Virus record (IMG/VR): IMGVR_UViG_3300036399_001256
Span: 1-59,688 of that record
From: a virus
Taxonomy: Duplodnaviria > Caudoviricetes
Direction: 5' to 3' (one strand)
Length of the DNA: 59,688 nt
The notes under the pieces are model-generated. The model had not been told where the DNA came from. It was given only the letters and a program-made list of their open reading frames with translations, and ran no database searches. A program made the position numbers and the translations under genes. Numbering within the stretch: the stretch's first letter is position 1; every line of letters starts with the position of its first letter. Below, one piece after another: positions 1-59,688 of this stretch.

Positions 1-127
1 CTCAAGAACCTCTGGGAGGGGACAACCGGACTTACACTACCATGATCGGATTCATCGTCACTCCAGAACAAGCACAGACGGTCAACGCCGCCGTTGCAGA
101 CGCCCAAACGTCGCGTGGGCTTCCCGT
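1..127. repeat. Terminal direct repeat, left copy (assembly overlap of a circular or circularly permuted genome)
   Basis: 1-127 is identical to 59562-59688; ORF 58758..59606 and ORF 42..341 read across the junction. Confidence 0.95.
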
Positions 128-341
128 GTTTTGGATTCCCGGCAGCTTCCCAATTCTGCGTGGTGAGCACGCCGGGAAATGCTTTGTGCCGGGAGACGCC
201 ACGATGTTCGACACCCCGCTACGCGGTGATCCGCCAATGACCCCAAAGGATTTTCCCGAGTTCTTACAACTCATTTCCGCTCTCGGGGGCATGGACGAAA
301 GAGTTGATATTTCGGCCGAAGATATAATCCCCGAATCATGA
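42..341 (+). CDS. Hypothetical protein downstream of the fibre-like gene
   Basis: 99-aa ORF whose ATG overlaps the stop of 58758..59606 (ATGA) across the circular junction. Confidence 0.75.
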   Translation: MIGFIVTPEQAQTVNAAVADAQTSRGLPVFWIPGSFPILRGEHAGKCFVPGDATMFDTPLRGDPPMTPKDFPEFLQLISALGGMDERVDISAEDIIPES

Positions 342-378
342 CCTCCAAAGAATCCACCTTCCGACTCTGCATCTAACC

Positions 379-975
379 ATGACCGTCATCGTCCCCATCC
401 AAGGCTTCACCGAGACGCTTGCGGAACCGAGCGGCACGGAGGACCTGCATCGCGATGTCCTTCGCAGATTTTCCTCAAAAAACGTGCAGGTTCTCACGCC
501 TATGCCGTGGAATGTGGACACCGATGGACTGTGCGCCTATCTCCGCAGGAATCACATCACGCAGGCCATCGTCGTTGCCTATTCGTGGGGCGCTGGATTC
601 GCAGCCCAACGATTCGCTAAGGCATGTCGCCAGATGGGAATCGACATCCCCGTGATGTGTTTGTGCGACCCGGTCTATCGGCCGCTTTGGATTCCCGCAT
701 GGATGGGGCCGTCACCCTTTGCCGTCCGCGCGATGATCCCCGGATCCGCCAAGATCGAAATCCCAGCATCGGTCCGCCGGGTGGTGTGGGTCCGTCAGCA
801 CCTCAGTTTTCCCCGCGGTCATAACCTCGTCGCCGCCAGCCCCCGGACCATCATCGAAGCGCCCCGCGTGCTTCCATTTTCTCACACCGTCATCGACGAG
901 GTTCCCGAGTGGCACAACCTCGTTAGATCCACTATCACCGAAACACTCGCCGAAAACAATGCAGCAGTGGACTGA
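379..975 (+). CDS. Alpha/beta-hydrolase fold protein in the lysis module
   Basis: IQGF oxyanion-like motif, AYSWG nucleophile elbow, LCDPV strand, C-terminal SH. Confidence 0.7.
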   Translation: MTVIVPIQGFTETLAEPSGTEDLHRDVLRRFSSKNVQVLTPMPWNVDTDGLCAYLRRNHITQAIVVAYSWGAGFAAQRFAKACRQMGIDIPVMCLCDPVYRPLWIPAWMGPSPFAVRAMIPGSAKIEIPASVRRVVWVRQHLSFPRGHNLVAASPRTIIEAPRVLPFSHTVIDEVPEWHNLVRSTITETLAENNAAVD

Positions 976-1576
976 ATTTTTTGTTGGGTTCGCCGCCCTT
1001 TTAACTGCCGTCGGAACAGTCCTTGCGATTGTCCGGAAATGGATCAGCGCAGCGAAGCAAGACATGCAGGTCGATCTTCACACCATCCTCGCTTCCCATG
1101 GATCGCGCATCTTGCGGCAAATTGATGGAGTCGATCCGACCACCTACGTTGTATTGGACTTCGATCAGGGCAACGGCCGCAAAGCCCTCGCCCTCCCCAT
1201 CATGTATGAGCACGCCGTTGAACCCATCACCGGCCTGTTTCTAACGCTTGAGGGGCGCTTTGAGGATCGCACGGAATACCAGATGTCATCCCGAATGCAT
1301 CCGGTGCCAGTGATGATTCCATTCCACGCTCACTCCGGCAATGAATCCATCGTCGTCGTGAAGGGGTCGGTGAGAGACGTTCAGACCGGGGTGATTTATC
1401 GCGAGGGCGAAACGTGGTCGATTGAGCCAGGTAAGCGGCACTCCGCCGAACTCCACCGCGCCCTCTGCATCGCGACCATGCGCCCGGCTCTTCCCAACGG
1501 GGTGCAGCGTCCCGTTGACGTGACTGACATTTCGTCTGTTTACGATCAGCCAATACTTGCCTCAGAACTGCCATGA
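959..1576 (+). CDS. Membrane-anchored cupin-domain protein (holin position)
   Basis: N-terminal TM helix FFVGFAALLTAVGTVLAIV; cupin motifs PFHAHSGNESIVVVKG and EGETWSIEPGKRHS; overlaps both neighbours. Confidence 0.6.
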   Translation: MQQWTEFFVGFAALLTAVGTVLAIVRKWISAAKQDMQVDLHTILASHGSRILRQIDGVDPTTYVVLDFDQGNGRKALALPIMYEHAVEPITGLFLTLEGRFEDRTEYQMSSRMHPVPVMIPFHAHSGNESIVVVKGSVRDVQTGVIYREGETWSIEPGKRHSAELHRALCIATMRPALPNGVQRPVDVTDISSVYDQPILASELP

Positions 1577-2133
1577 ACCAGCAACAGATCATCAAAATGC
1601 AACGCCGTGTTGGAGTAACTCCAGACGGATTCTGGGGGCCGAAATCCATCGCCGCATGCCAGCGCCACCTTCGATCTCTCATGCCCAAGCCAAACCCATG
1701 GCCGAAGACGGATCAGAAATCGCTGACGGCATTCTATGGGCCTCCCGGGGATTCGCGGCTTGTGAGCATTCAAGTGGCAGGTCTGGGAATCTTTTACGAT
1801 GGGAAGCCCGTGAAAATCATCCGGGTCAACAAGGCCTGCGCTGAATCACTTCGCCGGGTTCTTTCCGCTATCGCCGATTCTCCAGATCGCGAGGTTCTCC
1901 GCACGTTCGCCGGCGTGTTCAACAATCGCCCCATGCGTGGCGGCTCTCTGCCGTCTCTCCACGCCCGCGGCGCTGCCATTGATCTTGATCCGGGCAAGAA
2001 TGGCAATCTCACCTCGTGGCCGGCGAAAGCCACAATGCCGCTCAGCGTGATGGAGGCTTTCGCCCGCGAGGGCTGGCTTGCGGCCGGGGCGTTTTGGGGG
2101 CGGGACGCGATGCACTTTCAGGCGACGGCTTGA
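1573..2133 (+). CDS. Endolysin: peptidoglycan-binding N-terminus plus M15 metallopeptidase
   Basis: QRRVGVTPDGFWGPKS PG-binding motif; SLHARGAAIDL and DAMHFQ M15 zinc motifs. Confidence 0.9.
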   Translation: MNQQQIIKMQRRVGVTPDGFWGPKSIAACQRHLRSLMPKPNPWPKTDQKSLTAFYGPPGDSRLVSIQVAGLGIFYDGKPVKIIRVNKACAESLRRVLSAIADSPDREVLRTFAGVFNNRPMRGGSLPSLHARGAAIDLDPGKNGNLTSWPAKATMPLSVMEAFAREGWLAAGAFWGRDAMHFQATA

Positions 2134-2509
2134 ATCGATCCACCATCTGACCGAATCGCCGAACATCCTCTTCGCTCAAGCCCTTGAGCGCCTTTCGGCA
2201 CTGCCTCAACACGGCGGCGGTTTCCGCGTCCAGATTCTTCCTCCCGGCGTCATTGGGGCGTGCCTCCGCTCGCTCTTCCCGTTCCTTCCACCAAAGCACC
2301 CTGCACGCCTCGTATTGCTCCATGCCAGGCTGAATCCCGCAACCGATCGACAGCACCAAATGGACAGTTTCCCATCGCACCGATCGCTTCCCCTGTTCAA
2401 TCTTCAAAACGGTGGTGTCGTTGATGTCGCACTTGGTGCCGATGTCCATCAGGGTAAGGGATTTTTTCTGGCGGATCTCCGCAAAAGTGCTGGCAAGGGT
2501 GGCTTTCAT
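2042..2509 (-). CDS. XRE-family HTH transcriptional regulator
   Basis: IRQKKSLTLMDIGTKCDINDTTVLKIEQG HTH pattern; conserved box 39 bp upstream of the ATG. Confidence 0.8.
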   Translation of the reverse strand: MKATLASTFAEIRQKKSLTLMDIGTKCDINDTTVLKIEQGKRSVRWETVHLVLSIGCGIQPGMEQYEACRVLWWKEREERAEARPNDAGRKNLDAETAAVLRQCRKALKGLSEEDVRRFGQMVDRFKPSPESASRPAPKTPRPQASPRGRKPPSR

Positions 2510-2544
2510 GACACCGGCACTGGAGCATGGCGGTGCACGTTACG

Positions 2545-4671
2545 TCAAGGTTTCTTCCGGTAGAAATCATCCGCGCCCTTCACGATTACCCGTTGGACGA
2601 TCATCGACCCGACCCGCTGCTTGGCCGCGTGAGCACTCATTCCGCCCGCCTCCATCACGCATTTGACGACGTCTTGATAGGTCGCGCAACCGGGGATCGC
2701 CGCCAGTAGGGTGTCGTCGTTCGCCGGGATTGGTGAGGATTTCCGGCCATTTCCACGCTCGGGTTTCTCATCCGCCACCGGCGGCGGAACTTGGAACCAA
2801 AGTTGTCCCTCGGAGTCGATCCCGTGCCGGATGTAGATGTCCGCCGACCGCTGGCCGTTGTGCTGCATTCTCAGCCCCACCCGCGCCCCGCGCTTGGTGG
2901 TGAGTAGTCGATAGATGCCCTTCTCTGACGTGCTCATGAGGACCATCGCCGCCCGCGCCCAGTTGATCATGTCGGAGCTTCCAAGGCCGTTGTAGCTGTA
3001 ATCCGAATCGCTCCAATTCGCCGGCGTCTTCGTTTCCCGCGAGGGCTTGCCGGTGTGGTGAACGAGAATCGCAATCGCTCCGGTGCGGGAGAGCATGGGG
3101 CCCATGCCATTCCGGAAAAAGCTGGATGAGACTTTTTGGAGGCTGATGTCGTCGCCGACGTAGGAGAGAATCGGGTCAACGACGACGAGGTCGGCTTTCG
3201 TCTCGCGGATGAGTTCCTCCAGCCATCGAACGAACCGCTCGCCCGTAAGGTCGCTGCAATCGCGGAACATGAGGTTCTTGCCGACGGTGCGAACACCATC
3301 GTCGCCAAGCGCATGCCGGATGTGGTGATTTCCCAACACACCCTTGAGCATCTCCGCGAGGTCGCCCTTGTCGTTCTCGGCCTGCACGACGAGCGTTCGC
3401 ATGGGCTTCCGAAACGTCAGCCCGTGCCACTCAACCCCCGCCGCCGCGTGAATCGCCATCCCCATCGTCAGCGTCGATTTTCCGATGCCGGAGGGTCCAA
3501 TCAGAAACATGGCGCTGCCCTTTGCCAGAAACCGCCGCTCCCAGCCGATGAGGGCGTTTGGGTCGTTGTCGGTGTCCACGTCCATGAGGGTGCGGGCATT
3601 GTAAACCCCGTCGAGAATTGGATTCTTTGCCTTCTCGATCACCGCCGAAAACACCGCATGTTGGTCGGGTGATTCCTCGCGGATCCAGTCGTTCGCATCC
3701 TTGTATTTGGCGGGCGTGGCGAAGACGGTAAATTCTGAAATCTTGTGGCGGGACTTCTGGATTTTCTCAAGCCACTCCTCGGCCGGCGTGCGACCGGTGA
3801 CCTTGGAGGCTTTTTCGCGGGGGTCGTTTTGAGGGCACGCGATGAGGTGCGGGACCGCCATGGATGAGATGTCGGTATTGGAGGTCGCGCCGCGAGTGAT
3901 GTAGGCGGCGTAGATTCCGGCGTTCTCAGGGAGGTGAGCGCCAAGGCGATCCAGCACCGAGAACGCATCCCACTGCGACTCGAAGGCGAGCGTATGACTG
4001 GCGTGGATGGGGTTGCCGATGACGAGCGGCCCGGAGTCGGTGTGACCGCCAGGGTGATAGGCCCATCCCTTTTCGAGCCGGTAGTGGATGCGGGTGACCT
4101 TGCCGTCCTTGGAATGGACAGGAAGTGCATACTTTCCCTTGAACATCCCGATCATCTCTTGGGCGTGGAGCCAGTCCACAAACTCCCGCGAGAAGCCCCG
4201 CCACTCGACAAGTCCCTGTGCGGCCGCATCGTCGAAAGCGAGCAGACACGATTTCCAATCGACCCCAGATCGAAGCGGGGGAGGTGGTGGGGGCGCGTCA
4301 TCGCTCGGTGGGAAGTCCGGCGGTTCCTCGGCGATGTAGTTGGTGAGTGAGAGCGACCGCGGCGCGGGCGGTTCAGGCGGGGCGATGTTCAGATACTCGG
4401 ATGCCTTCTGGATCGTCTCCTGAAAGGTGATCCCACGAACCTCCTGCCAGAGCTTGAGGAGTCGGCCCTTTTCACCGGTGGCGCGGTCGTGCCACACCCC
4501 GGCTTTGTCACCGACGAGTTGCACGCCCATGGAGCTTCCGGGAGCGCCGTGGAGTCCTCCACAAACCCACTCGCCTCCCCGTGATTTCCCCCCCGGCAAA
4601 AGCATTCGGCAGATTTCTTCCGCTCTCGCGGCAAGCATCATCTGCAATTCATTCAATTCATCGTCTGGCAT
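2545..4671 (-). CDS. Primase-helicase (N-terminal primase-like region, C-terminal RepA/AAA_25 helicase)
   Basis: LLPGG..GEW..G.W.D...GE.G N-terminus; TOPRIM-like ESQWD and KDANDW; Walker A GPSGIGKS; Walker B VVVDP; LVHHTGK. Confidence 0.85.
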   Translation of the reverse strand: MPDDELNELQMMLAARAEEICRMLLPGGKSRGGEWVCGGLHGAPGSSMGVQLVGDKAGVWHDRATGEKGRLLKLWQEVRGITFQETIQKASEYLNIAPPEPPAPRSLSLTNYIAEEPPDFPPSDDAPPPPPPLRSGVDWKSCLLAFDDAAAQGLVEWRGFSREFVDWLHAQEMIGMFKGKYALPVHSKDGKVTRIHYRLEKGWAYHPGGHTDSGPLVIGNPIHASHTLAFESQWDAFSVLDRLGAHLPENAGIYAAYITRGATSNTDISSMAVPHLIACPQNDPREKASKVTGRTPAEEWLEKIQKSRHKISEFTVFATPAKYKDANDWIREESPDQHAVFSAVIEKAKNPILDGVYNARTLMDVDTDNDPNALIGWERRFLAKGSAMFLIGPSGIGKSTLTMGMAIHAAAGVEWHGLTFRKPMRTLVVQAENDKGDLAEMLKGVLGNHHIRHALGDDGVRTVGKNLMFRDCSDLTGERFVRWLEELIRETKADLVVVDPILSYVGDDISLQKVSSSFFRNGMGPMLSRTGAIAILVHHTGKPSRETKTPANWSDSDYSYNGLGSSDMINWARAAMVLMSTSEKGIYRLLTTKRGARVGLRMQHNGQRSADIYIRHGIDSEGQLWFQVPPPVADEKPERGNGRKSSPIPANDDTLLAAIPGCATYQDVVKCVMEAGGMSAHAAKQRVGSMIVQRVIVKGADDFYRKKP

Positions 4672-4712
4672 TGGTGTTTAAGGTTTGGAATAAAGCCGCG
4701 TGCGCGGTTGAA

Positions 4713-5087
4713 TCAGTGGTTCGACAAGGCATCACGCGCTATCCGCTTGATCTCATCGAAGCTGTCTTGAAGGATTCCAGTTGCCGCGTAGAACTCGATT
4801 TTCTCCATAGCCTCCCGCAGCTTTTCCGTTTCGCACGCGATCTTGAAGCACAGTCGCACGGCTACGTCTGACGCTTGCTCAGATGCGAAGACCTCACCGC
4901 TCGGCCTTGGATTCCAGCACATCGAGGCTCTTCCGATGGCCTCAAAGACTGCGTGATACATCTCGCTTGAGATGCGGTGGTTCAGTGGCCGCTCTTTTAG
5001 TGGGAGAGCCATCGCTTCGTCGTGAGACATGATCGTTGCCGTGAAGCATTTCGATCCGTCTGGTAGTTGTGTCATTGGTGTTTCCAT
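4713..5087 (-). CDS. Hypothetical cassette gene (cassette 4720-5177)
   Basis: 124-aa ORF bounded by GTTCGACAA (4719) and TTGTCGAAC (5093-5101). Confidence 0.75.
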   Translation of the reverse strand: METPMTQLPDGSKCFTATIMSHDEAMALPLKERPLNHRISSEMYHAVFEAIGRASMCWNPRPSGEVFASEQASDVAVRLCFKIACETEKLREAMEKIEFYAATGILQDSFDEIKRIARDALSNH

Positions 5088-5094
5088 AAGAATT

Positions 5095-5183
5095 GTCGAA
5101 CAAGGCGATGCACGAAATCGCCGGGATTGCTTTACTTGGAATCGCCGCCGTGCTCCGGCGATTCGTGATCTTGGGCGTTAGCC
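5095..5183 (+). other. attC-like site A
   Basis: GTCGAAC-AAGGC-GAT[G]CACGAA[A]TCGCCGG ... CCGGCGATTCGTGATC-TTGGGC-GTTAGCC, with two extrahelical bases. Confidence 0.85.
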
Positions 5184-5380
5184 TGAGAAAAATACTCCTC
5201 GCAGCATTTCCCGCAGACGGGCATTGCATACGGATCGGGGCTGAGTGTTCCGCCCTCGCTGTCGGGGTCGAACAGTTCTCCGCACGGGCATTTCATCCTG
5301 CCGTCAGGTTGGATCATTTCATCGTATGCGGCCTCGGCACGCATCTCGCCTCTTTCGATTGGGTCTGGTATGTAGGTCAT
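5132..5380 (-). CDS. Small Cys-rich cassette protein
   Basis: CPCG..VCGKCC; its stop lies inside attC A. Confidence 0.7.
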   Translation of the reverse strand: MTYIPDPIERGEMRAEAAYDEMIQPDGRMKCPCGELFDPDSEGGTLSPDPYAMPVCGKCCEEYFSQANAQDHESPEHGGDSK

Positions 5381-5391
5381 AAAATTAAGAA

Positions 5392-5493
5392 GGCTAACAA
5401 GGGAGTCATGGCAACGGGAACTAGCCGTTCAAGTCGGTGGTGGATTCGGGCTTCTGCGCGGCTAGTTCCCGCGCCATACCCCCAGCGTTCATA
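5392..5493 (+). other. attC-like site B
   Basis: GGCTAAC-AAGGG-AGT[C]ATGGCA[A]CGGGAACTAGCCG ... CGGCTAGTTCCCGCGCCATAC-CCCCAGC-GTTCATA. Confidence 0.85.
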
Positions 5494-5695
5494 ATTCGTC
5501 ATCATTTTCTTGATATGGAACAGCCCATGGATTCGGAGCGCCACGCCACCATCCGGGGCGATCTGGTCTCGCAAGCGAATGCCTCAATTCAATTCTGGTA
5601 ACGGCCTCCCGGTCGATCTCCTCGGGCGTCGGTGGGAGACGCAATCCGTCACGCGTGGTCGAGGTGTTATCCTGATCTGCTTGCATGACGTTCCG

Positions 5696-6076
5696 TCAGT
5701 GTTGTGGCTTTACTGCGTTTGGCGAGTCCCAAAGCCGATCCACCAAAGAAATCGCATCCTCGGTCGAGCGCACCACCCCGGCGATGCCGCCAGCGTTGGC
5801 CACAACTCCCAGAAACCGCTTCTGTCCATCGGTGGTCACCGCCTGATCCTTGACCTCGGCGGCGACGAACACGGCGATCTTCCGGCCGACGTCTTCGGGG
5901 CGAACGGTGTGACTGACCCAGCCGATGAGGTCGGAGGTGTCTTTTCCGAGTCCGGCTTTCACTTTGCGGGTGCCGTCGAGCGTGAGAAACAACCCGGTGT
6001 TGTTGCGGAGCCAGATCGCCCTCTCAGTGGCGGAAACCGCCAGTCGGATGTTGTTTTGGATGTTTGTCTCGCTCAT
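5696..6076 (-). CDS. VRR-NUC domain nuclease
   Basis: SETNIQNNI, TSDLIG, AAEVK, Q..FL..V...GG.AGVVRS..DA pattern. Confidence 0.88.
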   Translation of the reverse strand: MSETNIQNNIRLAVSATERAIWLRNNTGLFLTLDGTRKVKAGLGKDTSDLIGWVSHTVRPEDVGRKIAVFVAAEVKDQAVTTDGQKRFLGVVANAGGIAGVVRSTEDAISLVDRLWDSPNAVKPQH

Positions 6077-7452
6077 TTTATTTTGTGGGTGAATCGTCCT
6101 TTCCTAACATTCATTCGGACCCGCGCCCAGATTTCCGGCTTCGCGTATCCCCGTGAAATTCCAAGGCGGATGAAGTCCTCGACGGTCTTGCAATCTCGCT
6201 CCTCGATCTTCTTCCGTGCGGCGATGGCTTTGATTTCCTCAAGCTCGCCGGCGCGGATCTCCGCTCGCGATTTTGGCATGGCCGGATAGACCCATCCGCA
6301 GTAGGGGCAGGTTGGTGTCGGCTTGTGGGCGCGGTAGCACTCGGGGCACTCGCGAACCAGAATCTCACCCTCGCCCTTGTTCTTCGATTTCCGGCCGTCC
6401 AGCGTCCATTCGCGGGGGTCGTGGGCGAGTCCGTGCCGCTGGCAGTTGCCGACGTGGTCGAGGATGGTCGCATGGGTTTTGCCGTCGGCCTTGCGAAGCA
6501 CCCGCCCGACCTGCTGGAGAAACAAAATAAGACTCTCGGTGGGGCGCAGGAGTTGCGCCCCGGACACCACCGGAACATCCAGTCCCTCGCCGATCAGATC
6601 GCATGAGGTGATGATCTGCCACTTGCCCGTGCCAAGCCCCTCGATGCAGTCGTCACGCTCGGCGTCCTTCATCTTCCCGTCAACCGCCGCCGCCCGGTAT
6701 CCGGCCATCCGGTATTCGGCGGCAACGTCCTTCGCGTGCTGGACGGAAACGCAGAATGAGAGCATGGGTTGGCCATCGCAATACTTCTGGTAATGGCTGA
6801 CGGCGCATCCGGTGATGGTCGGTTTGTTCATCGCCGCCTCAAGCGCCGCCGTGTCGTAATCGCCGCGGATCTTCCGCACGCCCGTCATGTCGAGAGGGAC
6901 AGGCGGGGCGTAGTAGCGAGCCGGTGAGAGGTAGCCGTTTTCCGTAAGCCATCCAAGCGACGGACCCTCGATGAGTTCTTCGAACACATCACCCAGTCCG
7001 CGCCCGTCGAGGCGTTGAGGAGTGGCAGTGACGCCGATCACTCGCGCATCTGGGTAGGCATCGAGAACCTTGGTGTATTTGCTGGAAATCGCGTGGTGCG
7101 CTTCGTCGATGATGATGAGGTCGGGCGGAGGGATTTTTCCGACACGGCTCGGCAGGGAATCGATACTGCACACTTGGACCATGCAATCGGCATCCATGGG
7201 TTCGCCGGATCGGATGACGCCATGATAAACGCCGAATTGCGCGAGTGTCGCCCCGGCCTGCCGGGTGAGTTCCTTCCGGTGAGCGATGATCCAAACTCGA
7301 TTTCCCAGCGCCACCGCATTGCTCGCGATGTAGCTGAAAATCACCGTCTTCCCGCCACCAGTGGGCAGAACGATCACCACGCGCTTCCGCTTCCGCCGGA
7401 AAGCATCCCGCGTCCGGTTGGCAAGATCGTCCTGGTAGTCCCGCAGTTTCAT
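6073..7452 (-). CDS. SF2 DEAD/DEAH helicase with C-terminal Zn ribbon
   Basis: LRDYQ, PTGGGKT, DEAHH, TATP, EGLDVP, QQVGRVLR, CPEC..CPYCG; start set at MKLRDYQ. Confidence 0.92.
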   Translation of the reverse strand: MKLRDYQDDLANRTRDAFRRKRKRVVIVLPTGGGKTVIFSYIASNAVALGNRVWIIAHRKELTRQAGATLAQFGVYHGVIRSGEPMDADCMVQVCSIDSLPSRVGKIPPPDLIIIDEAHHAISSKYTKVLDAYPDARVIGVTATPQRLDGRGLGDVFEELIEGPSLGWLTENGYLSPARYYAPPVPLDMTGVRKIRGDYDTAALEAAMNKPTITGCAVSHYQKYCDGQPMLSFCVSVQHAKDVAAEYRMAGYRAAAVDGKMKDAERDDCIEGLGTGKWQIITSCDLIGEGLDVPVVSGAQLLRPTESLILFLQQVGRVLRKADGKTHATILDHVGNCQRHGLAHDPREWTLDGRKSKNKGEGEILVRECPECYRAHKPTPTCPYCGWVYPAMPKSRAEIRAGELEEIKAIAARKKIEERDCKTVEDFIRLGISRGYAKPEIWARVRMNVRKGRFTHKIK

Positions 7453-7613
7453 CTCAGCTTTTGGGTGAGGTGCCAGTTTCCGCAAATGTCGCACTGGTAG
7501 GTGAAGAGGCGTGGAACACTGGCGTCTTTGGATCGGCGGTTGATGATGACGCGCATCGCAGTTTGCTCGGATGGGTAGTCGCACTTCCTCGCGCATGCTT
7601 CCGCCCTTCGCAT
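7449..7613 (-). CDS. Small Zn-finger phage protein
   Basis: YQCDICGNWHLT motif; start uncertain. Confidence 0.55.
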   Translation of the reverse strand: MRRAEACARKCDYPSEQTAMRVIINRRSKDASVPRLFTYQCDICGNWHLTQKLR

Positions 7614-7642
7614 GTAGAGCACGTGTTCAACTTCACGTTTCG

Positions 7643-7918
7643 TCAGTTTGAAGTGCTGATCGCGCGGCTCTTGGGTGTGATTCCAGCTTTTGAAAATCGC
7701 CGATTCAAAGTTTTCAACAGCCTTGGATCTTGCTTCGGTGAGAGGTTGAGCATGGTTAGGAATCCGATGATCTCCTTGAGGTCGGTGATGGTGACCTTCT
7801 GGCGGAGGATTTCCTTTCGGAGTTTTGCGGTGGTGGCGAGGTGGCATTTCCGGTCTTTCTCTCGGGTTTCGCGGGATTTGGTGAGTCGTTTTTGGAGGGC
7901 GGTGATGGATAGGCGCAT
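7643..7918 (-). CDS. Hypothetical basic coiled-coil protein
   Basis: 91-aa ORF co-oriented with the operon. Confidence 0.5.
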   Translation of the reverse strand: MRLSITALQKRLTKSRETREKDRKCHLATTAKLRKEILRQKVTITDLKEIIGFLTMLNLSPKQDPRLLKTLNRRFSKAGITPKSRAISTSN

Positions 7919-7937
7919 TTTCTAGCAGAAAATTATG

Positions 7938-8375
7938 TTAACTGGGGTCCGGTGAATAAGCGTTCGGCAGACTAATTTTCTTCTCCCACCGACTCAGCGC
8001 GTGAGCGATGGCAATCATCTTGCTTGCCGCCGTTGCGGGAGACAGATCCTCAGTTTCCAGCGCACGGAAGGATGCACTGGTTCCGCACTGCCACTTCTCG
8101 CAGAGTGCGGCATGAGTCGAGAACTCAGGCGTTTTGACCTCCACCCCAAGCGATATGTGGACGGATCGCCCAGCATAGAATTTGAGGATTTCCATCAGGT
8201 CTTCGATGCCTTCAATATCGAATCCCGCCGCCGCGTCGTCTTCGTCGGCGTAGTATGATTCTCGGATTCTCTCATCGAGCTTCGGGTTGTCTCTCGCCTC
8301 CATTGGCCAGACTTCGCCGCTGTTTGACGAGTGGACGTTGAGTGAGAATTTTACAGTGGCTTGTTTGTGGTTCAT
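7938..8375 (-). CDS. Hypothetical cassette gene
   Basis: 145 aa; ends LPNAYSPDPS across the GTT at 7962. Confidence 0.7.
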   Translation of the reverse strand: MNHKQATVKFSLNVHSSNSGEVWPMEARDNPKLDERIRESYYADEDDAAAGFDIEGIEDLMEILKFYAGRSVHISLGVEVKTPEFSTHAALCEKWQCGTSASFRALETEDLSPATAASKMIAIAHALSRWEKKISLPNAYSPDPS

Positions 8376-8800
8376 GCGTTTGGGGTATCTAGGAATTTGA
8401 GGATGTCAGCGGCAGTTCCGCCCTTGGTGATGATTTCTCGGATGGTGTCGAAGTCCTGTCGTAGCAGTGCCACTTTGAGGGCTTCGATGTTGGCTTCGTT
8501 CTCGCACTTGGCGCGGAGGTCGCGGAGGCGTTCATTTTCGCGCACCAGCGTATTCACGGCAGCTTTCGCACCCTCCATGGCGAACAGATCGCTTCGCAGG
8601 TTCCATTTCCGCGCAGCTTCTTCTGCGGTGTGGCCATCCGGCCCGTAGGTGCGGCACTCTGGATTCGTGCATTCCACGGCAGCTTTCACGCCCGCCTTGA
8701 TTTCGATGTCGCTATGCACCAGTTCGGGAGCCCCTCCACAAAACGGGCAGCCGAACAAGGCATCGCTGCCAACCGGCATTTGCTTTTCAGTTTCACTCAT
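8372..8800 (-). CDS. Lar-family restriction-alleviation-like Zn-ribbon protein
   Basis: CPFCGG..VECTNPEC..AARKWNLR pattern; start codon lies in the loop of attC C. Confidence 0.75.
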   Translation of the reverse strand: MSETEKQMPVGSDALFGCPFCGGAPELVHSDIEIKAGVKAAVECTNPECRTYGPDGHTAEEAARKWNLRSDLFAMEGAKAAVNTLVRENERLRDLRAKCENEANIEALKVALLRQDFDTIREIITKGGTAADILKFLDTPNA

Positions 8801-8844
8801 GGTCGTTTTATTTGCTGCCGGTGGCAGGATTTGTTTCGTTCTCC
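8750..8844 (+). other. attC-like site C
   Basis: GCCGAAC-AAGGC-ATC[G]CTGCC[A]ACCGGCA ... TGCCGGTGGCAGGAT-TTGTTTC-GTTCTCC. Confidence 0.85.
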
Positions 8845-8851
8845 CGAAATG

Positions 8852-9031
8852 TCATTGACCCTCCGGCCATTTCACTGCGTCCATTTTCCCAGTGAACACC
8901 GCCCACGCTTCCCGGAGCTTTTCGCGGAGCGAGCGGCAGGTGTGATTGATCGGACGGGCAGGAACCCATTTGCCGTTGATTTCCGCCTTCGTGCTGGCGG
9001 CGGCTTCGAGGATGTCTTTGAGGTGATACAT
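8852..9031 (-). CDS. 59-aa cassette protein (below the ORF-track cutoff)
   Basis: Translated by hand: MYHLKDILEAAASTKAEINGKWVPARPINHTCRSLREKLREAWAVFTGKMDAVKWPEGQ; fills cassette 8839-9146. Confidence 0.75.
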   Translation of the reverse strand: MYHLKDILEAAASTKAEINGKWVPARPINHTCRSLREKLREAWAVFTGKMDAVKWPEGQ

Positions 9032-9063
9032 TGTTTTTCGTGTTATTGGAGATTCAAAAAAAG

Positions 9064-9152
9064 GGAGAACAAGGCGTGCGAGCTAACCGCCGGGACGCGC
9101 CTTGTTGAATTCAAGCTACCCATTCGGCGGTAGCTCCACATCGACGTTCGGC
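9064..9152 (+). other. attC-like site D
   Basis: GGAGAAC-AAGGC-GTG[C]GAGCT[A]ACCGCCG ... CGGCGGTAGCTCCAC-ATCGAC-GTTCGGC; bottom-strand extrahelical G and T as in canonical attC. Confidence 0.88.
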
Positions 9153-9186
9153 AGAGAAGGGATCAGACCTTCCCCGCCTTGGTTGG

Positions 9187-9405
9187 TTACTCGGCGTGCG
9201 CGAATTGCTGGCCCGCACGTTCAAGCCGCTTTCCGAGGATTTGGACGTATTCGCTCATCACCCGTTGCTGGGAGTAGAGCAGGTCCTTGTCTTCGCGTGG
9301 CAGCTTCGGGAATGCCGGATCGGCCATGAACGTATTGAGTTTGTTCAGGCGTCCAGCGGTTTCTTGCGTCTCAGTGAGGAGACGGGCTCTTTGTTCTTCG
9401 TTCAT
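9187..9405 (-). CDS. crAss001_48-like small phage protein
   Basis: R+..E..E...RL.KL..F.....F..L...+..LL..Q...M..Y..IL..R pattern. Confidence 0.7.
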   Translation of the reverse strand: MNEEQRARLLTETQETAGRLNKLNTFMADPAFPKLPREDKDLLYSQQRVMSEYVQILGKRLERAGQQFAHAE

Positions 9406-9436
9406 ATTTCGTTGGTGTTTCCGGCATCAACCCCCA

Positions 9437-9526
9437 GCCGAACAAGGCGTGGGTGGTCAACCGCCGGGAAAGTTTTATTTGGAATCGGGGTCTTGGGGCG
9501 GCGGTGCCACCACTTTGACGTTGTGT
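9437..9526 (+). other. attC-like site E
   Basis: GCCGAAC-AAGGC-GTG[G]GTGG[T]C[A]ACCGCCG ... CGGCGGTGCCACCAC-TTTGAC-GTTGTGT. Confidence 0.85.
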
Positions 9527-9840
9527 GGAATTGGAGGAATCGGCATCCACCCTTTGAGATCGCGGTTGTCTTCCGTCTCGAACTCCCACCAGCAATCGTG
9601 GACTTCCGTGCTGGTCACGGTTTCCGCACTCGCGTTGTAAGTGGCAACTGCCCAGGTGCAGCTCATCCGCGACCATGCAGCAGGGACTAGCCACGGCCAT
9701 CCGAAGTCGGCGAGGATCATTGTGCCGTCGTGCGGAGCTGTCTCCGCGTCCAACAAAGACACACAACAAGGCGGCGCAGATCGACCCCCACTAGCTTTCT
9801 TGTTTGCGGGACGTTTTGGCTTCGATGGTGTTTTTTTCAT
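9475..9840 (-). CDS. DUF551-like cassette protein
   Basis: ETAPHDGTMIL..GWMPIPP pattern; starts in attC F and stops in attC E. Confidence 0.65.
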   Translation of the reverse strand: MKKTPSKPKRPANKKASGGRSAPPCCVSLLDAETAPHDGTMILADFGWPWLVPAAWSRMSCTWAVATYNASAETVTSTEVHDCWWEFETEDNRDLKGWMPIPPIPHNVKVVAPPPQDPDSK

Positions 9841-9896
9841 ATGCGGAGATTTAGGGCTTTGGGGCCGTTGGGGTCGTCTGGCCTTGGACGTTCTCC
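9761..9896 (+). other. attC-like site F
   Basis: ACACAAC-AAGGC-GGC[G]CAGA[T]CGACCCC ... GGGGTCGTCTGGCC-TTGGAC-GTTCTCC. Confidence 0.8.
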
Positions 9897-10252
9897 GAAA
9901 GAAATGCGCGGGCGGTGTCGCCCATGAATTTCCAATCCTCGTAGGTGTCGCAGCCGTCGATGTATCGTTCTTCGATGACCATCAGCACAGCAATGGCCGC
10001 ATCCCGTTCGCGCTCCATCTTTTTCGAGTGGTCAGACATTGCGTAAGCGTATGCCGAGATCGGGACCCGTGAATCATGCATGCCGTCTGGTGTGCGTGAT
10101 ACAGCGTCCCACGCTTCGTTGCTCTCCGGCGTCGAAGACGAAGAACAAGCCGCCGCATCCGATGGGAATAAGCTTTCCAGTTGCTTGCCGCAATAGTGGC
10201 AGGCCGTTTCGGACGATTTGAACGTCACTTTGCAGGTAGGGCATGTTTTCAT
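9851..10252 (-). CDS. Hypothetical cassette protein with N-terminal Zn ribbon
   Basis: CPTC..CHYCG encoded within the loop of attC G; ends SENVQG.. inside attC F. Confidence 0.7.
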   Translation of the reverse strand: MKTCPTCKVTFKSSETACHYCGKQLESLFPSDAAACSSSSTPESNEAWDAVSRTPDGMHDSRVPISAYAYAMSDHSKKMERERDAAIAVLMVIEERYIDGCDTYEDWKFMGDTARAFLSENVQGQTTPTAPKP

Positions 10253-10295
10253 TTAGTTTTTCATTGGCTCCCACGGGAGCGTTTAGACGTTATGG
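10140..10295 (+). other. attC-like site G (imperfect stem, long loop)
   Basis: GAAGAAC-AAGCC-GCCGCATCCG[A]TGGGA ... TCCCACGGGAGCGT-TTAGAC-GTTATGG. Confidence 0.65.
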
Positions 10296-11093
10296 GGATG
10301 ACTCAATCCAATAACCTTTGTCGTATTTCCAGAGCGTGAAGCACGCCATGAACGCGGCGAGCGCCTGCTCGTAATTGTCCCAAATCTTCGGCTGGATCGG
10401 TCCCGGCGCGTCGCTTGGGATGAGTAGAGAAACCAGCAGGGGCCGTTCCTCTTCCGGCTCGGTGATGCACTCGGCGTAGGCGGCGAGCTGCATCGCCCAT
10501 TCCAGATAGAACACGCCATTGCGCTTCCCTTTCAGTCGTTGGGACTTCGCATCGACGATTGCCCGCCGTGCTCGTCCTTCGTGGTTGATCATGGCGTAGA
10601 TGTCGAGCCTCCCAGCGTATCCCTTACTGCTCACGCATGACTGTTCGGCGGAAATCACCTCGATCACGTTGTCCCGATACCACTGCTCGTATCCGGCGAC
10701 GTATTGCAGGATCTCGCTGGTGCCGGAGAACACCTTGTTGACGTTGTAGTGCTCGATCTGCTCATGCAGGAGCGTGCCCCACTCGGCGGCTTTGCGGGTC
10801 TCCTCCTCGGATGCTTCGGCGATGCGGGAGGCGAACATTTCGTCAGTCTCGCCACCCATGCGCTCCAGTTGGATAGCGGCCAAGATCGCCTTGTCGAGTT
10901 TCCACACGTCGAGCGCGGGCTTGGCCTTCATGCCAAGGATGTTCGTCACCGATGGCACCAGGTTCATTTTCTTAGCGTCGGTGACCGTGGTGGGTCGTGG
11001 GAGTCCCGTGGTTTTCCCCATGACGGTATGGCAGGGGTCGCCGTTGCGGTGATACCAATGAGAGTCACGCTCGCGTCGTTTGATGAGGGCCAT
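10290..11093 (-). CDS. PD-(D/E)XK exonuclease-like recombination nuclease
   Basis: PSVTNIL, GTLLHE, GYAGRLD, IVDAKS, QLAAY; start set at MALIKRR. Confidence 0.85.
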   Translation of the reverse strand: MALIKRRERDSHWYHRNGDPCHTVMGKTTGLPRPTTVTDAKKMNLVPSVTNILGMKAKPALDVWKLDKAILAAIQLERMGGETDEMFASRIAEASEEETRKAAEWGTLLHEQIEHYNVNKVFSGTSEILQYVAGYEQWYRDNVIEVISAEQSCVSSKGYAGRLDIYAMINHEGRARRAIVDAKSQRLKGKRNGVFYLEWAMQLAAYAECITEPEEERPLLVSLLIPSDAPGPIQPKIWDNYEQALAAFMACFTLWKYDKGYWIESSP

Positions 11094-11098
11094 GATCG

Positions 11099-11743
11099 TT
11101 AGAGGCTGGAGATGTGAAGGACGACGCAAGTAGCGAAGAGTTCTTTGCCATCAAGCATTTCAAATGTGGCGTGCGGGATGTCGCCCATGTCAAATTCGTG
11201 GCCGTTCTCACCGAATTTGGCGCGGATGGTTTTCGCGGCCTTGCGGCGCACGCCCCATGCAACGATGTCGTCGGCTTCGTCGCTGTCGCGGATTTCATCT
11301 ACGGATGGAAGGATGCCGTTGGCGTCGATGATGATTTCACCGTGTCCTGAGTCATCACGCCATGCACCGTAGAACTCGGTGAGGTCGTCGGATGCTCCGG
11401 CGATGATGAGGAATCCTTTCTCCTTGGCATCTGAGATGTGTCTTTCGATTTCGTCGTCGTATTCGATTCCGTCGAGTTCCTCCGCAAATTTCTTGCAGGC
11501 CATCAAATGATCGACGACGGGAAGCTCCTCCGCCTCGGCGACCCACTCACGCCCCAGAATGATGCCAGTTTCGAGCGGGACAAGATCCTCGGGGAATTTG
11601 TCGCCAAGGAAGGATTTCAAGATTTCCGGGTTGTCGGCCATGATGAGGACGTTGTTGCCGGAGTGGGAGATTGGGATGGAGCATCCGATGATTTGTTGTT
11701 GCATGGGGGTAATAGGTTGCGCCCAGAAAGCCCGCTGGCGCAC
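11099..11743 (-). CDS. Conserved hypothetical phage protein
   Basis: GASDDLTEFYGAW..DIPHATF motif; the true start may be downstream (for example 11641). Confidence 0.65.
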   Translation of the reverse strand: MRQRAFWAQPITPMQQQIIGCSIPISHSGNNVLIMADNPEILKSFLGDKFPEDLVPLETGIILGREWVAEAEELPVVDHLMACKKFAEELDGIEYDDEIERHISDAKEKGFLIIAGASDDLTEFYGAWRDDSGHGEIIIDANGILPSVDEIRDSDEADDIVAWGVRRKAAKTIRAKFGENGHEFDMGDIPHATFEMLDGKELFATCVVLHISSL

Positions 11744-11785
11744 GGGGCACCAGCAGGCGGGGCTGATTCGGGAGTTCCAATTGGA

Positions 11786-13063
11786 TCACTCGACGGGCTT
11801 CCCATCGACGAACGCGATGGAGCCATCCACGATATGCAATCCGACTTGGCCTGGTGCTTCTTGGAATTTCTCGATCCAAAGTTGATAGCCACGCTCGGCG
11901 GCGAGGTCCGACATGAGTTTGAGGTTCGCGGAGTTCATCAGCGCACCCTCGCGGATAAGGATGATCTTCAACTGTGGATTCTGGCTCATCGCCACCAGCG
12001 TCGAGATGCGGATTTGCTCGGCGGTGCTGAGTTGATCGAAGAGGACGCCCGACATGAGAACGCCGTCGTCGGTGAGTTCGAGTCCTGGGATTGGCAGGGA
12101 GCACGATTTCACCGCCTCGGCCTTGCGCTCGTCGATCTCCTGAATCCGGCGCGTGAGGGTGGCGTATTCAGTGCGGAGGTCGTCGGCTTTCTTTTCGGCG
12201 GCGATGTAGGCGACGCGCTCGCGCACCTTCCGGTTGTTCGCTTCGACGTTGTCGATGGCGTCATTCGCCGATTGGATGTCCTCGGCGGTGGGGAGAATGA
12301 TTTCCGCAAGAAACTCCTCGGCGTGCTTCTTCTCGGTTTCACGCTCGATCACCAATTCCTTGGCAGTGGCAAGCGCCGCCTCCAATCGCGCCACTTCCTG
12401 CAATGCGGATGCGTGGTTGGCGGTGGCCGTTTCAACGTGCAGTTTGCATTGGGAATACTTGCTGACAAGCCCCTCCATCTCCCTCAGTTTCGCGATCAAC
12501 TCCGTCGCCGACGTCTCCTCGGCCGGCGCGTCCTCGGCGGGCTTGGGAAGTTGGGTGAGGGCGGCGGCGGCTTCCTTCCCGGTGCGGCCGACGTTGGTGC
12601 GGTCGTCAAAGAACTTTTGGCGCTCGGCGTCGAGTTCGGCAAAGTCGAGTCCCGCCGCAGACTTCAACGCATCGACCTGTTGCTTGGGTTTGAGGCGGGT
12701 GAACTCCAGCGGATCGAAGGCGTAGTTTCCAAGCAGGCCGTTGAGAAACGTCTGGGCCTTGGGGACTTCCTTGCCGTCGGCGTCGAGCAGGGTGAGGTAG
12801 CTACCTTTCTTCGTGAGGCGGCGCTCCAGCGTGTATTCGACTTTCTCGCCGCCGATGGTGAGCCGCACGGATCCTGACTGGCGACCGTGGCGGATCGGAT
12901 CATCCATGCCGGTGTTCGTGAGGGCGAGGAGGATGGCATCCAGCACGGAGGATTTCCCTTGGGCGTTATCGCCGGTGAGGATGATGGGCTGGCCGGTGGC
13001 GGGATCGATTTCGATCGCTTCGATTCGCTTGAGGTCGGTGACCTTGAGTTCTAGGATTTGCAT
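11786..13063 (-). CDS. SMC/SbcC-like ABC ATPase with coiled coil
   Basis: GDNAQGKSSVLDAI Walker A, long coiled coil, LSTAEQ signature; start set at MQILELKV. Confidence 0.85.
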   Translation of the reverse strand: MQILELKVTDLKRIEAIEIDPATGQPIILTGDNAQGKSSVLDAILLALTNTGMDDPIRHGRQSGSVRLTIGGEKVEYTLERRLTKKGSYLTLLDADGKEVPKAQTFLNGLLGNYAFDPLEFTRLKPKQQVDALKSAAGLDFAELDAERQKFFDDRTNVGRTGKEAAAALTQLPKPAEDAPAEETSATELIAKLREMEGLVSKYSQCKLHVETATANHASALQEVARLEAALATAKELVIERETEKKHAEEFLAEIILPTAEDIQSANDAIDNVEANNRKVRERVAYIAAEKKADDLRTEYATLTRRIQEIDERKAEAVKSCSLPIPGLELTDDGVLMSGVLFDQLSTAEQIRISTLVAMSQNPQLKIILIREGALMNSANLKLMSDLAAERGYQLWIEKFQEAPGQVGLHIVDGSIAFVDGKPVE

Positions 13064-13150
13064 GACTGTGGTGGTATTGGTTGGTTGGAGAATTGCCAGG
13101 AGCGGCATGATTGCTGGCTGGGCGGTGCCGCTCCCGGTCGGGGACAAAAA

Positions 13151-13717
13151 TCAGATGAGGTTGTTTTTGATGAGATGTTGGTGAACGCGAGCGCAGGCGA
13201 GAACGTCGGCAAGCGCATCGTGCGCCCCGTCGAAGCCCTCTCCAAAAAAGTGCTCATGCGCTTCGATGAGCTTCGGCCATTTGTATTTGCCGTAGTTTCC
13301 GGGCAGTTTGCAGAGGTTGGTCGTCGCCTTCATCGTGCAATACCTTGGCATATCCATCAGGCGGTTGGGCTGGCCAAGGCGCTCGATTTCGTAGGCGATG
13401 AATTTGATGTCGAACTCATCGTTGTGGGCGACGGCCTGCTCCGAGATTTTGCAGAGATGCGAAAACATCAGCATGGCAACCTGGATGGGGATGCCGTGGG
13501 CCGTGGCTTTCTCGGTGGTGATTCCGTGAACGGCGGCAGCACCTTCGCCGACCTCCCATCCCTCCGGCTTGATGATGACGGAGAATCCGGCGATCTTCCC
13601 CGCTTCGTCGTCGATGACGGCGGCAGCGAGTTGGACGATGTGCGGACAGTCCGCGAGTGGCGTTCCTGCTTTCGCGGGAAACCCGGTGGTTTCGGTATCG
13701 TAGTAGAGGCGCTTCAT
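13151..13717 (-). CDS. DEDDh 3'-5' exonuclease (DnaQ-like)
   Basis: YDTETTG, AHNDEFD, AHDALADV. Confidence 0.92.
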   Translation of the reverse strand: MKRLYYDTETTGFPAKAGTPLADCPHIVQLAAAVIDDEAGKIAGFSVIIKPEGWEVGEGAAAVHGITTEKATAHGIPIQVAMLMFSHLCKISEQAVAHNDEFDIKFIAYEIERLGQPNRLMDMPRYCTMKATTNLCKLPGNYGKYKWPKLIEAHEHFFGEGFDGAHDALADVLACARVHQHLIKNNLI

Positions 13718-13815
13718 GGGCGTGGTTCGGACTTTTGTATGGGGTGCGGAGCGGTGTTTTCACCCGTCCCGGGGTGTGGTTCCCAACCCGCACCGCTCCG
13801 CGTTTTTGCTGGGAG

Positions 13816-14145
13816 TTACTTGAGGTGGCGACAGGTTTTCGGCATGGATGCACGGTGGCGCTTTTCCAGTTTGGCTTGGGCAGCACAAAGTTTCCACCGT
13901 TCGGAGTTGGAGATGCGCGGGAGTCGCTTTTTGCTCAGTTGCTTTTCGAGGCGTGGCTCGGTCCGTGTCCGTGGGATATTGATCTTGGGATCGGGTGAGC
14001 GAAACAGACCAAGAACAACAACCCGCTTGATGCCTTGGTTGTCGATCCAGTGAGGAATCGCAAATGCCATCCGTTGAGTAATCAGCATTTCACCGTAGCT
14101 GAATTTCGCGCCGTAGTTTTGATGAAGGGGCTTGAGGATTTTCAT
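13816..14145 (-). CDS. Hypothetical basic protein
   Basis: 109-aa ORF co-oriented with the operon. Confidence 0.5.
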   Translation of the reverse strand: MKILKPLHQNYGAKFSYGEMLITQRMAFAIPHWIDNQGIKRVVVLGLFRSPDPKINIPRTRTEPRLEKQLSKKRLPRISNSERWKLCAAQAKLEKRHRASMPKTCRHLK

Positions 14146-14157
14146 GATGGGCGCGAG

Positions 14158-14682
14158 TTAGAATGGAGGGATATCGTCATCATCATCAACGGCTGGAGCC
14201 GCAGATGGTGGCGGTGGAGCGGATCGCGCCGGGGGCGGCGATGCCGGAGCGGGGGCGGCACCTGTGCCTTTCTTGTAGATCCAGCGATCAACCTCGTTCC
14301 GCATGTAGTCTTTCCCCTGCACGGGTTTCTGAACGAGGGTGGCGCGGCCCTTGCGGTTGAGAAGCCACTTGATGAAGTTGATGTCGGTCCAGTCGATGCG
14401 TCGCCCAACGGGAAGCGCATCAGCGCCAACGCATTTGATATACTGGTCGATCTTCCACTTCATGTTTGCGGCGAAGACAATGTTCTCGTAAACCTGAGTC
14501 GTCGCCCCATCCGATTCCCGCGTGAATTCGAGTTTCAGCGGGATGTATGGATTCTTGCCAGGGTTGCGAACCACGGCGTTGATTTCGATGTGGGTGAATG
14601 GATATTCGCCCTTTTCGAAAACAACGAACTGGCGCTCGACGGGATCTTCGACGGTGTAATTGGTGAGGAGGTCTTCGGACAT
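14158..14682 (-). CDS. Single-stranded DNA-binding-like protein (DUF669-like)
   Basis: OB-like core, Pro/Ala linker, acidic tail DDDDDIPPF; start set at MSEDLL. Confidence 0.75.
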   Translation of the reverse strand: MSEDLLTNYTVEDPVERQFVVFEKGEYPFTHIEINAVVRNPGKNPYIPLKLEFTRESDGATTQVYENIVFAANMKWKIDQYIKCVGADALPVGRRIDWTDINFIKWLLNRKGRATLVQKPVQGKDYMRNEVDRWIYKKGTGAAPAPASPPPARSAPPPPSAAPAVDDDDDIPPF

Positions 14683-14686
14683 GGGA

Positions 14687-15502
14687 TTAGAATTTGAGGA
14701 TTTTGCCAGCGACGATGTCGCGGGGGGATTTTTCGATGGAGCCGATGTAAACCGGCACGTTTTCAAGATTCGCTTCGAGGGCGGTGATGAGGTTGTCGAA
14801 CGCCTTGTCTTCGACTTTCTCGGAGTGGAGGATCTTCGTCTCGAACGTGAGACGCCCATCGTTGATCCGATAGCGAAGCAGCACCGTGAGTTCAAACGTG
14901 GTTTGATCTTCCGATCCTCGGAACACCGGGATGTGGATGACGAGTTGGGATGGCACTTTCGTTTCACCGCCCGCACCAGCCTTCGCTTCGGTGGTTTCTT
15001 CCCATGCAATCTGCCGGTCGCCGTTGGCGAGGCTTTGCACCGATTTGAACACCGTGTTGCGCTTGCCTTGGAGGCTGGTTGCGATGGTGAGAACGTCCGC
15101 AGCGGCTGGCGACTTGATGTTTTCCAGATGCTCCTCGATGAACTCAATAAATGAGGTTTGAGAGAGGGGTTTCTGGTCGATGCCCATCCAGTCGCGCCAT
15201 TCCCTCGTGTGGCGGAGTTGATAGGTGGCGGAGTGGTCGCCCCATTGAGCATCGAACGGATCAGCGGCGTGCCAGTTCATTACCGTTTGGATGCGGCGTT
15301 TATCGGGGTCGGCAAAAACCACCGCACTTTCGTTGTGCTGGTTCAAATAATCGGTTAGAGCACCGATGGTATCGAGTTTGAGCGTGGCGTATTTGCGCCC
15401 GGGCGAGTCGGCGTCAAAATCATCCGGGATCATGGAGTGACCCGATGGGATGACACACTTCTTGGTTGGTAGCCGCAGAGCGGCGAGGATTTCCGGAATC
15501 AT
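14687..15502 (-). CDS. DUF2303 (YfdQ-like) protein
   Basis: WGDHSATY..EW..W..LSQTSFIEFIEE..IPVF..LRYR pattern. Confidence 0.85.
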   Translation of the reverse strand: MIPEILAALRLPTKKCVIPSGHSMIPDDFDADSPGRKYATLKLDTIGALTDYLNQHNESAVVFADPDKRRIQTVMNWHAADPFDAQWGDHSATYQLRHTREWRDWMGIDQKPLSQTSFIEFIEEHLENIKSPAAADVLTIATSLQGKRNTVFKSVQSLANGDRQIAWEETTEAKAGAGGETKVPSQLVIHIPVFRGSEDQTTFELTVLLRYRINDGRLTFETKILHSEKVEDKAFDNLITALEANLENVPVYIGSIEKSPRDIVAGKILKF

Positions 15503-15532
15503 GGTATTGGTTGTGAGATTGGGGTTGGGAGA

Positions 15533-15898
15533 TTATTCGCCGACGGCGGGTTTGTTCACGGCCTTGGGCTCACCAAACGGGAGTTTCATTTGCCGGGGGT
15601 TGTCCTTCACCAGATGCCCGTCTTCGGTGACGAAGAACATATTGGGCGCGGTGTCGGGATAGAGCGGAGTCGTGGAGACTTTACCGGAAACCTCGACTTG
15701 GCCGGCGTCGCGGCCGCGGGGCTTCACTTCGATGGTGAGGGTGAGCTTCCCGGTTTTGCCGGTTTGCTCGACATCTTTGACGAGCCTGGTCATGGCTTCG
15801 CTCGCCTGATCGGCAAGGTCACCTTGTGAAATCGCGTTCAGGGCGTACGCGAACGCATTGGAGGGCATTTCTGCTTCTTTTTCTTCTTCGGCTAACAT
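15533..15898 (-). CDS. YfdP-like partner of DUF2303
   Basis: TGKTGKLTLTIEVKP..FF..DG.L..DNPRQMKL; adjacent to the DUF2303 gene. Confidence 0.75.
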   Translation of the reverse strand: MLAEEEKEAEMPSNAFAYALNAISQGDLADQASEAMTRLVKDVEQTGKTGKLTLTIEVKPRGRDAGQVEVSGKVSTTPLYPDTAPNMFFVTEDGHLVKDNPRQMKLPFGEPKAVNKPAVGE

Positions 15899-15901
15899 GG
15901 C

Positions 15902-16858
15902 TTATTCGGTTGGGGATTCGTCTGTGGGGGTGGCTTTGAAGGCGGCGATGGCTTCGAGGAAACCATCCTTGCGGGTGAGGATCTGCTTGCGCTTCGCGGC
16001 AAGCAGATCGCGGAGAGTTTGGCCAGGGCGGAGCCATTCGATGGAGACGAGGTAGTCGATGGCATCTTGTTGGATGTCGCCAAACAGCTTCTCAATTTCG
16101 TCCTCCGTGGGAGCGGCGACGGGATTGAACTTCGCGGCTTCGGCGGCGAACGCATCCCACGAAAGATCCATCTCGAAAGGCAGCGGGATTCGGCGCTTGG
16201 CGAGGAATGCAGGACGCTCTTCGGTGTAAAGGACGCGCACACCCTCACCGCGAGCCTTGGCTTTGCGGGCGTTTTTCTCTTTGAGGAGATCCACCTTGTA
16301 TCCGGCAAAGAACATATGATCGACAGCCTCATGAAAGAGCAGCGCCGCCTTATCATTCATCTTGAGCGAAAAGCGGTCGTATCGCTCGCCTTGGAAAATA
16401 TCATCCACGGTTTTCATTTGGGCGTGACCCAAACAGATGACGTTCATGGTCGAGCGCAGGCGCTTGAGGGTTGACCAGAATTCCACCCACTCCTCGCATG
16501 CGATGACATATCCCTTGCCGAAACCGCCGCCGACTTCCTCGATGGATTTGGCGTTGTTCTCTTTGCAGACGTGAGCCCAAACCAGCGGTTCAAGGCCGTT
16601 GATGGTGTCGATCACCAGTGATTTGAAGTCATGCTTCTCAAACATGAGTTCGTTGATGGCCTGCTTCACTTCGGCCCATGTTTTCGGGGTCGGGAAGCTG
16701 GCAACGTCGAGACTTCCAACGCCGTCGTCGGTGCCGAGGAAGATCGGATTTGGAGCGGCTGCACCGAACGTGGATTTACCAACACCACCGGGACCGTAGA
16801 GACCGAGAAAATGAGGGCGAAGCTGGGGACCTTTGTGGACTTTAGAGAGTAGTGACAT
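15902..16858 (-). CDS. Sak4-like AAA ATPase (AAA_24 recombinase)
   Basis: LYGPGGVGKST, LVIDT, GFGKGY, ICLGH. Confidence 0.85.
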   Translation of the reverse strand: MSLLSKVHKGPQLRPHFLGLYGPGGVGKSTFGAAAPNPIFLGTDDGVGSLDVASFPTPKTWAEVKQAINELMFEKHDFKSLVIDTINGLEPLVWAHVCKENNAKSIEEVGGGFGKGYVIACEEWVEFWSTLKRLRSTMNVICLGHAQMKTVDDIFQGERYDRFSLKMNDKAALLFHEAVDHMFFAGYKVDLLKEKNARKAKARGEGVRVLYTEERPAFLAKRRIPLPFEMDLSWDAFAAEAAKFNPVAAPTEDEIEKLFGDIQQDAIDYLVSIEWLRPGQTLRDLLAAKRKQILTRKDGFLEAIAAFKATPTDESPTE

Positions 16859-16859
16859 A

Positions 16860-17105
16860 TCAGTGGAATTCGTAGGTTTCTTCCTTCATCGCCAGCGTGC
16901 TCAGGCGTGCGGTTTCCTTGGCCGCATGGATCAGCAGGAGGATGAAGGTGATAAGGGAGACAACGCATCCACCGAGCGACAAGGTGTCTTGGTTCTTGAA
17001 TGCGGCGATGGAGAAGCCTCCGGCGGAGACTGCGAGGAAAAGCCAGATGAGGCTTTGCCAGAGTTTGGCGCGTGACTGCGCCCATAGGATTTCTGAACGT
17101 TTCAT
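16860..17105 (-). CDS. Small two-TM membrane protein
   Basis: Two hydrophobic segments. Confidence 0.6.
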   Translation of the reverse strand: MKRSEILWAQSRAKLWQSLIWLFLAVSAGGFSIAAFKNQDTLSLGGCVVSLITFILLLIHAAKETARLSTLAMKEETYEFH

Positions 17106-17112
17106 GATGTTG

Positions 17113-17436
17113 TTAGGATTTCTTCACCGCGCCTCTACGGGTCGATTTTAAAGACACAGCAAGGCATTGTTTTTCGCGGTCGCCACCCGCGCGCTTGAGG
17201 GCGATGAAGTCTTTCAGGTCGCTCAGCCGGTAGCGAATGACGGTCGGTGAGAACACGACCTTGGGAACACCGATGGAATCGAGCGTCTTGATGTTGCAGT
17301 CGATCAGTCCGGCGGCTTGCGATGGGCTGACCAATTCCAGATCATCGCCATACTCGGCGATAAGAGCACGGACAGCGTCGGCGCGGATCGAGTCGATGAG
17401 GGCTTGGCGCTCCTCGCTGGTCAGAATCAGGTCCAT
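17113..17436 (-). CDS. Excisionase-like winged HTH protein
   Basis: LVSPSQAAGLIDCNIKTL..IRYRLSDLKDFI pattern. Confidence 0.7.
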   Translation of the reverse strand: MDLILTSEERQALIDSIRADAVRALIAEYGDDLELVSPSQAAGLIDCNIKTLDSIGVPKVVFSPTVIRYRLSDLKDFIALKRAGGDREKQCLAVSLKSTRRGAVKKS

Positions 17437-17438
17437 GC

Positions 17439-17645
17439 TCAGTGTGCGGGCTCAAGTTTGGGGCCGGAGAATTTCGCTTCGCCGCTCTTGAGGCGCTCGA
17501 TGCCGTCGAGAAGGAGGACTCGGGCGAGGTTGGATTCAGTGGTTCCGTTGTCGCGGGCGAGCTTTCCGAGTTCGCTCTTGGCGGGTCCGATGGGGACATT
17601 TACGCGACCCTCGGCGTTTTTGGCTGGTCGTTTCGGCTTGGGCAT
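17439..17645 (-). CDS. Cro-position regulator (possible ribbon-helix-helix)
   Basis: RVNVPI strand followed by two helices; first gene of the lytic arm, divergent from the repressor. Confidence 0.6.
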   Translation of the reverse strand: MPKPKRPAKNAEGRVNVPIGPAKSELGKLARDNGTTESNLARVLLLDGIERLKSGEAKFSGPKLEPAH

Positions 17646-17656
17646 GGCGGGAAACT

Positions 17657-17726
17657 GTTTCCAAATTTGGAAACTGCCAAGGAAAAAGTTTCCAAAAATG
17701 GAAAATGAATGTTACCCATTGGAAAT
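17657..17726. promoter_or_regulatory. Immunity operators between the divergent regulators
   Basis: Perfect palindrome GTTTCCAAATTTGGAAAC (17657-17674), near copy TTTCCAAAAATGGAAA (17689-17704), degenerate third copy overlapping the repressor ATG. Confidence 0.8.
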
Positions 17727-18180
17727 GAATACCTACCCAGTCACGGAATCCATGCGCCAGATCACTTTGCAGGCGATGCGCCAACGGAAAATGAACAAGA
17801 CCGACCTCGCCACCGCCATTGAACTTGGCAAGGCATGGGTGACAAAGTTTTTGGATGGTTCGATGAAGACGATGAGGGAGCGAACGATGTTTGATTTGCA
17901 GGATCTACTAGGAATCCAGTATTTCACTATTGAAAAGGCAGTTGGCGACCGTTCGCCCCTTGCAAACAAGCTCGCAGCCGCGATTGACTCCGATCCTCAG
18001 TTCGCGAAACTCACCACCGCATTGCATGAGGTTCTGCTAGAAGCACGCGCTACTTACACCCCTCGTTTCGTGCCAACAAAGGAGATGTCGGCGCTGGGAA
18101 AAAAGATCATCGCCATCGCCTCAGAGAATCCAGAAAAACCCGGCAAGGTCGCCCGCCTGGTTCTTGAATTACTGGCATGA
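17725..18180 (+). CDS. CI-like HTH repressor without a peptidase domain
   Basis: MRQRKMNKTDLATAIELGKAWVTKFLDG HTH; start reassigned to 17725. Confidence 0.75.
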   Translation: MNTYPVTESMRQITLQAMRQRKMNKTDLATAIELGKAWVTKFLDGSMKTMRERTMFDLQDLLGIQYFTIEKAVGDRSPLANKLAAAIDSDPQFAKLTTALHEVLLEARATYTPRFVPTKEMSALGKKIIAIASENPEKPGKVARLVLELLA

Positions 18181-18254
18181 TCGCAGACTGATCACAACGG
18201 CAATGATCGCCACCACCACCAGATTTCACGCCACCCAATCCCCGCTGAATCGTC

Positions 18255-18446
18255 TCACTCGTAAACCCTTCCCCTGTTGTCGAATGAGTAGTCCCGATCA
18301 TCCTCCACCGGCTCAGTTTTCTCGATCACTTCCGGCGGGGCGTCCAGCCATGCCACCACCGCCGACACCAGCCCCCACACACCGACGATTCCAAGCGCGG
18401 CGAAAAACGCCGCGATGACCATCTGTCGCCGGAAACTGATCCCCAT
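18255..18446 (-). CDS. Small single-TM protein
   Basis: Hydrophobic stretch VIAAFFAALGIVGVWGLVSAVVAWL; start uncertain. Confidence 0.45.
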   Translation of the reverse strand: MGISFRRQMVIAAFFAALGIVGVWGLVSAVVAWLDAPPEVIEKTEPVEDDRDYSFDNRGRVYE

Positions 18447-18460
18447 ACCGCTACTCCACC

Positions 18461-19681
18461 ATGCCCCGCCCTGCCCCGTCAACCACCACCGTGCGCGTCC
18501 GCTCGGTGTCGTTGAGCATCTACCCGCTCGCCGCCCGCCCCGGGTATTTCCAGTTTCAGTATCGCGACCTCGACGGGAAGACGAAGAAAATCACCCGCTC
18601 CAACCTCCCAGCGGCGAAGCAGGCGGCGAGTGATGTCGCCATCCGCATCCACAACGGGGCGGTCAGCATCGAGGATCTCACGCCCGACCAACTCCGCATC
18701 GTGCGGCGGCTCCTGGACGTCGATCCATCGCTGGCGGAGGTGGATGAGTTTCTCGCGTGGCGGCACCGTGCGCGGCCGGTGACGCCGACGGCGGATGTGA
18801 TCGCCGGATTCCTCGACGCAAAGCGCACAAGCGCCGGGAGGTCGCCACACAACCTCCGCACGCTGGAGCGCCACCTTGGGATTCTGGATGGGCTGGGGAA
18901 TCGCCCGCTATCCTCCCTCGTCGTCGGCGACATTGCCGCGCTCCTCGCCGGGAAATCACCGCGGACTCGCCGGAACACCCGGGCGTCGTGGGTGACGCTG
19001 TGGCGGTGGGCCCGTCGCAACGGGCATCTCCCGGATGATTCGACGATGACGGCACCGGAGCGCATCGAGCGCCCGTCGATAGATCGACCGATCCCCACCA
19101 CCTACGAGCCGGAGGAGTTGCGGGCCCTACTCCGCGAGGTTTCGCCGAAATACCTGCCATGGCTCGCACTGGCCGCGTTTGCGGGGATTCGCACGGAAGA
19201 GGTGTGCCCGGACCGGCACGGCACCAAATCGCCGTTGGATTGGGCGGATTTTCATTGGGACCGGAAGTTGATCATCATCCGGCCGGAAACCGCGAAGATG
19301 AAGCATCGGCGGGTCGTGCCGATTCTGCCGGCGCTCGAAGCATGGTTGTCACCGTTGCGGCAGGACTCCGGACCGGTCGGCCCCACGCTTCCCCCGCACC
19401 AGCCCGCCGCCGGGGGGCGGGAGTCTGAGACGACGCGACTCGGGGGATTCATCGGGGGGTGGAAGCGAAACGCTCTCCGGCACTCGTTCATTTCCTACCG
19501 GGCGGCGCTGGTGGGGCTGGCGCAGACGGCGATGGAGGCGGGGAACTCGGAGAGTGAATCGAGGAAAAGCTACAACGACGCCAAGGGGGCGGACGTGGCG
19601 GGGGAGTGGTTTGGGGTGTTTCCGCAAAGTTTCCGCGATTCTTCACCGCCTCGCGATCCGCCTCCATCCGTGGAACACTGA
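18461..19681 (+). CDS. int: Phage tyrosine integrase (not IntI)
   Basis: GIRTEE (R), ETAKMK (K), NALRHSFISY, GNS, RKSY (Y); N-terminal arm-binding region; no IntI-specific insertion. Confidence 0.92.
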   Translation: MPRPAPSTTTVRVRSVSLSIYPLAARPGYFQFQYRDLDGKTKKITRSNLPAAKQAASDVAIRIHNGAVSIEDLTPDQLRIVRRLLDVDPSLAEVDEFLAWRHRARPVTPTADVIAGFLDAKRTSAGRSPHNLRTLERHLGILDGLGNRPLSSLVVGDIAALLAGKSPRTRRNTRASWVTLWRWARRNGHLPDDSTMTAPERIERPSIDRPIPTTYEPEELRALLREVSPKYLPWLALAAFAGIRTEEVCPDRHGTKSPLDWADFHWDRKLIIIRPETAKMKHRRVVPILPALEAWLSPLRQDSGPVGPTLPPHQPAAGGRESETTRLGGFIGGWKRNALRHSFISYRAALVGLAQTAMEAGNSESESRKSYNDAKGADVAGEWFGVFPQSFRDSSPPRDPPPSVEH

Positions 19682-19811
19682 AAACCCTCGTTTTCAAGGA
19701 TTTCGGGTCGCAACGCCCCGCCATGATCCGCCCGATTCATGGTTCGAATCCCTCCCTGTCCGCTGTTGGTTGTAGGTGTTCCACGGCGTGTTTCCGTAAA
19801 GTTTCCGTGAT
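19616..19811 (+). other. attP: tRNA 3'-end core with flanking arm-type repeats
   Basis: Core GGTTCGAATCCCTCCCTGTCCGC (19741-19763); 24-bp direct repeats at 19616 and 19788; 11-bp inverted repeats at 19668 and 19776. Confidence 0.85.
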
Positions 19812-20071
19812 CAAGAGGCAATACCCACGTTCGGCGGAAGAATGGCATTCAGGACGGCGCGGACAGTTCGGATTTCCTGCGCGGTGAGTTCGCCGCAGCG
19901 GAGTCGCAGACCCTCGTCGGACTGTGAACGCCAGTCGATAACTCTGCGTTGGGTCTGCATGGACTCAGCCATCAAAGCCTCTCGGCAGTCGCAAGCGAAG
20001 TGGTGCGCCACGCAACGCCGAACAAAGCGGTCGAGGTCAACGGGCGGGGCGGTGTGTGTCGGAGTTTCCAT
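19811..20071 (-). CDS. Hypothetical cassette gene
   Basis: CVAHHFACDCRE and LRLRCGELTAQEIRTVRAVL motifs; starts in the loop of attC H. Confidence 0.7.
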   Translation of the reverse strand: METPTHTAPPVDLDRFVRRCVAHHFACDCREALMAESMQTQRRVIDWRSQSDEGLRLRCGELTAQEIRTVRAVLNAILPPNVGIAS

Positions 20072-20139
20072 GTAGTTAGAGAGTTTTGGGAGGTAGCGGA
20101 GTGGCGTTGTCCGCCCGTGCCTCACCTATTGCGTTCGGT
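20017..20139 (+). other. attC-like site H
   Basis: GCCGAAC-AAAGC-GGT[C]GAGG[T]C[A]ACGGGCGG ... CCGCCCGTGCCTCACC-TATTGC-GTTCGGT. Confidence 0.85.
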
Positions 20140-20435
20140 GGAGATAATTTAAGACCGCACCAAGGGCAGAATCCCATGGGTGGGAGGTCGCATCCGACTT
20201 TCCACGATCCATTCCATTCGCGGATCAATGCGCCATAACCTTCATTATCTGTGCAGGGTTGTTTCGCGTCGCGGAATGGGAGGCATTCGCAGCTTGGTTG
20301 TTTTTCAAGCCATCGCCCGCAGACGGATCGGTATTGGTTGCCATGCCATCCTTTTCGGTCATTCAGATACTTTATCAGGCTTGGTGCGCTCATATCTGAT
20401 GCTTTTTGCTTATTTGATGCTTTTAGGTCATTCAT
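20076..20435 (-). CDS. Cys-rich cassette protein
   Basis: FCPWCGLKL near the C-terminus; stops inside attC H. Confidence 0.65.
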   Translation of the reverse strand: MNDLKASNKQKASDMSAPSLIKYLNDRKGWHGNQYRSVCGRWLEKQPSCECLPFRDAKQPCTDNEGYGALIREWNGSWKVGCDLPPMGFCPWCGLKLSPPNAIGEARADNATPLPPKTL

Positions 20436-20674
20436 ACTCTACTCGATTTAGGGTGTCTTCCTGTTTTCCATTCTTCGCGCCCGACGATTCGATGATCGTG
20501 GACGCGGTGTTGATATTCTCCGCACTTGATACACACCTCTTCGCTTGGTGATCCAAATCCGTTTATTGCGGTTATTGACCAGTCGTGACGGCATTCGCGC
20601 AACCACCGAACAATAGCCTGCATGGAACGCCGAGGAAGCGTTCTGGCAGGGCGTAGTTTTAGGGCGGCGTCCAT
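20432..20674 (-). CDS. Small Zn-binding cassette protein
   Basis: CRHDW..CIKCG; start codon lies in the right arm of attC I. Confidence 0.65.
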   Translation of the reverse strand: MDAALKLRPARTLPRRSMQAIVRWLRECRHDWSITAINGFGSPSEEVCIKCGEYQHRVHDHRIVGREEWKTGRHPKSSRV

Positions 20675-20691
20675 GAGGCTAGGCGTTCAAA
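20605..20691 (+). other. attC-like site I
   Basis: ACCGAAC-AATAG-CCT[G]CATGG[A]ACGCC ... GGCGTCCATGAGG-CTAGGC-GTTCAAA. Confidence 0.85.
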
Positions 20692-21272
20692 TCCTCCCAC
20701 TCCTCAAACGGCACGAGCACCCCAGCCCGCACCATGATCCCCATCGCCTCAATCTCCTCACGGGAAAGCCCGCTGCGCTCCTCGGCGTTGATCAGCGTCA
20801 TGCAGTCGCCGGAATCAGCTTCCCACCAGTCGGGGCAGGCTGGAACGTCGTCAGTGGGGATGGATTGGGGGGCAGAAACCCACCCGGGCAACCCGACAAG
20901 CAGCGGTCCGTTGCCAGGGCCACCCTCGGGCAGCAGCGCCAGCCCAGCGGCTTCGAGGTCGGCGGTGGTGTGCTTCGAGGCTTTGACTGCATACTTCGCA
21001 CCCATCGCATTCGGCACTTTAGATTTTGGCCACGGCGTCCACCACGCTGGAGCCTTGTGCGGATCCAGTGTGAGCGGCTGGCGCTTTTTCTCGCGCTTCT
21101 TGGCTCGGTCGTAAATGCCGATGCGGCCGGTGGCGATTTCCTGAATAAGAATGCGCCACGATGGTTCGCCGGCGGTGATGCCGTGGCGCGAGACGCATTC
21201 GTAAAACGCGGACTGCTCTTGTAAGTAGGCGAGTTGGCTATCAGAGAGGCGGATGGAGTGGTTTCGGCTCAT
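20679..21272 (-). CDS. Hypothetical protein with an internal duplication
   Basis: Start set at MSRNHSIRLSD; two PxWW..A...S......E..G units. Confidence 0.65.
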   Translation of the reverse strand: MSRNHSIRLSDSQLAYLQEQSAFYECVSRHGITAGEPSWRILIQEIATGRIGIYDRAKKREKKRQPLTLDPHKAPAWWTPWPKSKVPNAMGAKYAVKASKHTTADLEAAGLALLPEGGPGNGPLLVGLPGWVSAPQSIPTDDVPACPDWWEADSGDCMTLINAEERSGLSREEIEAMGIMVRAGVLVPFEEWEDLNA

Positions 21273-21565
21273 AGGGTGAGGGTGGCGGTGGTTTCGTGAT
21301 AGGCCTTTTCGGTGGTTTCCTCGACCTCGCGGAAGCGATGCGGCGAGAATCCACATTCGCCCCACTCGGGCTTGTGTGGGGCCGGTGGGTTGACGAGTTC
21401 GACGAGCAGCACCGCGCACGTTTCATCGCCTCTCCATCCCTGTGCCGGGATGATGTCGCGAACGGTGTATGCGTCGCCCTTCCGGGGCAGCGCCTTCATG
21501 TAGCTCGTGACCGCCGGCGGGAAGCGGTCATCGACGCAGACGACGGTTTTTCCTGGTTCAAACAT
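21269..21565 (-). CDS. Conserved phage hypothetical (SH3-like)
   Basis: G..VVCVDD..YTVRDI..F...RFR pattern. Confidence 0.7.
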   Translation of the reverse strand: MFEPGKTVVCVDDRFPPAVTSYMKALPRKGDAYTVRDIIPAQGWRGDETCAVLLVELVNPPAPHKPEWGECGFSPHRFREVEETTEKAYHETTATLTL

Positions 21566-21761
21566 AGTGGATGATGAGTTTGCGGACTTTGGGGCGGTTT
21601 TTCAGGAGGCGTTCAGCCGCGGCTCTCGCTCGCTGAGGAAGCGTCGGGACTTGGCAGGCGAGCACCTCCCGGCAGTCGATCGGGAGCGGCATGCGCCGGT
21701 GAAAGCGGTCGGTCCAGTCGCTCGCGGCAATGGCTCCATAACGGTGGATTCGGGTGTTCAT
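21558..21761 (-). CDS. Small hypothetical protein
   Basis: Overlaps the downstream start; conserved box directly upstream. Confidence 0.5.
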   Translation of the reverse strand: MNTRIHRYGAIAASDWTDRFHRRMPLPIDCREVLACQVPTLPQRARAAAERLLKNRPKVRKLIIHYV

Positions 21762-21949
21762 GTTCACGTTTCGTCAGTGTTTGGATATGCGGAGAATTTC
21801 CAGCACGCATTCAACCCAGTGCTCTTGCGCTGGCGCGTTGATGCGCTCTTTCAGGTAGATCATCCACCCGGTCAGTCGGTGCTGTTGTTGCTCCTCCAGC
21901 GAATCGGCGGGGATGAGTTCGAGGATGCGGAGGAGGTCGGGGGTGGTGA

Positions 21950-22570
21950 TCACTCGGCCCTCCCTTCTAGGGTGGCGAGGGCCTTGGCGTTGCTGGCCCG
22001 AATTTCCTCAACCGACTCGCCGTTGAGAACGCGGCTCAGGATGTCGGTGATGTATTGGCTACTGGTTCCAGCAAAGTAGAATGCAGTTTGGTCGATGGCA
22101 TATCTGAATCGCTCGCAATCACTCGCCAGCGCGTCCCGTTGATTCATCGCCTCGGCAAGCTCGCGTTCAAGCTGCTCGTGAGAGTCCAAAACCTGTCCGA
22201 CCGGGATGTCGTCGGCATTGCACGCCTCGTGGCAATAATCGCGCATTGCATCCGTCCTCGGCGTCGGAATTTCACCCACCGTGGCAGTGCCGGCGGCGGG
22301 AATTGACTCACGTTTCGTCAACGCATCGGCAAGCTGGCGGGGCGTGAGTCCGGTTTCGTGGGTGACGTTGAAAGCCTCAATGATGAAGCGAGCGTTGGCG
22401 TGTTGCTCCGCGTTGAAATCTTCAACGGGTGCGTCGTCTTGCGGGAGTTTGCAGATCAGCGTGTGCCCTACCTTGATGCGGATGTCGAGGTATGGCTCAC
22501 AGTCGCCTTGATTGTCGAGACGGGCTTCGCCTTGGCTGATCCGTTGCGCGAGTGGTGGGGTGGTGCTCAT
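21950..22570 (-). CDS. Modular phage early hypothetical protein
   Basis: ANARFIIEAFNVTHETGLTPRQL and TPRTDA..LEREL modules. Confidence 0.7.
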   Translation of the reverse strand: MSTTPPLAQRISQGEARLDNQGDCEPYLDIRIKVGHTLICKLPQDDAPVEDFNAEQHANARFIIEAFNVTHETGLTPRQLADALTKRESIPAAGTATVGEIPTPRTDAMRDYCHEACNADDIPVGQVLDSHEQLERELAEAMNQRDALASDCERFRYAIDQTAFYFAGTSSQYITDILSRVLNGESVEEIRASNAKALATLEGRAE

Positions 22571-22797
22571 GGGGTGGGTGGGGTGGGGGCTCCATGTGAT
22601 TTGAGAATCTGGCGCGACTGGTCGATCAGCCGCGTCTTAGTTGCCAGATCGACGGACTCGCCGCATGCCCATTTCGGGCGATCTCCAAGGAGCCATTCAA
22701 GGCGCTCTGTGTGCGCTTCGATTTCCTCGGCTTTTGTTGGTGGGGGCATGGCGCTCATTGTCCTTCCTCCGTGTTCGGTGCATTGATCTGCTGGCAC
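22567..22797 (-). CDS. Small hypothetical protein
   Basis: Overlaps both neighbours; the true start is probably the downstream MSAMPP. Confidence 0.45.
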   Translation of the reverse strand: MPADQCTEHGGRTMSAMPPPTKAEEIEAHTERLEWLLGDRPKWACGESVDLATKTRLIDQSRQILKSHGAPTPPTP

Positions 22798-23189
22798 CAG
22801 TGCGTCACTCCGAGCAGCACCCGTTCAGCACGGGCGTGTCCGGCCAGTATCCATCCTGAGTCACCGCGTTTTTCGAGCACCTCGGAGCAGTGGTAGGCCA
22901 GCGTGGCATCATCCAGCGATTCCACCCATACAAGGACGGTGATTTCATCATCGGGCATCTTTTCGGTCACCGGGGTCCAGTGGCCAATCACTACTGCGGG
23001 CGCACGTTTCGTCAGTTCGACGGCGGGCTTCTGGAGGAGTTCGAGGCACGCATTCGCGTCGGACTTGGCGGCTTTTTTGGCGTTGCTCAGGCCAGCGCGG
23101 AACTCCACGGAATCCTTGTAGATGACCCATCTCCAAATTCTCGGGTTTGCAGAATAGCGGCTGACGGTGGTGGTGTATTCGGGTTGCAT
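22755..23189 (-). CDS. First gene of the second leftward arm; DUF551-like C-terminus
   Basis: WTPVTEKMPDDEITVLV..VTHW; conserved box 38 bp upstream. Confidence 0.7.
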   Translation of the reverse strand: MQPEYTTTVSRYSANPRIWRWVIYKDSVEFRAGLSNAKKAAKSDANACLELLQKPAVELTKRAPAVVIGHWTPVTEKMPDDEITVLVWVESLDDATLAYHCSEVLEKRGDSGWILAGHARAERVLLGVTHWCQQINAPNTEEGQ

Positions 23190-23212
23190 GACGCCCGACT
23201 TCTCGCCGAAAA

Positions 23213-23227
23213 CTGACGCAACGTCAA
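23213..23227 (-). promoter_or_regulatory. Conserved TGACG-N3-CGTCA box at the head of the leftward arm
   Basis: TTGACGTTGCGTCAG on the minus strand, 38 bp before ATG 23189; similar spacing at 2548, 25925, 30210 and 51106. Confidence 0.7.
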
Positions 23228-23729
23228 TAAAAATCCGTAGTCCCTATGGACTACGTTTTGAAGGCGTTTTTGTAGTCCCTTTGTATGTCCAGTGGGACTA
23301 CACTCGAATTTTTGTAACTCATTGATTCTCTTTCTCTCGCTCCCCCCTTACGCGCACCCACACCCCTTTGCACCCCTACGCCCCGCCCCCCACTCTCTTC
23401 AAGAGAGGTGGGGGGCGGGGCTTTAGGGTGCAAGGTGAGGGTGGGGGGTGGGTGTGTGTGTACGTAGGAAATAAAAAATGAATGGATGCAGATCGTGATC
23501 GAATTGCAAAATCCGCGTGCGGTTGTTTTGCGCGGAATTTGGGTTGTGCGGGGCGTTTGGGGGTCGGGATGGGTGTGGGTGAGGGACGGGGTAGGGTCGG
23601 GGCAGGAAGGGGCGCTTCCGTGCGAAAGACGGAAGGGCAAACGGTCGTTTGAAAAATTCGGGGGTTGACGGGACGTGAGGGGGAGGTTACCCCTCAATCA
23701 CATCCGGCGAAGTCCGTGCGTGCGAACAA

Positions 23730-24194
23730 ATGACCCAACCCCCAACCCCAACCCAGCAGGCGATCATGACCGGCGACGGGATTGAGATCGAGGATAAGCG
23801 CGGTGCCGTTCGTCGGCTCTCTGGCGACCGGCTGCGCCTCATGTCCGCCGATACCCTCGCTGCAATCGCCAACAAGTTCGGCGGCGAGACGATGGCTCAG
23901 ATGCTCTACGAGCTTTGCGGAGCCAAGTGCATCACCAAGGGCGGGCATGAGATCGCCGACAACCGGACCCGGCTCGCCGCTCTCACGCTGGCCATGGCCT
24001 ACCTCGTCGGCAGGCCGGTGGAGCGGTCGGAGGTGGTCACAGTCAACCTGGATGCTGACGCGACCTCCGGCTTGGCGGAGCGCCTGAAAAACTCCCCGGC
24101 CTTACGCGAGACGTTCCGGAGGATTTTGGATGCGGCGGAGGAGGGGGCACCGAGCCCGCCGCCATTGGAGGCTAAAACTGTATCAAAAGAATAA
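23730..24194 (+). CDS. Putative terminase small subunit
   Basis: First late-arm gene; DNRTRLAAL..AYLVGRPVER resembles TerS C-terminal motifs; largely positional. Confidence 0.5.
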   Translation: MTQPPTPTQQAIMTGDGIEIEDKRGAVRRLSGDRLRLMSADTLAAIANKFGGETMAQMLYELCGAKCITKGGHEIADNRTRLAALTLAMAYLVGRPVERSEVVTVNLDADATSGLAERLKNSPALRETFRRILDAAEEGAPSPPPLEAKTVSKE

Positions 24195-24324
24195 TCGTAT
24201 CAAATCAATCATCCAACCCTTGTTTTTCAGGGGTTTTTTGATGTGGAAACTGTATCACGAAAAAGAAGTGATTATTTTGTTGCGGCTAGGGGCCTGAAAT
24301 GCAATTTGTTTCCCGTCGCCAATC

Positions 24325-24624
24325 ATGGACACCATTATTCAAAGCTCAGAAATCAACCCGGACGGCACCAGCCACGTCTATGCCAGCGCTGGCAAGATCT
24401 CCGCCTATGTCGGCCAATACAAAGGCCGCCACGTCACGGTCTCTTGCCTCAACGCATCCAATCGGGCATGGCGTGGCATGGGCCGGACATTCCACGGCAA
24501 GGATGCCTTCGACCAGGCACTCGCCGCCTACAAGTCAGCCGAGATGAAGGCCATCATCGCCGCCGCCCGCGAGCATATCGCCCCGCGGCCAGAGAACGTC
24601 ATTCTCTTTCCCTTGTCAGCTTGA
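24325..24624 (+). CDS. Hypothetical protein upstream of the resolvase
   Basis: 99-aa ORF; NASNRAWRGMGRTF..AL.AYKS. Confidence 0.7.
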   Translation: MDTIIQSSEINPDGTSHVYASAGKISAYVGQYKGRHVTVSCLNASNRAWRGMGRTFHGKDAFDQALAAYKSAEMKAIIAAAREHIAPRPENVILFPLSA

Positions 24625-24635
24625 GCACCCCCAAA

Positions 24636-25265
24636 ATGAACACCCCCGTCGCCATTCTCGCCCGCGTCTCGACTCTCAAACAGGAATCAGACCGCCAAGT
24701 TCACGAACTCCAGGAGCACGCCACCGCCTGCGGCTGGAAGGTCGTTGAGATCGTTCGCCAGAAACTCAGCGGGGCGTCGAAAGAGCGCCCCGACGTGGAC
24801 CGCGTCATGACACTCGCCGAGACCGGAAAGATTCGGAAAGTCCTCGTCCACGAAATCTCCCGGCTGGGTCGCCGGCCTGCGCTCATTCATGCCGTGGTGG
24901 AGCGACTCACCGAGCTTGGCGTCTCGCTCTACTGGCACTCCCAGCGGATCGAAACCTTGCTTCCTGACGGCAGGCGCAACCCCGCCGCCGGGATCATGCT
25001 GGCGCTCATGTCCGAACTGGCCATGTCCGAGCGCGAAACGCTGATCGAGCGCATCAACTCGGGCATTGCAGCGGCGAAGCGTAAGGGCGTGACATTGGGG
25101 CGGCCAAAGGGTTCAACCACCGATCCCGGCGAAATGATGGCCAAGCACGCTGACATCGTGCGGCACCTCCGCGCTGGTCGCTCCATCCGCCACACCGCCA
25201 AGATCACAGGCAAGGCTGGAGGGACCGTAATGGCGGTCAAGCGTGCGATGGCTCACGGAACGTAA
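24636..25265 (+). CDS. Small serine recombinase (resolvase/invertase)
   Basis: ARVSTLKQ catalytic Ser, SGAS..RP, EISRLGR, ERETLIERINSG, GRP, C-terminal HTH. Confidence 0.92.
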   Translation: MNTPVAILARVSTLKQESDRQVHELQEHATACGWKVVEIVRQKLSGASKERPDVDRVMTLAETGKIRKVLVHEISRLGRRPALIHAVVERLTELGVSLYWHSQRIETLLPDGRRNPAAGIMLALMSELAMSERETLIERINSGIAAAKRKGVTLGRPKGSTTDPGEMMAKHADIVRHLRAGRSIRHTAKITGKAGGTVMAVKRAMAHGT

Positions 25266-25274
25266 ACTTTCCCC

Positions 25275-25303
25275 TTGCCATTTGTCGCCCGCCCTCGTAG
25301 TCA
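25275..25303 (+). promoter_or_regulatory. Candidate sigma70-type promoter for the RNA cluster
   Basis: TTGCCA-17 bp-TAGTCA, 17 bp before the first tRNA-like element. Confidence 0.4.
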
Positions 25304-25320
25304 ATCCCCCGCAACACAGC

Positions 25321-25395
25321 GTCGATTTAGCTCAAGGGTAGAGCACTTGCCAAGAGGGCTTGTGGTAGTCAGTTCGAGTCTGACAATCGGCTCCA
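25321..25395 (+). tRNA. tRNA-like gene with an aberrant anticodon arm (pseudo-tRNA, Gly-like features)
   Basis: 7-bp acceptor GTCGATT/AATCGGC, T73-CCA, D arm GCTC/GAGC, T arm GTCAG-TTCGAGT-CTGAC; anticodon stem has two T-T mismatches and lacks U33. Confidence 0.7.
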
Positions 25396-25479
25396 TTTTC
25401 AGCCATGTGCCGATGCGGCTAAGCCATGGGACAAACCAGCCGCTCCAATTTCAGCCGTATCCAATCGGCATCAAACCTT

Positions 25480-25526
25480 GGGCAATCCGGTTCAATTCCG
25501 GCTAGTCGTTTATTGGTAAGACGCCC
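25480..25526 (+). ncRNA. Circularly permuted tRNA-elbow-like motif
   Basis: GGGC-[CCGG TTCAATT CCGG]-CTAGTC-[GTTT ATTGGTA AGAC]-GCCC. Confidence 0.4.
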
Positions 25527-25631
25527 TCCGTTGACCCCGTCGCCCTCTATGCGGAATTGCTAACCGCCGAAACTGAGGATAAAGCGGCGGGCGATGCGCC
25601 AATTTTGCCACACCGGGAAGCCCCGGAAACA

Positions 25632-25779
25632 GTCACCACATTCCAGCCTCCGTCAGACGTGGGCCGCGACGATAGGTAGCTCAAGCGGGAGAGCACCGGC
25701 GACAACCGGCAGTGCGGGATTCGAGAGTCCGCCCAACAATAGCGAGAGCGACCTGCTACGGCGGTTGGAGTGTGGTGAC
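25632..25779 (+). ncRNA. Long-stem RNA enclosing a tRNA-like domain
   Basis: 17-bp closing stem with two G-U pairs; internal D arm TAGCTCAAGCGGGAGAGC and T-like arm. Confidence 0.6.
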
Positions 25780-25786
25780 ACAAACT

Positions 25787-25916
25787 TTTGAGCGGCGGCG
25801 TGGAAGGACACACTGAAAAGAGCCTAAGAAGACGCGAAATCACCAGATAGTGCCTCGGCCCGTGGCGACTTAGCGGGCGAACTTCACCAGCCGGAATCAA
25901 GCCCGGCCCGCTCAAA
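25787..25916 (+). ncRNA. tRNA-like RNA with a ~65-nt insert in place of the anticodon loop
   Basis: TTTGAGCGG/CCGCTCAAA acceptor-like stem, GTG-GAAGGA-CAC D-like arm, GCCGG-AATCAAGC-CCGGC T-like arm. Confidence 0.55.
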
Positions 25917-25962
25917 CCCTTTTCTTGACGGAACGTCAGCACCATGATATTCGCCGTTCGCC

Positions 25963-26595
25963 ATGATCGACCTCATCCCTGACATCGGAGCCGACGCTCC
26001 TCCCTCCGCCGGTTACCTCCGCCTCGTCAACGATGCTGGAGTTCTCCGCGCCCTCGACGCCAACGGCCGCAAGTTCCGCCTGCGTCCTGAGCCTGGCACT
26101 CCGGTTCACGCTGCCACCGCCGCCGGCGTCCTCACCCTCGCTGGCAACGCCGTCGCCGCTGAAACTGTGGTGATCGGCGACAAGACCTACACTTGGCGGG
26201 CGTCCGTCGGTGCCACCGCCAACGAAGTCCTCGTCGGTGCCTCCGCCTCCGCCTCCATCGACAACCTCATCGCCGCGATCAACGGTGCAGCCGGATCGGG
26301 CACGACCTACGGCTCCGCGACCGTCGCTCACACCCAAGTCACTGCCGCGGCTGGAGCCGGTGACACCATGGACCTTTCCGCCAAGGCAATCGGCATCTCC
26401 GGCAACTCCATCCAGACCACCGAGACGATGACCAACGGTTCTTTCGGTGCTGTAACTCTCGCCGGGGGTGTCAACGCCACCGAAGGCAGCGCAGGCGATC
26501 AGATGTATGACGCCTCCTACCTCTACGTCGCCAACGCCGACGTCGCCATCACCTCGACCGCTGGCTGGGAGCGCATCTCCACCACCGCGTTCTAA
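25963..26595 (+). CDS. Ala/Gly/Thr-rich virion structural or decoration protein
   Basis: ETVVIGDKTYTW..NEVLVGA..NLIAAING pattern; conserved box 38 bp upstream. Confidence 0.65.
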   Translation: MIDLIPDIGADAPPSAGYLRLVNDAGVLRALDANGRKFRLRPEPGTPVHAATAAGVLTLAGNAVAAETVVIGDKTYTWRASVGATANEVLVGASASASIDNLIAAINGAAGSGTTYGSATVAHTQVTAAAGAGDTMDLSAKAIGISGNSIQTTETMTNGSFGAVTLAGGVNATEGSAGDQMYDASYLYVANADVAITSTAGWERISTTAF

Positions 26596-26675
26596 CCAAC
26601 TTCCCGCCGTGCGCCCTGAGTTGGGGGCTTGCATGACACCAAACGCTAATTCCCGGCGCACGGCGGATTTCTTTC

Positions 26676-28457
26676 ATGATAGACGACCGGATCATCCGCG
26701 AAGCGATCCAGTGGGACACCGCCGGATGGTTCGAGGGATTCGGCAAGATCGAGCGGAAGAACGGCGACCTCGTCTCGCCCCGAGCTAACGTCTATCAGCT
26801 ACGCATCAGCGACATCATCCGCTGGTGCCATGAGAACGGCAGGCCATGCCGCCTCGTTTGCCTCAAGCCTCGCCAGAAGGGTTCCTCGACGTTCTCCGTC
26901 GCCGCCATGTATCGCCGCCTACTCGCCAAGCGCGGGCGTGGCCTGATTGCCGGCGGTGCTCACTTCCAAGGGCAGAACCTGTTCAAGATCCTCAACACCT
27001 ACGCGAAGAACGACGAACTCGACCCGAAAACGTGCAAGGTGATGGACACCGAGGCGCGGTTCAATAACGGCTCGACCATCGAGCGCATCACCCTCGCCAA
27101 CCCGAACGCCGGCCGATCCGGAACGTATCAGTCCCTCATCATCACCGAGGTCGCATACCTCGCCGAAGAGGGCGTCGCCAACGCCACCAACGTCCTCAAC
27201 GGCCTGCTGAAGTGCGTTCCATACGAGGCTGACACCGTTATCATCCAGGAGTCCACTGCCAAGGGCGCACAGGGGGATTTCTTCGAGACGTGGGAGGCAG
27301 GGATTTCCTTCGATGACCTCAAGGCCGGGAAGAATGGCTACGTGCAGGTGTTCGCCGCATGGTTCGAGTTCGATGATTCACGCATGGACCCGGAGTCCGA
27401 GGGCATCTCCTCCGACAACGACCTCACCGCCGAGGAGCGCGACCTCGCCGACCGTCACAACCTCGACCACTCGCAGATTGCATGGATGCGCTGGGCCATT
27501 CGTGAGGAGTGTAAGGGAGACTTCGATCGGTTTAGCCAAGACTACCCGTTCGACCCCGAGACGGCGTTCCTCAAGTCCGGCCGTGGGGCGTTTGATGCGA
27601 AGGGGCTGGCCTATCAGGAAGAACTTGTCCCGCTCCGGCCGCGCGAGTTCGGATACCTCGACTACAACCCGCGCGCCGACCGTGTCGCATGGGTGCCGTG
27701 CGCGGAGGCGCAGGCCCGGTGTGTCCGCTGGGAGACACCGCGCGTCGGGTGCCGCTACCTGATTTCCGTCGACCAAATGACCGGCGAGGATCAGACCGGT
27801 GGCGAGGATCCAGACAGCCACGCCGTGTTCGTGATTCGTGATGGATACCTCGACCGCGGGCGATGGATCGAGCCCGCCGTTGTCATGCGGAACATGCTGG
27901 TGCCCGGGAAGAAAGAAGGAAGTCTCTGCTGCTGGTGGGCCATCGATGTCCTTGAGGAAGTCGTCTGGCGAATGGCGCGATACTGGCAGGCCATCATCGT
28001 GCCCGAGATGAACATGGATCGAGGGCTGGTCGAACTGCTCAAGCAGCGCATCGATGTCGCCATCTACGAGCGCGAGATGTTCAACCGTCGGGAGAACGTC
28101 CTCACCAAAGCCCTCGGATGGATGACCGACAAGACCACCCGCCCGATGATGCTGGATAATTTCTACATGCACGTTCGGGAGGCTGGCCGTGGACAAACGA
28201 AGAAGGGCGTGGAGGTGCGGTGCCCGTGGGCGATCAAGCAGATGAAGAATTTCGTGGTCAAGAAGAGCGGGCGGGCGGAAGCGAGCGCCGGCCAACACGA
28301 CGATGACGTGCTCTCGCTGGCGATCGGTTGGCAGAACCTCGACATGGCAACGCCGTGGAATGAGATCGAGCGCGGCGAGTGGATTCCCCGTGATTTGCGG
28401 GGGGGGCATGGGGTGATGCAGATGGAGGCGCGGCGGTCTGTTTCGCAATGGGGTTGA
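26676..28457 (+). CDS. terL: Terminase large subunit
   Basis: LKPRQKGSST Walker A, TEVAY Walker B, ESTAKG, QDYP..AF, ISVD, PEMN, HDDDVLSLAI nuclease motif. Confidence 0.93.
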   Translation: MIDDRIIREAIQWDTAGWFEGFGKIERKNGDLVSPRANVYQLRISDIIRWCHENGRPCRLVCLKPRQKGSSTFSVAAMYRRLLAKRGRGLIAGGAHFQGQNLFKILNTYAKNDELDPKTCKVMDTEARFNNGSTIERITLANPNAGRSGTYQSLIITEVAYLAEEGVANATNVLNGLLKCVPYEADTVIIQESTAKGAQGDFFETWEAGISFDDLKAGKNGYVQVFAAWFEFDDSRMDPESEGISSDNDLTAEERDLADRHNLDHSQIAWMRWAIREECKGDFDRFSQDYPFDPETAFLKSGRGAFDAKGLAYQEELVPLRPREFGYLDYNPRADRVAWVPCAEAQARCVRWETPRVGCRYLISVDQMTGEDQTGGEDPDSHAVFVIRDGYLDRGRWIEPAVVMRNMLVPGKKEGSLCCWWAIDVLEEVVWRMARYWQAIIVPEMNMDRGLVELLKQRIDVAIYEREMFNRRENVLTKALGWMTDKTTRPMMLDNFYMHVREAGRGQTKKGVEVRCPWAIKQMKNFVVKKSGRAEASAGQHDDDVLSLAIGWQNLDMATPWNEIERGEWIPRDLRGGHGVMQMEARRSVSQWG

Positions 28458-29047
28458 CGAAACGTGAGCGGAGTGATTGGGTTTCTGCCGTCATGCAAGA
28501 AGTCGCCCCTGTTGACAGTGAGTCCGTGCTCCAAAGAATGGAGTTGTTATATCTGCGATCAAGGCGCAATGGATTTGATCCGACTGAGTTTACTGTGAGT
28601 CCGAGCATTGCCCATTTTTTTCAGGATGATCCTGTTGGTGCTTTGCGTCCCTACCGCAGTATCAAAGTTTCTGTTGGTCGATTGCAAATCGAGCCCGTGA
28701 TTTTGATTTCGCATGATAATCGGAATGTTCCGCCGTCATCAGGCGATGAGGTGGATGAGCGATACGAAGGATCGAAAAGCACTTTTGAATCAATTGAAAT
28801 GATGAGCGATGCGGTCGCTCTCAAATCACCCACCGCTCTAGCCGAGCAAATCGGCGGCACCCACTACAAGGATCTCGCCATCCAGCCCGCCGAGTATTGC
28901 CAGCGCAACGGCCTGTCCTACTGCGAGTCGAACGTCGTGAAGTATGTGACCCGCCACAAGAAGAAGGGCGGGCTGGAGGACATCAAGAAGGCGATTCACA
29001 ACCTGCGACTGGTGGCGCACTTCGAGTATGGGGAAGAGTTGCCATGA
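28448..29047 (+). CDS. DUF3310-domain protein
   Basis: QIGGTHYK..NVVKYVTRH..KGGLEDIKKA; the real start may be near 28800. Confidence 0.75.
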   Translation: MGLTKRERSDWVSAVMQEVAPVDSESVLQRMELLYLRSRRNGFDPTEFTVSPSIAHFFQDDPVGALRPYRSIKVSVGRLQIEPVILISHDNRNVPPSSGDEVDERYEGSKSTFESIEMMSDAVALKSPTALAEQIGGTHYKDLAIQPAEYCQRNGLSYCESNVVKYVTRHKKKGGLEDIKKAIHNLRLVAHFEYGEELP

Positions 29048-29075
29048 GTGAGTTAACGGCTAACGGACTGATTTT

Positions 29076-29708
29076 ATGAGAAACGTGAACTGCCCCAAAG
29101 CTAAAGTCTTTGTCCGCTGCGATGCGTTCGGCGGGCCTGCCGACCGATTTGAAACCGCGTGGCTTGTTTCCGTTAGAACAATGCGGAATCGCCCCTTGTG
29201 CTTCCAGGTGTGGGTGGAGAAATACGCGGCCTGCTTCGATAAGGTGCCTCCGCACTGCCTCTACTGGTATGAGCCGGAGGATGGCGCGGTTCCGTTGCCG
29301 CTCCACAAAGTCCAAATGTGGGAGTGCCTGTCGGGTTCCATTGAGGTCTGGCGCAAGGATCAGCTCAACGATGTTCCGGTGCTGGTCAACCTCGGAAAAG
29401 GAATGAAACCCATCGGTGGACACTACTGGTTCACGATTGACTTCATTCCAGAGGGGCAGGCTCAAGGGATCATGGACGTTGGGGATTCTGAGTTGTTAGA
29501 AGAACACAAGGAGGGCAACGTGATCCGGCTGGAGAATGGCCAGATTGCGATCTATCCAAACAACCGGATCAAGTGGCTTCCGGTGTCGCTTACCAAAAAG
29601 GACGCCGCTGTAACCATTCCGAATTGGGACGCAGCAACCAACGCCCAGTGGGATGAATGGTGGTCGGATTCGGACGAGCTTCTTGGTGATGCAAAATGGT
29701 CGTATTGA
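29076..29708 (+). CDS. Conserved hypothetical phage protein
   Basis: Q.WEC.S, YWFTIDF, EHK, L.NGQ.A.YPNNR motifs. Confidence 0.75.
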   Translation: MRNVNCPKAKVFVRCDAFGGPADRFETAWLVSVRTMRNRPLCFQVWVEKYAACFDKVPPHCLYWYEPEDGAVPLPLHKVQMWECLSGSIEVWRKDQLNDVPVLVNLGKGMKPIGGHYWFTIDFIPEGQAQGIMDVGDSELLEEHKEGNVIRLENGQIAIYPNNRIKWLPVSLTKKDAAVTIPNWDAATNAQWDEWWSDSDELLGDAKWSY

Positions 29709-29907
29709 TTTTTCCAAAACATGAAACCCCACCCACCCTACTTTACCCCCGCCGCCAAAGCACACCTTGTTGACCCAAAGCTGGAGGTGACCGTTCTCCC
29801 GACGCTGATGGACTGTGTTCTTGAGGCGATCAAGGTCCGTGGGTGGATACTGAACCCGAACCCGTTCGAGGGGCTCGTTGAGCTTCCGGCGTTTCAATGA
29901 TTTCACC

Positions 29908-30213
29908 ATGAGCCAAGAACCCCACCACATGCTCCGCCGTCGCGGTCGATTCATGATTCCTGAGAGCGTCGTGAAGCGCGATTCCGAATCCGCCAGACTC
30001 ATCCTCGCCGAATGCGTCGTTGTTTCGTGTGAGTTTTCCTTTAAGCACCGAGCGTTCATGATTGAGGCGACCAGCCATCACTTCGAAAATATCGAGGACG
30101 CGTGTGAACCCGTCGATTATTGCCCTCAGCTTTTGACGGTGAACGTCGGCACCGACGAGGAGCCGAAATACGAGAAGAGGTTTGATCAGTTCGTCCGAAT
30201 CCCTCAACCTTGA
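29908..30213 (+). CDS. Hypothetical protein
   Basis: ORF ending at the conserved box at 30210. Confidence 0.55.
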   Translation: MSQEPHHMLRRRGRFMIPESVVKRDSESARLILAECVVVSCEFSFKHRAFMIEATSHHFENIEDACEPVDYCPQLLTVNVGTDEEPKYEKRFDQFVRIPQP

Positions 30214-30244
30214 CGAAACGTCAGCTTTCCCGTATTAGCAACGC

Positions 30245-31336
30245 ATGGCTGAGACGATCATTCCCGAAGGGCGCGGCAGGGCAGAAGCGATGCGGACATT
30301 TCTGGCTACCGGAGGGGAGCGTGTTTCCCGTGGTGGTTCTCGCTACCCGGGGTATCGCTACACCCAGGGGGCGCTCAAGGGCATGACCCAAGAGCAGGCC
30401 GAAGCGGAGTTTGAGAATCGGTGGGCTGGCGCATCCGGCGCGATCAAGGACAAGTATGCGCGGCAGGCATCGCCCGAGGGTGTGCTGTCGCCGTCTGAGA
30501 TGAAGCGATATCAGGGGCCGAAACCCGCCCTCCCCAAGCCTCCCGCCAGTTCTGTCAGAACGGCCGACGGACTGGCTTTTCGTGATGGTGCTGGAATTGT
30601 TTTGCCTCCTGCCGCCCCCCGGCCAGCACCGAAGCCAATGGATATTTCCAATGAACCCGGTGTCAGCGGAATGGTTCAAGGGCCGCCCACTCCAGCCGTG
30701 AGCGCCGAGATAGCCAAGCGGTCAACGGTCGTCGGGCCACCCGCCACCACCGCGCCCACGGGCTACGCTGGTCCCACCGCCCCGCGCATCAACCGCCTGA
30801 CCGGTCTGCCGTTCGGCTACCAACCTGGCGACAAACTCCCTGACGGCGCATCCCCGGCGATGCAATCAGCCGCCGCCGGATCCGCTCGCAACATGGAAGC
30901 CGCCGACCAAGCGCCCCGTGCCACTGACGCCGAAGCCGCCGCCGTCACCCGGATGATGGAGCGCGACGGTGCCATCCCCACCAAGCCCGGACCAACCTAC
31001 GCCGGTCCCCGCCCATCCAAACCGATGGGCACCGTTCGGAAGGATGGCTACAAGCCACGCTCCGATGCCGAGGACCGCCAGCGCGAGCAGGAATCAGCCA
31101 CTGCCCGCGAAACCGGCACGATGGGCACTTACTTCACGAAGCAGGGTCAGCCTGAAATGGCCAAGGCGTTCAAGGACCGAGTCACTCCAGAGCAGCAGAA
31201 GAGCATGTCTGAGTTTACTGGTTCCGCCCCCCGCGCAATGCGGGTGCTCACTCCTGAACAATTCGCCGCTGAATCTTCACCGCCTGCCGCCCCCGCCGCC
31301 CCCCGCACCGGATTTGCCCTCGCCCGCCGCCGCTGA
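30245..31336 (+). CDS. Pro/Ala-rich putative ejection or internal virion protein
   Basis: Low-complexity 363 aa directly upstream of the giant gene; TTGACG-17-TATTAG lies 6 bp before the ATG. Confidence 0.6.
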   Translation: MAETIIPEGRGRAEAMRTFLATGGERVSRGGSRYPGYRYTQGALKGMTQEQAEAEFENRWAGASGAIKDKYARQASPEGVLSPSEMKRYQGPKPALPKPPASSVRTADGLAFRDGAGIVLPPAAPRPAPKPMDISNEPGVSGMVQGPPTPAVSAEIAKRSTVVGPPATTAPTGYAGPTAPRINRLTGLPFGYQPGDKLPDGASPAMQSAAAGSARNMEAADQAPRATDAEAAAVTRMMERDGAIPTKPGPTYAGPRPSKPMGTVRKDGYKPRSDAEDRQREQESATARETGTMGTYFTKQGQPEMAKAFKDRVTPEQQKSMSEFTGSAPRAMRVLTPEQFAAESSPPAAPAAPRTGFALARRR

Positions 31337-31347
31337 CCCTCACCACC

Positions 31348-34300
31348 ATGGAATCCCCCTTTCGACCAAAGCCCGAAGCCGCATCCCCAAAAGGTGAAGC
31401 AGTCGCCGAGGGTGTCACCCCGAGCACCCAAAGCGGCATTTTCTCAGCAAAACTTGGCACGCCGACGTGGCGGAAATTCGTCGCCAACCAGGCGTTCGCC
31501 GAGTCCAACCGTGGTGCGATCGCTGCCGAGAACGAATACACCGACCGCATCGCCCGCGAGAACACCGCCGCCCGCCGCGCCCCCGCCGCCGACCCGGTCG
31601 AATCGTTGGAGGAGAAATTCGGTGGCGACAACGGCAGGCTGTTCCGCAAGATCGGGAAGAACGTCGAAACGCTCGACCCGGAACAATTTGCCGATGACCC
31701 CAAGGTCGGCCCCTACGCCCGCAAAACCCTGTTTGATCGGGAACGGCGCAAGGCGCTCAAGGACGCCGAGGATTTGGATTTCAGGTTGCGCGATCCGTCA
31801 TTGCGCGTGAATCAGCTCTCACCGAAGGAGCGTGCCGACGCCGAGACGGAGTTGGGCATGATCGGTGACTCTCCAGACTATGCGGAGCAAGCCGCGGCGC
31901 TGCGTGAGCGCATCCGCAAGGATGATGAGGTGCGGAAAATGGAGCAGGAGGCGTTCAACGCCAAAGGCCGCGCCCGCGAATTTGAATCCGCTGACCCGGA
32001 TCAATGGTGGCAGTCGAAGCGGAGCCAACCATCCGCCGCCGTGCCGGATGCCCGCGCCATGCAGCAAGCCGCCGACGTGGCCGACGACTCCGCAGCGCGT
32101 GAGATGCGGGAGATTGAATCGCGACTCGCCAATGGTGTGACCGGGACCGAACTCGACACAGCCAAAGCCCGCATGGCCGAACTTGCGGACGCCCGGAAAC
32201 AGATCGCCGACGCCCGCCGCGCCGGTGATGAGCAGGTTGCCAGCGTGCAGGCGCGGGCAAAGCAACAAGTGACTCGCCAATCGGAAGCAGCGGTTCGGGC
32301 AAAAATCGCAACTCAAGGCGGAGTTGATTTGTCCGGAGTGAAGCCAGGCATGGCTGAGGCAGTAAAAACCGGACTCAACAACATGACAGGCGGCGACGCC
32401 GCGTATCGCGCCAACAGGTTGATTGCAGCGGATGGCGGCAGGGTGAACGCCCGGAAAAACCTTCAGACTCGCCTTGAGAATGCTCAAAACCGCAGCCCGA
32501 ATCTCGGTGGAAGCATCAAGGATGGCGGCAAGGATATTAACGACCGAGATCGCCAATATGAGATTTCCAACCTTCGCGAAACCCTCAAGGCACTTGATAC
32601 CCAAGAAAAGGCATTCAAGGAATCTGGGATTACCGATCCAGCTGAAATGGACCGCATTCTTGCGGACGCTTCCAAGGAAAACGAGTGGACGGAAAACGAC
32701 AGCGACAACATCCGGCAGCTTTCGACCGGCGAAATCGCCATCAATCCGGCCCGTGTTTTCGGCCAGAGAGACGCAATAATTGCAGCAATCAACGCTTCGA
32801 GCAGCAGCAAGGAAGACAAGGAAAGTGCCGTCGCCCGCTTGGATGCGATGCGCGAAAGCATGGCGGATAAAATCGCCAACGACACTTACTATGCCGACAG
32901 CGGTTTCGCGAAATTCGAGCAGGCAAAAGCAGCCGCCGGAGTGACTGATAAACTGCAAATTCTGGACGAATGGAGCGCCAGTCAGAAGGATCGGAACTGG
33001 GTTTTCAAAGCCGGTGACGCCATCAAGACCGGCTTGGCAACTGGGACAATCGGGGTTTATAAAACCGTCGTCGGCGGGGTCGCTGGCGGAGCTGCACTGG
33101 TTGGCGCTGAAGGCGTGGCGAAGGAGATGGGTGGTGAGCAGCAATTTCTTGCGGATGCGATTTCCAACATTGGAGAGGCGGGAAAACAGCGGGGTTTAAC
33201 TGGTGGCTACGGTCTAACTTCTGAGCTTTCTCAGACCGTTACCCAAATGGCTCCAATGCTGATCGGTGGTCAAGTGGCGGCTGGCTTGAAAGGTATCTCC
33301 CGAACCGTTGTTGGCGGCATGTCGGTTTATGGATGGGCGGCAGCTCAGGGTTATGAATCGAAACTCGCCGATGCGGTTTCGTATGCTGAGGCAGAAAAAG
33401 GCAGCAAGCTCACCCGCAATGAAATTGCCGCAGTGCTTGGTGACGGCACCGTGCAAACCGCTGCATTTCTCAACGGCGCACAAACAGCGATTCTGGCAAA
33501 AATCCTTGGAGGTGGCGCGGAGCGGGCGGCACTTGGCGGCAAAAACGTGCTTGGCAAGCAGGTTTCGTCAATGACCGTGAAGGATTTCGTGAAGGGTGGG
33601 GGACTTGCAGCCGCGAAAGACGGCACGCTTCGCAAAGAGCTTGGTGCAATGGCGAAGACGATTTTCTTGGATGCCACTGATGAGGCTATTGAGGAATTCA
33701 CCAACCAGATGCTTGATGGGATCATTAGCGTCGCAGTTCTGGGTGAGGACATGAAGTTTGGCGACCTGCTTTATGAATCAGCCTATGCAGGCGGGCTTGG
33801 GGCGCTTGTGGGGGGGGCGCTTCCTCAATTTCGAAAATCAAATCGCCCTGCCGCGCCCAACTCTCCCGGCTCGCAACCAAAAGTTCAAGAGTTGGTAGCC
33901 ACAGCTCTCACTGCCGAAGACCCCGACGCCCCACCACCCACCGAGGACGAAGTCCGCGCCGCCGAATCCATCACCCCGGAGAACTCCGGTGCTGCCGACA
34001 TCGCCGATGGTGTGTTGATTGAGCGCGAGCTTGCGGAGGTCGTCGCCGCCGAAGAATCCGCGCTGGCCGACGCCGAACAGGCGGTGGTCGATGCTCAGGC
34101 GACCGGCGACAAGACCCTCATCAGCGCCGCCGAGGGGGCGCTTGAGAAAATTCAAACCACCGGCCCCGCCGCTCCCCGTGTCCGCGCCGTGCTGAAAATC
34201 GCCGGTGGCCAAGCACTCTCCGACCTCGCCGACGCCGAAGCGCGGTCGCTGGGGTTCACCACCGAAGGCAAGCCACTCCCCGCCACCGACCTGAAAGCCG

Positions 34301-37300
34301 TGGGGCTCACCAAGCCACTCGTCCGCGCCGGTGCCGATGGCTCCGCCGTGCTGCTGGATGAGGCGCTGTCGATGGTCGAGAAGATTTCCCCCCGCGCCCG
34401 TGGCCGGGTGAAGCTCACCGAGGCGGAAGCGTTTGCGAAGTCGAAGGAACGCGCCGAAGCAGCGAATCAAGAGTGGGATGTCGAGTTGGCCGATGGCGGC
34501 ACCGTCCGCGTCCGCGCCGCCGACGAAACCGCCGCCGAAGAAGAAGCCGCCGCGACCGCGACCGGCCGCATCGTTCAAGGGACCGCCCGCAAAACCAATG
34601 AGCCGAACACACCGCAAAACGAATCACTTGCACCGGTGCCATTGCCATCGATGCCAGAAGGGGCGACGGGGACCAAGGGTGCTCAGCCTACTGGCGGCAA
34701 TGCTGCTGGAGTTGGGACTTCCCAAACGCGCCCCAAAGGTGAAGTGAGCGCCATCGATGCCGCCCGCAAGCGCATCACCAAAATCAAAAAATCTCCGGCA
34801 CTCCGCGACCTCATCGCCGACGTGTCCTCGCCGGAAGCCCGCGCCGCCACCACGGAAGCCGGGATCGTCATCAACCCCGAGCGCATCGTGAACGAAGCGA
34901 TGGCCGGCGGCATGAAGCCCACCCAAGCCGCCGAATACTTCGCCCGCGTGCTCGATGAGGAAGTCCGCCACCTTGCCCACCTCCAATCCGCCCGGAAACT
35001 GTGGGAGGAAGCTGGATCGCCGGGAGTGCTGGAGGAATGGCGTGCCGCTCACTACGGGGCGATCTGGAATGAGGATTTCGTCGGCACCGGCAAAGACAAA
35101 ATCATCCGCGATCTCTACGCCAGGGACGCCACCAAGCAAAAAGACCTGAAAAAATTCGACTCTCTGCCCGATTGGCAAAAGGCCATGGAGGGCATCCGCA
35201 TGATGTCCCAGGGCGACAAGGTAACTGAGCAGGCGAAGCTGTGGCTCAACATCAGCGAGAAGCTCCGCAGCGCACTGCAAGCCGCCCTCGATGCCCTCAA
35301 GTCGCTCATCGCCGACATCGATTCTCTCCCGTCCCTCAAAGCCGAAATCACCAACCTTGAAAATGCCCTCCGAGAAATCACCAGCACTCCGAATTCAGGA
35401 AATCGTCCAGCGAAGCCGCCTCAAGGCAAAACGGGTGATGGAACTCGCCCAAAGCCCGGAAAGCCCAGTGCTGAAACTCCGAACGATGGCCGGACTGAAT
35501 CAGGAGCAGGCGGAGGAACTGGTGTCGCTGTTGGCGACCGGGTCGAGTTCGACCGCAAAGGCGAGCGGCTGACCGGCGTCGTGGATTTGATCCGCGGTGA
35601 CGTGCTCCGGGTGAAGCTGGATGCGCCGGACTCCGAGAACGTGCCTACGCGCATGGTCCGCGCCGATGTCGTGACGGTGCTGGCGGGCGCGAAGGAAATG
35701 AAGGGCGAGAAGATCGACAAGGAATGGGTCGCATTCTCCCCTGAAAGCGGAAGCCTTGGCATTCCTCGCGATATGATGCCCCAGATCAAATCCGAGAATC
35801 GCGGGGCGATGGTGAATTTCCTGAACGCCCGCGGCGTTGCCCATGCCGCCGACGAAGTGCCCGCCGCATCACTCAAGCCGACCCAGCTCGAATACTCCCC
35901 CGCCAAAGTTGCCAAGGCCAAGGCGTTTGAGGGCGGAAATCGCTCCATTCTGATTTCCTCCGATGGCCACATCGTTGACGGTCATCATCAGTGGATGGCC
36001 GCGCTGGAGAAGGGCGAGAACATCGCCGTGATCCGACTGAACGCACCGATCCGCGACCTGTTGCCCATGGTGCTGGAAATGCCGAGCACGGAGACGGCGG
36101 GGGGCGCGAATGAAAGCAAACCGCCGAAAGCTTCAAATCCAGTGCCTGAAATTAAAGGCGAAGAGATCGAGTTTGTCGTTCAGCCTTTGCGCCCCGGTGC
36201 TCCAAGCGAAACAATCAAAATCCCGGCGAAGCCTCAAACTATCGGGCGCGGATCACTGGTTTCATGGACGGATCAAAACGGCACGGAACGCCAAGGGCGG
36301 GTTGAATATGTCGTCGAGCGCGGAGACATCATCCCCGGCGTAGTCACCAAGCCGACCAAGTTCTATTCAGTCAATTCCAATGGTGCGAGCTTTGACGTGT
36401 CGGAAGAAAACGAGACGTTGCGGAGGATCGAAAAGCTGGATGAGCAAGCTGCTGCTCCAACCGTCAAGGAATCCTTGACAGTTCAACTCTCCGAAGCCGA
36501 CCAAGCCGCGCTCGACCTGATGTCGGACATCATCCCCGGCCTTCAAACCGCACCGCTCCCCGGAGCCGACAACTACAAGCAGGCTCTTCCCCCCGGGAAA
36601 ATCGCAGGGTTGATTTCGGTTGCTCAGAAATACATCACCGAGGGAATCAATACTCCCGAGGCATTTGCAGAACGATTCAGCAAACTGGCTGGTGGCCAAC
36701 TCATGCCATTTACCCAAGCGTTCTGGGGTGCGTTCGTCATCGTTGATCCAACGGTGAACGCCTCGCCGGATTGGGCTGGGATTTACGGTCGTCTTGACAA
36801 TTCTGGCGCGAAAGAGGAGGGTGCCACCGATGACAACGCGCCTCAATCCAGCCTTGGTGGTCAAAGTTCGCAAGCAGGTGATCGCGTGGAACCGGGAACT
36901 CAGGGATCCGTGGATTCCATCACCGGCGGCACTCTCAATCGCCCAAACGATCAAGGGCAGCAGTCCGACGATGGCAACGCTTCTGACCAAAGCGGAGATT
37001 CTGGAGCCGTGGGCGGAAATGCTTCACGACCAGGTTCTGCTTCTGATGAAGCGGGAGGTGGATCAGGGCCGGGAAGCCGGGGAGGCACTCAACCGGGCAA
37101 TGCTGGAACTGGTTCCGGCAACGCCGGAGACGGAAGCGGAGTGGCTGGAAGCGAACAGCCTACCCACTCGCCCGGAAGAACTGGCTACCGCCTGACCGAC
37201 CCTGAAACGATTCTTGGATCAAAGGGTCCGAAAGATCGGTTTGCCCGCAACCGCAAGGCACTCGAAACCTACGACAAGGTCTTTTCCGAAGGGCGGGATC

Positions 37301-40300
37301 CGACTTCCGAAGAGCTCGACGCACTTGCCGCCTACATTGGCTGGGGAAGCTTCGGCCAAGAACTTTTCCAAGGCTCATGGGATCGACCAAACCCCAAGAA
37401 CGAATGGGAGAAAGAAAGTGAGTGGCTTCGCGATCACTTAGGTAAAGAGGGATGGGAAAGCATCCGTGATTCGATCATCAACGCCCACTACACGGACCCG
37501 CCGCACGTAAAAGCCCTTTGGGATATTGTGCAGCACCTCGGATTCCAAGGCGGACGGACACTTGAACCATCTATGGGGATTGGCAATTTCTTCGGACTGA
37601 TGCCCGACATCATTCGCTCCAAGAGCTCGCTCACCGGAATCGAATTGGATCGGGTTGTCGGAGGAATGGCGAAAATGCTCTACCCTGACGCGAACATTCG
37701 GATCATGGGTTACGAGAAGAGCGCCACGGCGGACAATTTCTACGACCTCATCATCGGTAACTGGCCTTTTGCTAAAGACGGCCCCAGCGATCCGCGCTAC
37801 AACCACCTTGGCCTTTCCCTGCATGATTACTTCTTCGTCAAGGCGCTCGACCAAGTGCGCCCTGGCGGATTGGTCATTGGGATCACATCGTCCGGAACGA
37901 TGGACAAAAAAGGCCAGGTTGCCCGGCGGCAAATGGCCAAGCGGGCAGAGTTGGTAGGAGCATTCCGATTCCCTACGGGCGCGTTCAAAGGCTACGCCGG
38001 AACGTCCGTCGTCACCGATGTCCTTGTTCTCAAAAAGCGCGCTGAGCAGTTATCGGACGCGGCGGAAGAGGATTGGATCGGTACCGAGCGCATCGGCGAG
38101 GAAGGAAGGTCTTTCAACGCGAATCTCTACTGGCGAAACAACCCGGACCATGTTCTCGGAGAAATGAAGTTCGGTAGTGGTACGACGTTCGGCCGCGCCG
38201 GGATGATCGTGAACCGCCCCGACAACTACGAGGCATTGCTTTCGGGTATCACATCTAAACTGCCCGCCGACATCTACTCGGACACACGCCCCGTGGCAGA
38301 GCGAAAGGTTTTCCAGAATCGCCAAGACGGGATGGCGCAAAACAGCGTCGTGTTTGAAAAAGGCGATGAAGTAAACCCGGAGGGATTCTACATCGTCCGC
38401 GGTGAGCAATTGCAACCACTCGGAAACCTCTTCCGGTGGGAACTGAAGGACGATGCTAAGACCGCCAAACGGGCGGAGGAACTTAAAAGCCTGTTGGAAA
38501 TCAGGGAACAGGTCCGCGCTTTGCTTGATTCCCAGCGGAACAATTCGACCGATGCGGAAAGCCTGCGGGCGGATGCGCTGAAGAGCTATCAGGCTTTTGC
38601 CAAAAAGCATGGCGGCATCGGCAATTCATTCATGATCACCGCGCTCGACAAGGCTGGTGATCCGATGGCGCTGACGCTGCGGAACCTGGAGCGGAAAGAA
38701 GGCAAGAAATACGTCCCGCGCGACATCCTCCTGAAAGACATCATGCGCCGTCAGGTGGTTGATGCGAAGGGCAACATCGAAGATGCTTACGCACTCCAGC
38801 GTAACGAAAGCACCGCCCTCGACCTTGAGCGCATCGCTGAAATGTCGGGATCTACCACGCAGGAAGTCACCGACCGACTTCTTGAGTTGAATCAGATCTA
38901 CATGACACCATCCGGGGTGTGGGAAGTCGGCGAGGAATATCTTGGCGGAAATGTCCGCCGGAAACTACGCGAGGCGAAGGATGCGAAAGAGCAGGGATTC
39001 GAGATGGATCGCAACATTGCGGCGCTCGAAAACATCCAGCCTGCCGACGTCGCCTATTTTGAGATCGAAGTTCAAATGGGTGCTTCGTGGATCGCGCGGG
39101 AGGACTATCTTGGATACGTTTCCCACTTGTTGGGGGCAGACCCGGCAAACGCGGAACAGAATTTCACCCTCGTCAAAGGATCATCGGGATGGAACTTTAA
39201 GGTCAACAATTCAGTGCTTGGCCGGAGCACCAACGCCCAAGAAAAATGGGGCGTTTCGCAACTGCCGTTCGCTAAGATTTTTCAAGCCGCAATGAACGGC
39301 ACGCAGGTCAAGGTATGGTATCCAAAAGATCAGGATGGTCGGGTAGAGCTTAACGAGGACGCGACCAAAATCGCCAACGGCAAGATCGATTCCATCCGTG
39401 AAGAACTTGCCGAGTGGCTCTGGTCCGATCCCGAGCGCACCGGGCGACTCTCCAACGACTACAACGAGGTGATGAACTCGGAAGTCACGCCGAAGCGTGA
39501 TGGTAGCCACCTGCGGCTTGAAGGACTCACTTTGTCACTTGGGAAGAGCGAATTCGATTTCCGGGAGCACCAGAAAAACGCGGTGTGGCGATTCATTATG
39601 GACGGCAAGGGCGTCGGCGCGCACGAAGTCGGCACTGGCAAGACTTTTACCATGGCGGGTCTTGCCGTCGAAGGTCGGCGACTTGGAAAATTCCGCAAAA
39701 CCCTGATCTTCGCCCACAACGCCAATTCCCAAGCGGTTTATGAGGAATTCCAGATGGCTTACCCAAACGGGAAATTCCTCTATATCAACAATCTCAGCCC
39801 GGAAAACCGTGACGCTTCCCTCCGGCAAATCGCATTGGATGAATGGGATGCCGTGATCGTTCCGCATTCGCTGGTTGATCGCTTCTCGCTCTCCGAGGCA
39901 AGTCTGATGGAGGTGGCGAACAAGCAGATCATTGCGCTTGAAAACGAAATCGCCGAAGCCCTCAACGACATTGGCTATGAAGGCGAACTTGACTTGGATG
40001 ACTCGAAGGCAGTCGCCCAGGCGCTAAAATACGTCAAGGACTCCTACACAGCGAAGGAGCTGGTCAAGCAGCGCCTGAAAATCGTCAAGCGGATCAAAGA
40101 CAAGGCCGCGAAGTCACAGGCCGACGGCGCGATTCTTTTCGAGGAATTGGGGGTCGATAACATCATTGTCGATGAAGCTCACGTCTTCAAAAAGATCAAC
40201 CTTGCCACCCGCAAGGACATCAAGGGGCTGAACAAGGTGGAAAGCGGCATCGGCTGGCAGATGGGCGCTCTTACCGACTACGTGAAGAGCCGCAACGGCG

Positions 40301-43300
40301 GAAAAGGGGTGTATCTCTTCACCGGCACCCCGCTGACTAACAACCTCAATGAAGCGTTCAACATGATGCGCTTCGTGATGGATGAGGAGATGGCTGACAC
40401 CGGCATCGACAACTTCGATGACTGGTTCAACTCGTTCGCTGCGGCGGTTTCTGATGTCGAGCTTACCACTGGCGGCACGCATGAGCCGGTGACGCGCCTC
40501 CTGTCCTTCGTCAACGTGCCCGAACTCGCTCGTCTGGCCGGACGCTACTTCGACGTAGTTCTCGCGAAAGACATGCCGGAGTTTAAGGATCGGACATCCC
40601 CGGACGGCATGACAGAGGATCCGGTCGGACGGCCATTTCGCTCCATCAAAACGGTGATTTCCGAAATGAGCCCGCAGCAACGGGTGCACAAAGAGGAGAT
40701 TCGCCAACAATACATCGCCTATCAGGCGCTCGACGGCAAAGGCAAGCGGTTGGCGATGCAGTTGGGGCAGCCAACCCCAATCACGATGGAGGGCAAAGGG
40801 ACCGCTTCCGCATTGGATTACCGCTTAGTCGATCCAGATGCCCCTGATTACTCCGGCAGCAAGGTCAATATGATGATCGGCAACGCGGTGACTCACTTCA
40901 ACGAGCACCCTGAATCCACGCAAATGATTTTCATGGAGCGCGGATTCAACGACTACACCGACCGGATGGACGCGATTCGCGGCCCGGGCGGAATGCCGAT
41001 CTATGACGATGACGGACAGATGCGCCGCCAGAAGGTGCGCCACCGTCAATTCAACCTCGCGCGGGACATCGTTGAAAAACTGATAGCGCAGGGAGTCGCC
41101 CCGGAGGAGATCGCCATCCTTTCCAATATGAGTCTCGACACGATCGAGTCTCGACCAAATGACCCGCTCCGCAAGGTGCTCCGTGTTTCCGCCAAGTTGA
41201 CCAAGGCTGAAATCGCCTCGCTCGCCAACGAGGGCAAGGTCCGCTTCATGATCGGCGGCACCGAAACGATGGGAACCGGCGTCAACGCGCAACGGAACCT
41301 TCGCGCCATGCACCACCTCGATGCACCGTGGACGCCGGGTGCGCTCGAACAACGAAACGGTCGCGGATGGCGACAAGGTAACCGATGGAACACGGTCAAC
41401 GAATACCGATACTTCGCCGAGGGATCGCACGACGGCCGGCGCTGGCAAGTGCTGTTGAATAAGGTCCGCTTCATCTATCGGTTTACCCAGATGCTTTTGA
41501 ATGCCGGTGGGGAAAGCAATCTCCGAGTTCTCAGCGGTGATGGCGCGGACATGAGTGAAGGTGGATCGAGCGTTGCTGATTTCGAGCAATCGTTCTCAGC
41601 GGCCGCCGGTGACCCTCGCCTGCTTCTCAAGGCAAAGCTCACCGCAGACGTTGATAAACTGGAGCGTCGTCGGGACACACATTTCAGATCGATCGAGAAG
41701 GCCCGCCAATCCATCGCGGAGATTAAGCGGGAAAAAACATCTGAAGGTGCTCGACTTGAAAAAGCCGGAAAAGTTTCCGATTTCTTCAAAGAGACGTTTT
41801 CCAAACCATTCGAGTTTGAGCTACTTGGCAAAACCTATACCGAGCGGAAAAAGGTTGAAGAAGCGATGGCGGCGTTGCCAGTGATGTCAAAGACCGACGA
41901 CAAGCGGGTTATTGGCAAATACAACGGCATTGATTTGTTTGTCGAATGGCACCCGCTTAGAAGTGCTCCCGAGTGGTCAATTCGGACAACCCTCGCCGAT
42001 GGACGGGTTCACGAAATCGGACTTGGATCGCAAAGCCTTGCGTCACTGGAAGGCACGATGCGCGGGTTCATGCGGAACGTCTCAAACAGCATTGAGCGAT
42101 TCGGTGAATACGACAAGTCGATTGCCTCGCTTTCTGAAATGCTCGACAAGCCATTCACTCGCCAACCCGAGCTGGATGGTAAGCGCAAGTCGCTACAAAT
42201 GATCCAATCGGAACTGGCGCAATCACCTTTCCCAGCGCCTTCTTGGTTGCGGAATGGTGCCCCGGCGGGATCGCTGGTCTATGTCAATGGCGAGGCCCGC
42301 GACGTTGGTGCTCATCGATGGGACAAAACGGGATATTGGCTCTTACTCGAATCCGAAGCCGGGTTGGTGCCCATTGATTACCGCAAGGTCAAAGACGAAG
42401 CTGGGAACGCCTTGTTTGAAGAGCGCCCGTTCGAGTCTCCGCCAGATGCCAAGGAGCTTACCGAAGACGAGATTCGCGGTGCTCTTGGTGGGGAGTTTTT
42501 CCTGGCCAACCCGGACGACACTTCCGCCAGCGGTGATGGCTGGCAAGTTTCCGGGCTTTTCGGCGACATCGGAACTTGGCGGATTTACAACTCCGACGGT
42601 GACATTCTCGGACAGGGAGATACTGCCGTTGAAGCGTATCAAGACTATCAAGTAAGAGGGACGACTGAAAAAAATGGCCTTGTCGATAGCCCCCCCATGG
42701 AAGGGTGGTTGTTTAATTCCCCTCGCTACCGCAAAATCGAAGGTCGATTGATTGCTCTTCGCCGACTGCTTCCAAAGGCCGAGTCAAAACTGGAGCGATT
42801 AGAGGACATGAACATTCAGCGCATGTCTGACGAAGAGGAGGTCGCCCATGAGAAGAGCCTTTTCAACGCTCGCCAACTGGTTAAGTCCATCGGCCAGCAG
42901 ATTGCGAAGTTTGAGCGCGAGAAAATGGAGGACGCCAAGGCTGGCGACCCTCAGTCCCTCCGCACCTCCCCCCTCCCACGCCTCCGCACCGACTCCCCAG
43001 AGTGGAAGGCGATGAGCAAAGCGGAGCGGAGGGCGTATCTGGAAGCGCGCAGTGCTCCGGAATCCAGTGGACAACGTCGCCAAGGCAATGCAGAATCCGA
43101 GTATGAAATCGACGCCAACACCGGCATCAGGTCAATCAAAGCCAATGGTATTCGCGAATGGAATGAAGTTGCTGGCAATCTCGCCCGCCAAGCGGCAGGA
43201 CTTCTCGAAGGCAAAAGACCCGTGGGTTCGGAAAATGGCGTCCCAGGGCCAGTCACGGAAAGTCTGAAGCAAAAACTTGCGTCGATCCTTGAGCACGACC

Positions 43301-46300
43301 ACGGGGCGGAATCTCTTGTCAGGATCGTGCGCGGAGACGCTGTTTATCGGTTCTTTCCGGTTGAGGAATCAGGCATCCGCCCGCTTGTGCTTCAGTGGCG
43401 CGCCGCTCCCAGGGGGTTGATCCTGTCCAATGCAGCAAAAGGCAATGCAGCCACCATTGCTGAAAGAGCGATGATTGCCAACACCCTGCCAGGCTTTCGT
43501 CCTGAAGAAATCATTGCCTTCTCCAGCGAGGCAGTCGTCACAAGATCGCCAGAAATGCCAGATGAGGCGGGTGAAGCGGAGATTGACCGATGGCTTGGCG
43601 AGCACGGTTATCCATTTGCTGTTTTCGGAGAACGAATGGCGATTCTTGTCAGTGTTGATGGCCAAAAATGGCTCGTCGATGACCTACATGAGGAAAATTT
43701 CCGCATTGCTGATGACGGCAAGGTTTACGTGACAGACTTCACTGCCGCTCGCGTCACGGATGCTGATGCGTCGAGGATTTTTGCCGAGCAAACCCTTCTG
43801 GATGCTGATGATGCTTTGCTTGCTGGTGACCTCCCACCCGCCCAAGAAACCGCCGCCAACATCGAATCCCTCCGCATCGACGCCAACAAGCGCATTCCGC
43901 GCCCATTGGTCGATGAGGCACGCGCCCAACAGGAAGCATTCGGCAGCGGGGCGGTGGGCGTGCCGCGTCTCGCCAACCCCGGCGACTCCCGCCGGTCGCG
44001 TGATGAGCAGGATATTGTTGATTCCGTTTACACGCACCGCGCCCAAGTTCGCGAAGATCGGTCGGTGATCGCCGAAGCTCGCCGCCGTCTTGAGGAAGAT
44101 CCCGCCGGGGTGGAAGAGAAGGTTCTACAGTCAGCATTTGGTGGGATGATTTCCATTGATGATGCGGACAGGGTCGCTGCCCGCATGCTCATCAACCAAC
44201 GCGCCAAAGAGGCCGGTGATGACCTTGCCAAGCATGAGGAAAACATGGCGCTTCGCATGGCCTATCGTCTGATGGGCGCGGAAATTGCCCGCATGCTCCG
44301 GATTGGTCGCGACCTCTATCAGACGCCCGAGGAGCGCCACCGGGAAATGATCGCCGACGCGATCTATGCCCCAACCCTCAAGGTCGAGAAGAAAGCCCGC
44401 GAAACCGATTGGTCGCCCGAGCGCCGCCGCGAGTTCATCCGCATGGAGAGCAAGAAGCGCATCGCGAAGATCGACGCCGCCATGAAGAAAATGGGAGTGA
44501 CGATTGATGAGGTGCTTTCGGGTGAGGCGTATCTATCACTCTCGCAAGACACCATCCTGAAAAACGCCCTCAAGCAGCGCAGCGCCGAGGAGCAGCAGGT
44601 GATCAAAATGCACCAGCGGAACACCCCGCTCGCTCGCATCAAAAAGGTGACCGGCGTGAGCGAGGCGAGGATTCAGGAGATCGTCGCCAAGATGTATGAC
44701 GAGATGCTGGAGCAGGCCCGCGAGAAAGTCCGCGCCGGTCTGACCCTCGAAAACTACCGCGACACCCTCAAAGGGTTGGAGGCTGGCGGACTCCCCGGCG
44801 AACTCACTCCCGAGCAGGAGGCGGAGGCCCGCCGCATCGTGGAAATTGGATTCGGGTTGAAGCGTGAGGTCGCCACGAAGGCAACGAAGCGGTGGAAGAA
44901 AGAAGCCGAGGAAAAGCCGGAAGACGAGGATGCCCGCATGCAAGCCACCGCCGAGAAGTGGATTGAGAAATTCGCCACTTCCCAGAGCGATACCTTGGCA
45001 TGGAAACCGAAGGCCAAGAAAAACATCAACGCCATGACGGCGCTGGTGAAGCTTCACCTTCGCAAGAGTGTCCCGGATTTCAAAGAGCGTGCCATTGAAC
45101 TCGGTGCCACTGAGGAGCAGGCGGATATTCTGGACAAGGAGATCGTCGAGGAGCGCCGCCGCGTCGCCGCCGTCAAAGCCGCCCGCAAGAAGAAGGTCGA
45201 TCCACTCACCGCCGACTGGTCCCGCCCCATCTTCACCGATGGGCTGGAGTCCTACACGTTCAACACGAAGGACCGCGCGGAGATCATGGCGCGGGTCGGG
45301 GCGATTCGTGGCATTGCGGCCGCAACCGGGAAGATCAGCACGCTCACCGGCAAGAAGCGTGATGAGGCGCTCAAACTCCTCGAAGAACTCAATGGGGTGC
45401 TCGCCAAATACGGCACCAACGCGAACGACATCTTCAAATCCGGCACGCCGGCCGATGACTACCGGTTCAACATCCAGGACCGCTACCACGTCGCCGCCGT
45501 CGCCCGCGCCATCAGCGCCATCGATGCGGACATCGTGGATAAGGGAGTTGAGTTGATCTACTCGAACATCCTGAGCGGTCTTCAAACGATGATCGTGAAC
45601 GCCACGGCCATCGTTCCCGCCGTTTACGAAACCACCGTCGCCCGCGGTTTCGAGTCTGCCGTCAACGCGCTGTTCCGTGATCCCATGGCGGCGTCACTCG
45701 GTGAGTCGAAATACATCCTCCGCGCCGTCGGACCAATCATCGCCCGTGCGTGGACCAATTCGGTGGCGACGTGGGGCAGTGAGCTTCCCATGTTCGATGA
45801 AGACTTCCTTGGAAAACCCGCCGACCTGAGCAAATTGTTCGACGGCACCGCCCCGCGCATCGGGTCGATTGGGGGACGCCGTGGGCGTCTGATCCGCATC
45901 CCCACCCGCCTCCTCCTCGCCACCGACGAGTTCAATCGCACCGCGCTGGCGTCGCTGGAGGTTGGTGCGATGGCCTATCGCACCGCGAGGGCTGCGGGGC
46001 TAAAACCCGGCACCAAGGAGTTTGATCGCTTCCTTCGCATCGAGGTCAACACCCCCGGCTCCTACTCATCGAAGCTCGCCGCGCAGAAAGCATCCCGGAT
46101 GATCTTCACCAATCCGCTGCCGGGGCAGAAAGACCCCGTCACCGGCAAGAAAGTCCCCGTCGAAGGACTTGGCGACGTCGTCGGCTTTGCAGCATCCAAG
46201 ATCAATGAGATCCTCACCGCCGACGTTGACAGCATCTTCGCCAAGGCATCTTTGGCACTCGTTCGCGTGCTGTTCCTTCCATTCCAGCGGACCCCGCTCA

Positions 46301-47427
46301 ACATCCTCCGCAAAGGCGCTCGCTACACGCTGAACCCTATCAGCATGATCGACATCACGCTTCTGTTTGCTCAGAACAATTTGAAAATGGATGGTGGGCG
46401 GTTGCGCTGGTCATGGAATGGCGACAATCGAAATGCCGAGATCATCGAGCGCGTTTCCCAACAACTCCAAGGCGGTCTTCTCATGCTGATGCTGGCTGCC
46501 GCCGCCGTGGGCGAGGGTGACGACGATGACCTCGACAAGCCGTTTCTCATCACCGGCTCGCAACCCTACAACCCCCGCAAGCGCGGACTGATGGATGCTC
46601 GCGCACGGTCAGGAGTTGGTCCCTATCGGATTTCCTTCCGCCTTGGCGGGCAAGAGCGATTTGGATTCAACTATGGCCGCATCGAGCCACTTGGCACCAC
46701 ACTGGGAATCACCATCGACTCCCTCCGCATGATGCGGAATCGCAAGCCGGATGACAGCCTGTTCCTTTCGTTGCTTGGTGGCATCGTCGCGCAGACGCAG
46801 GAGAAAACTTACCTTCAAGGACTCTCGGATATGGTGCGCCTTGGCATCGACGCCGTGGGCGACGAGGAGTTCCAGGGCAACAAGCAGATTGCCCGCTTCG
46901 CCGCCGGTCGCATGGCCATGCTCATGCCGAACATCATCCGCCAGCCGGTGCGCGAGGCTGACCCGAATTTCCGGGAGCGTGCCGACGACTTCATGACGGA
47001 GTTCATGTATCAGGTGGTTCCCGCTGGCCAGAAGCCACCAAAGCGCGACCTCTATGGTGAGGCCGTTGAGAAAACCGGCACCATGGTTGGCCGCATGGTG
47101 GATTTCACCGACGCCGGCACCAGCACCGTTTCGCCCATCGATGAGGCACTCCTTCGCTTCGCCGCCTCCAATCCATCCGAGCAGTGGTTCCCGTCGGTGA
47201 TCACAAGCTCGACCTACACCGACCGCGCCACCGGGGAGCAGGTCAGCATGACCGCCGCTCAACTGGATCGTTTCCGCGAAATGACTGGACAGCGTGTCGC
47301 GGCACTGACGAAACGTGCAGCCATCAACACGAAGAATCCCACTCAGAAAGACATCGAAACCATCAAGGCCATCGTGAGCAAAGCACGCGCCGACGCCAAG
47401 AAACTCATCGCCATCAAACCAAACTGA
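31348..47427 (+). CDS. 5359-aa DarB-like large polyvalent protein (N6-MTase plus SNF2 helicase, ParB-like and kinase-like domains)
   Basis: LEPSMGIGNF and IGNWPF (MTase); AHEVGTGKT, VDEAH, TGTP, QRNGRGWRQGN (helicase); IVDGHHQW (ParB-like); DLHEENF..TDF (kinase-like). Confidence 0.88.
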   Translation: MESPFRPKPEAASPKGEAVAEGVTPSTQSGIFSAKLGTPTWRKFVANQAFAESNRGAIAAENEYTDRIARENTAARRAPAADPVESLEEKFGGDNGRLFRKIGKNVETLDPEQFADDPKVGPYARKTLFDRERRKALKDAEDLDFRLRDPSLRVNQLSPKERADAETELGMIGDSPDYAEQAAALRERIRKDDEVRKMEQEAFNAKGRAREFESADPDQWWQSKRSQPSAAVPDARAMQQAADVADDSAAREMREIESRLANGVTGTELDTAKARMAELADARKQIADARRAGDEQVASVQARAKQQVTRQSEAAVRAKIATQGGVDLSGVKPGMAEAVKTGLNNMTGGDAAYRANRLIAADGGRVNARKNLQTRLENAQNRSPNLGGSIKDGGKDINDRDRQYEISNLRETLKALDTQEKAFKESGITDPAEMDRILADASKENEWTENDSDNIRQLSTGEIAINPARVFGQRDAIIAAINASSSSKEDKESAVARLDAMRESMADKIANDTYYADSGFAKFEQAKAAAGVTDKLQILDEWSASQKDRNWVFKAGDAIKTGLATGTIGVYKTVVGGVAGGAALVGAEGVAKEMGGEQQFLADAISNIGEAGKQRGLTGGYGLTSELSQTVTQMAPMLIGGQVAAGLKGISRTVVGGMSVYGWAAAQGYESKLADAVSYAEAEKGSKLTRNEIAAVLGDGTVQTAAFLNGAQTAILAKILGGGAERAALGGKNVLGKQVSSMTVKDFVKGGGLAAAKDGTLRKELGAMAKTIFLDATDEAIEEFTNQMLDGIISVAVLGEDMKFGDLLYESAYAGGLGALVGGALPQFRKSNRPAAPNSPGSQPKVQELVATALTAEDPDAPPPTEDEVRAAESITPENSGAADIADGVLIERELAEVVAAEESALADAEQAVVDAQATGDKTLISAAEGALEKIQTTGPAAPRVRAVLKIAGGQALSDLADAEARSLGFTTEGKPLPATDLKAVGLTKPLVRAGADGSAVLLDEALSMVEKISPRARGRVKLTEAEAFAKSKERAEAANQEWDVELADGGTVRVRAADETAAEEEAAATATGRIVQGTARKTNEPNTPQNESLAPVPLPSMPEGATGTKGAQPTGGNAAGVGTSQTRPKGEVSAIDAARKRITKIKKSPALRDLIADVSSPEARAATTEAGIVINPERIVNEAMAGGMKPTQAAEYFARVLDEEVRHLAHLQSARKLWEEAGSPGVLEEWRAAHYGAIWNEDFVGTGKDKIIRDLYARDATKQKDLKKFDSLPDWQKAMEGIRMMSQGDKVTEQAKLWLNISEKLRSALQAALDALKSLIADIDSLPSLKAEITNLENALREITSTPNSGNRPAKPPQGKTGDGTRPKPGKPSAETPNDGRTESGAGGGTGVAVGDRVEFDRKGERLTGVVDLIRGDVLRVKLDAPDSENVPTRMVRADVVTVLAGAKEMKGEKIDKEWVAFSPESGSLGIPRDMMPQIKSENRGAMVNFLNARGVAHAADEVPAASLKPTQLEYSPAKVAKAKAFEGGNRSILISSDGHIVDGHHQWMAALEKGENIAVIRLNAPIRDLLPMVLEMPSTETAGGANESKPPKASNPVPEIKGEEIEFVVQPLRPGAPSETIKIPAKPQTIGRGSLVSWTDQNGTERQGRVEYVVERGDIIPGVVTKPTKFYSVNSNGASFDVSEENETLRRIEKLDEQAAAPTVKESLTVQLSEADQAALDLMSDIIPGLQTAPLPGADNYKQALPPGKIAGLISVAQKYITEGINTPEAFAERFSKLAGGQLMPFTQAFWGAFVIVDPTVNASPDWAGIYGRLDNSGAKEEGATDDNAPQSSLGGQSSQAGDRVEPGTQGSVDSITGGTLNRPNDQGQQSDDGNASDQSGDSGAVGGNASRPGSASDEAGGGSGPGSRGGTQPGNAGTGSGNAGDGSGVAGSEQPTHSPGRTGYRLTDPETILGSKGPKDRFARNRKALETYDKVFSEGRDPTSEELDALAAYIGWGSFGQELFQGSWDRPNPKNEWEKESEWLRDHLGKEGWESIRDSIINAHYTDPPHVKALWDIVQHLGFQGGRTLEPSMGIGNFFGLMPDIIRSKSSLTGIELDRVVGGMAKMLYPDANIRIMGYEKSATADNFYDLIIGNWPFAKDGPSDPRYNHLGLSLHDYFFVKALDQVRPGGLVIGITSSGTMDKKGQVARRQMAKRAELVGAFRFPTGAFKGYAGTSVVTDVLVLKKRAEQLSDAAEEDWIGTERIGEEGRSFNANLYWRNNPDHVLGEMKFGSGTTFGRAGMIVNRPDNYEALLSGITSKLPADIYSDTRPVAERKVFQNRQDGMAQNSVVFEKGDEVNPEGFYIVRGEQLQPLGNLFRWELKDDAKTAKRAEELKSLLEIREQVRALLDSQRNNSTDAESLRADALKSYQAFAKKHGGIGNSFMITALDKAGDPMALTLRNLERKEGKKYVPRDILLKDIMRRQVVDAKGNIEDAYALQRNESTALDLERIAEMSGSTTQEVTDRLLELNQIYMTPSGVWEVGEEYLGGNVRRKLREAKDAKEQGFEMDRNIAALENIQPADVAYFEIEVQMGASWIAREDYLGYVSHLLGADPANAEQNFTLVKGSSGWNFKVNNSVLGRSTNAQEKWGVSQLPFAKIFQAAMNGTQVKVWYPKDQDGRVELNEDATKIANGKIDSIREELAEWLWSDPERTGRLSNDYNEVMNSEVTPKRDGSHLRLEGLTLSLGKSEFDFREHQKNAVWRFIMDGKGVGAHEVGTGKTFTMAGLAVEGRRLGKFRKTLIFAHNANSQAVYEEFQMAYPNGKFLYINNLSPENRDASLRQIALDEWDAVIVPHSLVDRFSLSEASLMEVANKQIIALENEIAEALNDIGYEGELDLDDSKAVAQALKYVKDSYTAKELVKQRLKIVKRIKDKAAKSQADGAILFEELGVDNIIVDEAHVFKKINLATRKDIKGLNKVESGIGWQMGALTDYVKSRNGGKGVYLFTGTPLTNNLNEAFNMMRFVMDEEMADTGIDNFDDWFNSFAAAVSDVELTTGGTHEPVTRLLSFVNVPELARLAGRYFDVVLAKDMPEFKDRTSPDGMTEDPVGRPFRSIKTVISEMSPQQRVHKEEIRQQYIAYQALDGKGKRLAMQLGQPTPITMEGKGTASALDYRLVDPDAPDYSGSKVNMMIGNAVTHFNEHPESTQMIFMERGFNDYTDRMDAIRGPGGMPIYDDDGQMRRQKVRHRQFNLARDIVEKLIAQGVAPEEIAILSNMSLDTIESRPNDPLRKVLRVSAKLTKAEIASLANEGKVRFMIGGTETMGTGVNAQRNLRAMHHLDAPWTPGALEQRNGRGWRQGNRWNTVNEYRYFAEGSHDGRRWQVLLNKVRFIYRFTQMLLNAGGESNLRVLSGDGADMSEGGSSVADFEQSFSAAAGDPRLLLKAKLTADVDKLERRRDTHFRSIEKARQSIAEIKREKTSEGARLEKAGKVSDFFKETFSKPFEFELLGKTYTERKKVEEAMAALPVMSKTDDKRVIGKYNGIDLFVEWHPLRSAPEWSIRTTLADGRVHEIGLGSQSLASLEGTMRGFMRNVSNSIERFGEYDKSIASLSEMLDKPFTRQPELDGKRKSLQMIQSELAQSPFPAPSWLRNGAPAGSLVYVNGEARDVGAHRWDKTGYWLLLESEAGLVPIDYRKVKDEAGNALFEERPFESPPDAKELTEDEIRGALGGEFFLANPDDTSASGDGWQVSGLFGDIGTWRIYNSDGDILGQGDTAVEAYQDYQVRGTTEKNGLVDSPPMEGWLFNSPRYRKIEGRLIALRRLLPKAESKLERLEDMNIQRMSDEEEVAHEKSLFNARQLVKSIGQQIAKFEREKMEDAKAGDPQSLRTSPLPRLRTDSPEWKAMSKAERRAYLEARSAPESSGQRRQGNAESEYEIDANTGIRSIKANGIREWNEVAGNLARQAAGLLEGKRPVGSENGVPGPVTESLKQKLASILEHDHGAESLVRIVRGDAVYRFFPVEESGIRPLVLQWRAAPRGLILSNAAKGNAATIAERAMIANTLPGFRPEEIIAFSSEAVVTRSPEMPDEAGEAEIDRWLGEHGYPFAVFGERMAILVSVDGQKWLVDDLHEENFRIADDGKVYVTDFTAARVTDADASRIFAEQTLLDADDALLAGDLPPAQETAANIESLRIDANKRIPRPLVDEARAQQEAFGSGAVGVPRLANPGDSRRSRDEQDIVDSVYTHRAQVREDRSVIAEARRRLEEDPAGVEEKVLQSAFGGMISIDDADRVAARMLINQRAKEAGDDLAKHEENMALRMAYRLMGAEIARMLRIGRDLYQTPEERHREMIADAIYAPTLKVEKKARETDWSPERRREFIRMESKKRIAKIDAAMKKMGVTIDEVLSGEAYLSLSQDTILKNALKQRSAEEQQVIKMHQRNTPLARIKKVTGVSEARIQEIVAKMYDEMLEQAREKVRAGLTLENYRDTLKGLEAGGLPGELTPEQEAEARRIVEIGFGLKREVATKATKRWKKEAEEKPEDEDARMQATAEKWIEKFATSQSDTLAWKPKAKKNINAMTALVKLHLRKSVPDFKERAIELGATEEQADILDKEIVEERRRVAAVKAARKKKVDPLTADWSRPIFTDGLESYTFNTKDRAEIMARVGAIRGIAAATGKISTLTGKKRDEALKLLEELNGVLAKYGTNANDIFKSGTPADDYRFNIQDRYHVAAVARAISAIDADIVDKGVELIYSNILSGLQTMIVNATAIVPAVYETTVARGFESAVNALFRDPMAASLGESKYILRAVGPIIARAWTNSVATWGSELPMFDEDFLGKPADLSKLFDGTAPRIGSIGGRRGRLIRIPTRLLLATDEFNRTALASLEVGAMAYRTARAAGLKPGTKEFDRFLRIEVNTPGSYSSKLAAQKASRMIFTNPLPGQKDPVTGKKVPVEGLGDVVGFAASKINEILTADVDSIFAKASLALVRVLFLPFQRTPLNILRKGARYTLNPISMIDITLLFAQNNLKMDGGRLRWSWNGDNRNAEIIERVSQQLQGGLLMLMLAAAAVGEGDDDDLDKPFLITGSQPYNPRKRGLMDARARSGVGPYRISFRLGGQERFGFNYGRIEPLGTTLGITIDSLRMMRNRKPDDSLFLSLLGGIVAQTQEKTYLQGLSDMVRLGIDAVGDEEFQGNKQIARFAAGRMAMLMPNIIRQPVREADPNFRERADDFMTEFMYQVVPAGQKPPKRDLYGEAVEKTGTMVGRMVDFTDAGTSTVSPIDEALLRFAASNPSEQWFPSVITSSTYTDRATGEQVSMTAAQLDRFREMTGQRVAALTKRAAINTKNPTQKDIETIKAIVSKARADAKKLIAIKPN

Positions 47428-47432
47428 TCCCC

Positions 47433-49631
47433 ATGGAAGACCAAGTCGAACGAATCACAGCGCCGCAAGATGGGGAAATCATCCCCAGCGATGACGGACT
47501 CAGCCCGCGCATGCCATTCCCAACCTCCTATCGCCTCACTCGCGAACAGGAGGATGAGTTGGTCACGCATGCCATGAAGCGGCTGGAAGAGCTTGAGGCG
47601 GAAACTGGACGAAACGTCACCGCCAACGGTGAATGGTGGCGGCAGGATGGAACCACCCAACTTGACCCCGCCGAAATGGAAGGCATTCGCAAGCACGGGC
47701 GGACGTGGATGGGCAAGCGCCACCTCTACGACCTGATGGCGCAGAACGACGTCGAGCACCGCAGTTCGCTGCTTGGCGGAATCTTCGCGCATTCAAACCT
47801 CGTCGTACCGATCGCTCGCCGCATTTGCCGCCAGATGATCGCCCGCGCCGTGAATTACTTCTTTGGCACCGATCCATGGTTCGCCGTCTATCCGGTGGGG
47901 GAGATGGACAAGATCCGCGCCGAAAAGGCCGACAAGTATCTCCGGTGGAAAACCGATGGCTCGAAACTCAAAGGCACCAACGAACTCGCCGTTCAACGTT
48001 CCTTCGAGATCGGTGAGGCGGTGGTGAAATCGACCTGGCGCGAAAAAAGCCAGATCTTCAAGACCAAGGCCACGGTGCTGATCGGAAACGACGGCAACCC
48101 GATCTTAGGGCAGGACGGGGATTTTATCACCGAGCGCGACCTGTGGGTGCAGTCGATGGTTGAGGATCCAGACACCGGCGAGCCGGTCCTCGGTCCGATT
48201 GTCCTCAAGCGCGACAACGCCACCCCGGAGCCGGAGGTGAAAAACTGGCAGGAGCGTGACATCACCCGCCGCCTCGTTCACTACCGCGGCACCGAGTCGA
48301 ACGTCATCCACTACACCGATTTCCTGTGCCCGCTCGAAGCTGAGAACGTGCAGGACGCCGATTGCGTCGTTCATCTCTATGATCAACCGCTGATGGGGCT
48401 GGCAGATGAGTGGGCGAAGTCCATCCCGCCGGACGCCAGCGCCGAAGTCCGACAGGACATGACCCGCCGGTCGATCAACCTACTTCGCGAACTGGATGCG
48501 TCCCCCGGCGAGTTCCGGTCAGGCCAAAACAGCAATGCTGTGGATTCTGATTTGGAGCAGGCGAATCTATTGAATCAGCAGTCCGCCCCGCAAGTTGAGA
48601 TCGCTGAGTTCTACCTTCGATATGACTGCGATGGCGACGGCATCCTTGAGGAAATCATGCTGGTGCTGGATCGCAACACCCGCACGCCAATTTACTACGA
48701 CTACGTTGCCAACGTGACCCCCGACGGATTGCGGCCGTTCTCAGTGATCCGGTGCAACCGGGTGCCTAACCGGTGGTATGGATTCGGTGCGATGGAGATG
48801 TTTGAATCCTCGCAGCAGATCGTTGACCTGTTGGTGAACCGCTGGAATTTCGGCAACTCCCGCGCAGCGAGGATTGATTTCTGGAGTCCCCACAACACCC
48901 TCGAAGGGCGGAACAACTCGAACCTCGAAGTGAATTGGGGCGGCACCTACACCCCCGGCCCCGGCAAAAAGGCGGCGGACTGTTTGGAGTCGGTCTATCT
49001 GGAAAACAACACCGGCCCGATGCTCCGCGAGCTCACCGAGTTCTTCATGCAGCTCATGATGAATGAGAGCGGTGTGTCGAATGCGAATGATGGCAACGTC
49101 GCCGGACTCGACACTACCAAGCTCGCCACTGGAATCCGCAACATCGAGAAATCCGGGCAGGAGTTATTCTCGCTCCATATCGGTCACCTCGAACCCGGCA
49201 TCGCCAGCACGCTCAAGCGCGAGGTGGATTTGATCATGGTCCGGCTGGATGAGGGCGAAGTGTATCGCTACTTCGAGGAAGGGGAGGGCGGTGAGGGCGC
49301 GGCTGGATTTATGGCGATTGATCCCGCCGAGATTATGAACATCGAAGTCGACACCCGCATCCTGCTCACTCGCTACCGTGGCGAGCAGATGCTCGAAAGC
49401 TCTATCCGTGGGGTGGAGTTGGTGGAGAAATTCTATGGCATGTTCCCCGAGGTGCAGCAGCGCACCGCGCCGATGTTCCAGGACATGCTGAACGCCCTCC
49501 AGATCAACAACGCCCGGAGCATCATTCAGCCCATGGCAATGCTGCCCGTCGGGCCCGGTGGTATGCCAAACGCCCAGCAGACCGCGCAAGCCGCCGCTGG
49601 AAAACCAAGAACCTCACCACCTAACATCTGA
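47433..49631 (+). CDS. Portal protein (podovirus-like)
   Basis: ~732 aa; RPFSVI..P.RWYGFG.ME..Q, ESGVS..G..ATGI pattern; lies before scaffold and capsid. Confidence 0.82.
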   Translation: MEDQVERITAPQDGEIIPSDDGLSPRMPFPTSYRLTREQEDELVTHAMKRLEELEAETGRNVTANGEWWRQDGTTQLDPAEMEGIRKHGRTWMGKRHLYDLMAQNDVEHRSSLLGGIFAHSNLVVPIARRICRQMIARAVNYFFGTDPWFAVYPVGEMDKIRAEKADKYLRWKTDGSKLKGTNELAVQRSFEIGEAVVKSTWREKSQIFKTKATVLIGNDGNPILGQDGDFITERDLWVQSMVEDPDTGEPVLGPIVLKRDNATPEPEVKNWQERDITRRLVHYRGTESNVIHYTDFLCPLEAENVQDADCVVHLYDQPLMGLADEWAKSIPPDASAEVRQDMTRRSINLLRELDASPGEFRSGQNSNAVDSDLEQANLLNQQSAPQVEIAEFYLRYDCDGDGILEEIMLVLDRNTRTPIYYDYVANVTPDGLRPFSVIRCNRVPNRWYGFGAMEMFESSQQIVDLLVNRWNFGNSRAARIDFWSPHNTLEGRNNSNLEVNWGGTYTPGPGKKAADCLESVYLENNTGPMLRELTEFFMQLMMNESGVSNANDGNVAGLDTTKLATGIRNIEKSGQELFSLHIGHLEPGIASTLKREVDLIMVRLDEGEVYRYFEEGEGGEGAAGFMAIDPAEIMNIEVDTRILLTRYRGEQMLESSIRGVELVEKFYGMFPEVQQRTAPMFQDMLNALQINNARSIIQPMAMLPVGPGGMPNAQQTAQAAAGKPRTSPPNI

Positions 49632-49933
49632 TGACCGAGCAGCAACGCCAAGCCGGAGAAAACGCCACCCAGATCCTCGACGATCTGAATTTTCTGTTAG
49701 GTCGCGAGGAGTTTCAGCGGTTCTGGGATCGCCTGAGAAATCAGGCGGATGCGATGGCCGATGACGTTCTCCACAACGACGCCATCAGCAAGGACCAGCG
49801 CGAGGAAATCCGGCAGAAGCGCCTTGGCTTGTTAGAAGCATTGAAAGCCCCCAAGGAGGACATGGATTCCGCCGCCGCGCTCCTGAAAGGCATGAACGCG
49901 GACCCGGATGAGATTCGGAGGAAGCGGAATTAG
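49631..49933 (+). CDS. Small post-portal helical protein
   Basis: 100 aa directly after the portal gene. Confidence 0.7.
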   Translation: MTEQQRQAGENATQILDDLNFLLGREEFQRFWDRLRNQADAMADDVLHNDAISKDQREEIRQKRLGLLEALKAPKEDMDSAAALLKGMNADPDEIRRKRN

Positions 49934-51084
49934 ACGTTGTCGATCATCACCATGTGAGCGTTGCCCGGAGTTGCTTCCGTGCCATCAACTGTGGTCCCGC
50001 TGAATGATACATCGGTGAGGCGACCAGCCTCAAAGGTCGCGGTTATGTTTTCAGATGATCCGACGGCTGGAGTGTAGGTCCATTGGAGAGTCCCCCACCA
50101 ACCACCACCAATATCATCCAGCGACACGGTATAAGTCCGGTTCCCCTCTCCTGATCGCTCAACGAGAATCGGTGAGACGCCTTTCACCACTGGCAAAATC
50201 ACATCACGGTTGGGTGGCTCCTCTGCGTCAACGGTTCCATCCGTGCTCAGTCCATCCCTGAAATTGATGTCTTCATTCTCCTCTGGCTCTGATGCGTCTG
50301 ATTCACGGAATCGGACTTTCAGCACTTTCTTGTTTCCCTGATAGGTGAGGTCGTTTTCGTTTGCGGCGAGCGTCAATTCCCCAGCAGCGACAAACCCCTT
50401 CAATTCGAACACGCCGTCGTCCCTCAATTTTTTTGTGATTTCATCACCGCCAACTGTCTCGAACGTCGGAAGCACCGGGTAGTAGTCGATGTCCTGCCCG
50501 GGCACGCACCCATCGAAGATCATTCTCGTTCCGTCAAAGATCCCAAGGCGGATGTAGTGAGTCCCCGGTTCACCCGTGGAATCCTTCCCGAATTTCGGGT
50601 GGTAGTGCTCAGACTTCTGGTCAGCCGCAGCAACGACCAATTCGACGGCGTTTGCCTTTGGATCATCCTTCACGCCGATGGCCCCGCTGATGAGAGAGCG
50701 GATCTTCACGTAAATGGCCTGACCCGCACCAATCGCAAAACTCCGCAGTTCGGTGGTGCCTTCCTTGTAGAGATTCTTGGGTAGGTGAGGAATCACCGAG
50801 TCGGCGTTTCGATCAACCGCACGCTCCCACACATGCCCGCGAGTCACCCGCACCGACCCCGCGCCATCTGCGATGGAAAGAATGGGCATGAATGGGCGCT
50901 CGGAGCTTGGCCCCGCCCCCTCTCGCATCGCCATCACCAACAGTTGTTGATTGCCCTCACCCACCACCGGCACTTCAACCCGCATCAGTTGATACCTCGA
51001 AAGTTCCATCTCCAATGCTGCCACTCGTTGCAACACGGCGTTGATGTCGTCGCCCATTCCCGGATTGATTGGTGATCCTTCCAT
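49930..51084 (-). CDS. Hypothetical beta-rich protein inverted within the head module
   Basis: The only long ORF in this interval; on the opposite strand to its neighbours. Confidence 0.75.
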   Translation of the reverse strand: MEGSPINPGMGDDINAVLQRVAALEMELSRYQLMRVEVPVVGEGNQQLLVMAMREGAGPSSERPFMPILSIADGAGSVRVTRGHVWERAVDRNADSVIPHLPKNLYKEGTTELRSFAIGAGQAIYVKIRSLISGAIGVKDDPKANAVELVVAAADQKSEHYHPKFGKDSTGEPGTHYIRLGIFDGTRMIFDGCVPGQDIDYYPVLPTFETVGGDEITKKLRDDGVFELKGFVAAGELTLAANENDLTYQGNKKVLKVRFRESDASEPEENEDINFRDGLSTDGTVDAEEPPNRDVILPVVKGVSPILVERSGEGNRTYTVSLDDIGGGWWGTLQWTYTPAVGSSENITATFEAGRLTDVSFSGTTVDGTEATPGNAHMVMIDNV

Positions 51085-51140
51085 GCGCGTGATTGTAATT
51101 GGAACTTGACGAAACGTAAAGATTAAGAGAAGCGTAACCC

Positions 51141-52145
51141 ATGCCCAACGACGATCAGGCGCGAGCCGATGCCGAAGATGCTACCATGGTCGAAGATCCA
51201 TTGGATGCTTCGAACGCCGCTGACGAAGCGACGAACGCATACAACGAATACAACGCCGAAATTGACAACCTGCTCGATGAAGAGCCGGAATCTGAAACCA
51301 TCGAAGAGCAAGGCGACACGCCTGCCGAAGAGGTCGAAGAAGTCGAATCGGAAGAGGAATCCGTTGAGGAGCAAGAAATTTCCGAGCAAGAAGAAGAGGA
51401 AGAACCTGAACCCGAAGCCAACGCCAAGCCCGGCCGATTCCGTATCCGTACGGATGACCCCGTTGAGGCGGAAGCCCTAGAGCTAAGGAAGCGCCACCCT
51501 GATTGGAGTCTCGAAACCTGCTTGGCCAAAGCCAAGAATGTTTTAGGAGTCGAAGAAGGCGCAACGCCAGCCAAGGCCGAAGAAGCACCGGAGGAAACGG
51601 TCCAGTCCATCAACGATCAGATCAAAGCCCTGACCGCACAGAAACGCGAGAAATTCGCGGATATGGAGTTCGAGGCCGCTGGTGACCTTGATGAGCAGAT
51701 CGAAGAGTTGCGCGAGAAGCGCGAGTCTCTCCGGATCGCCGAAGTTCAGAAATCCGCCCAGCAACAACAGGAGGAATCATCCCGCTACGAGCAGGAACTC
51801 GCCAAGTCCGAAAGGCTTGCAGTTACCTACTACCCTGACACGACCGACGCAAATTCGGCCATGGTCAAGGAAATGAGCGCGATTGATGCCCGAATGAAGG
51901 CGCTTGGTGATCCCCTCTATGACAGCCCGGATAAGCCTTTCATCCTCGCCAAGCAGGCAGCGCAAAAACTCGGCATTCCCATGACCGATCCAAAGCAGAA
52001 ACCTGCCAATGGCAAAAGCGTTCGTCCAGTCCAACCCGCGCCGGGAAACCGTCGCACATCAGCCCCCGCGCCTTCCGCGCGGCTTGATGCGGATCTGGAT
52101 AACATCCAATCGCTTGAGGATTACGAAGCCTTTGTCGGCGGGTAA
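51141..52145 (+). CDS. Capsid scaffolding protein
   Basis: Very acidic N-terminus, coiled coil, directly before the capsid gene. Confidence 0.75.
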   Translation: MPNDDQARADAEDATMVEDPLDASNAADEATNAYNEYNAEIDNLLDEEPESETIEEQGDTPAEEVEEVESEEESVEEQEISEQEEEEEPEPEANAKPGRFRIRTDDPVEAEALELRKRHPDWSLETCLAKAKNVLGVEEGATPAKAEEAPEETVQSINDQIKALTAQKREKFADMEFEAAGDLDEQIEELREKRESLRIAEVQKSAQQQQEESSRYEQELAKSERLAVTYYPDTTDANSAMVKEMSAIDARMKALGDPLYDSPDKPFILAKQAAQKLGIPMTDPKQKPANGKSVRPVQPAPGNRRTSAPAPSARLDADLDNIQSLEDYEAFVGG

Positions 52146-52238
52146 TTCACGGCACGCATTAGGTCGTTAGGAAAGAAGCGGTGGTCCACACCTGCACGAA
52201 ACGTGCAGATCGCCACAACCTCTAATTCCTAACAAACC

Positions 52239-53702
52239 ATGCCACTCGACGTAACCTCTCCCAATACGGGAACCTCGCTCGCCGCCCTCGCTCCGGACGC
52301 AGTCCGCAAGCTGTGGAACAAAGGCGTTCTCATCGCCGAACAGAATGAGGACTTCTTCCAACAAATGGAGTCGTCTTCTGATCGCTCGATCATCTGGTCC
52401 AAATCCGACCTCGCCAAAGGACAAGGACACACCATCGAATTCACCAACATGAGCGGCTTCTACAAGAAGCCCAAAGTCGGTGAAGCCCTCTTTGAAGGCC
52501 CGAACGACTTCGAGAAAGTCAAAATCGGCACCTTCAAGCTCAAGGTGGACTTCATGCGGAACGCAGTCCGTACCTCCGAACGCATGGAGGAAGTCATGGG
52601 CATGCGCGGTGAAATCCGCAGCAAGTTCAACGTCGAACTCGGCAAATGGCTCGGTCGCTACAAGACCGAACAGATGTTCGCCTTGTTCCAGCTCAAGCTG
52701 AACGACGAGAACGTGCTCTACGCCAACGGCAAGACCCTCAACACCCTTTCCAGCGCCGACACGCTCGTCTGGGATGAGGTCGTCACCGCCGGCCAAGCCA
52801 TGAAGCCCCTCGGAGGTCTTCCCGCGAACGTCGCCGGAAGCAAAGCCGGGATGCAAATCTGGTCGCAGTCCGTCGTCGCTACCGAAGCTGCCTTGTTCTC
52901 CCTCAAGCTCGATCCTGACTACAAGCAGGTGCTCCGTGAGGGTGATGTTCGCGGCAAGGGCAACACCATTTTCCGTGGTGGCTATCCTTCCATCGACGGT
53001 CACACCATCGTTCCCTTCAACCCCATCGACCATGACGGCACCGGCCCCCAAGGCTCGTTCCTCAATCCGAAGGCGTTCTTGGGCGTGGCGATCACTGCCG
53101 GAACCGCTGCCATCGAAGTCAAGGGCGGCGGAACCTCCGCCGAAGCTGACGAAGCGGACTTCTTCCGCTACTTCCCCGGCGCTCCCTACGAATTCTTCGA
53201 CACCGGTGTTCTCACCCCAGCGTCGGAAACCCGCTACTTCCTCATCTACAACCTCACGGGTGCGGATGCTGGCAAGGTCGGGATGTATTCGTACACCACC
53301 GGCAACGATGGCGACAGCATCACCATCGTCAACCGCCTCGGCTCCGCTGCTTCCGTCGCTCGCGTCACCACCCTTGGCGATGTGACCTGGAACACCGGCG
53401 TTTGGGCTGGCAAGCACACCGACGCTCACCCCGAAGGCTCGCTGATCATCCCCTGCAACAGCAAGGGAGTGCCCATCGGCGACACCCTCGTTCTTGGCCG
53501 CTGCGCTGCCCTCCGTGGATACGGAAAATGGCGCGGTCATCGCTCGCAAGAGACCCACAACGGCGGGTTCATCACGGACAAATACATCACCTCGGTGTTT
53601 GGCCAGTCGATCCGCGAGGACCGCAAGGGTCGCCACCCGGCGGTGATCCGTCTTCGCCACGCCGTCAGCTACCCCGGCATCAACCTGCCCACGGTCGCCT
53701 GA
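52239..53702 (+). CDS. Major capsid protein (N4-gp56/DUF4043-like)
   Basis: VRKLW, DLAKGQGHTIEF, F.L.VD..RNAV, L..DPDY, NTIF.G patterns; followed by a terminator. Confidence 0.82.
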   Translation: MPLDVTSPNTGTSLAALAPDAVRKLWNKGVLIAEQNEDFFQQMESSSDRSIIWSKSDLAKGQGHTIEFTNMSGFYKKPKVGEALFEGPNDFEKVKIGTFKLKVDFMRNAVRTSERMEEVMGMRGEIRSKFNVELGKWLGRYKTEQMFALFQLKLNDENVLYANGKTLNTLSSADTLVWDEVVTAGQAMKPLGGLPANVAGSKAGMQIWSQSVVATEAALFSLKLDPDYKQVLREGDVRGKGNTIFRGGYPSIDGHTIVPFNPIDHDGTGPQGSFLNPKAFLGVAITAGTAAIEVKGGGTSAEADEADFFRYFPGAPYEFFDTGVLTPASETRYFLIYNLTGADAGKVGMYSYTTGNDGDSITIVNRLGSAASVARVTTLGDVTWNTGVWAGKHTDAHPEGSLIIPCNSKGVPIGDTLVLGRCAALRGYGKWRGHRSQETHNGGFITDKYITSVFGQSIREDRKGRHPAVIRLRHAVSYPGINLPTVA

Positions 53703-53708
53703 TCCATC

Positions 53709-53746
53709 GCGGGGAGTCCTTCACGGGACTCCCCGCCTTCCCTTTT
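53709..53746 (+). terminator. Intrinsic terminator after the capsid gene
   Basis: GCGGGGAGTCC/GGACTCCCCGC stem followed by CTTCCCTTTT. Confidence 0.75.
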
Positions 53747-53765
53747 CCTCTCAATCGCTCGCATC

Positions 53766-54275
53766 ATGAAATTCATCCTCTTTGTCGTCGTCTCCGGTCG
53801 CGGAACGTGTCCGCGCCTGCCTGATTTCTCCTACAATGAAGAACTCCAACTGTGGGTCTATCAGGGCCGCACTCTGACCGCTGATGAGTTCAATGAGGCG
53901 AGCACCCGCGTGTTTCACGCCAACTACCGGAACAAGAGCTTCACCATTCGCCCGAAGGTGATCCTCGACGTAGCCGCATCGGAACCCACCGTCGACGAGA
54001 CCGACGAAAAACAGGAACCAGCCACTACTGAGGAGCCCAAAGCCCCAGAAGAAACCACTGAAAACCAAGTGGAATCCACCGACACTGAAACCGTCGAAAC
54101 TACCGTCGACGAGTCAGCCCCCGCCTTCATCCTCGCTGGCGACAACATCATGCTCGATGGCGAGCGCGTTGGTGGCGTCTTCCCTCCCGGCCCACACCTC
54201 CGCGTCGCACGCGGCCGCACCGACCTCCGCCCCGCCCTTGAGGCGTGGTTCACCCAAACCTTTCCGACCCCATGA
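53766..54275 (+). CDS. Hypothetical post-capsid protein
   Basis: 169 aa with an acidic linker. Confidence 0.7.
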   Translation: MKFILFVVVSGRGTCPRLPDFSYNEELQLWVYQGRTLTADEFNEASTRVFHANYRNKSFTIRPKVILDVAASEPTVDETDEKQEPATTEEPKAPEETTENQVESTDTETVETTVDESAPAFILAGDNIMLDGERVGGVFPPGPHLRVARGRTDLRPALEAWFTQTFPTP

Positions 54276-55078
54276 GTGCTCTCTCCGATTACCTCGAAAA
54301 CGAGTTGCTGGATCACCTCCTGCGAAACTCTGCCTACTCTCGACCGGCCACGATCTACCTTGCTCTCTTCACGGCTAATCCTGGCGAATCTGGCAACACC
54401 GGGGAGGTGAGCGGCGGGAGTTACGCCCGTGCTACCATTACCAACAACAACACCAATTTCCCGCAGGTTGCCGCCACCGGCACCCCGACGAAATCCAACG
54501 GTGCAATCATTTCGTTCCCCACGGCATCCGCTGATTGGGGAACGGTCACCCATTGGGCGATCTACGACGACGATGGTTCTCCATCGGGCAACATGCTGGT
54601 GCATGGCTCGCTGGGAACTCCACGTTTCGTCAAGTCGGGTGATACCCCCAAGGTCGCCGCTGGCATCCTTTCGTTCACGTTCTCGAATGCGACGAGCGGC
54701 GGGATCACGGAATACACCAGCCGAAAACTCCTCGACCATGTTTTCGGTGGGCCCAGCTACACCCCTCCCGCCACCGTCTATATCGCCCTTGCCACTGGCC
54801 TATCAGGAGAAACCCTGACCGAGTGGGGTGACACCGATTACTCCCGCCAAGCGGCCGCATTCGATGCCGCGTCCGGCGGAGTCTCGGTGAGTTCCGATTT
54901 GGAGACGTTCGCATCATCCGTCGATGGGCCCGCCGCCACCATCACCCATTTCGGACTCTATGACGATGGAGCCGCCGGGAATCTCCTGATCGTCGGTCCC
55001 GTCTCGACGTCCCGAACCTGCATCATCGGCGACACCGTCACGTTCCCCGACAGCGCCTTCGTCGCAACCCTCCAATAA
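54272..55078 (+). CDS. Virion protein with a tandem duplicated tail-fibre-family domain
   Basis: SDYLENELLDH..YLALFT..SYAR..THWAIYD..GNML repeated as TEYTSRKLLDH..YIALAT..DYSR..THFGLYD..GNLL. Confidence 0.75.
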   Translation: MSALSDYLENELLDHLLRNSAYSRPATIYLALFTANPGESGNTGEVSGGSYARATITNNNTNFPQVAATGTPTKSNGAIISFPTASADWGTVTHWAIYDDDGSPSGNMLVHGSLGTPRFVKSGDTPKVAAGILSFTFSNATSGGITEYTSRKLLDHVFGGPSYTPPATVYIALATGLSGETLTEWGDTDYSRQAAAFDAASGGVSVSSDLETFASSVDGPAATITHFGLYDDGAAGNLLIVGPVSTSRTCIIGDTVTFPDSAFVATLQ

Positions 55079-55081
55079 GCC

Positions 55082-56062
55082 ATGGCCACCCGCGCATTTG
55101 CCGCTACCCCCGTTTCCTCGCTGGTCGCAAGCATTGAACTTGCGGTCGGTGGAGCAGTGGCGTTTTCATGCGCTCCGGTTTCCTCGCTGGCCGCAGCGTG
55201 CGACATCTACGGGTCAACGCAGGCGCTCGCGTGCGCCCCGGTCACGTCGCTCAACGCTGAATGCTCGCTGTTCAGTTCCAGCGTGAATTTCGGATGCACT
55301 CCGGTTTCCTCGCTCCGCGCATGCTGTGACCTCACTGGCACCAGCGACATGCGCGGGATGTCTCTTTGCGACCTCGTCTCGGACCTCATCATGATGTGGG
55401 GAATTGATCGCCGGAGTTCAGCCCCTCACTACGTCATCACCCGCGCCCTCACCGACATCAACTTCGCTCTCCAGACGATGTGGAACCGTGCGGAGGAGCG
55501 GACGTATTGGACGGAATCCACGCTCACGCTGACGATTCCCGCCACGACCTCATCGCTGGCGCTCACCGATTCCATCCAGAACGTCAACGGTCCATGTCGG
55601 CTTGCATCCGACAAACGGAATCTGACCCCCACCGGCACCCTCGCCGAACTGGAATCCTTCATCGACACCTACCTCGACGGCTTCACCTCCGACGTGCCGA
55701 TTGCCTACCACATCGAGCGCGGGAGGCAAGACGCCACCGACCCTGCCCGCTGCGTCCTCCATGTCGCCCCGGCACCAGTCGCCGAAACCAACCTCCTCCT
55801 CGAAGTCACGCTTGAGGCACCGCGCTACGTCCTCGGCGACCTTGCAACCTGCCCGCTACTCCCCATCCCTCACCGATACGTCGAATCCCTCCTGCTGCCC
55901 ATTGCACGCATGCGGGCGTCGTCGTTCTATCTGTTCTCGCAACCTGATCGCCTGCCCCAGATCGAGGCTGAGTTCATGGAGGCATCCCGCGCCCTTGGGC
56001 TTGCGGATCCTCTCCCCGGAAACTCTGGCGACCAACGCCAGCGGAGAGGGGGTGAAGCATGA
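55082..56062 (+). CDS. Head-tail adaptor-like protein with N-terminal repeats
   Basis: IN.AL..MW, P.AY, LHV.P.P, P.IP.RY pattern; four PVSSL repeats. Confidence 0.65.
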   Translation: MATRAFAATPVSSLVASIELAVGGAVAFSCAPVSSLAAACDIYGSTQALACAPVTSLNAECSLFSSSVNFGCTPVSSLRACCDLTGTSDMRGMSLCDLVSDLIMMWGIDRRSSAPHYVITRALTDINFALQTMWNRAEERTYWTESTLTLTIPATTSSLALTDSIQNVNGPCRLASDKRNLTPTGTLAELESFIDTYLDGFTSDVPIAYHIERGRQDATDPARCVLHVAPAPVAETNLLLEVTLEAPRYVLGDLATCPLLPIPHRYVESLLLPIARMRASSFYLFSQPDRLPQIEAEFMEASRALGLADPLPGNSGDQRQRRGGEA

Positions 56063-56928
56063 AGGCTACCGCCCTCGCCAATCGTTTGGTTCGTTCGCTT
56101 AAGGTGAAATCTCTCCAGGAACTCACCGCCGACGGGTGGCAGGAGATTCAGGACGCCGTCAATGCGGCGTTGCAATCCATGCACGCCGTCGCTCCTCCTC
56201 ACTCGAAAATCACAGTGGCGTCGATGGTTCTTCCCGCGCCGGTCACCATCTCCATCGGCGTCACGAATGGGTCGAATGAGATCACCGGTCACACGTTCGC
56301 TGTCTCTGATTTCTTCAAAACCATTCGTCTCGCTGGTGAGTCGATCGACAACCAGGTCATCGGCGAATCTTCGTTGTTGCATCCATGGACCGGCACCACC
56401 GGCACCGTGTCGGCGGTTCTCTACGGTGACGCCGTCGCCATCCCTGACGCTTACGAGGAAATCATTTCCGATCCGCTGGTGCTGGAAACCAACAACGACC
56501 TCACCCAAGGACGCCCCACAAGCTACTGGTCGTCGCAGCGCCGGAAAATCGGCACTCCGGAATTTTGGTGGATCGAGGAGAACGCCCGCAACGCGAATCC
56601 GGCCGGCGGTCCCGCGGTGCTCCGCATCGACACCCTGCCGCCGAAAATACTCCGCCTCCAAATGAGCGCATCGCTGGCACCGGCCCGCATCAGCTTCATG
56701 GATTTCATGGATGCCTCGAAGGTGATTCCGATTCGTGATGAGCACATTGAGGCATATTTGATTCCAGTCGCCCTCGGCAACCTCACCACCTCCGACCTGT
56801 GGAGGGACAAGGAAACCGCCGCCAAGGTCGCCTCCAAAGCAGAAACCGCCGAAGCGAAATACGCCGCGCTCGTCCCGCAAACTCTCGGCACCCCCAACAA
56901 CCACGTCCGCACCCGCCCGGGATTCTAA
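56059..56928 (+). CDS. Second adaptor-like virion protein
   Basis: AVNAALQ, GTPEFW, IPI.DEH pattern similar to the preceding gene. Confidence 0.6.
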   Translation: MKATALANRLVRSLKVKSLQELTADGWQEIQDAVNAALQSMHAVAPPHSKITVASMVLPAPVTISIGVTNGSNEITGHTFAVSDFFKTIRLAGESIDNQVIGESSLLHPWTGTTGTVSAVLYGDAVAIPDAYEEIISDPLVLETNNDLTQGRPTSYWSSQRRKIGTPEFWWIEENARNANPAGGPAVLRIDTLPPKILRLQMSASLAPARISFMDFMDASKVIPIRDEHIEAYLIPVALGNLTTSDLWRDKETAAKVASKAETAEAKYAALVPQTLGTPNNHVRTRPGF

Positions 56929-56930
56929 CC

Positions 56931-57269
56931 ATGGCCGAAGTCATCACCATCGAAGAGATTCCAGATTTCATCGCCCGCACGGTTGATGGAATCGCCAGCG
57001 GCGTGGCCGCACTCCGCGCCAAGGGGATCATGGCGGAGATGCCGTCGGAAGTGGCCGTTCAAGCCGTTGTCATCACCAAATGGCAAGAGCTTGAAATCAA
57101 AGGCGGCGAAGTCAGTGAGTCCACTGAGAAGCAGGGCGGCACCACGAAAGAGAAACAAGGGTCGTCATCCAACGAGACATCTACCCGCGAAGAGCGCACA
57201 ACCCGCGACAACGAGAACGCGCACGATCAGCAGGACACCACCAACTTCGAATCCACATCCACCCTCTGA
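56931..57269 (+). CDS. Hypothetical protein with a Ser/Thr/Glu-rich tail
   Basis: Start set at MAEVIT, 2 bp after the previous stop. Confidence 0.6.
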   Translation: MAEVITIEEIPDFIARTVDGIASGVAALRAKGIMAEMPSEVAVQAVVITKWQELEIKGGEVSESTEKQGGTTKEKQGSSSNETSTREERTTRDNENAHDQQDTTNFESTSTL

Positions 57270-57272
57270 GCC

Positions 57273-57524
57273 ATGCCGACGACATCATCCACCACCAAAG
57301 GCACGCGGAAATACAAGCAGATCATGGCGGACGTGGGCACGTCGAAAGGCACCACCACGGGTAGGCAGTCTGGCGTTCAAGAATCCGAAAGCCTGCGCGA
57401 TCTAACGTCCACCTCCGCCCGTCGATCCTCATCCTCCACGTTCGCGAACATCGGCTGCGCCGTGACGTTCACCATTCCCATCAAATCCCCAATCCCGCCC
57501 GCAAGAGGCTCCTGCCCATGCTGA
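57273..57524 (+). CDS. Small Ser/Thr-rich protein
   Basis: Tightly packed in the operon. Confidence 0.55.
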   Translation: MPTTSSTTKGTRKYKQIMADVGTSKGTTTGRQSGVQESESLRDLTSTSARRSSSSTFANIGCAVTFTIPIKSPIPPARGSCPC

Positions 57525-58465
57525 ACCGCATCACACAACTGCTCTCCGTTTTTGTCTCCGGACTGCGCTGCACGACCGGCGCGTCACTCCTCGGTCGCAT
57601 CACGTCCGGTGCTGGTCCTGCTCAGGAGATTCCGTTGGGGAGCGGACTGGCGTTCAGTGCCGGGGCGCTCACCGTCACCGGAAAAGCCGCATCCTCGCAC
57701 ACCCATCCTTATACGGAGGTCACGGGGTTGATGCTAGAGGGGACGCCGACGGAGGGGTCCGTTGCATGGGTGACGCTGAACCCCGTTGGAGTGGACAACA
57801 CGATCATCTTGGAGGCTGTCGAAGTTGGCACGGCGGGCAACAGCTTGACTGCGGCCATCGCCATTGACGCCACCACCAACCGCTACGCGCTCACCGTCGT
57901 CAAGACAGGGAACGCCATCACGATCACCAGTGGGGACAGGTATCGAATGATCGTCTCGGGAACGCTATCACCTAACTTGGCAGGAACGCTCGGACCCTCA
58001 TACACCTATGCAGGGTTGGCAGGGGGCAAGCCATCCTACGCCAGCAGCGGTGCTCCGACTCGCCAGATTTACTGGACCATCGCAACGGGCAAGTGGACTT
58101 TGGCGAACCTGTTGGAAATCGGCAATCGCTGGGAGTCTTCCGAAAATGTCGATACGCCGGACCAAGTAATGACGTGGACCGCCGTTGGCTCTGCAACAGG
58201 AACCCCTACCATCACGGCTGCGGCAGCTTCGGCGCTTCAAGCCTACGATCTGGTCAACTCGGAACTCTCCGGTGAGGTGGTGGCAACCCTCCTTCCCGCA
58301 GATGTTTATGGGCCAATCGCAGCCGTGGCCGCTACCTCCTTCACCGGGGGTACTGGACCAACCGCCGCCACGTCACTCTTCATGATCGACTCAGACTATC
58401 TCTACTCATGGACCGGTAGCGCCGCGTCCCCCACTTGGAAGAAATCCGAACGCGCATCCCTATGA
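57518..58465 (+). CDS. Tail fibre or virion appendage protein
   Basis: LLGR.T.GAG..QEI..GSGL and KAASSHTH fibre motifs. Confidence 0.65.
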   Translation: MLNRITQLLSVFVSGLRCTTGASLLGRITSGAGPAQEIPLGSGLAFSAGALTVTGKAASSHTHPYTEVTGLMLEGTPTEGSVAWVTLNPVGVDNTIILEAVEVGTAGNSLTAAIAIDATTNRYALTVVKTGNAITITSGDRYRMIVSGTLSPNLAGTLGPSYTYAGLAGGKPSYASSGAPTRQIYWTIATGKWTLANLLEIGNRWESSENVDTPDQVMTWTAVGSATGTPTITAAAASALQAYDLVNSELSGEVVATLLPADVYGPIAAVAATSFTGGTGPTAATSLFMIDSDYLYSWTGSAASPTWKKSERASL

Positions 58466-58761
58466 CACCAAAAGCATTCTCATCCATCATCACCGCCGAC
58501 GGGGAATATGTTTTCCCGGCGCTCTCGAAAGACACCAAAGAAGCCACTCTGGAAATCTCCGGTGGGTTTGGCAGTGGCACCGTGCAGCCTGGATACTCTG
58601 ATCCCGCTGGCGATTTTGTGCCGCTCCGAAATCAGGACGGTGACGCCCTCGAAATCACCGCCGCCGGGTCGTTCATCTTCGACCGCATCCCATACTCCCG
58701 CCAGCTTGCGATCAAGCTCACTGGCGCAACCGCCGCAACCATCACCGTCGTCGCTTCATGA
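58462..58761 (+). CDS. Small beta-sandwich virion protein
   Basis: ISGGFGSGTV..L.IKLTGAT pattern; ATGA overlaps on both sides. Confidence 0.65.
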   Translation: MTPKAFSSIITADGEYVFPALSKDTKEATLEISGGFGSGTVQPGYSDPAGDFVPLRNQDGDALEITAAGSFIFDRIPYSRQLAIKLTGATAATITVVAS

Positions 58762-59606
58762 GGCCGTTTGGGAGAGTTTTGGGGCGTCCGATTGGGCGAC
58801 AACTCGGCACCATGTCGGGGGTGTTTGGTGGGTTGGACCCAGACGCCGCCGCCTACATCGCCGCCGTAGTGGATGCTGGCGGGGTGGTTAGCGGGGGGCA
58901 GAAGTCGGCAATCAACACCTTCTACAAGACTGGGAAATCTGACGGCTGGTATTCCTCGCTGAAGCGTTTGTATCTGCCGATCTGGGGAGTTGCTGCACCC
59001 AACGCCATCGACATGATTGCGAGGGGAAGCGGGACGTTCATCGGCACGGTTACTCACGGGGCTGGATTTGTAAGCAGTCCGACATCCACTGGTTACATGG
59101 ACACCAACGTCGGACTTACGACTTTGGGGCTATCTCTAAGCAGCTACCACTTTGCAGGGCTTTACAAAACATCGTCAATAAAACCCAACTCCTATTTGTT
59201 TGGGTCTCAATCAGGCAGCAACGTCAACCGGATGTTTATATCTGGGACTGCATACCATGCAGATTTAGCTAGTCCGTCGCAAGGCAGGGCAACTGGAACC
59301 GTGGCTCATGGAGACAGACTTGGCATCTTTACTTTTGGCGGTGCGGCATCGGCGCGTTTTCTTAAAAGACGCAAAAGCAGCGGAGTCACTACGCTTGGCA
59401 CTTCGACAACAACAATTACAGCGCAGCCAAACAACGTCAACGTCGCGTTTCTAGCCAACAATGTTTCGGGAAGTGTAACTGGTTTCTGCGGAGAAGAGAT
59501 CGGCGCATTCAGCATCGGCCTTGAACTTACGAACGCGCAAGATACCGCATATTCACTCGCCCTCAAGAACCTCTGGGAGGGGACAACCGGACTTACACTA
59601 CCATGA
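58758..59606 (+). CDS. Lectin-like fibre or receptor-binding protein
   Basis: DPDAAAYIAAV..AINTF...K..G N-terminus followed by a beta-rich domain. Confidence 0.65.
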   Translation: MRPFGRVLGRPIGRQLGTMSGVFGGLDPDAAAYIAAVVDAGGVVSGGQKSAINTFYKTGKSDGWYSSLKRLYLPIWGVAAPNAIDMIARGSGTFIGTVTHGAGFVSSPTSTGYMDTNVGLTTLGLSLSSYHFAGLYKTSSIKPNSYLFGSQSGSNVNRMFISGTAYHADLASPSQGRATGTVAHGDRLGIFTFGGAASARFLKRRKSSGVTTLGTSTTTITAQPNNVNVAFLANNVSGSVTGFCGEEIGAFSIGLELTNAQDTAYSLALKNLWEGTTGLTLP

Positions 59607-59688
59607 TCGGATTCATCGTCACTCCAGAACAAGCACAGACGGTCAACGCCGCCGTTGCAGACGCCCAAACGTCGCGTGGGCTTCCCGT
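59562..59688. repeat. Terminal direct repeat, right copy
   Basis: Identical to 1-127. Confidence 0.95.

What the first reader, a model, noticed from the sequence alone, without database searches (positions are those of the whole stretch)
4719..20691. Phage carries nine integron-type attC cassettes in three arrays but no IntI
Seen: nine co-oriented hairpins (5095, 5392, 8750, 9064, 9437, 9761, 10140, 20017, 20605) with the layout NNNNAAC, 5-nt spacer (usually AAGGC), left arm carrying extra bases, variable loop, right arm, 6-7-nt spacer, GTT. Each R'' is complementary to the R' at the start of its own cassette, mostly not to the R' of the same hairpin: TTGTCGAAC/GTTCGACAA, AGGCTAAC/GTTAGCCT, GCCGAAC/GTTCGGC twice, GGGAGAAC/GTTCTCCC, CACACAAC/GTTGTGTG, CGAAGAAC/GTTCTCCG (one mismatch), CGCCGAAC/GTTCGGCG, CCACCGAAC/GTTCGGTGG. 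Established: this is the footprint of circular cassettes integrated at G/TT by an integron integrase, and to my knowledge integrons are regarded as essentially absent from phages. Seen: the phage integrase lacks the IntI insertion, and the cargo is phage-type (Lar-like, crAss001_48-like, DUF551-like, Zn ribbons). Inference: the phage diversifies its early accessory genes through a cassette pool recombined by a host IntI.
Basis: partly seen in the sequence, partly recalled or inferred. Interest (0 to 1): 0.93.

Follow-up and report, generated by a model that had tools for sequence, protein, structure and literature searches.

The report
Back-to-front integron cassettes in a phage
A complete lake-water phage keeps nine small early genes in genuine integron-type swappable cassettes, built back to front compared with bacterial ones, and wild variants of the phage lack whole cassettes cut exactly at the predicted sites.

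Summary
A covariance model built only from phage sites finds 3 of 3 true class 1 attCs, in gene orientation. R''/R' complementarity runs cassette by cassette and beats every permutation.

Contigs from two other lake metagenomes lack cassette 4720-5177 and cassettes 9147-9890, cut exactly at the predicted G|TT points.

The window has no IntI. The same attC type lies beside a bona fide IntI in a MAG titled Akkermansiaceae. It was found in 98 of 151 genomes of that family, and IntI in 69 of 151. Recombination by a host IntI in trans is therefore plausible but remains inferred.

One feature I did not find in print. The genes lie on the strand opposite to the attC top strand in 30 of 30 well-scored phage intervals, against 1 of 53 in bacterial arrays. 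Most read through the crossover in frame.

Earlier notes of this scan report reversed phage arrays on other DNA.

The parts
4719..4727 (+). Lone R' box (GTT plus 6 nt) at the head of array 1, with no hairpin to its left. G4719|T4720 is the left crossover of cassette 1.
   Evidence: It is the 9-nt perfect complement of R'' of site A. The X3 contig joins 4718 to 5177 with 3 ambiguous letters.
4720..5177 (+). Cassette 1: ORF 4713-5087 on the - strand (124 aa, no family) plus attC A.
   Evidence: Absent, to the base (458 nt), from a 789-nt contig of run X3 with 0 mismatches.
5095..5183 (+). attC A
   Evidence: R2 85 bits. The layout can be read.
5178..5487 (+). Cassette 2: ORF 5132-5380 on the - strand (82 aa) plus attC B.
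   Evidence: R'' AGGCTAAC is complementary to GTTAGCCT at 5177. Codon score 12.9.
5392..5493 (+). attC B, the last site of array 1.
   Evidence: R2 34 bits, E 4.3e-7; not in the training set. Bottom-strand fold z = -3.51.
7963..8838 (+). Cassette 3 (left end tentative): ORFs 7938-8375 and 8372-8800 (Lar-like) on the - strand, plus attC C.
   Evidence: Lar_restr_allev E 1.5e-7; phrog_599 E 6.5e-11. The lone GTTCGGC at 7962 matches R'' of C only as a 7-mer of the consensus type.
8750..8844 (+). attC C
   Evidence: R1, built without it, scores 35.6 bits, E 5.6e-8. R2 69.6 bits.
8839..9146 (+). Cassette 4: ORF 8852-9031 on the - strand (59 aa, phrog_21988) plus attC D.
   Evidence: phrog_21988 E 8e-22 over the full length. 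R'' GGGAGAAC is complementary to GTTCTCCC.
9064..9152 (+). attC D
   Evidence: R2 78.7 bits. The opposite strand scores only 15.3 bits with R1.
9147..9520 (+). Cassette 5: ORF 9187-9405 on the - strand (crAss001_48-like) plus attC E.
   Evidence: PF21825 E 4.8e-15. Missing, together with cassette 6, from a contig of run X5.
9437..9526 (+). attC E
   Evidence: R2 82 bits. 96% identical over 75 nt to a site in locus L007, with unrelated flanks.
9521..9890 (+). Cassette 6: ORF 9475-9840 on the - strand (121 aa; weak coding score) plus attC F.
   Evidence: The X5 contig (645 nt, 0 mismatches) joins 9142 to 9887 with 7 ambiguous letters. That equals removal of 9147-9890.
9761..9896 (+). attC F (long loop)
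   Evidence: R2 45.1 bits, E 3.1e-10; not in the training set.
9891..10289 (+). Cassette 7: ORF 9851-10252 on the - strand (133 aa, zinc-ribbon-like N-terminus) plus attC G.
   Evidence: R'' CGAAGAAC against GTTCTCCG has one mismatch.
10140..10295 (+). attC G, a degenerate site at the end of array 2.
   Evidence: R2 25.6 bits, E 1e-4. The stem is imperfect.
18461..19681 (+). Tyrosine integrase of the phage. It is not an IntI.
   Evidence: phrog_1 E 3.4e-19. No Pfam or NCBIfam match. No similarity to the IntI of L070.
19829..19836 (+). Lone R' box at the head of array 3.
   Evidence: GTTCGGCG is complementary to R'' of H.
19830..20133 (+). Cassette 8: ORF 19811-20125 on the - strand, plus attC H.
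20017..20139 (+). attC H
   Evidence: R2 66.3 bits.
20134..20685 (+). Cassette 9: ORFs 20076-20435 and 20432-20674 on the - strand, plus attC I.
   Evidence: R'' CCACCGAAC is complementary to GTTCGGTGG.
20605..20691 (+). attC I
   Evidence: R2 46.3 bits. Bottom-strand fold z = -2.51.

Best explanation
The nine hairpins are true integron-type attC sites. They divide three stretches of the phage's leftward early/replication operon into nine cassettes.

Each cassette is a unit that a tyrosine recombinase of the integron-integrase kind can excise or insert by crossing over at G|TT, using the folded bottom strand of attC. New units enter either at a resident attC or at the bare GTT site that heads each array.

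The phage has no such enzyme. The most likely source is the IntI of its host, probably a member of the family of genome G016, whose record title says Akkermansiaceae. That family's chromosomal integrons use the same attC type.

Unlike bacterial cassettes, the phage cassettes carry their gene on the bottom strand, so the attC lies ahead of the gene and the recombinogenic strand is the mRNA-like strand. The gene usually reads through the crossover (AAC read as Asn) and stops inside the neighbouring attC.

Shown: site identity, cassette structure, gain or loss at G|TT in nature, absence of intI, the reversed polarity, and the shared attC type with that bacterial family. Inferred: which enzyme acts, that it acts during infection, and what the reversal is for.
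For: 1. Architecture and covariation. Across 41 phage sites, AAC and GTT are invariant in 41 of 41, 94.4% of cells are paired, and 16 of 19 pairs show compensatory changes. None of 500 shuffles reached any of the five measures.

2. Cross-detection. Model R2, built only from phage sites, finds attC of dfrA14 (32.5 bits), aadA5 (27.2) and dfrA17 (24.2). Each lies directly downstream of its annotated gene and in its orientation. That is 3 of 3, with no other hit below E 0.1 in 25.9 kb.

3. Cassette-wise R''/R' complementarity: 38 of 50 adjacent pairs are perfect, against 5.1% background; 0 of 20,000 permutations reach the observed mean.

4. Natural variants. An X3 contig lacks exactly 458 nt, equal to cassette 1. 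An X5 contig lacks exactly 744 nt, equal to cassettes 5 and 6. Both have 0 mismatches, the breakpoints fall within the shared GTT or GACGTTC, and the runs come from different studies.

5. A related phage contig (G061:C172; capsid 69%, primase 49% identical) has no site at E <= 0.1 in the 60,000 of its 63,387 bases searched. Its helicase and primase genes lie close together.

6. Enzyme availability. An IntI scoring 379 bits (cut-off 265) lies directly beside four sites of this type in the MAG locus L070. R2 hits at E <= 1e-5 occur in 98 of 151 genomes of that family, and IntI over cut-off in 69 of 151 against 0 of 14 control genomes. In a control family, only 12 of 101 genomes had R2 hits, best score 56 bits.

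7. Polarity. The best-scoring ORF between sites lies on the strand opposite the attC top strand in 53 of 55 phage intervals, and in 30 of the 30 with score > 5. In bacterial arrays of the family it lies on the same strand in 69 of 72 intervals, and in 52 of the 53 with score > 5. Pfam or PHROG hits confirm three - strand genes in the window.
Against: - No recombinase was tested and no IntI is present in the window.
- Each variant joint rests on one low-depth assembled contig (depths 4.6 and 6), not on raw reads. No excised circle was sought.
- R2 descends from a pattern taken from the window, so the set of phage sites is biased towards this subtype.
- The IntegronFinder and HattCI models were not available.
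- Folding energies are not exceptional: z = -0.12 and -0.71 for F and E.
- The coding-strand test is a home-made codon score, and one ORF of L039 was counted for two intervals.
- The host family rests on attC type, one record title and one binned phage-like contig. Only one other family was used as a control.
- Homologues of the 59-aa cassette protein in 14 other viral loci have a site within 2.5 kb in only 1 of 14. This gene is therefore mostly not a cassette elsewhere.
- G013, a phage record, has an IntI-like gene of its own (226 bits, below cut-off), so the enzyme need not be the host's.
Confidence: 0.8

Rival explanations
1. The cassettes are moved by a phage-borne enzyme rather than by the host's IntI. 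Candidates are the window's own 406-aa tyrosine integrase beside array 3, its serine recombinase-like gene, or an IntI-like enzyme supplied by a co-infecting or resident phage such as G013.
For: - G013 is a phage (TerL gpA, lambda-type portal, PF00589 integrase). It carries an IntI-like gene (TIGR02249, 226 bits; 39% identical to IntI1) 1.3 to 2.5 kb from three sites of this type, whose genes are also reversed.
- The window's integrase lies about 150 nt from the head of array 3.
Against: - Only 1 of 15 array-bearing viral records searched has an IntI-like gene.
- The window's integrase has no IntI family match and no similarity to IntI.
- The site architecture is the one that IntI recognises, and the host family is rich in IntI.
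Confidence: 0.12
2. The arrays are dead relics: pieces of a bacterial integron picked up by illegitimate recombination and no longer recombined in the phage.
For: The window has no IntI. Site G is degenerate. Qi et al. 2023 discuss illegitimate capture as one route (section 3.4).
Against: - The cargo is phage-type.
- The gene polarity is the opposite of that in bacterial arrays of the same attC type: 30 of 30 against 1 of 53.
- In-frame read-through occurs at 55 of 69 sites.
- There are three separate arrays.
- Wild variants differ by whole cassettes at G|TT.
Confidence: 0.05
3. The hairpins are RNA-level signals of the early operon (processing, termination or translational coupling sites) that only resemble attC. 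The deletions arose by slippage.
For: The bottom strand is the mRNA-like strand. Gene stops and starts often lie in the hairpin loops. attC sites are said to act as weak terminators (Qi et al. 2023, section 3.4).
Against: - An RNA signal gives no reason for R'' to match the R' on the far side of the gene.
- It gives no reason for the same model to find class 1 attCs or arrays beside IntI.
- It does not explain deletions ending in 3 and 7 nt of shared sequence exactly at the predicted crossover.
- A second role at the RNA level is not excluded.
Confidence: 0.03

Closest known systems
[quoted passage not shown]
   Same: Co-oriented attC sites bound small accessory genes in a phage that has no intI. 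The published idea is that phages gain access to cassettes, including anti-restriction functions. R2 also finds two sites in their Tetrasphaera phage TJE1 (26.4 and 18.2 bits).
   Different: - In TJE1 the two sites lie at the 3' ends of orf1 and orf2 on the same strand, which is the canonical polarity. Here every supported gene is on the opposite strand.
- This phage has nine sites in three arrays, against a published criterion of at least two per CALIN.
- The attC type here can be tied to one bacterial family.
- Natural excision or insertion variants were seen here.
Chromosomal integrons of the family of G016 (record title: Akkermansiaceae), with intI on the same strand as attC (the 'inverted integrase' layout named in PMC13323075, passage read)
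   Same: The same attC subtype, with R2 scores up to 73 bits, as high as for the phage sites. The cassette-wise R''/R' complementarity is also the same.
   Different: In the bacteria, intI is adjacent, the genes lie on the attC top strand upstream of their site (52 of 53), and arrays are long (at least 107 hits in G061). In the phage there is no intI, the genes are reversed, and each array starts at a bare GTT.
attC sites of class 1 mobile integrons (dfrA14, dfrA17, aadA5 cassettes)
   Same: The same fold plan: R''-AAC, a 5-nt spacer, a 3 bp + 6 bp stem with two extra bases on the R'' arm, a 6-nt spacer, then GTT. The phage-built model detects them.
   Different: Lower scores (24-33 bits against 45-85 for most phage sites). 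The genes are co-directional with attC. They are expressed from Pc next to intI1.
IntI-mediated insertion of cassettes at non-att genomic sites (bioRxiv 10.1101/2022.09.11.507474; abstract seen in the search listing only)
   Same: Arrays 1 and 3 begin at a bare GTT with no hairpin. The X3 variant shows that cassette 1 is present or absent at such a site.
   Different: That work concerns bacterial genomes. Use of such sites in a phage is inferred here, not shown.

Membership tests
Integron attC recombination site | Outer R''/R' boxes with conserved AAC ... GTT cores | tested here: met
   AAC and GTT are invariant in 41 of 41 aligned phage sites. All nine window sites have them.
Integron attC recombination site | An imperfect hairpin whose structure is conserved while its sequence varies, with extra-helical bases on the R''-L'' arm and unpaired spacers of about 5 and 6 nt | tested here: met
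   The layout can be read. 16 of 19 pairs show compensatory changes and 94.4% of cells are paired. That the positions of the extra bases equal those of the paradigm attC of aadA7 is recalled from memory and comes from no call.
Integron attC recombination site | Recognition by a covariance model that also recognises accepted attC sites | tested here: met
   R2 finds 3 of 3 class 1 attCs in the correct orientation and arrays beside IntI. This is my own model, not the curated one.
Integron attC recombination site | Detection by IntegronFinder's attC model or by HattCI | not testable with these tools
   Neither program nor its model was available. Rfam at gathering threshold returned only a tRNA.
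Integron attC recombination site | Recombination by an integron integrase at G|TT on the folded bottom strand | not testable with these tools
   Indirect evidence only: two natural variants break at the predicted G|TT.
Integron gene cassette | R'' of a cassette is complementary to the R' remnant at the cassette's other end, not to the R' of the same integrated site | tested here: met
   38 of 50 adjacent pairs are perfect, and the mean same-site match is 1.8 of 4. In the window, 5 of 6 are perfect and one is 3 of 4.
Integron gene cassette | Usual polarity: a promoterless gene on the attC top strand, with the attC at its 3' end | tested here: not met
   Genes lie on the opposite strand in 30 of 30 well-scored phage intervals. 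Bacterial arrays of the same type show the usual polarity in 52 of 53.
CALIN (cluster of attC sites lacking an integron integrase) | Two or more co-oriented attC sites close together with no intI nearby | tested here: met
   Three clusters of 2, 5 and 2 sites, all on the + strand. No TIGR02249 match in the whole record.
Complete integron | intI gene with attI and a promoter next to the array | tested here: not met
   No IntI. The only tyrosine integrase is not of the IntI family. attI and Pc were not searched for.

The most novel reading that the evidence does not exclude
Phages of this bacterial family keep a cassette pool of their own. It uses the host's attC type, and so the host's integrase, but is built back to front: the gene lies on the recombinogenic strand, is translated through the crossover as Asn, and is terminated inside the next attC. 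This would be a mirror image of the host's integron. The reversal either keeps phage and host cassette pools functionally apart, or places the recombinogenic strand on the non-template strand of a heavily transcribed early operon so that it folds during the short infection. On this reading the same host enzyme that shuffles bacterial cassettes also shuffles the phage's early accessory genes, such as the Lar-like anti-restriction gene.
Probability: 0.45. Interest if true: 0.88.

Novelty: new variant of a known kind. Interest (0 to 1): 0.72.

Why it matters
Integrons are viewed as bacterial devices, and recent work shows that their cassettes often hold anti-phage defences. Three consequences would follow if phages maintain a parallel cassette pool shuffled by the host's own integrase.

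- Both sides of the arms race would draw on one recombination system.
- Phage early-gene diversity would have a defined, testable mechanism.
- attC type would become a practical clue to the host of uncultured phages.

The reversed polarity, with translation running through the crossover, is a design rule that current integron finders and cassette catalogues do not expect. Such arrays may therefore be under-counted or mis-annotated.

Tried and rejected
- Rfam at gathering threshold found only a tRNA.
- blastn of 4600-11200 against the phage collection gave only two 105-nt helicase matches. No close cultured relative was available.
- Relatives found through the helicase are only 33-36% identical and had no R1 hit at E <= 1.
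- Automatic choice of the GTT partner by lowest energy picked wrong partners for several sites. The sites were therefore defined by eye and then by the models.
- MAFFT of eight sites misaligned the loops. R1 was built from four sites of equal length instead.
- blastn and tblastn of the window's early region against the fetched viral loci showed that only the attC sites are shared (73.8-96% identity over 73-96 nt). No cassette gene is shared. Transfer of one and the same cassette between phages was therefore not shown.
- Homologues of the 59-aa cassette protein: 21 proteins. Of 14 viral loci encoding relatives, only 1 has an R2 hit within 2.5 kb.
- 14 of the 15 genome contigs pattern matches were chance.
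- L049, a record of nearly the window's length, showed no similarity in the regions compared.
- PDB sequence search with the 406-aa integrase gave nothing meaningful.
- Literature searches found no paper describing reversed gene polarity in phage cassette arrays or this attC type in Verrucomicrobia phages.
- Many of the other joints and loose ends have short sides or high depth, or come from other elements. They were not interpreted.

Full report
WHAT THE WINDOW IS. The window is a whole IMG/VR virus record of 59,688 bases with 127-nt direct terminal repeats, rated 100% complete. Positions 2.5 to 23 kb form one leftward (- strand) early/replication arm. It encodes:
- an AAA_25 primase/helicase-like protein, 2545-4671;
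- a weak VRR-NUC match, 5696-6076;
- a ResIII/DEAD helicase, 6073-7596;
- a weak PD-(D/E)XK match, 10290-11129;
- AAA_23, an RNase_T exonuclease, DUF2303 and AAA_24 proteins.

A capsid-like gene (52239-53702), a terminase-like gene (26676-28457) and a 5,359-aa ORF lie on the + strand. The only + strand gene inside the leftward arm is a 406-aa tyrosine integrase (phrog_1, E 3.4e-19).

Reading the sequence shows, at each of the nine coordinates, the layout NNNNAAC, a 5-nt spacer, 3 bp, one extra base, 6 bp, an extra A, a stem, a variable loop, the return arm, a 6-7 nt spacer, then GTT.

A first covariance model, built from sites A, D, E and I only, found C at 35.6 bits (E 5.6e-8). It scored the opposite strand of D at only 15.3 bits against 83.8, so the sites have a polarity.

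A second model, R2, was built from 41 sites of the window and of other viral contigs. It finds all nine sites and nothing else in the window at E <= 0.05. B (34 bits), F (45.1) and G (25.6) were not in its training set. G is degenerate.

Across the 41 sites, AAC and GTT never vary, 94.4% of cells are paired, and 16 of 19 pairs show changes on both sides. No shuffle or slid register comes close.

Folding energy is the weak point. The attC-type hairpin is the minimum-energy or centroid fold in most sites, but z-scores range only from -0.12 to -3.51.

THE SITES ARE attC SITES. R2 contains no bacterial sequence. In two class 1 integrons fetched from plasmid records it found the attC of dfrA14 (32.5 bits), aadA5 (27.2) and dfrA17 (24.2). 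Each lies immediately downstream of its annotated gene and in the gene's orientation, and no other hit fell below E 0.1. This fixes the + strand of the window as the integron 'top' strand.

The cassette signature also holds. In 38 of 50 adjacent site pairs of phage arrays, the four variable bases of R'' of one site are perfectly complementary to R' of the previous site, against 5.1% for non-adjacent pairs. Same-site R''/R' match on average in 1.8 of 4 bases. None of 20,000 permutations reached the observed mean. In the window, five of six adjacent pairs are perfect and F/G has one mismatch. Arrays 1 and 3 start at bare GTT boxes (4719, 19829) that complement the first R''. The proposed start of array 2 at 7962 is only a 7-mer of the commonest type and remains tentative.

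CASSETTES COME AND GO AT G|TT IN NATURE. The stretch 4600-10400 occurs in 20 listed runs from 17 studies. By their labels 16 are lake-water, one is freshwater, one is aquatic and two are unspecified metagenomes. I laid the contigs of four of these runs on 2500-21500.
- A 789-nt contig of X3 (0 mismatches) covers 4560-4718 and then 5177-5806. The 458 nt skipped, with three ambiguous letters (GTT), are exactly cassette 1 (4720-5177).
- A 645-nt contig of X5 (0 mismatches) covers 8917-9142 and then 9887-10305. The 744 nt skipped, with seven ambiguous letters (GACGTTC), equal 9147-9890. That is cassettes 5 and 6, as expected for a crossover between attC D and attC F.
- Other contigs match single attC sites and then diverge right after the GTT of B, C and H.

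The caveat is that each joint is one low-depth assembled contig.

A related phage-like contig binned in a genome of the candidate host family has no site in the 60,000 of its 63,387 bases searched (capsid 69%, primase 49% identical). Its helicase and primase genes lie close together. The arrays are therefore accessory insertions in a conserved backbone.

WHERE THE ENZYME MAY COME FROM. The window has no IntI. Its own integrase matches no IntI family and shows no similarity to an IntI.

A pattern scan of 185,579 species genomes gave 15 matches. Only one was real: a MAG titled Akkermansiaceae, with four sites of this type directly downstream of an IntI scoring 379 bits against a cut-off of 265.
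- In a sample of that genome's family, R2 hits at E <= 1e-5 occur in 98 of 151 genomes, with scores up to 73 bits. One genome has at least 107 hits.
- IntI over cut-off occurs in 69 of 151 of those genomes, against 0 of 14 control genomes.
- In a control family, 12 of 101 genomes had hits, the best at 56 bits. Five unrelated genomes had none.

The host IntI is thus plausible and available, but this remains an inference. One array-bearing viral record of the 15 searched (G013) is a temperate-looking phage. It has a terminase, a portal, an ordinary integrase and, 1.3 to 2.5 kb from three sites of this type, an IntI-like gene. That gene scores 226 bits (below cut-off) and is 39% identical to IntI1 and 35% to the MAG's IntI.

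THE PHENOMENON IS NOT CONFINED TO THIS PHAGE. A narrow pattern scan of viral contigs plus the models found arrays in 15 further viral records. These include records with terminal repeats or rated 100% complete, with 2 to 9 hits per record.

WHAT IS UNUSUAL. In the class 1 controls, in Tetrasphaera phage TJE1 (a published phage CALIN) and in bacterial arrays of the candidate host family, genes lie on the attC top strand with the site at their 3' end. In the bacterial arrays this holds for 69 of 72 intervals, and for 52 of the 53 with codon score > 5.

In the phage arrays the best-scoring ORF lies on the opposite strand in 53 of 55 intervals, and in all 30 with score > 5. The Lar-like, phrog_21988 and crAss001_48-like genes of the window confirm this by homology.

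At 55 of the 69 phage sites with GTT in the expected place (72 examined), a bottom-strand ORF of at least 40 aa reads the crossover triplet AAC as a codon and stops inside that attC, 1 to 24 codons later. Only 5 such ORFs use the other two frames. Some of these ORFs are not the real gene: at site C, the PHROG-supported gene stops before the crossover.

The phage cassettes are therefore not simply borrowed bacterial cassettes. They are a separate set with their own coding rules that shares the attC type.

Two explanations for the reversal are possible, and both are inference.
- The reversal may insulate the two pools: a cassette of one kind would be antisense, and so silent, in the other kind's array.
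- It may place the recombinogenic strand on the non-template strand of the early operon.

WHAT IS KNOWN. Qi et al. 2023 (PMC9892861; abstract and sections 2.1 and 3.4 read) found 17 CALINs and 21 phages with integron parts in 10,705 phage genomes. They showed that IntI1 recombines 5 of 6 phage attCs, and proposed that phages gain anti-restriction genes this way. My searches found nothing on reversed polarity, on the in-frame crossover, or on this attC type in phages. Earlier notes of this scan report reversed phage arrays on other DNA. I did not check those notes.

VERDICT. I class it as a new variant of a known kind, with interest 0.72.

Noticed in passing
window 4713-21419 and phage loci L047, L082, L039 and others: Bottom-strand genes read the crossover AAC as an in-frame Asn codon and stop 1-24 codons later inside the neighbouring attC (55 of 69 sites). 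In L047, successive ORFs overlap by 4 nt inside the attC loops. A cassette swap would therefore change each protein's C-terminal tail.
   Followed up: partly
L059 4041-5039 (G013:C1:34041-35039), with sites at L059 1497-2742: A phage record with terminase, portal and an ordinary integrase also carries an IntI-like gene (TIGR02249, 226 bits, below cut-off) next to three attC sites of the same type with reversed genes. A roughly 30-nt sequence recurs just after two of these sites (near L059 1610 and 2735).
   Followed up: partly
G061 (many small contigs, e.g. L102, L103, L104): One genome of the candidate host family has at least 107 R2 hits out of 150 candidates scored. This is a very large, fragmented chromosomal cassette array of the same attC type.
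   Followed up: partly
window 5454-5490, 8748-8841, 20096-20138 (run X2): Contigs with depths around 288-690, far above the phage's own depth, match only single attC sites and diverge right after the GTT. Other abundant elements in the same lake therefore carry near-identical attC sites.
   Followed up: no
window 31348-47427: A single open frame of 5,359 aa (27% of the genome) with a very high coding score.
   Followed up: no
window 24243-25265: The ORF matches serine recombinase/DNA invertase families (phrog_125, E 2.9e-32). The codon-score gene map splits this region differently. A tRNA lies just downstream (25321-25395).
   Followed up: no
window 4672-4718: On the - strand, a short G+C-rich hairpin followed by a T-rich run lies between the head of array 1 and the start of the primase gene, like an intrinsic terminator. 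In attC terms the head of the array is thus the promoter-distal end of the transcription unit.
   Followed up: no
L098-L100 (G061:C172, 63,387 bases): A phage-like contig related to the window (capsid and a 593-aa protein 69% identical, primase 49%) sits in a genome bin of the candidate host family and has no attC sites.
   Followed up: partly

What the first reader, a model, noticed from the sequence alone, without database searches (positions are those of the whole stretch)
4713..20691. Translational grammar of the cassettes: crossover read as in-frame Asn, stop supplied by the neighbouring attC
Seen: all cargo genes are on the minus strand, inverted relative to normal integron cassettes. 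All eight genes that run through a G/TT crossover read its AAC in frame as Asn: LSNH*, QANAQ, LPNAY, PHNVK, SENVQ, PPNVG, PPNAI, DLNA* (naive chance (1/3)^8). All nine attCs contain a stop in that frame, including B, C, D and G whose present neighbours do not need it (C NETNPATGSK*, D NVDVELPPNG*, G NV*). The frame across R'' is not conserved (LFG, CSS, FVR, IVR), as expected if only R' is the exchange point. Start codons at 8800, 9840, 10252, 20071 and 20674 lie inside the attC itself. Inference: these attCs act as compact stop-start junctions, so any cassette order stays translatable and reshuffling swaps short C-terminal tails.
Basis: partly seen in the sequence, partly recalled or inferred. 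Interest (0 to 1): 0.86.

Follow-up and report, generated by a model that had tools for sequence, protein, structure and literature searches.

The report
Phage integron cassettes share one reading phase
A lake phage carries movable integron gene cassettes whose genes run backwards through the recombination point in one fixed reading frame, so that the neighbouring recombination site supplies the stop codon and often the next gene's start, which lets cassettes be reshuffled without breaking translation.

Summary
Confirmed and extended. The window is a complete 59.7-kb phage record. It holds nine attC-like hairpins in three arrays, inserted at GTT sites. There is no integron integrase.

All cassette genes lie on the attC bottom strand. 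Seven of nine cassettes run across the AA|C crossover as an in-frame Asn codon.

In 14 viral sources, 29 long antisense ORFs cross R' in that frame and 0 cross in the other two. In Akkermansiaceae chromosomal arrays with the same attC family, cassettes are sense and the frames are 18:13:16.

Homologues of three cargo proteins stay conserved up to the Asn and then carry unrelated tails. One protein matches g1 through Asn121 and Val122, then carries the tail of attC D.

Lake-metagenome contigs show exact loss of cassette A and of cassettes E+F at the G|TT points.

In 21 of 41 phage attCs the frame-0 stop lies within 10 nt of the next gene's ATG, and 10 are ATGA overlaps. The bacterial figure is 5 of 129.

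Best reading: a phage cassette pool with a standard phase, using attCs as portable stop–start couplers. Translation and coupling are inferred, not measured. No paper found in four searches describes this.

The parts
4719..4725 (+). Left junction of array 1 (GTTCGAC). G comes from the phage backbone and TTCGAC from cassette A. There is no attC to its left.
   Evidence: It is 7/7 complementary to R'' of attC A. The contig joint 4718->5177 in run X6 removes exactly 4720-5177.
4713..5087 (-). Cassette A gene a1 (124 aa). It crosses the junction as ...LSN, then H* from the backbone.
   Evidence: codon score is best in this frame; no Pfam or PHROG family
5095..5183 (+). attC A (R'' GTCGAAC ... R' GTTAGCC). 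Frame-0 tail NAQDHESPEHGGDSK*.
   Evidence: R1 model 87.7 bits; fold; tail
5132..5380 (-). Cassette B gene b1 (82 aa). It crosses R' of attC A as ...QAN and stops in the loop of attC A.
5392..5493 (+). attC B, the right end of array 1. The backbone gene 5489-5686 stops with TGA overlapping the AAC.
7962..7968 (+). Left junction of array 2 (GTTCGGC).
   Evidence: 7/7 complementary to R'' of attC C
7938..8375 (-). Cassette C gene c1 (145 aa). It crosses the junction as ...LPN, then AYSPDPS* from the backbone.
   Evidence: 24 homologues, of which 8 close ones end L(P/Q)N followed by unrelated tails
8372..8800 (-). Cassette C gene c2 (142 aa), a Lar-like restriction alleviation protein. Its start codon lies in the loop of attC C.
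   Evidence: Pfam PF14354 at 1.5e-07; phrog_599
8750..8844 (+). attC C. Frame-0 tail NETNPATGSK*, not used by the present neighbour.
   Evidence: (38.8 bits)
8852..9031 (-). Cassette D gene d1 (59 aa). It has its own stop, whose last base (8852) lies 11 nt before the AAC of R' of attC C (8840).
   Evidence: phrog_21988 at 8e-22
9064..9152 (+). attC D. Frame-0 tail NVDVELPPNG*, used by g1 in the natural variant that lacks cassettes E+F.
   Evidence: (80.7 bits)
9187..9405 (-). Cassette E gene e1 (72 aa), crAss001_48 family. It has its own stop 38 nt before the AAC of R' of attC D (last stop base 9187; AAC at 9148-9146).
   Evidence: Pfam PF21825 at 4.8e-15
9437..9526 (+). attC E. Frame-0 tail NVKVVAPPPQDPDSK*.
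   Evidence: R1 94.6 bits; 96% identical over 75 bp to an attC in the unrelated contig L005
9475..9840 (-). Cassette F gene f1 (121 aa). Its start lies inside attC F. It crosses R' of attC E as ...PHN.
   Evidence: 15 homologues, body ends ...PIPHN followed by unrelated tails
9761..9896 (+). attC F. The frame-0 stop TAA lies 10 nt before the ATG of f1.
9851..10252 (-). Cassette G gene g1 (133 aa). Its start lies inside attC G. It crosses R' of attC F as ...SEN.
   Evidence: 80 homologues; Asn121 conserved in at least 90% and tails unrelated. P0001 is the same protein with the attC D tail.
10140..10295 (+). attC G, degenerate with a long loop that encodes the zinc-ribbon-like N-terminus of g1. 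It is the right end of array 2. The backbone exonuclease gene 10290-11093 stops with TAA overlapping the AAC.
   Evidence: below the R1 threshold, so it was assigned by hand
19829..19835 (+). Left junction of array 3 (GTTCGGC).
   Evidence: 7/7 complementary to R'' of attC H
19811..20071 (-). Cassette H gene h1 (86 aa). Its start lies inside attC H. It crosses the junction as ...PPN, then VGIAS* from the backbone.
20017..20139 (+). attC H. The frame-0 stop TAA lies 4 nt before the ATG of h1.
   Evidence: (39.1 bits)
20076..20435 (-). Cassette I gene i1 (119 aa). It crosses R' of attC H as ...PPN.
20432..20674 (-). Cassette I gene i2 (80 aa). Its start lies inside attC I. The coding score is ambiguous.
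20605..20691 (+). attC I, the right end of array 3. The frame-0 stop TAG lies 4 nt before the ATG of i2.
   Evidence: (63.2 bits)
20679..21272 (-). Backbone gene (197 aa from the ATG at 21272). Its last codons now read ...DLNA* into attC I.
   Evidence: homologues

Best explanation
The region holds three clusters of genuine integron-type gene cassettes (CALINs, with no integrase of their own) inside a temperate lake phage. The host is probably in the Akkermansiaceae, whose chromosomal integrons use the same attC family.

The cassettes were inserted at GTT sites at or just after the stop codons of phage early genes. They are still gained and lost by recombination at the G|TT of R'.

Unlike bacterial cassettes, their genes are written on the attC bottom strand. 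Each gene starts in or just beyond its own attC and runs to the far end of the cassette. Usually it has no stop of its own and leaves the cassette in the phase xxx-AA|C. The split codon is always restored to AAC (Asn) because every attC supplies the C.

Translation then enters the right arm of the next attC in one fixed frame. The phage attCs keep a stop in that frame, often overlapping or within a few bases of the next gene's ATG in the hairpin loop.

Shown here: the sites, the cassette boundaries, natural gain and loss, the phase rule, tail swapping on identical protein bodies, and the enrichment of stop-start junctions.

Inferred: that the phase is a selected standard interface; that the terminating ribosome opens the attC hairpin and hands over to the next start (termination-reinitiation coupling); and that the host IntI does the recombination.
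For: attC nature:
- AAC/GTT are invariant. The hairpin is 91.5% paired, with 9 of 18 pairs changed on both sides and 0 of 500 shuffles as high.
- The bulged bases sit in the R''/L'' arm.
- Each of the 9 cassettes has a start 6/7 or 7/7 complementary to its own R''.

Mobility at R': joints 4718->5177 and 9142->9887 in contigs of two lake runs from different studies.

Host link: the R1 model hits 75 of 151 genomes of the family of G001, an Akkermansiaceae MAG. In G001 an IntI (379 bits, cut-off 265) lies next to 4 such attCs.

Orientation: all ORFs in the 14 viral sources are antisense. Bacterial cassettes are 79 sense, 20 ambiguous and 5 antisense of 104.

Phase: 29 cross in the AAC frame, 0 in the others, and 7 stop on the AAC. 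The bacterial control is 18:13:16 (Fisher 1.5e-8). There is no phase rule at R'' (13:15:9).

Tails:
- g1: 22 of 23 aligned homologues have the Asn, and the tails are unrelated.
- f1: 10 of 13 body homologues.
- c1: 13 of 24 have the Asn, and the 8 close ones have different tails.
- P0001 and P0081 are identical for 122 residues and then differ.
- Unrelated ORFs share only attC-encoded tails.

Stop enrichment: the frame-0 stop lies inside the attC in 38 of 43 phage sites against 84 of 129 bacterial sites (p 0.003).

Coupler: 21 of 41 phage against 5 of 129 bacterial; ATGA overlaps 10 against 2. These lie in the loops.

Precedent: ORF-11 and ORF-18 of attI1 and the attC hairpin barrier (review PMC8876359, passages of sections 3.1-3.2 read).
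Against: - Crossing is not obligatory. Two of the 9 window cassettes (D, E) have their own stops, and 7 of the 36 long antisense ORFs at attC R' boxes in the viral set stop on the AAC.
- Five of 43 phage attCs lack a frame-0 stop inside the site, with tails of 36 to 117 codons.
- In the window only attCs F, H and I have tight junctions fed by a crossing gene. The gaps at A and E are 44 and 69 nt. Coupling therefore cannot be the whole story.
- 65% of bacterial attCs also have a frame-0 stop, so part of this is a family trait.
- Start codons are first-ATG calls, and the script mis-picked the ORF at attC F.
- The seven crossing window ORFs have no Pfam or PHROG family, although three of them have many homologues.
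- There are no expression or proteome data.
- There is no IntI in the phage. The host assignment rests on attC likeness only.
- The ancestral tail predicted for the backbone gene was not confirmed.
- No cassette was found shared between the sampled bacterial arrays and the phages.
Confidence: 0.72

Rival explanations
1. Survivorship only. The phase rule and the stops reflect selection against long read-through tails when a cassette lands beside an attC. There is no positive role in initiating the next gene, so the attC acts as a terminator of translation and not as a coupler.
For: Frame 0 gives short tails (median 15 codons, stop inside 38 of 43 sites), while frame 2 mostly runs on (25 of 43). 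Many junctions are not tight, with window gaps of 44 nt at A and 69 nt at E. Bacterial attCs already have frame-0 stops in 84 of 129 sites.
Against: The next gene's ATG sits within -7..+10 nt of the frame-0 stop in 21 of 41 phage attCs against 5 of 129 bacterial ones, including 10 exact ATGA overlaps. That is hard to explain by termination alone. This reading also does not explain why most genes lack a stop of their own.
Confidence: 0.2
2. Mis-oriented canonical cassettes. The attCs really read on the minus strand, each gene is followed by its own attC, and the tail is a fixed part of each protein.
For: attCs are near-palindromes, and the 7-bp flank complementarity is symmetric, so it fits either orientation.
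Against: All three arrays lack an attC at the low-coordinate end and have one at the high-coordinate end. No partner 7-mers lie to the right of B, G or I. The bulges sit in the left arm. The R1 model scores + far above - (attC D: 80.7 against 17 bits). Natural deletions join at the right-hand GTTs and remove attC A together with the gene to its left. The same protein body carries different tails.
Confidence: 0.03
3. Chance or gene-calling artefact. The minus-strand ORFs are spurious, or the shared frame is a coincidence of eight cases.
For: The seven crossing ORFs have no Pfam or PHROG family. The codon scores of f1, i1 and i2 are near zero or negative.
Against: g1, f1 and c1 have 80, 15 and 24 homologues in public data. 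Scores are highest in the called frame for 10 of 11 cassette ORFs. The count of 27-29 against 0 holds across 14 viral sources, while the control is flat at 18:13:16.
Confidence: 0.01
4. The hairpins belong to some other repeat system, for example phage terminators, REP-like elements or sites of the phage's own integrase, and only resemble attCs.
For: The phage has its own tyrosine integrase (18461-19681; phrog_1 at 3.4e-19) and no IntI. The R' boxes read GTTCNNN more often than the textbook GTTRRRY.
Against: The same model finds arrays directly downstream of a bona fide IntI in an Akkermansiaceae genome, and finds 131 sites in arrays of sense cassettes in that family. The spacing matches my recollection of the textbook attC layout: a 5-nt spacer, then 3 bp, then a bulge on the R'' arm, with a 6-nt spacer on the R' arm (the textbook layout is recalled). 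Gain and loss occur exactly at G|TT.
Confidence: 0.04

Closest known systems
Integron gene cassettes, attC sites and CALINs, including those reported in phage genomes (Qi et al. 2023, Front Microbiol, PMC9892861; search listing, abstract start and six passages seen)
   Same: R''/R' boxes ending and starting in AAC/GTT. An imperfect hairpin with bulged bases. A cassette start complementary to its own R''. Crossover at G|TT. Clusters without an integrase. Occurrence in phages already reported.
   Different: Here every gene is on the attC bottom strand, most genes have no stop of their own, and they leave the cassette in one fixed phase. The passages I read in that paper say nothing on orientation, frame or stop supply. 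Its supplementary lists of phage attCs could not be opened and might bear on this.
ORF-11 and ORF-18 of attI1 in class 1 integrons (described in the review PMC8876359, section 3.1, passages read)
   Same: A reading frame spans the recombination crossover. Its in-phase stop is supplied by the sequence on the other side. Termination close to the next start is held to couple translation.
   Different: Those are 11- or 18-codon leader peptides on the top strand at attI. Here full-size cargo genes on the bottom strand end in the neighbour's attC, and the rule holds across a whole cassette pool.
attC hairpins as barriers to translation, relieved by short ORFs inside attC (same review, section 3.2, passages read)
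   Same: The idea that a ribosome reading into the attC melts the hairpin and helps the next gene.
   Different: In the known cases a separate short ORF does this. Here the preceding cargo gene itself reads into the hairpin in a standard frame.
Cassette insertion at non-att genomic sites, attG (preprint 10.1101/2022.09.11.507474; abstract and passages read)
   Same: Arrays sit outside any attI. At the left junctions a backbone G is followed by TT plus cassette sequence, and an attC sits at the right end.
   Different: The targets here are in a phage genome, at or next to the stop codons of three early genes. The integrase responsible is not known.
Integrons with intI co-oriented with the cassettes (the 'inverted integrase' group; recalled, from no call)
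   Same: In the Akkermansiaceae MAG the intI gene and the four attC top strands are on the same strand.
   Different: That concerns the host integron only. Its cassettes are sense.

Membership tests
Integron attC site / gene cassette | Inverse core R'' ending in AAC and core R' starting with GTT at the two ends of the site | tested here: met
   9 of 9 window sites. AAC and GTT are invariant in alignment A2. The RYYY/RRRY parts fit loosely, being mostly GCCG.../...CGGC.
Integron attC site / gene cassette | Imperfect inverted repeat forming a hairpin, with an unpaired spacer and extra bases on the R''/L'' arm | tested here: met
   Folds. 91.5% of cells are paired, 9 pairs have changes on both sides, and 0 of 500 shuffles are as high. 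G is degenerate and was placed by hand.
Integron attC site / gene cassette | The first bases of each cassette (TTxxxx) are complementary to the R'' of its own attC | tested here: met
   9 of 9 window cassettes at 6/7 or 7/7. Most pairs in the other viral and bacterial arrays show the same.
Integron attC site / gene cassette | Gain or loss of whole cassettes by crossover at G|TT of R' | tested here: met
   Contig joints 4718->5177 (ambiguity 3 nt) and 9142->9887 (ambiguity 7 nt). P0001 carries the matching tail.
Integron attC site / gene cassette | Recombination by an integron integrase (IntI) | not testable with these tools
   There is no IntI in the phage. An IntI of 379 bits lies beside the same attC family in an Akkermansiaceae MAG.
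Integron attC site / gene cassette | Gene on the attC top strand, followed by its own attC (usual, not defining) | tested here: not met
   All 11 window cassette ORFs are on the bottom strand. Bacterial arrays of the family are 79 sense of 104.
CALIN (cluster of attC sites lacking an integrase) | Two or more attC sites in a row with no intI nearby | tested here: met
   Arrays of 2, 5 and 2 sites. No TIGR02249 match in the whole 59,688-bp record.
ORF-11-type crossover-spanning frame with coupling | The frame spans the crossover and takes its stop from the neighbour | tested here: met
ORF-11-type crossover-spanning frame with coupling | Translation of the upstream frame raises translation of the next gene | not testable with these tools
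   Only sequence evidence is available: 21 of 41 phage attCs have the next ATG within -7..+10 nt of the stop, and 10 are ATGA.

The most novel reading that the evidence does not exclude
Phages of Akkermansiaceae keep a private pool of integron cassettes written on the attC bottom strand. These obey a universal phase convention: the body ends xxx-AA, and the attC supplies the C, a short tail, a stop and the next start. The recombination site thus doubles as a portable translational coupler. Any cassette can be dropped into any position of a phage operon and still be translated. The reversed orientation also keeps phage genes silent when they sit in a host integron. On this reading integron sites have evolved as coding and translation-control elements, and host IntI shuffles phage accessory and anti-defence genes.
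Probability: 0.45. Interest if true: 0.9.

Novelty: new variant of a known kind. Interest (0 to 1): 0.85.

Why it matters
Integron cassettes are usually treated as promoterless genes followed by a non-coding recombination hairpin. Here the hairpin is read by the ribosome. Its right arm encodes the C-terminal tail and stop of one gene, and its loop and left arm often encode the start and first residues of the next.

A fixed phase at the crossover makes the modules interchangeable. This gives a concrete, testable answer to how a cassette array can be reshuffled inside a tightly packed phage operon without losing expression.

The results also show that the same attC family is used with opposite gene orientation in phages and in their likely hosts. 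They document live cassette turnover in lake phage populations.

The finding further affects annotation. Proteins from such cassettes carry context-dependent tails of 1 to about 20 residues, and sometimes attC-encoded leaders. These should not be read as part of the conserved protein.

Tried and rejected
Tried without result:
- Close relatives of the phage. The search for related loci with the exonuclease found none. blastn against 50,697 phage records gave only two 105-bp helicase matches.
- RNAalifold on the 12-sequence alignment A1 gave no structure because the loops were misaligned. I made the narrower alignment A2 and gave the structure by hand.
- A 30-nt stretch of the g1 3' end found no viral contig.
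- The search for related loci with g1 in viral contigs and in metagenome contigs gave only distant homologues, apart from one metagenome locus (L121) that is 100% identical to g1 over all 133 residues including the tail and that I did not examine further. The DNA of the P0001 variant was therefore not obtained that way. The joint came from read laying instead.
- The prediction that the backbone gene 20679-21272 once ended ...DLNVGIAS was not confirmed. The closest homologue, P0106 (84% identity), ends ...DLTPL. Inconclusive.
- No protein similarity between 17 long frame-0 antisense ORFs of bacterial arrays and the phage cassette ORFs or the proteins collected up to that call.
- Read laying: parts of the stretch without contig cover in some runs say nothing. 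The short-sided joints (side 21-24) were ignored as likely foreign.

Considered and rejected: the reverse attC orientation, chance, and a non-integron repeat (see the rival explanations).

Literature: four searches found no paper describing bottom-strand cassettes with a fixed phase at the crossover. I read only listings and passages, not whole papers. Supplementary files were not opened. The supplement of PMC9892861 (phage attC lists) could bear on novelty.

Caveats on counts:
- includes L118, a near-duplicate of L120, and counts window attC C as a frame-0 crossing although the real gene d1 stops before it. One search gives the corrected 27:0:6.
- In one search the script took the wrong outgoing ORF at attC F.
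- L002, L057, L069, L059, L061, L071 and L011:4707 were left out of the tallies as doubtful (no GTT, or lying inside long genes). L115-L117 (weak model hits) were inspected by eye only.

Full report
**What the window is.** The window is a whole IMG/VR virus record of 59,688 bp with direct terminal repeats. The region 2.5-21.5 kb is a minus-strand early and replication block: a primase/helicase, a RadD-like helicase, a Cas4-like exonuclease and others. A plus-strand tyrosine integrase lies at 18461-19681 (phrog_1). It matches no NCBIfam model, and the record has no integron integrase (TIGR02249). No close relative was found in the phage or viral collections.

**The sites.** Nine hairpin sites lie on the + strand: A 5095-5183, B 5392-5493, C 8750-8844, D 9064-9152, E 9437-9526, F 9761-9896, G 10140-10295, H 20017-20139 and I 20605-20691. 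Each starts xxxxAAC and ends GTTxxxx. Each folds as an imperfect hairpin with an unpaired spacer and two bulged bases in the left arm.

- On an alignment of four window sites and four sites from unrelated viral contigs, 91.5% of cells pair. Nine of 18 pairs show changes on both sides, and no shuffle of 500 reaches this.
- Every cassette begins with six or seven bases complementary to the R'' of its own attC. That holds for 9 of 9 cassettes, counting the three array starts at 4719, 7962 and 19829.
- The three arrays ([A,B], [C-G], [H,I]) have no attC at their low-coordinate end and one at their high-coordinate end. No partner 7-mer lies beyond B, G or I.

This fixes the + strand as the attC top strand and the right-hand GTT as the crossover.

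**Cassettes move, at that point.** Sixteen of the twenty runs listed, all but one labelled lake water metagenome, hold a fifth or more of the 2.5-kb stretch 7900-10400. I laid the contigs of four of them. One contig in run X6 joins 4718 to 5177, skipping 458 nt with a 3-nt ambiguity. That is exactly cassette A. One contig in run X7 joins 9142 to 9887, skipping 744 nt with a 7-nt ambiguity. That is exactly cassettes E+F, between the G|TT of attC D and that of attC F. The first deletion removes attC A together with the gene to its left, which only the top-strand-is-plus reading allows.

**Host family.** A covariance model of the site (R1) finds more arrays in viral contigs. It also finds four sites directly downstream of a bona fide IntI (379 bits against a cut-off of 265) in an Akkermansiaceae MAG. 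It matches 75 of 151 sampled genomes of that family. attC E is 96% identical over 75 bp to a site in an otherwise unrelated viral contig. The phage therefore shares an attC family with Akkermansiaceae integrons. That the host IntI moves the cassettes is an inference.

**Orientation.** All 11 cassette ORFs of the window are on the minus strand, antisense to the attC top strand. Codon scores favour the called frame for 10 of 11. The same holds in the 13 other viral sources. In 29 bacterial loci of the family (131 model hits), the 104 cassettes classified are 79 sense, 20 ambiguous and 5 antisense.

- Seven are cassette genes leaving their cassette as xxx-AA|C. Three of them read into backbone at the array starts, and four read into the attC of the neighbour.
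- The eighth is a backbone gene reading into attC I.
- Cassettes D and E have their own stops.
- Two backbone genes end with TGA or TAA overlapping the AAC.

Over 43 attCs of 14 viral sources, 36 have a long antisense ORF reaching R'. Of these, 29 cross in the AAC frame, none cross in the other two frames, and 7 stop on the AAC. After dropping one duplicate contig and one false call the count is 27:0:6 (binomial p 1.3e-13). The bacterial arrays, where such antisense frames are mostly shadows of sense genes, give 18:13:16 (Fisher 1.5e-8). At R'' the outgoing genes show no phase preference (13:15:9).

**Tails come from the neighbour.** All nine window attCs have a frame-0 stop 1 to 21 codons after the Asn. 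Unrelated crossing ORFs from different contigs share only these attC-encoded tails.

- g1 has 80 homologues. In the alignment of 23 of them, 22 have the Asn. Everything after it differs in sequence and length.
- In g1's 90% cluster, P0001 is identical to the window protein for 122 residues, through Asn121 and Val122, and then continues DVELPPNG. This is the frame-0 tail of attC D, and it is exactly what the X7 deletion predicts.
- f1 has 15 hits, of which 13 share the body. Ten of those end ...N followed by unrelated tails. Two hits share only the attC-encoded N-terminal leader on an unrelated body.
- c1 has 24 hits, and 13 have the Asn. The eight close L(P/Q)N homologues all carry different tails. 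One tail resembles a tail seen in the f1 family.

The named refutation, homologues conserved through the tail, was not seen among close homologues. The one exception is a c1 subgroup of four proteins that share the tail TPNA.

**Stop-start junctions.** Frame-0 stops lie inside 38 of 43 phage attCs against 84 of 129 bacterial ones (p 0.003). Frames 1 and 2 have them in 31 and 25 of 43. In 21 of 41 phage attCs, an ATG opening an antisense ORF of at least 50 codons lies within -7..+10 nt of that stop. Ten are ATGA overlaps, placed in the hairpin loop. The bacterial figures are 5 and 2 of 129. In the window the tight junctions fed by a crossing gene are F (10 nt), H (4 nt) and I (4 nt). At A and E the gaps are 44 and 69 nt.

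**How it most likely works.** A cassette carries its gene on the bottom strand. Its own attC provides the start region, and the far end of the cassette is open in a standard phase. Whatever attC lies next restores the Asn codon, adds a short tail and stops translation in the loop, often on top of the next start. A ribosome that has read through the right arm has melted the hairpin, so the next start is exposed. Because the stop for the incoming gene and the start of the resident gene are on the same cassette, the coupler travels with it. That is possible only in this orientation.

The phase rule, the tail swapping and the junction enrichment are shown. Selection for a standard interface, hairpin melting and reinitiation are inferred.

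The closest precedents are ORF-11 and ORF-18 of attI1, which span the crossover and take their stop from the first cassette, and the view of attC hairpins as translation barriers (review PMC8876359, passages read). Insertion outside att sites has a precedent in attG (preprint 10.1101/2022.09.11.507474, passages read). attCs and CALINs in phages were reported by Qi et al. 2023 (PMC9892861, passages read).

**Limits.**
- There are no expression data.
- Starts are first-ATG calls.
- Exceptions exist: own stops, five attCs without a frame-0 stop, and loose junctions.
- The host is inferred from attC likeness.
- The test of the ancestral backbone tail was inconclusive.
- The literature was checked by four full-text searches and passages only. 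Supplements were closed.

**Verdict.** I file it as a new variant of a known kind: integron cassettes and CALINs in a phage, with a previously undescribed (as far as my searches reach) bottom-strand gene orientation, a fixed phase at the crossover, and attC-embedded stop-start couplers.

Noticed in passing
window 31348-47427 (+): A single open reading frame of about 5,360 codons, over a quarter of the phage genome. It appeared in the list of long ORFs used for codon training.
   Followed up: no
window 13816-14145 (-): A 109-aa ORF is absent in a contig of run X7. The joint 13826->14150 skips 323 nt with one letter between. It looks like a small mobile or optional gene outside the attC arrays.
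   Followed up: no
window 19690-19760, beside the integrase 18461-19681: A stretch with a GGTTCGAATCC T-loop-like motif follows the integrase gene. ARAGORN does not call it as a tRNA. It is probably the attP core carrying a tRNA 3' fragment. The left junction of array 3 lies about 70 nt further on.
   Followed up: no
window 9761-9840 and proteins P0104, P0105, P0099: The N-terminal leader MKK.PSKPKRPANKKASGGRSAPPC, encoded by the loop and left arm of attC F, recurs on proteins with unrelated bodies. The identity ends at the R'' GTT. attCs therefore also donate N-terminal leaders.
   Followed up: partly
L074 3601-5001 (-) = G001:C14: In the Akkermansiaceae MAG the intI gene is on the same strand as the cassette top strands and upstream of them. 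An open frame of 466 aa is followed by a 137-aa ORF and then the first attC.
   Followed up: partly
protein P0107 (1,447 aa), hit of window 20679-21272: Residues 22-74 of the backbone protein match ten separate stretches of one long protein. This is a repeated small domain of unknown role.
   Followed up: no
window 20096 and 20138 (attC H): Contigs of run X7 diverge from the window just inside the loop of attC H and again just past its R' (loose ends). This suggests a different cassette beside attC H in that population.
   Followed up: no
window cassette ORFs against backbone genes: Third-position G+C of cassette genes (0.47-0.70) is lower than that of neighbouring backbone genes with family assignments (0.73-0.76; helicase, exonuclease, 5696-6076 and 20679-21272). 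This fits a separate gene pool.
   Followed up: no
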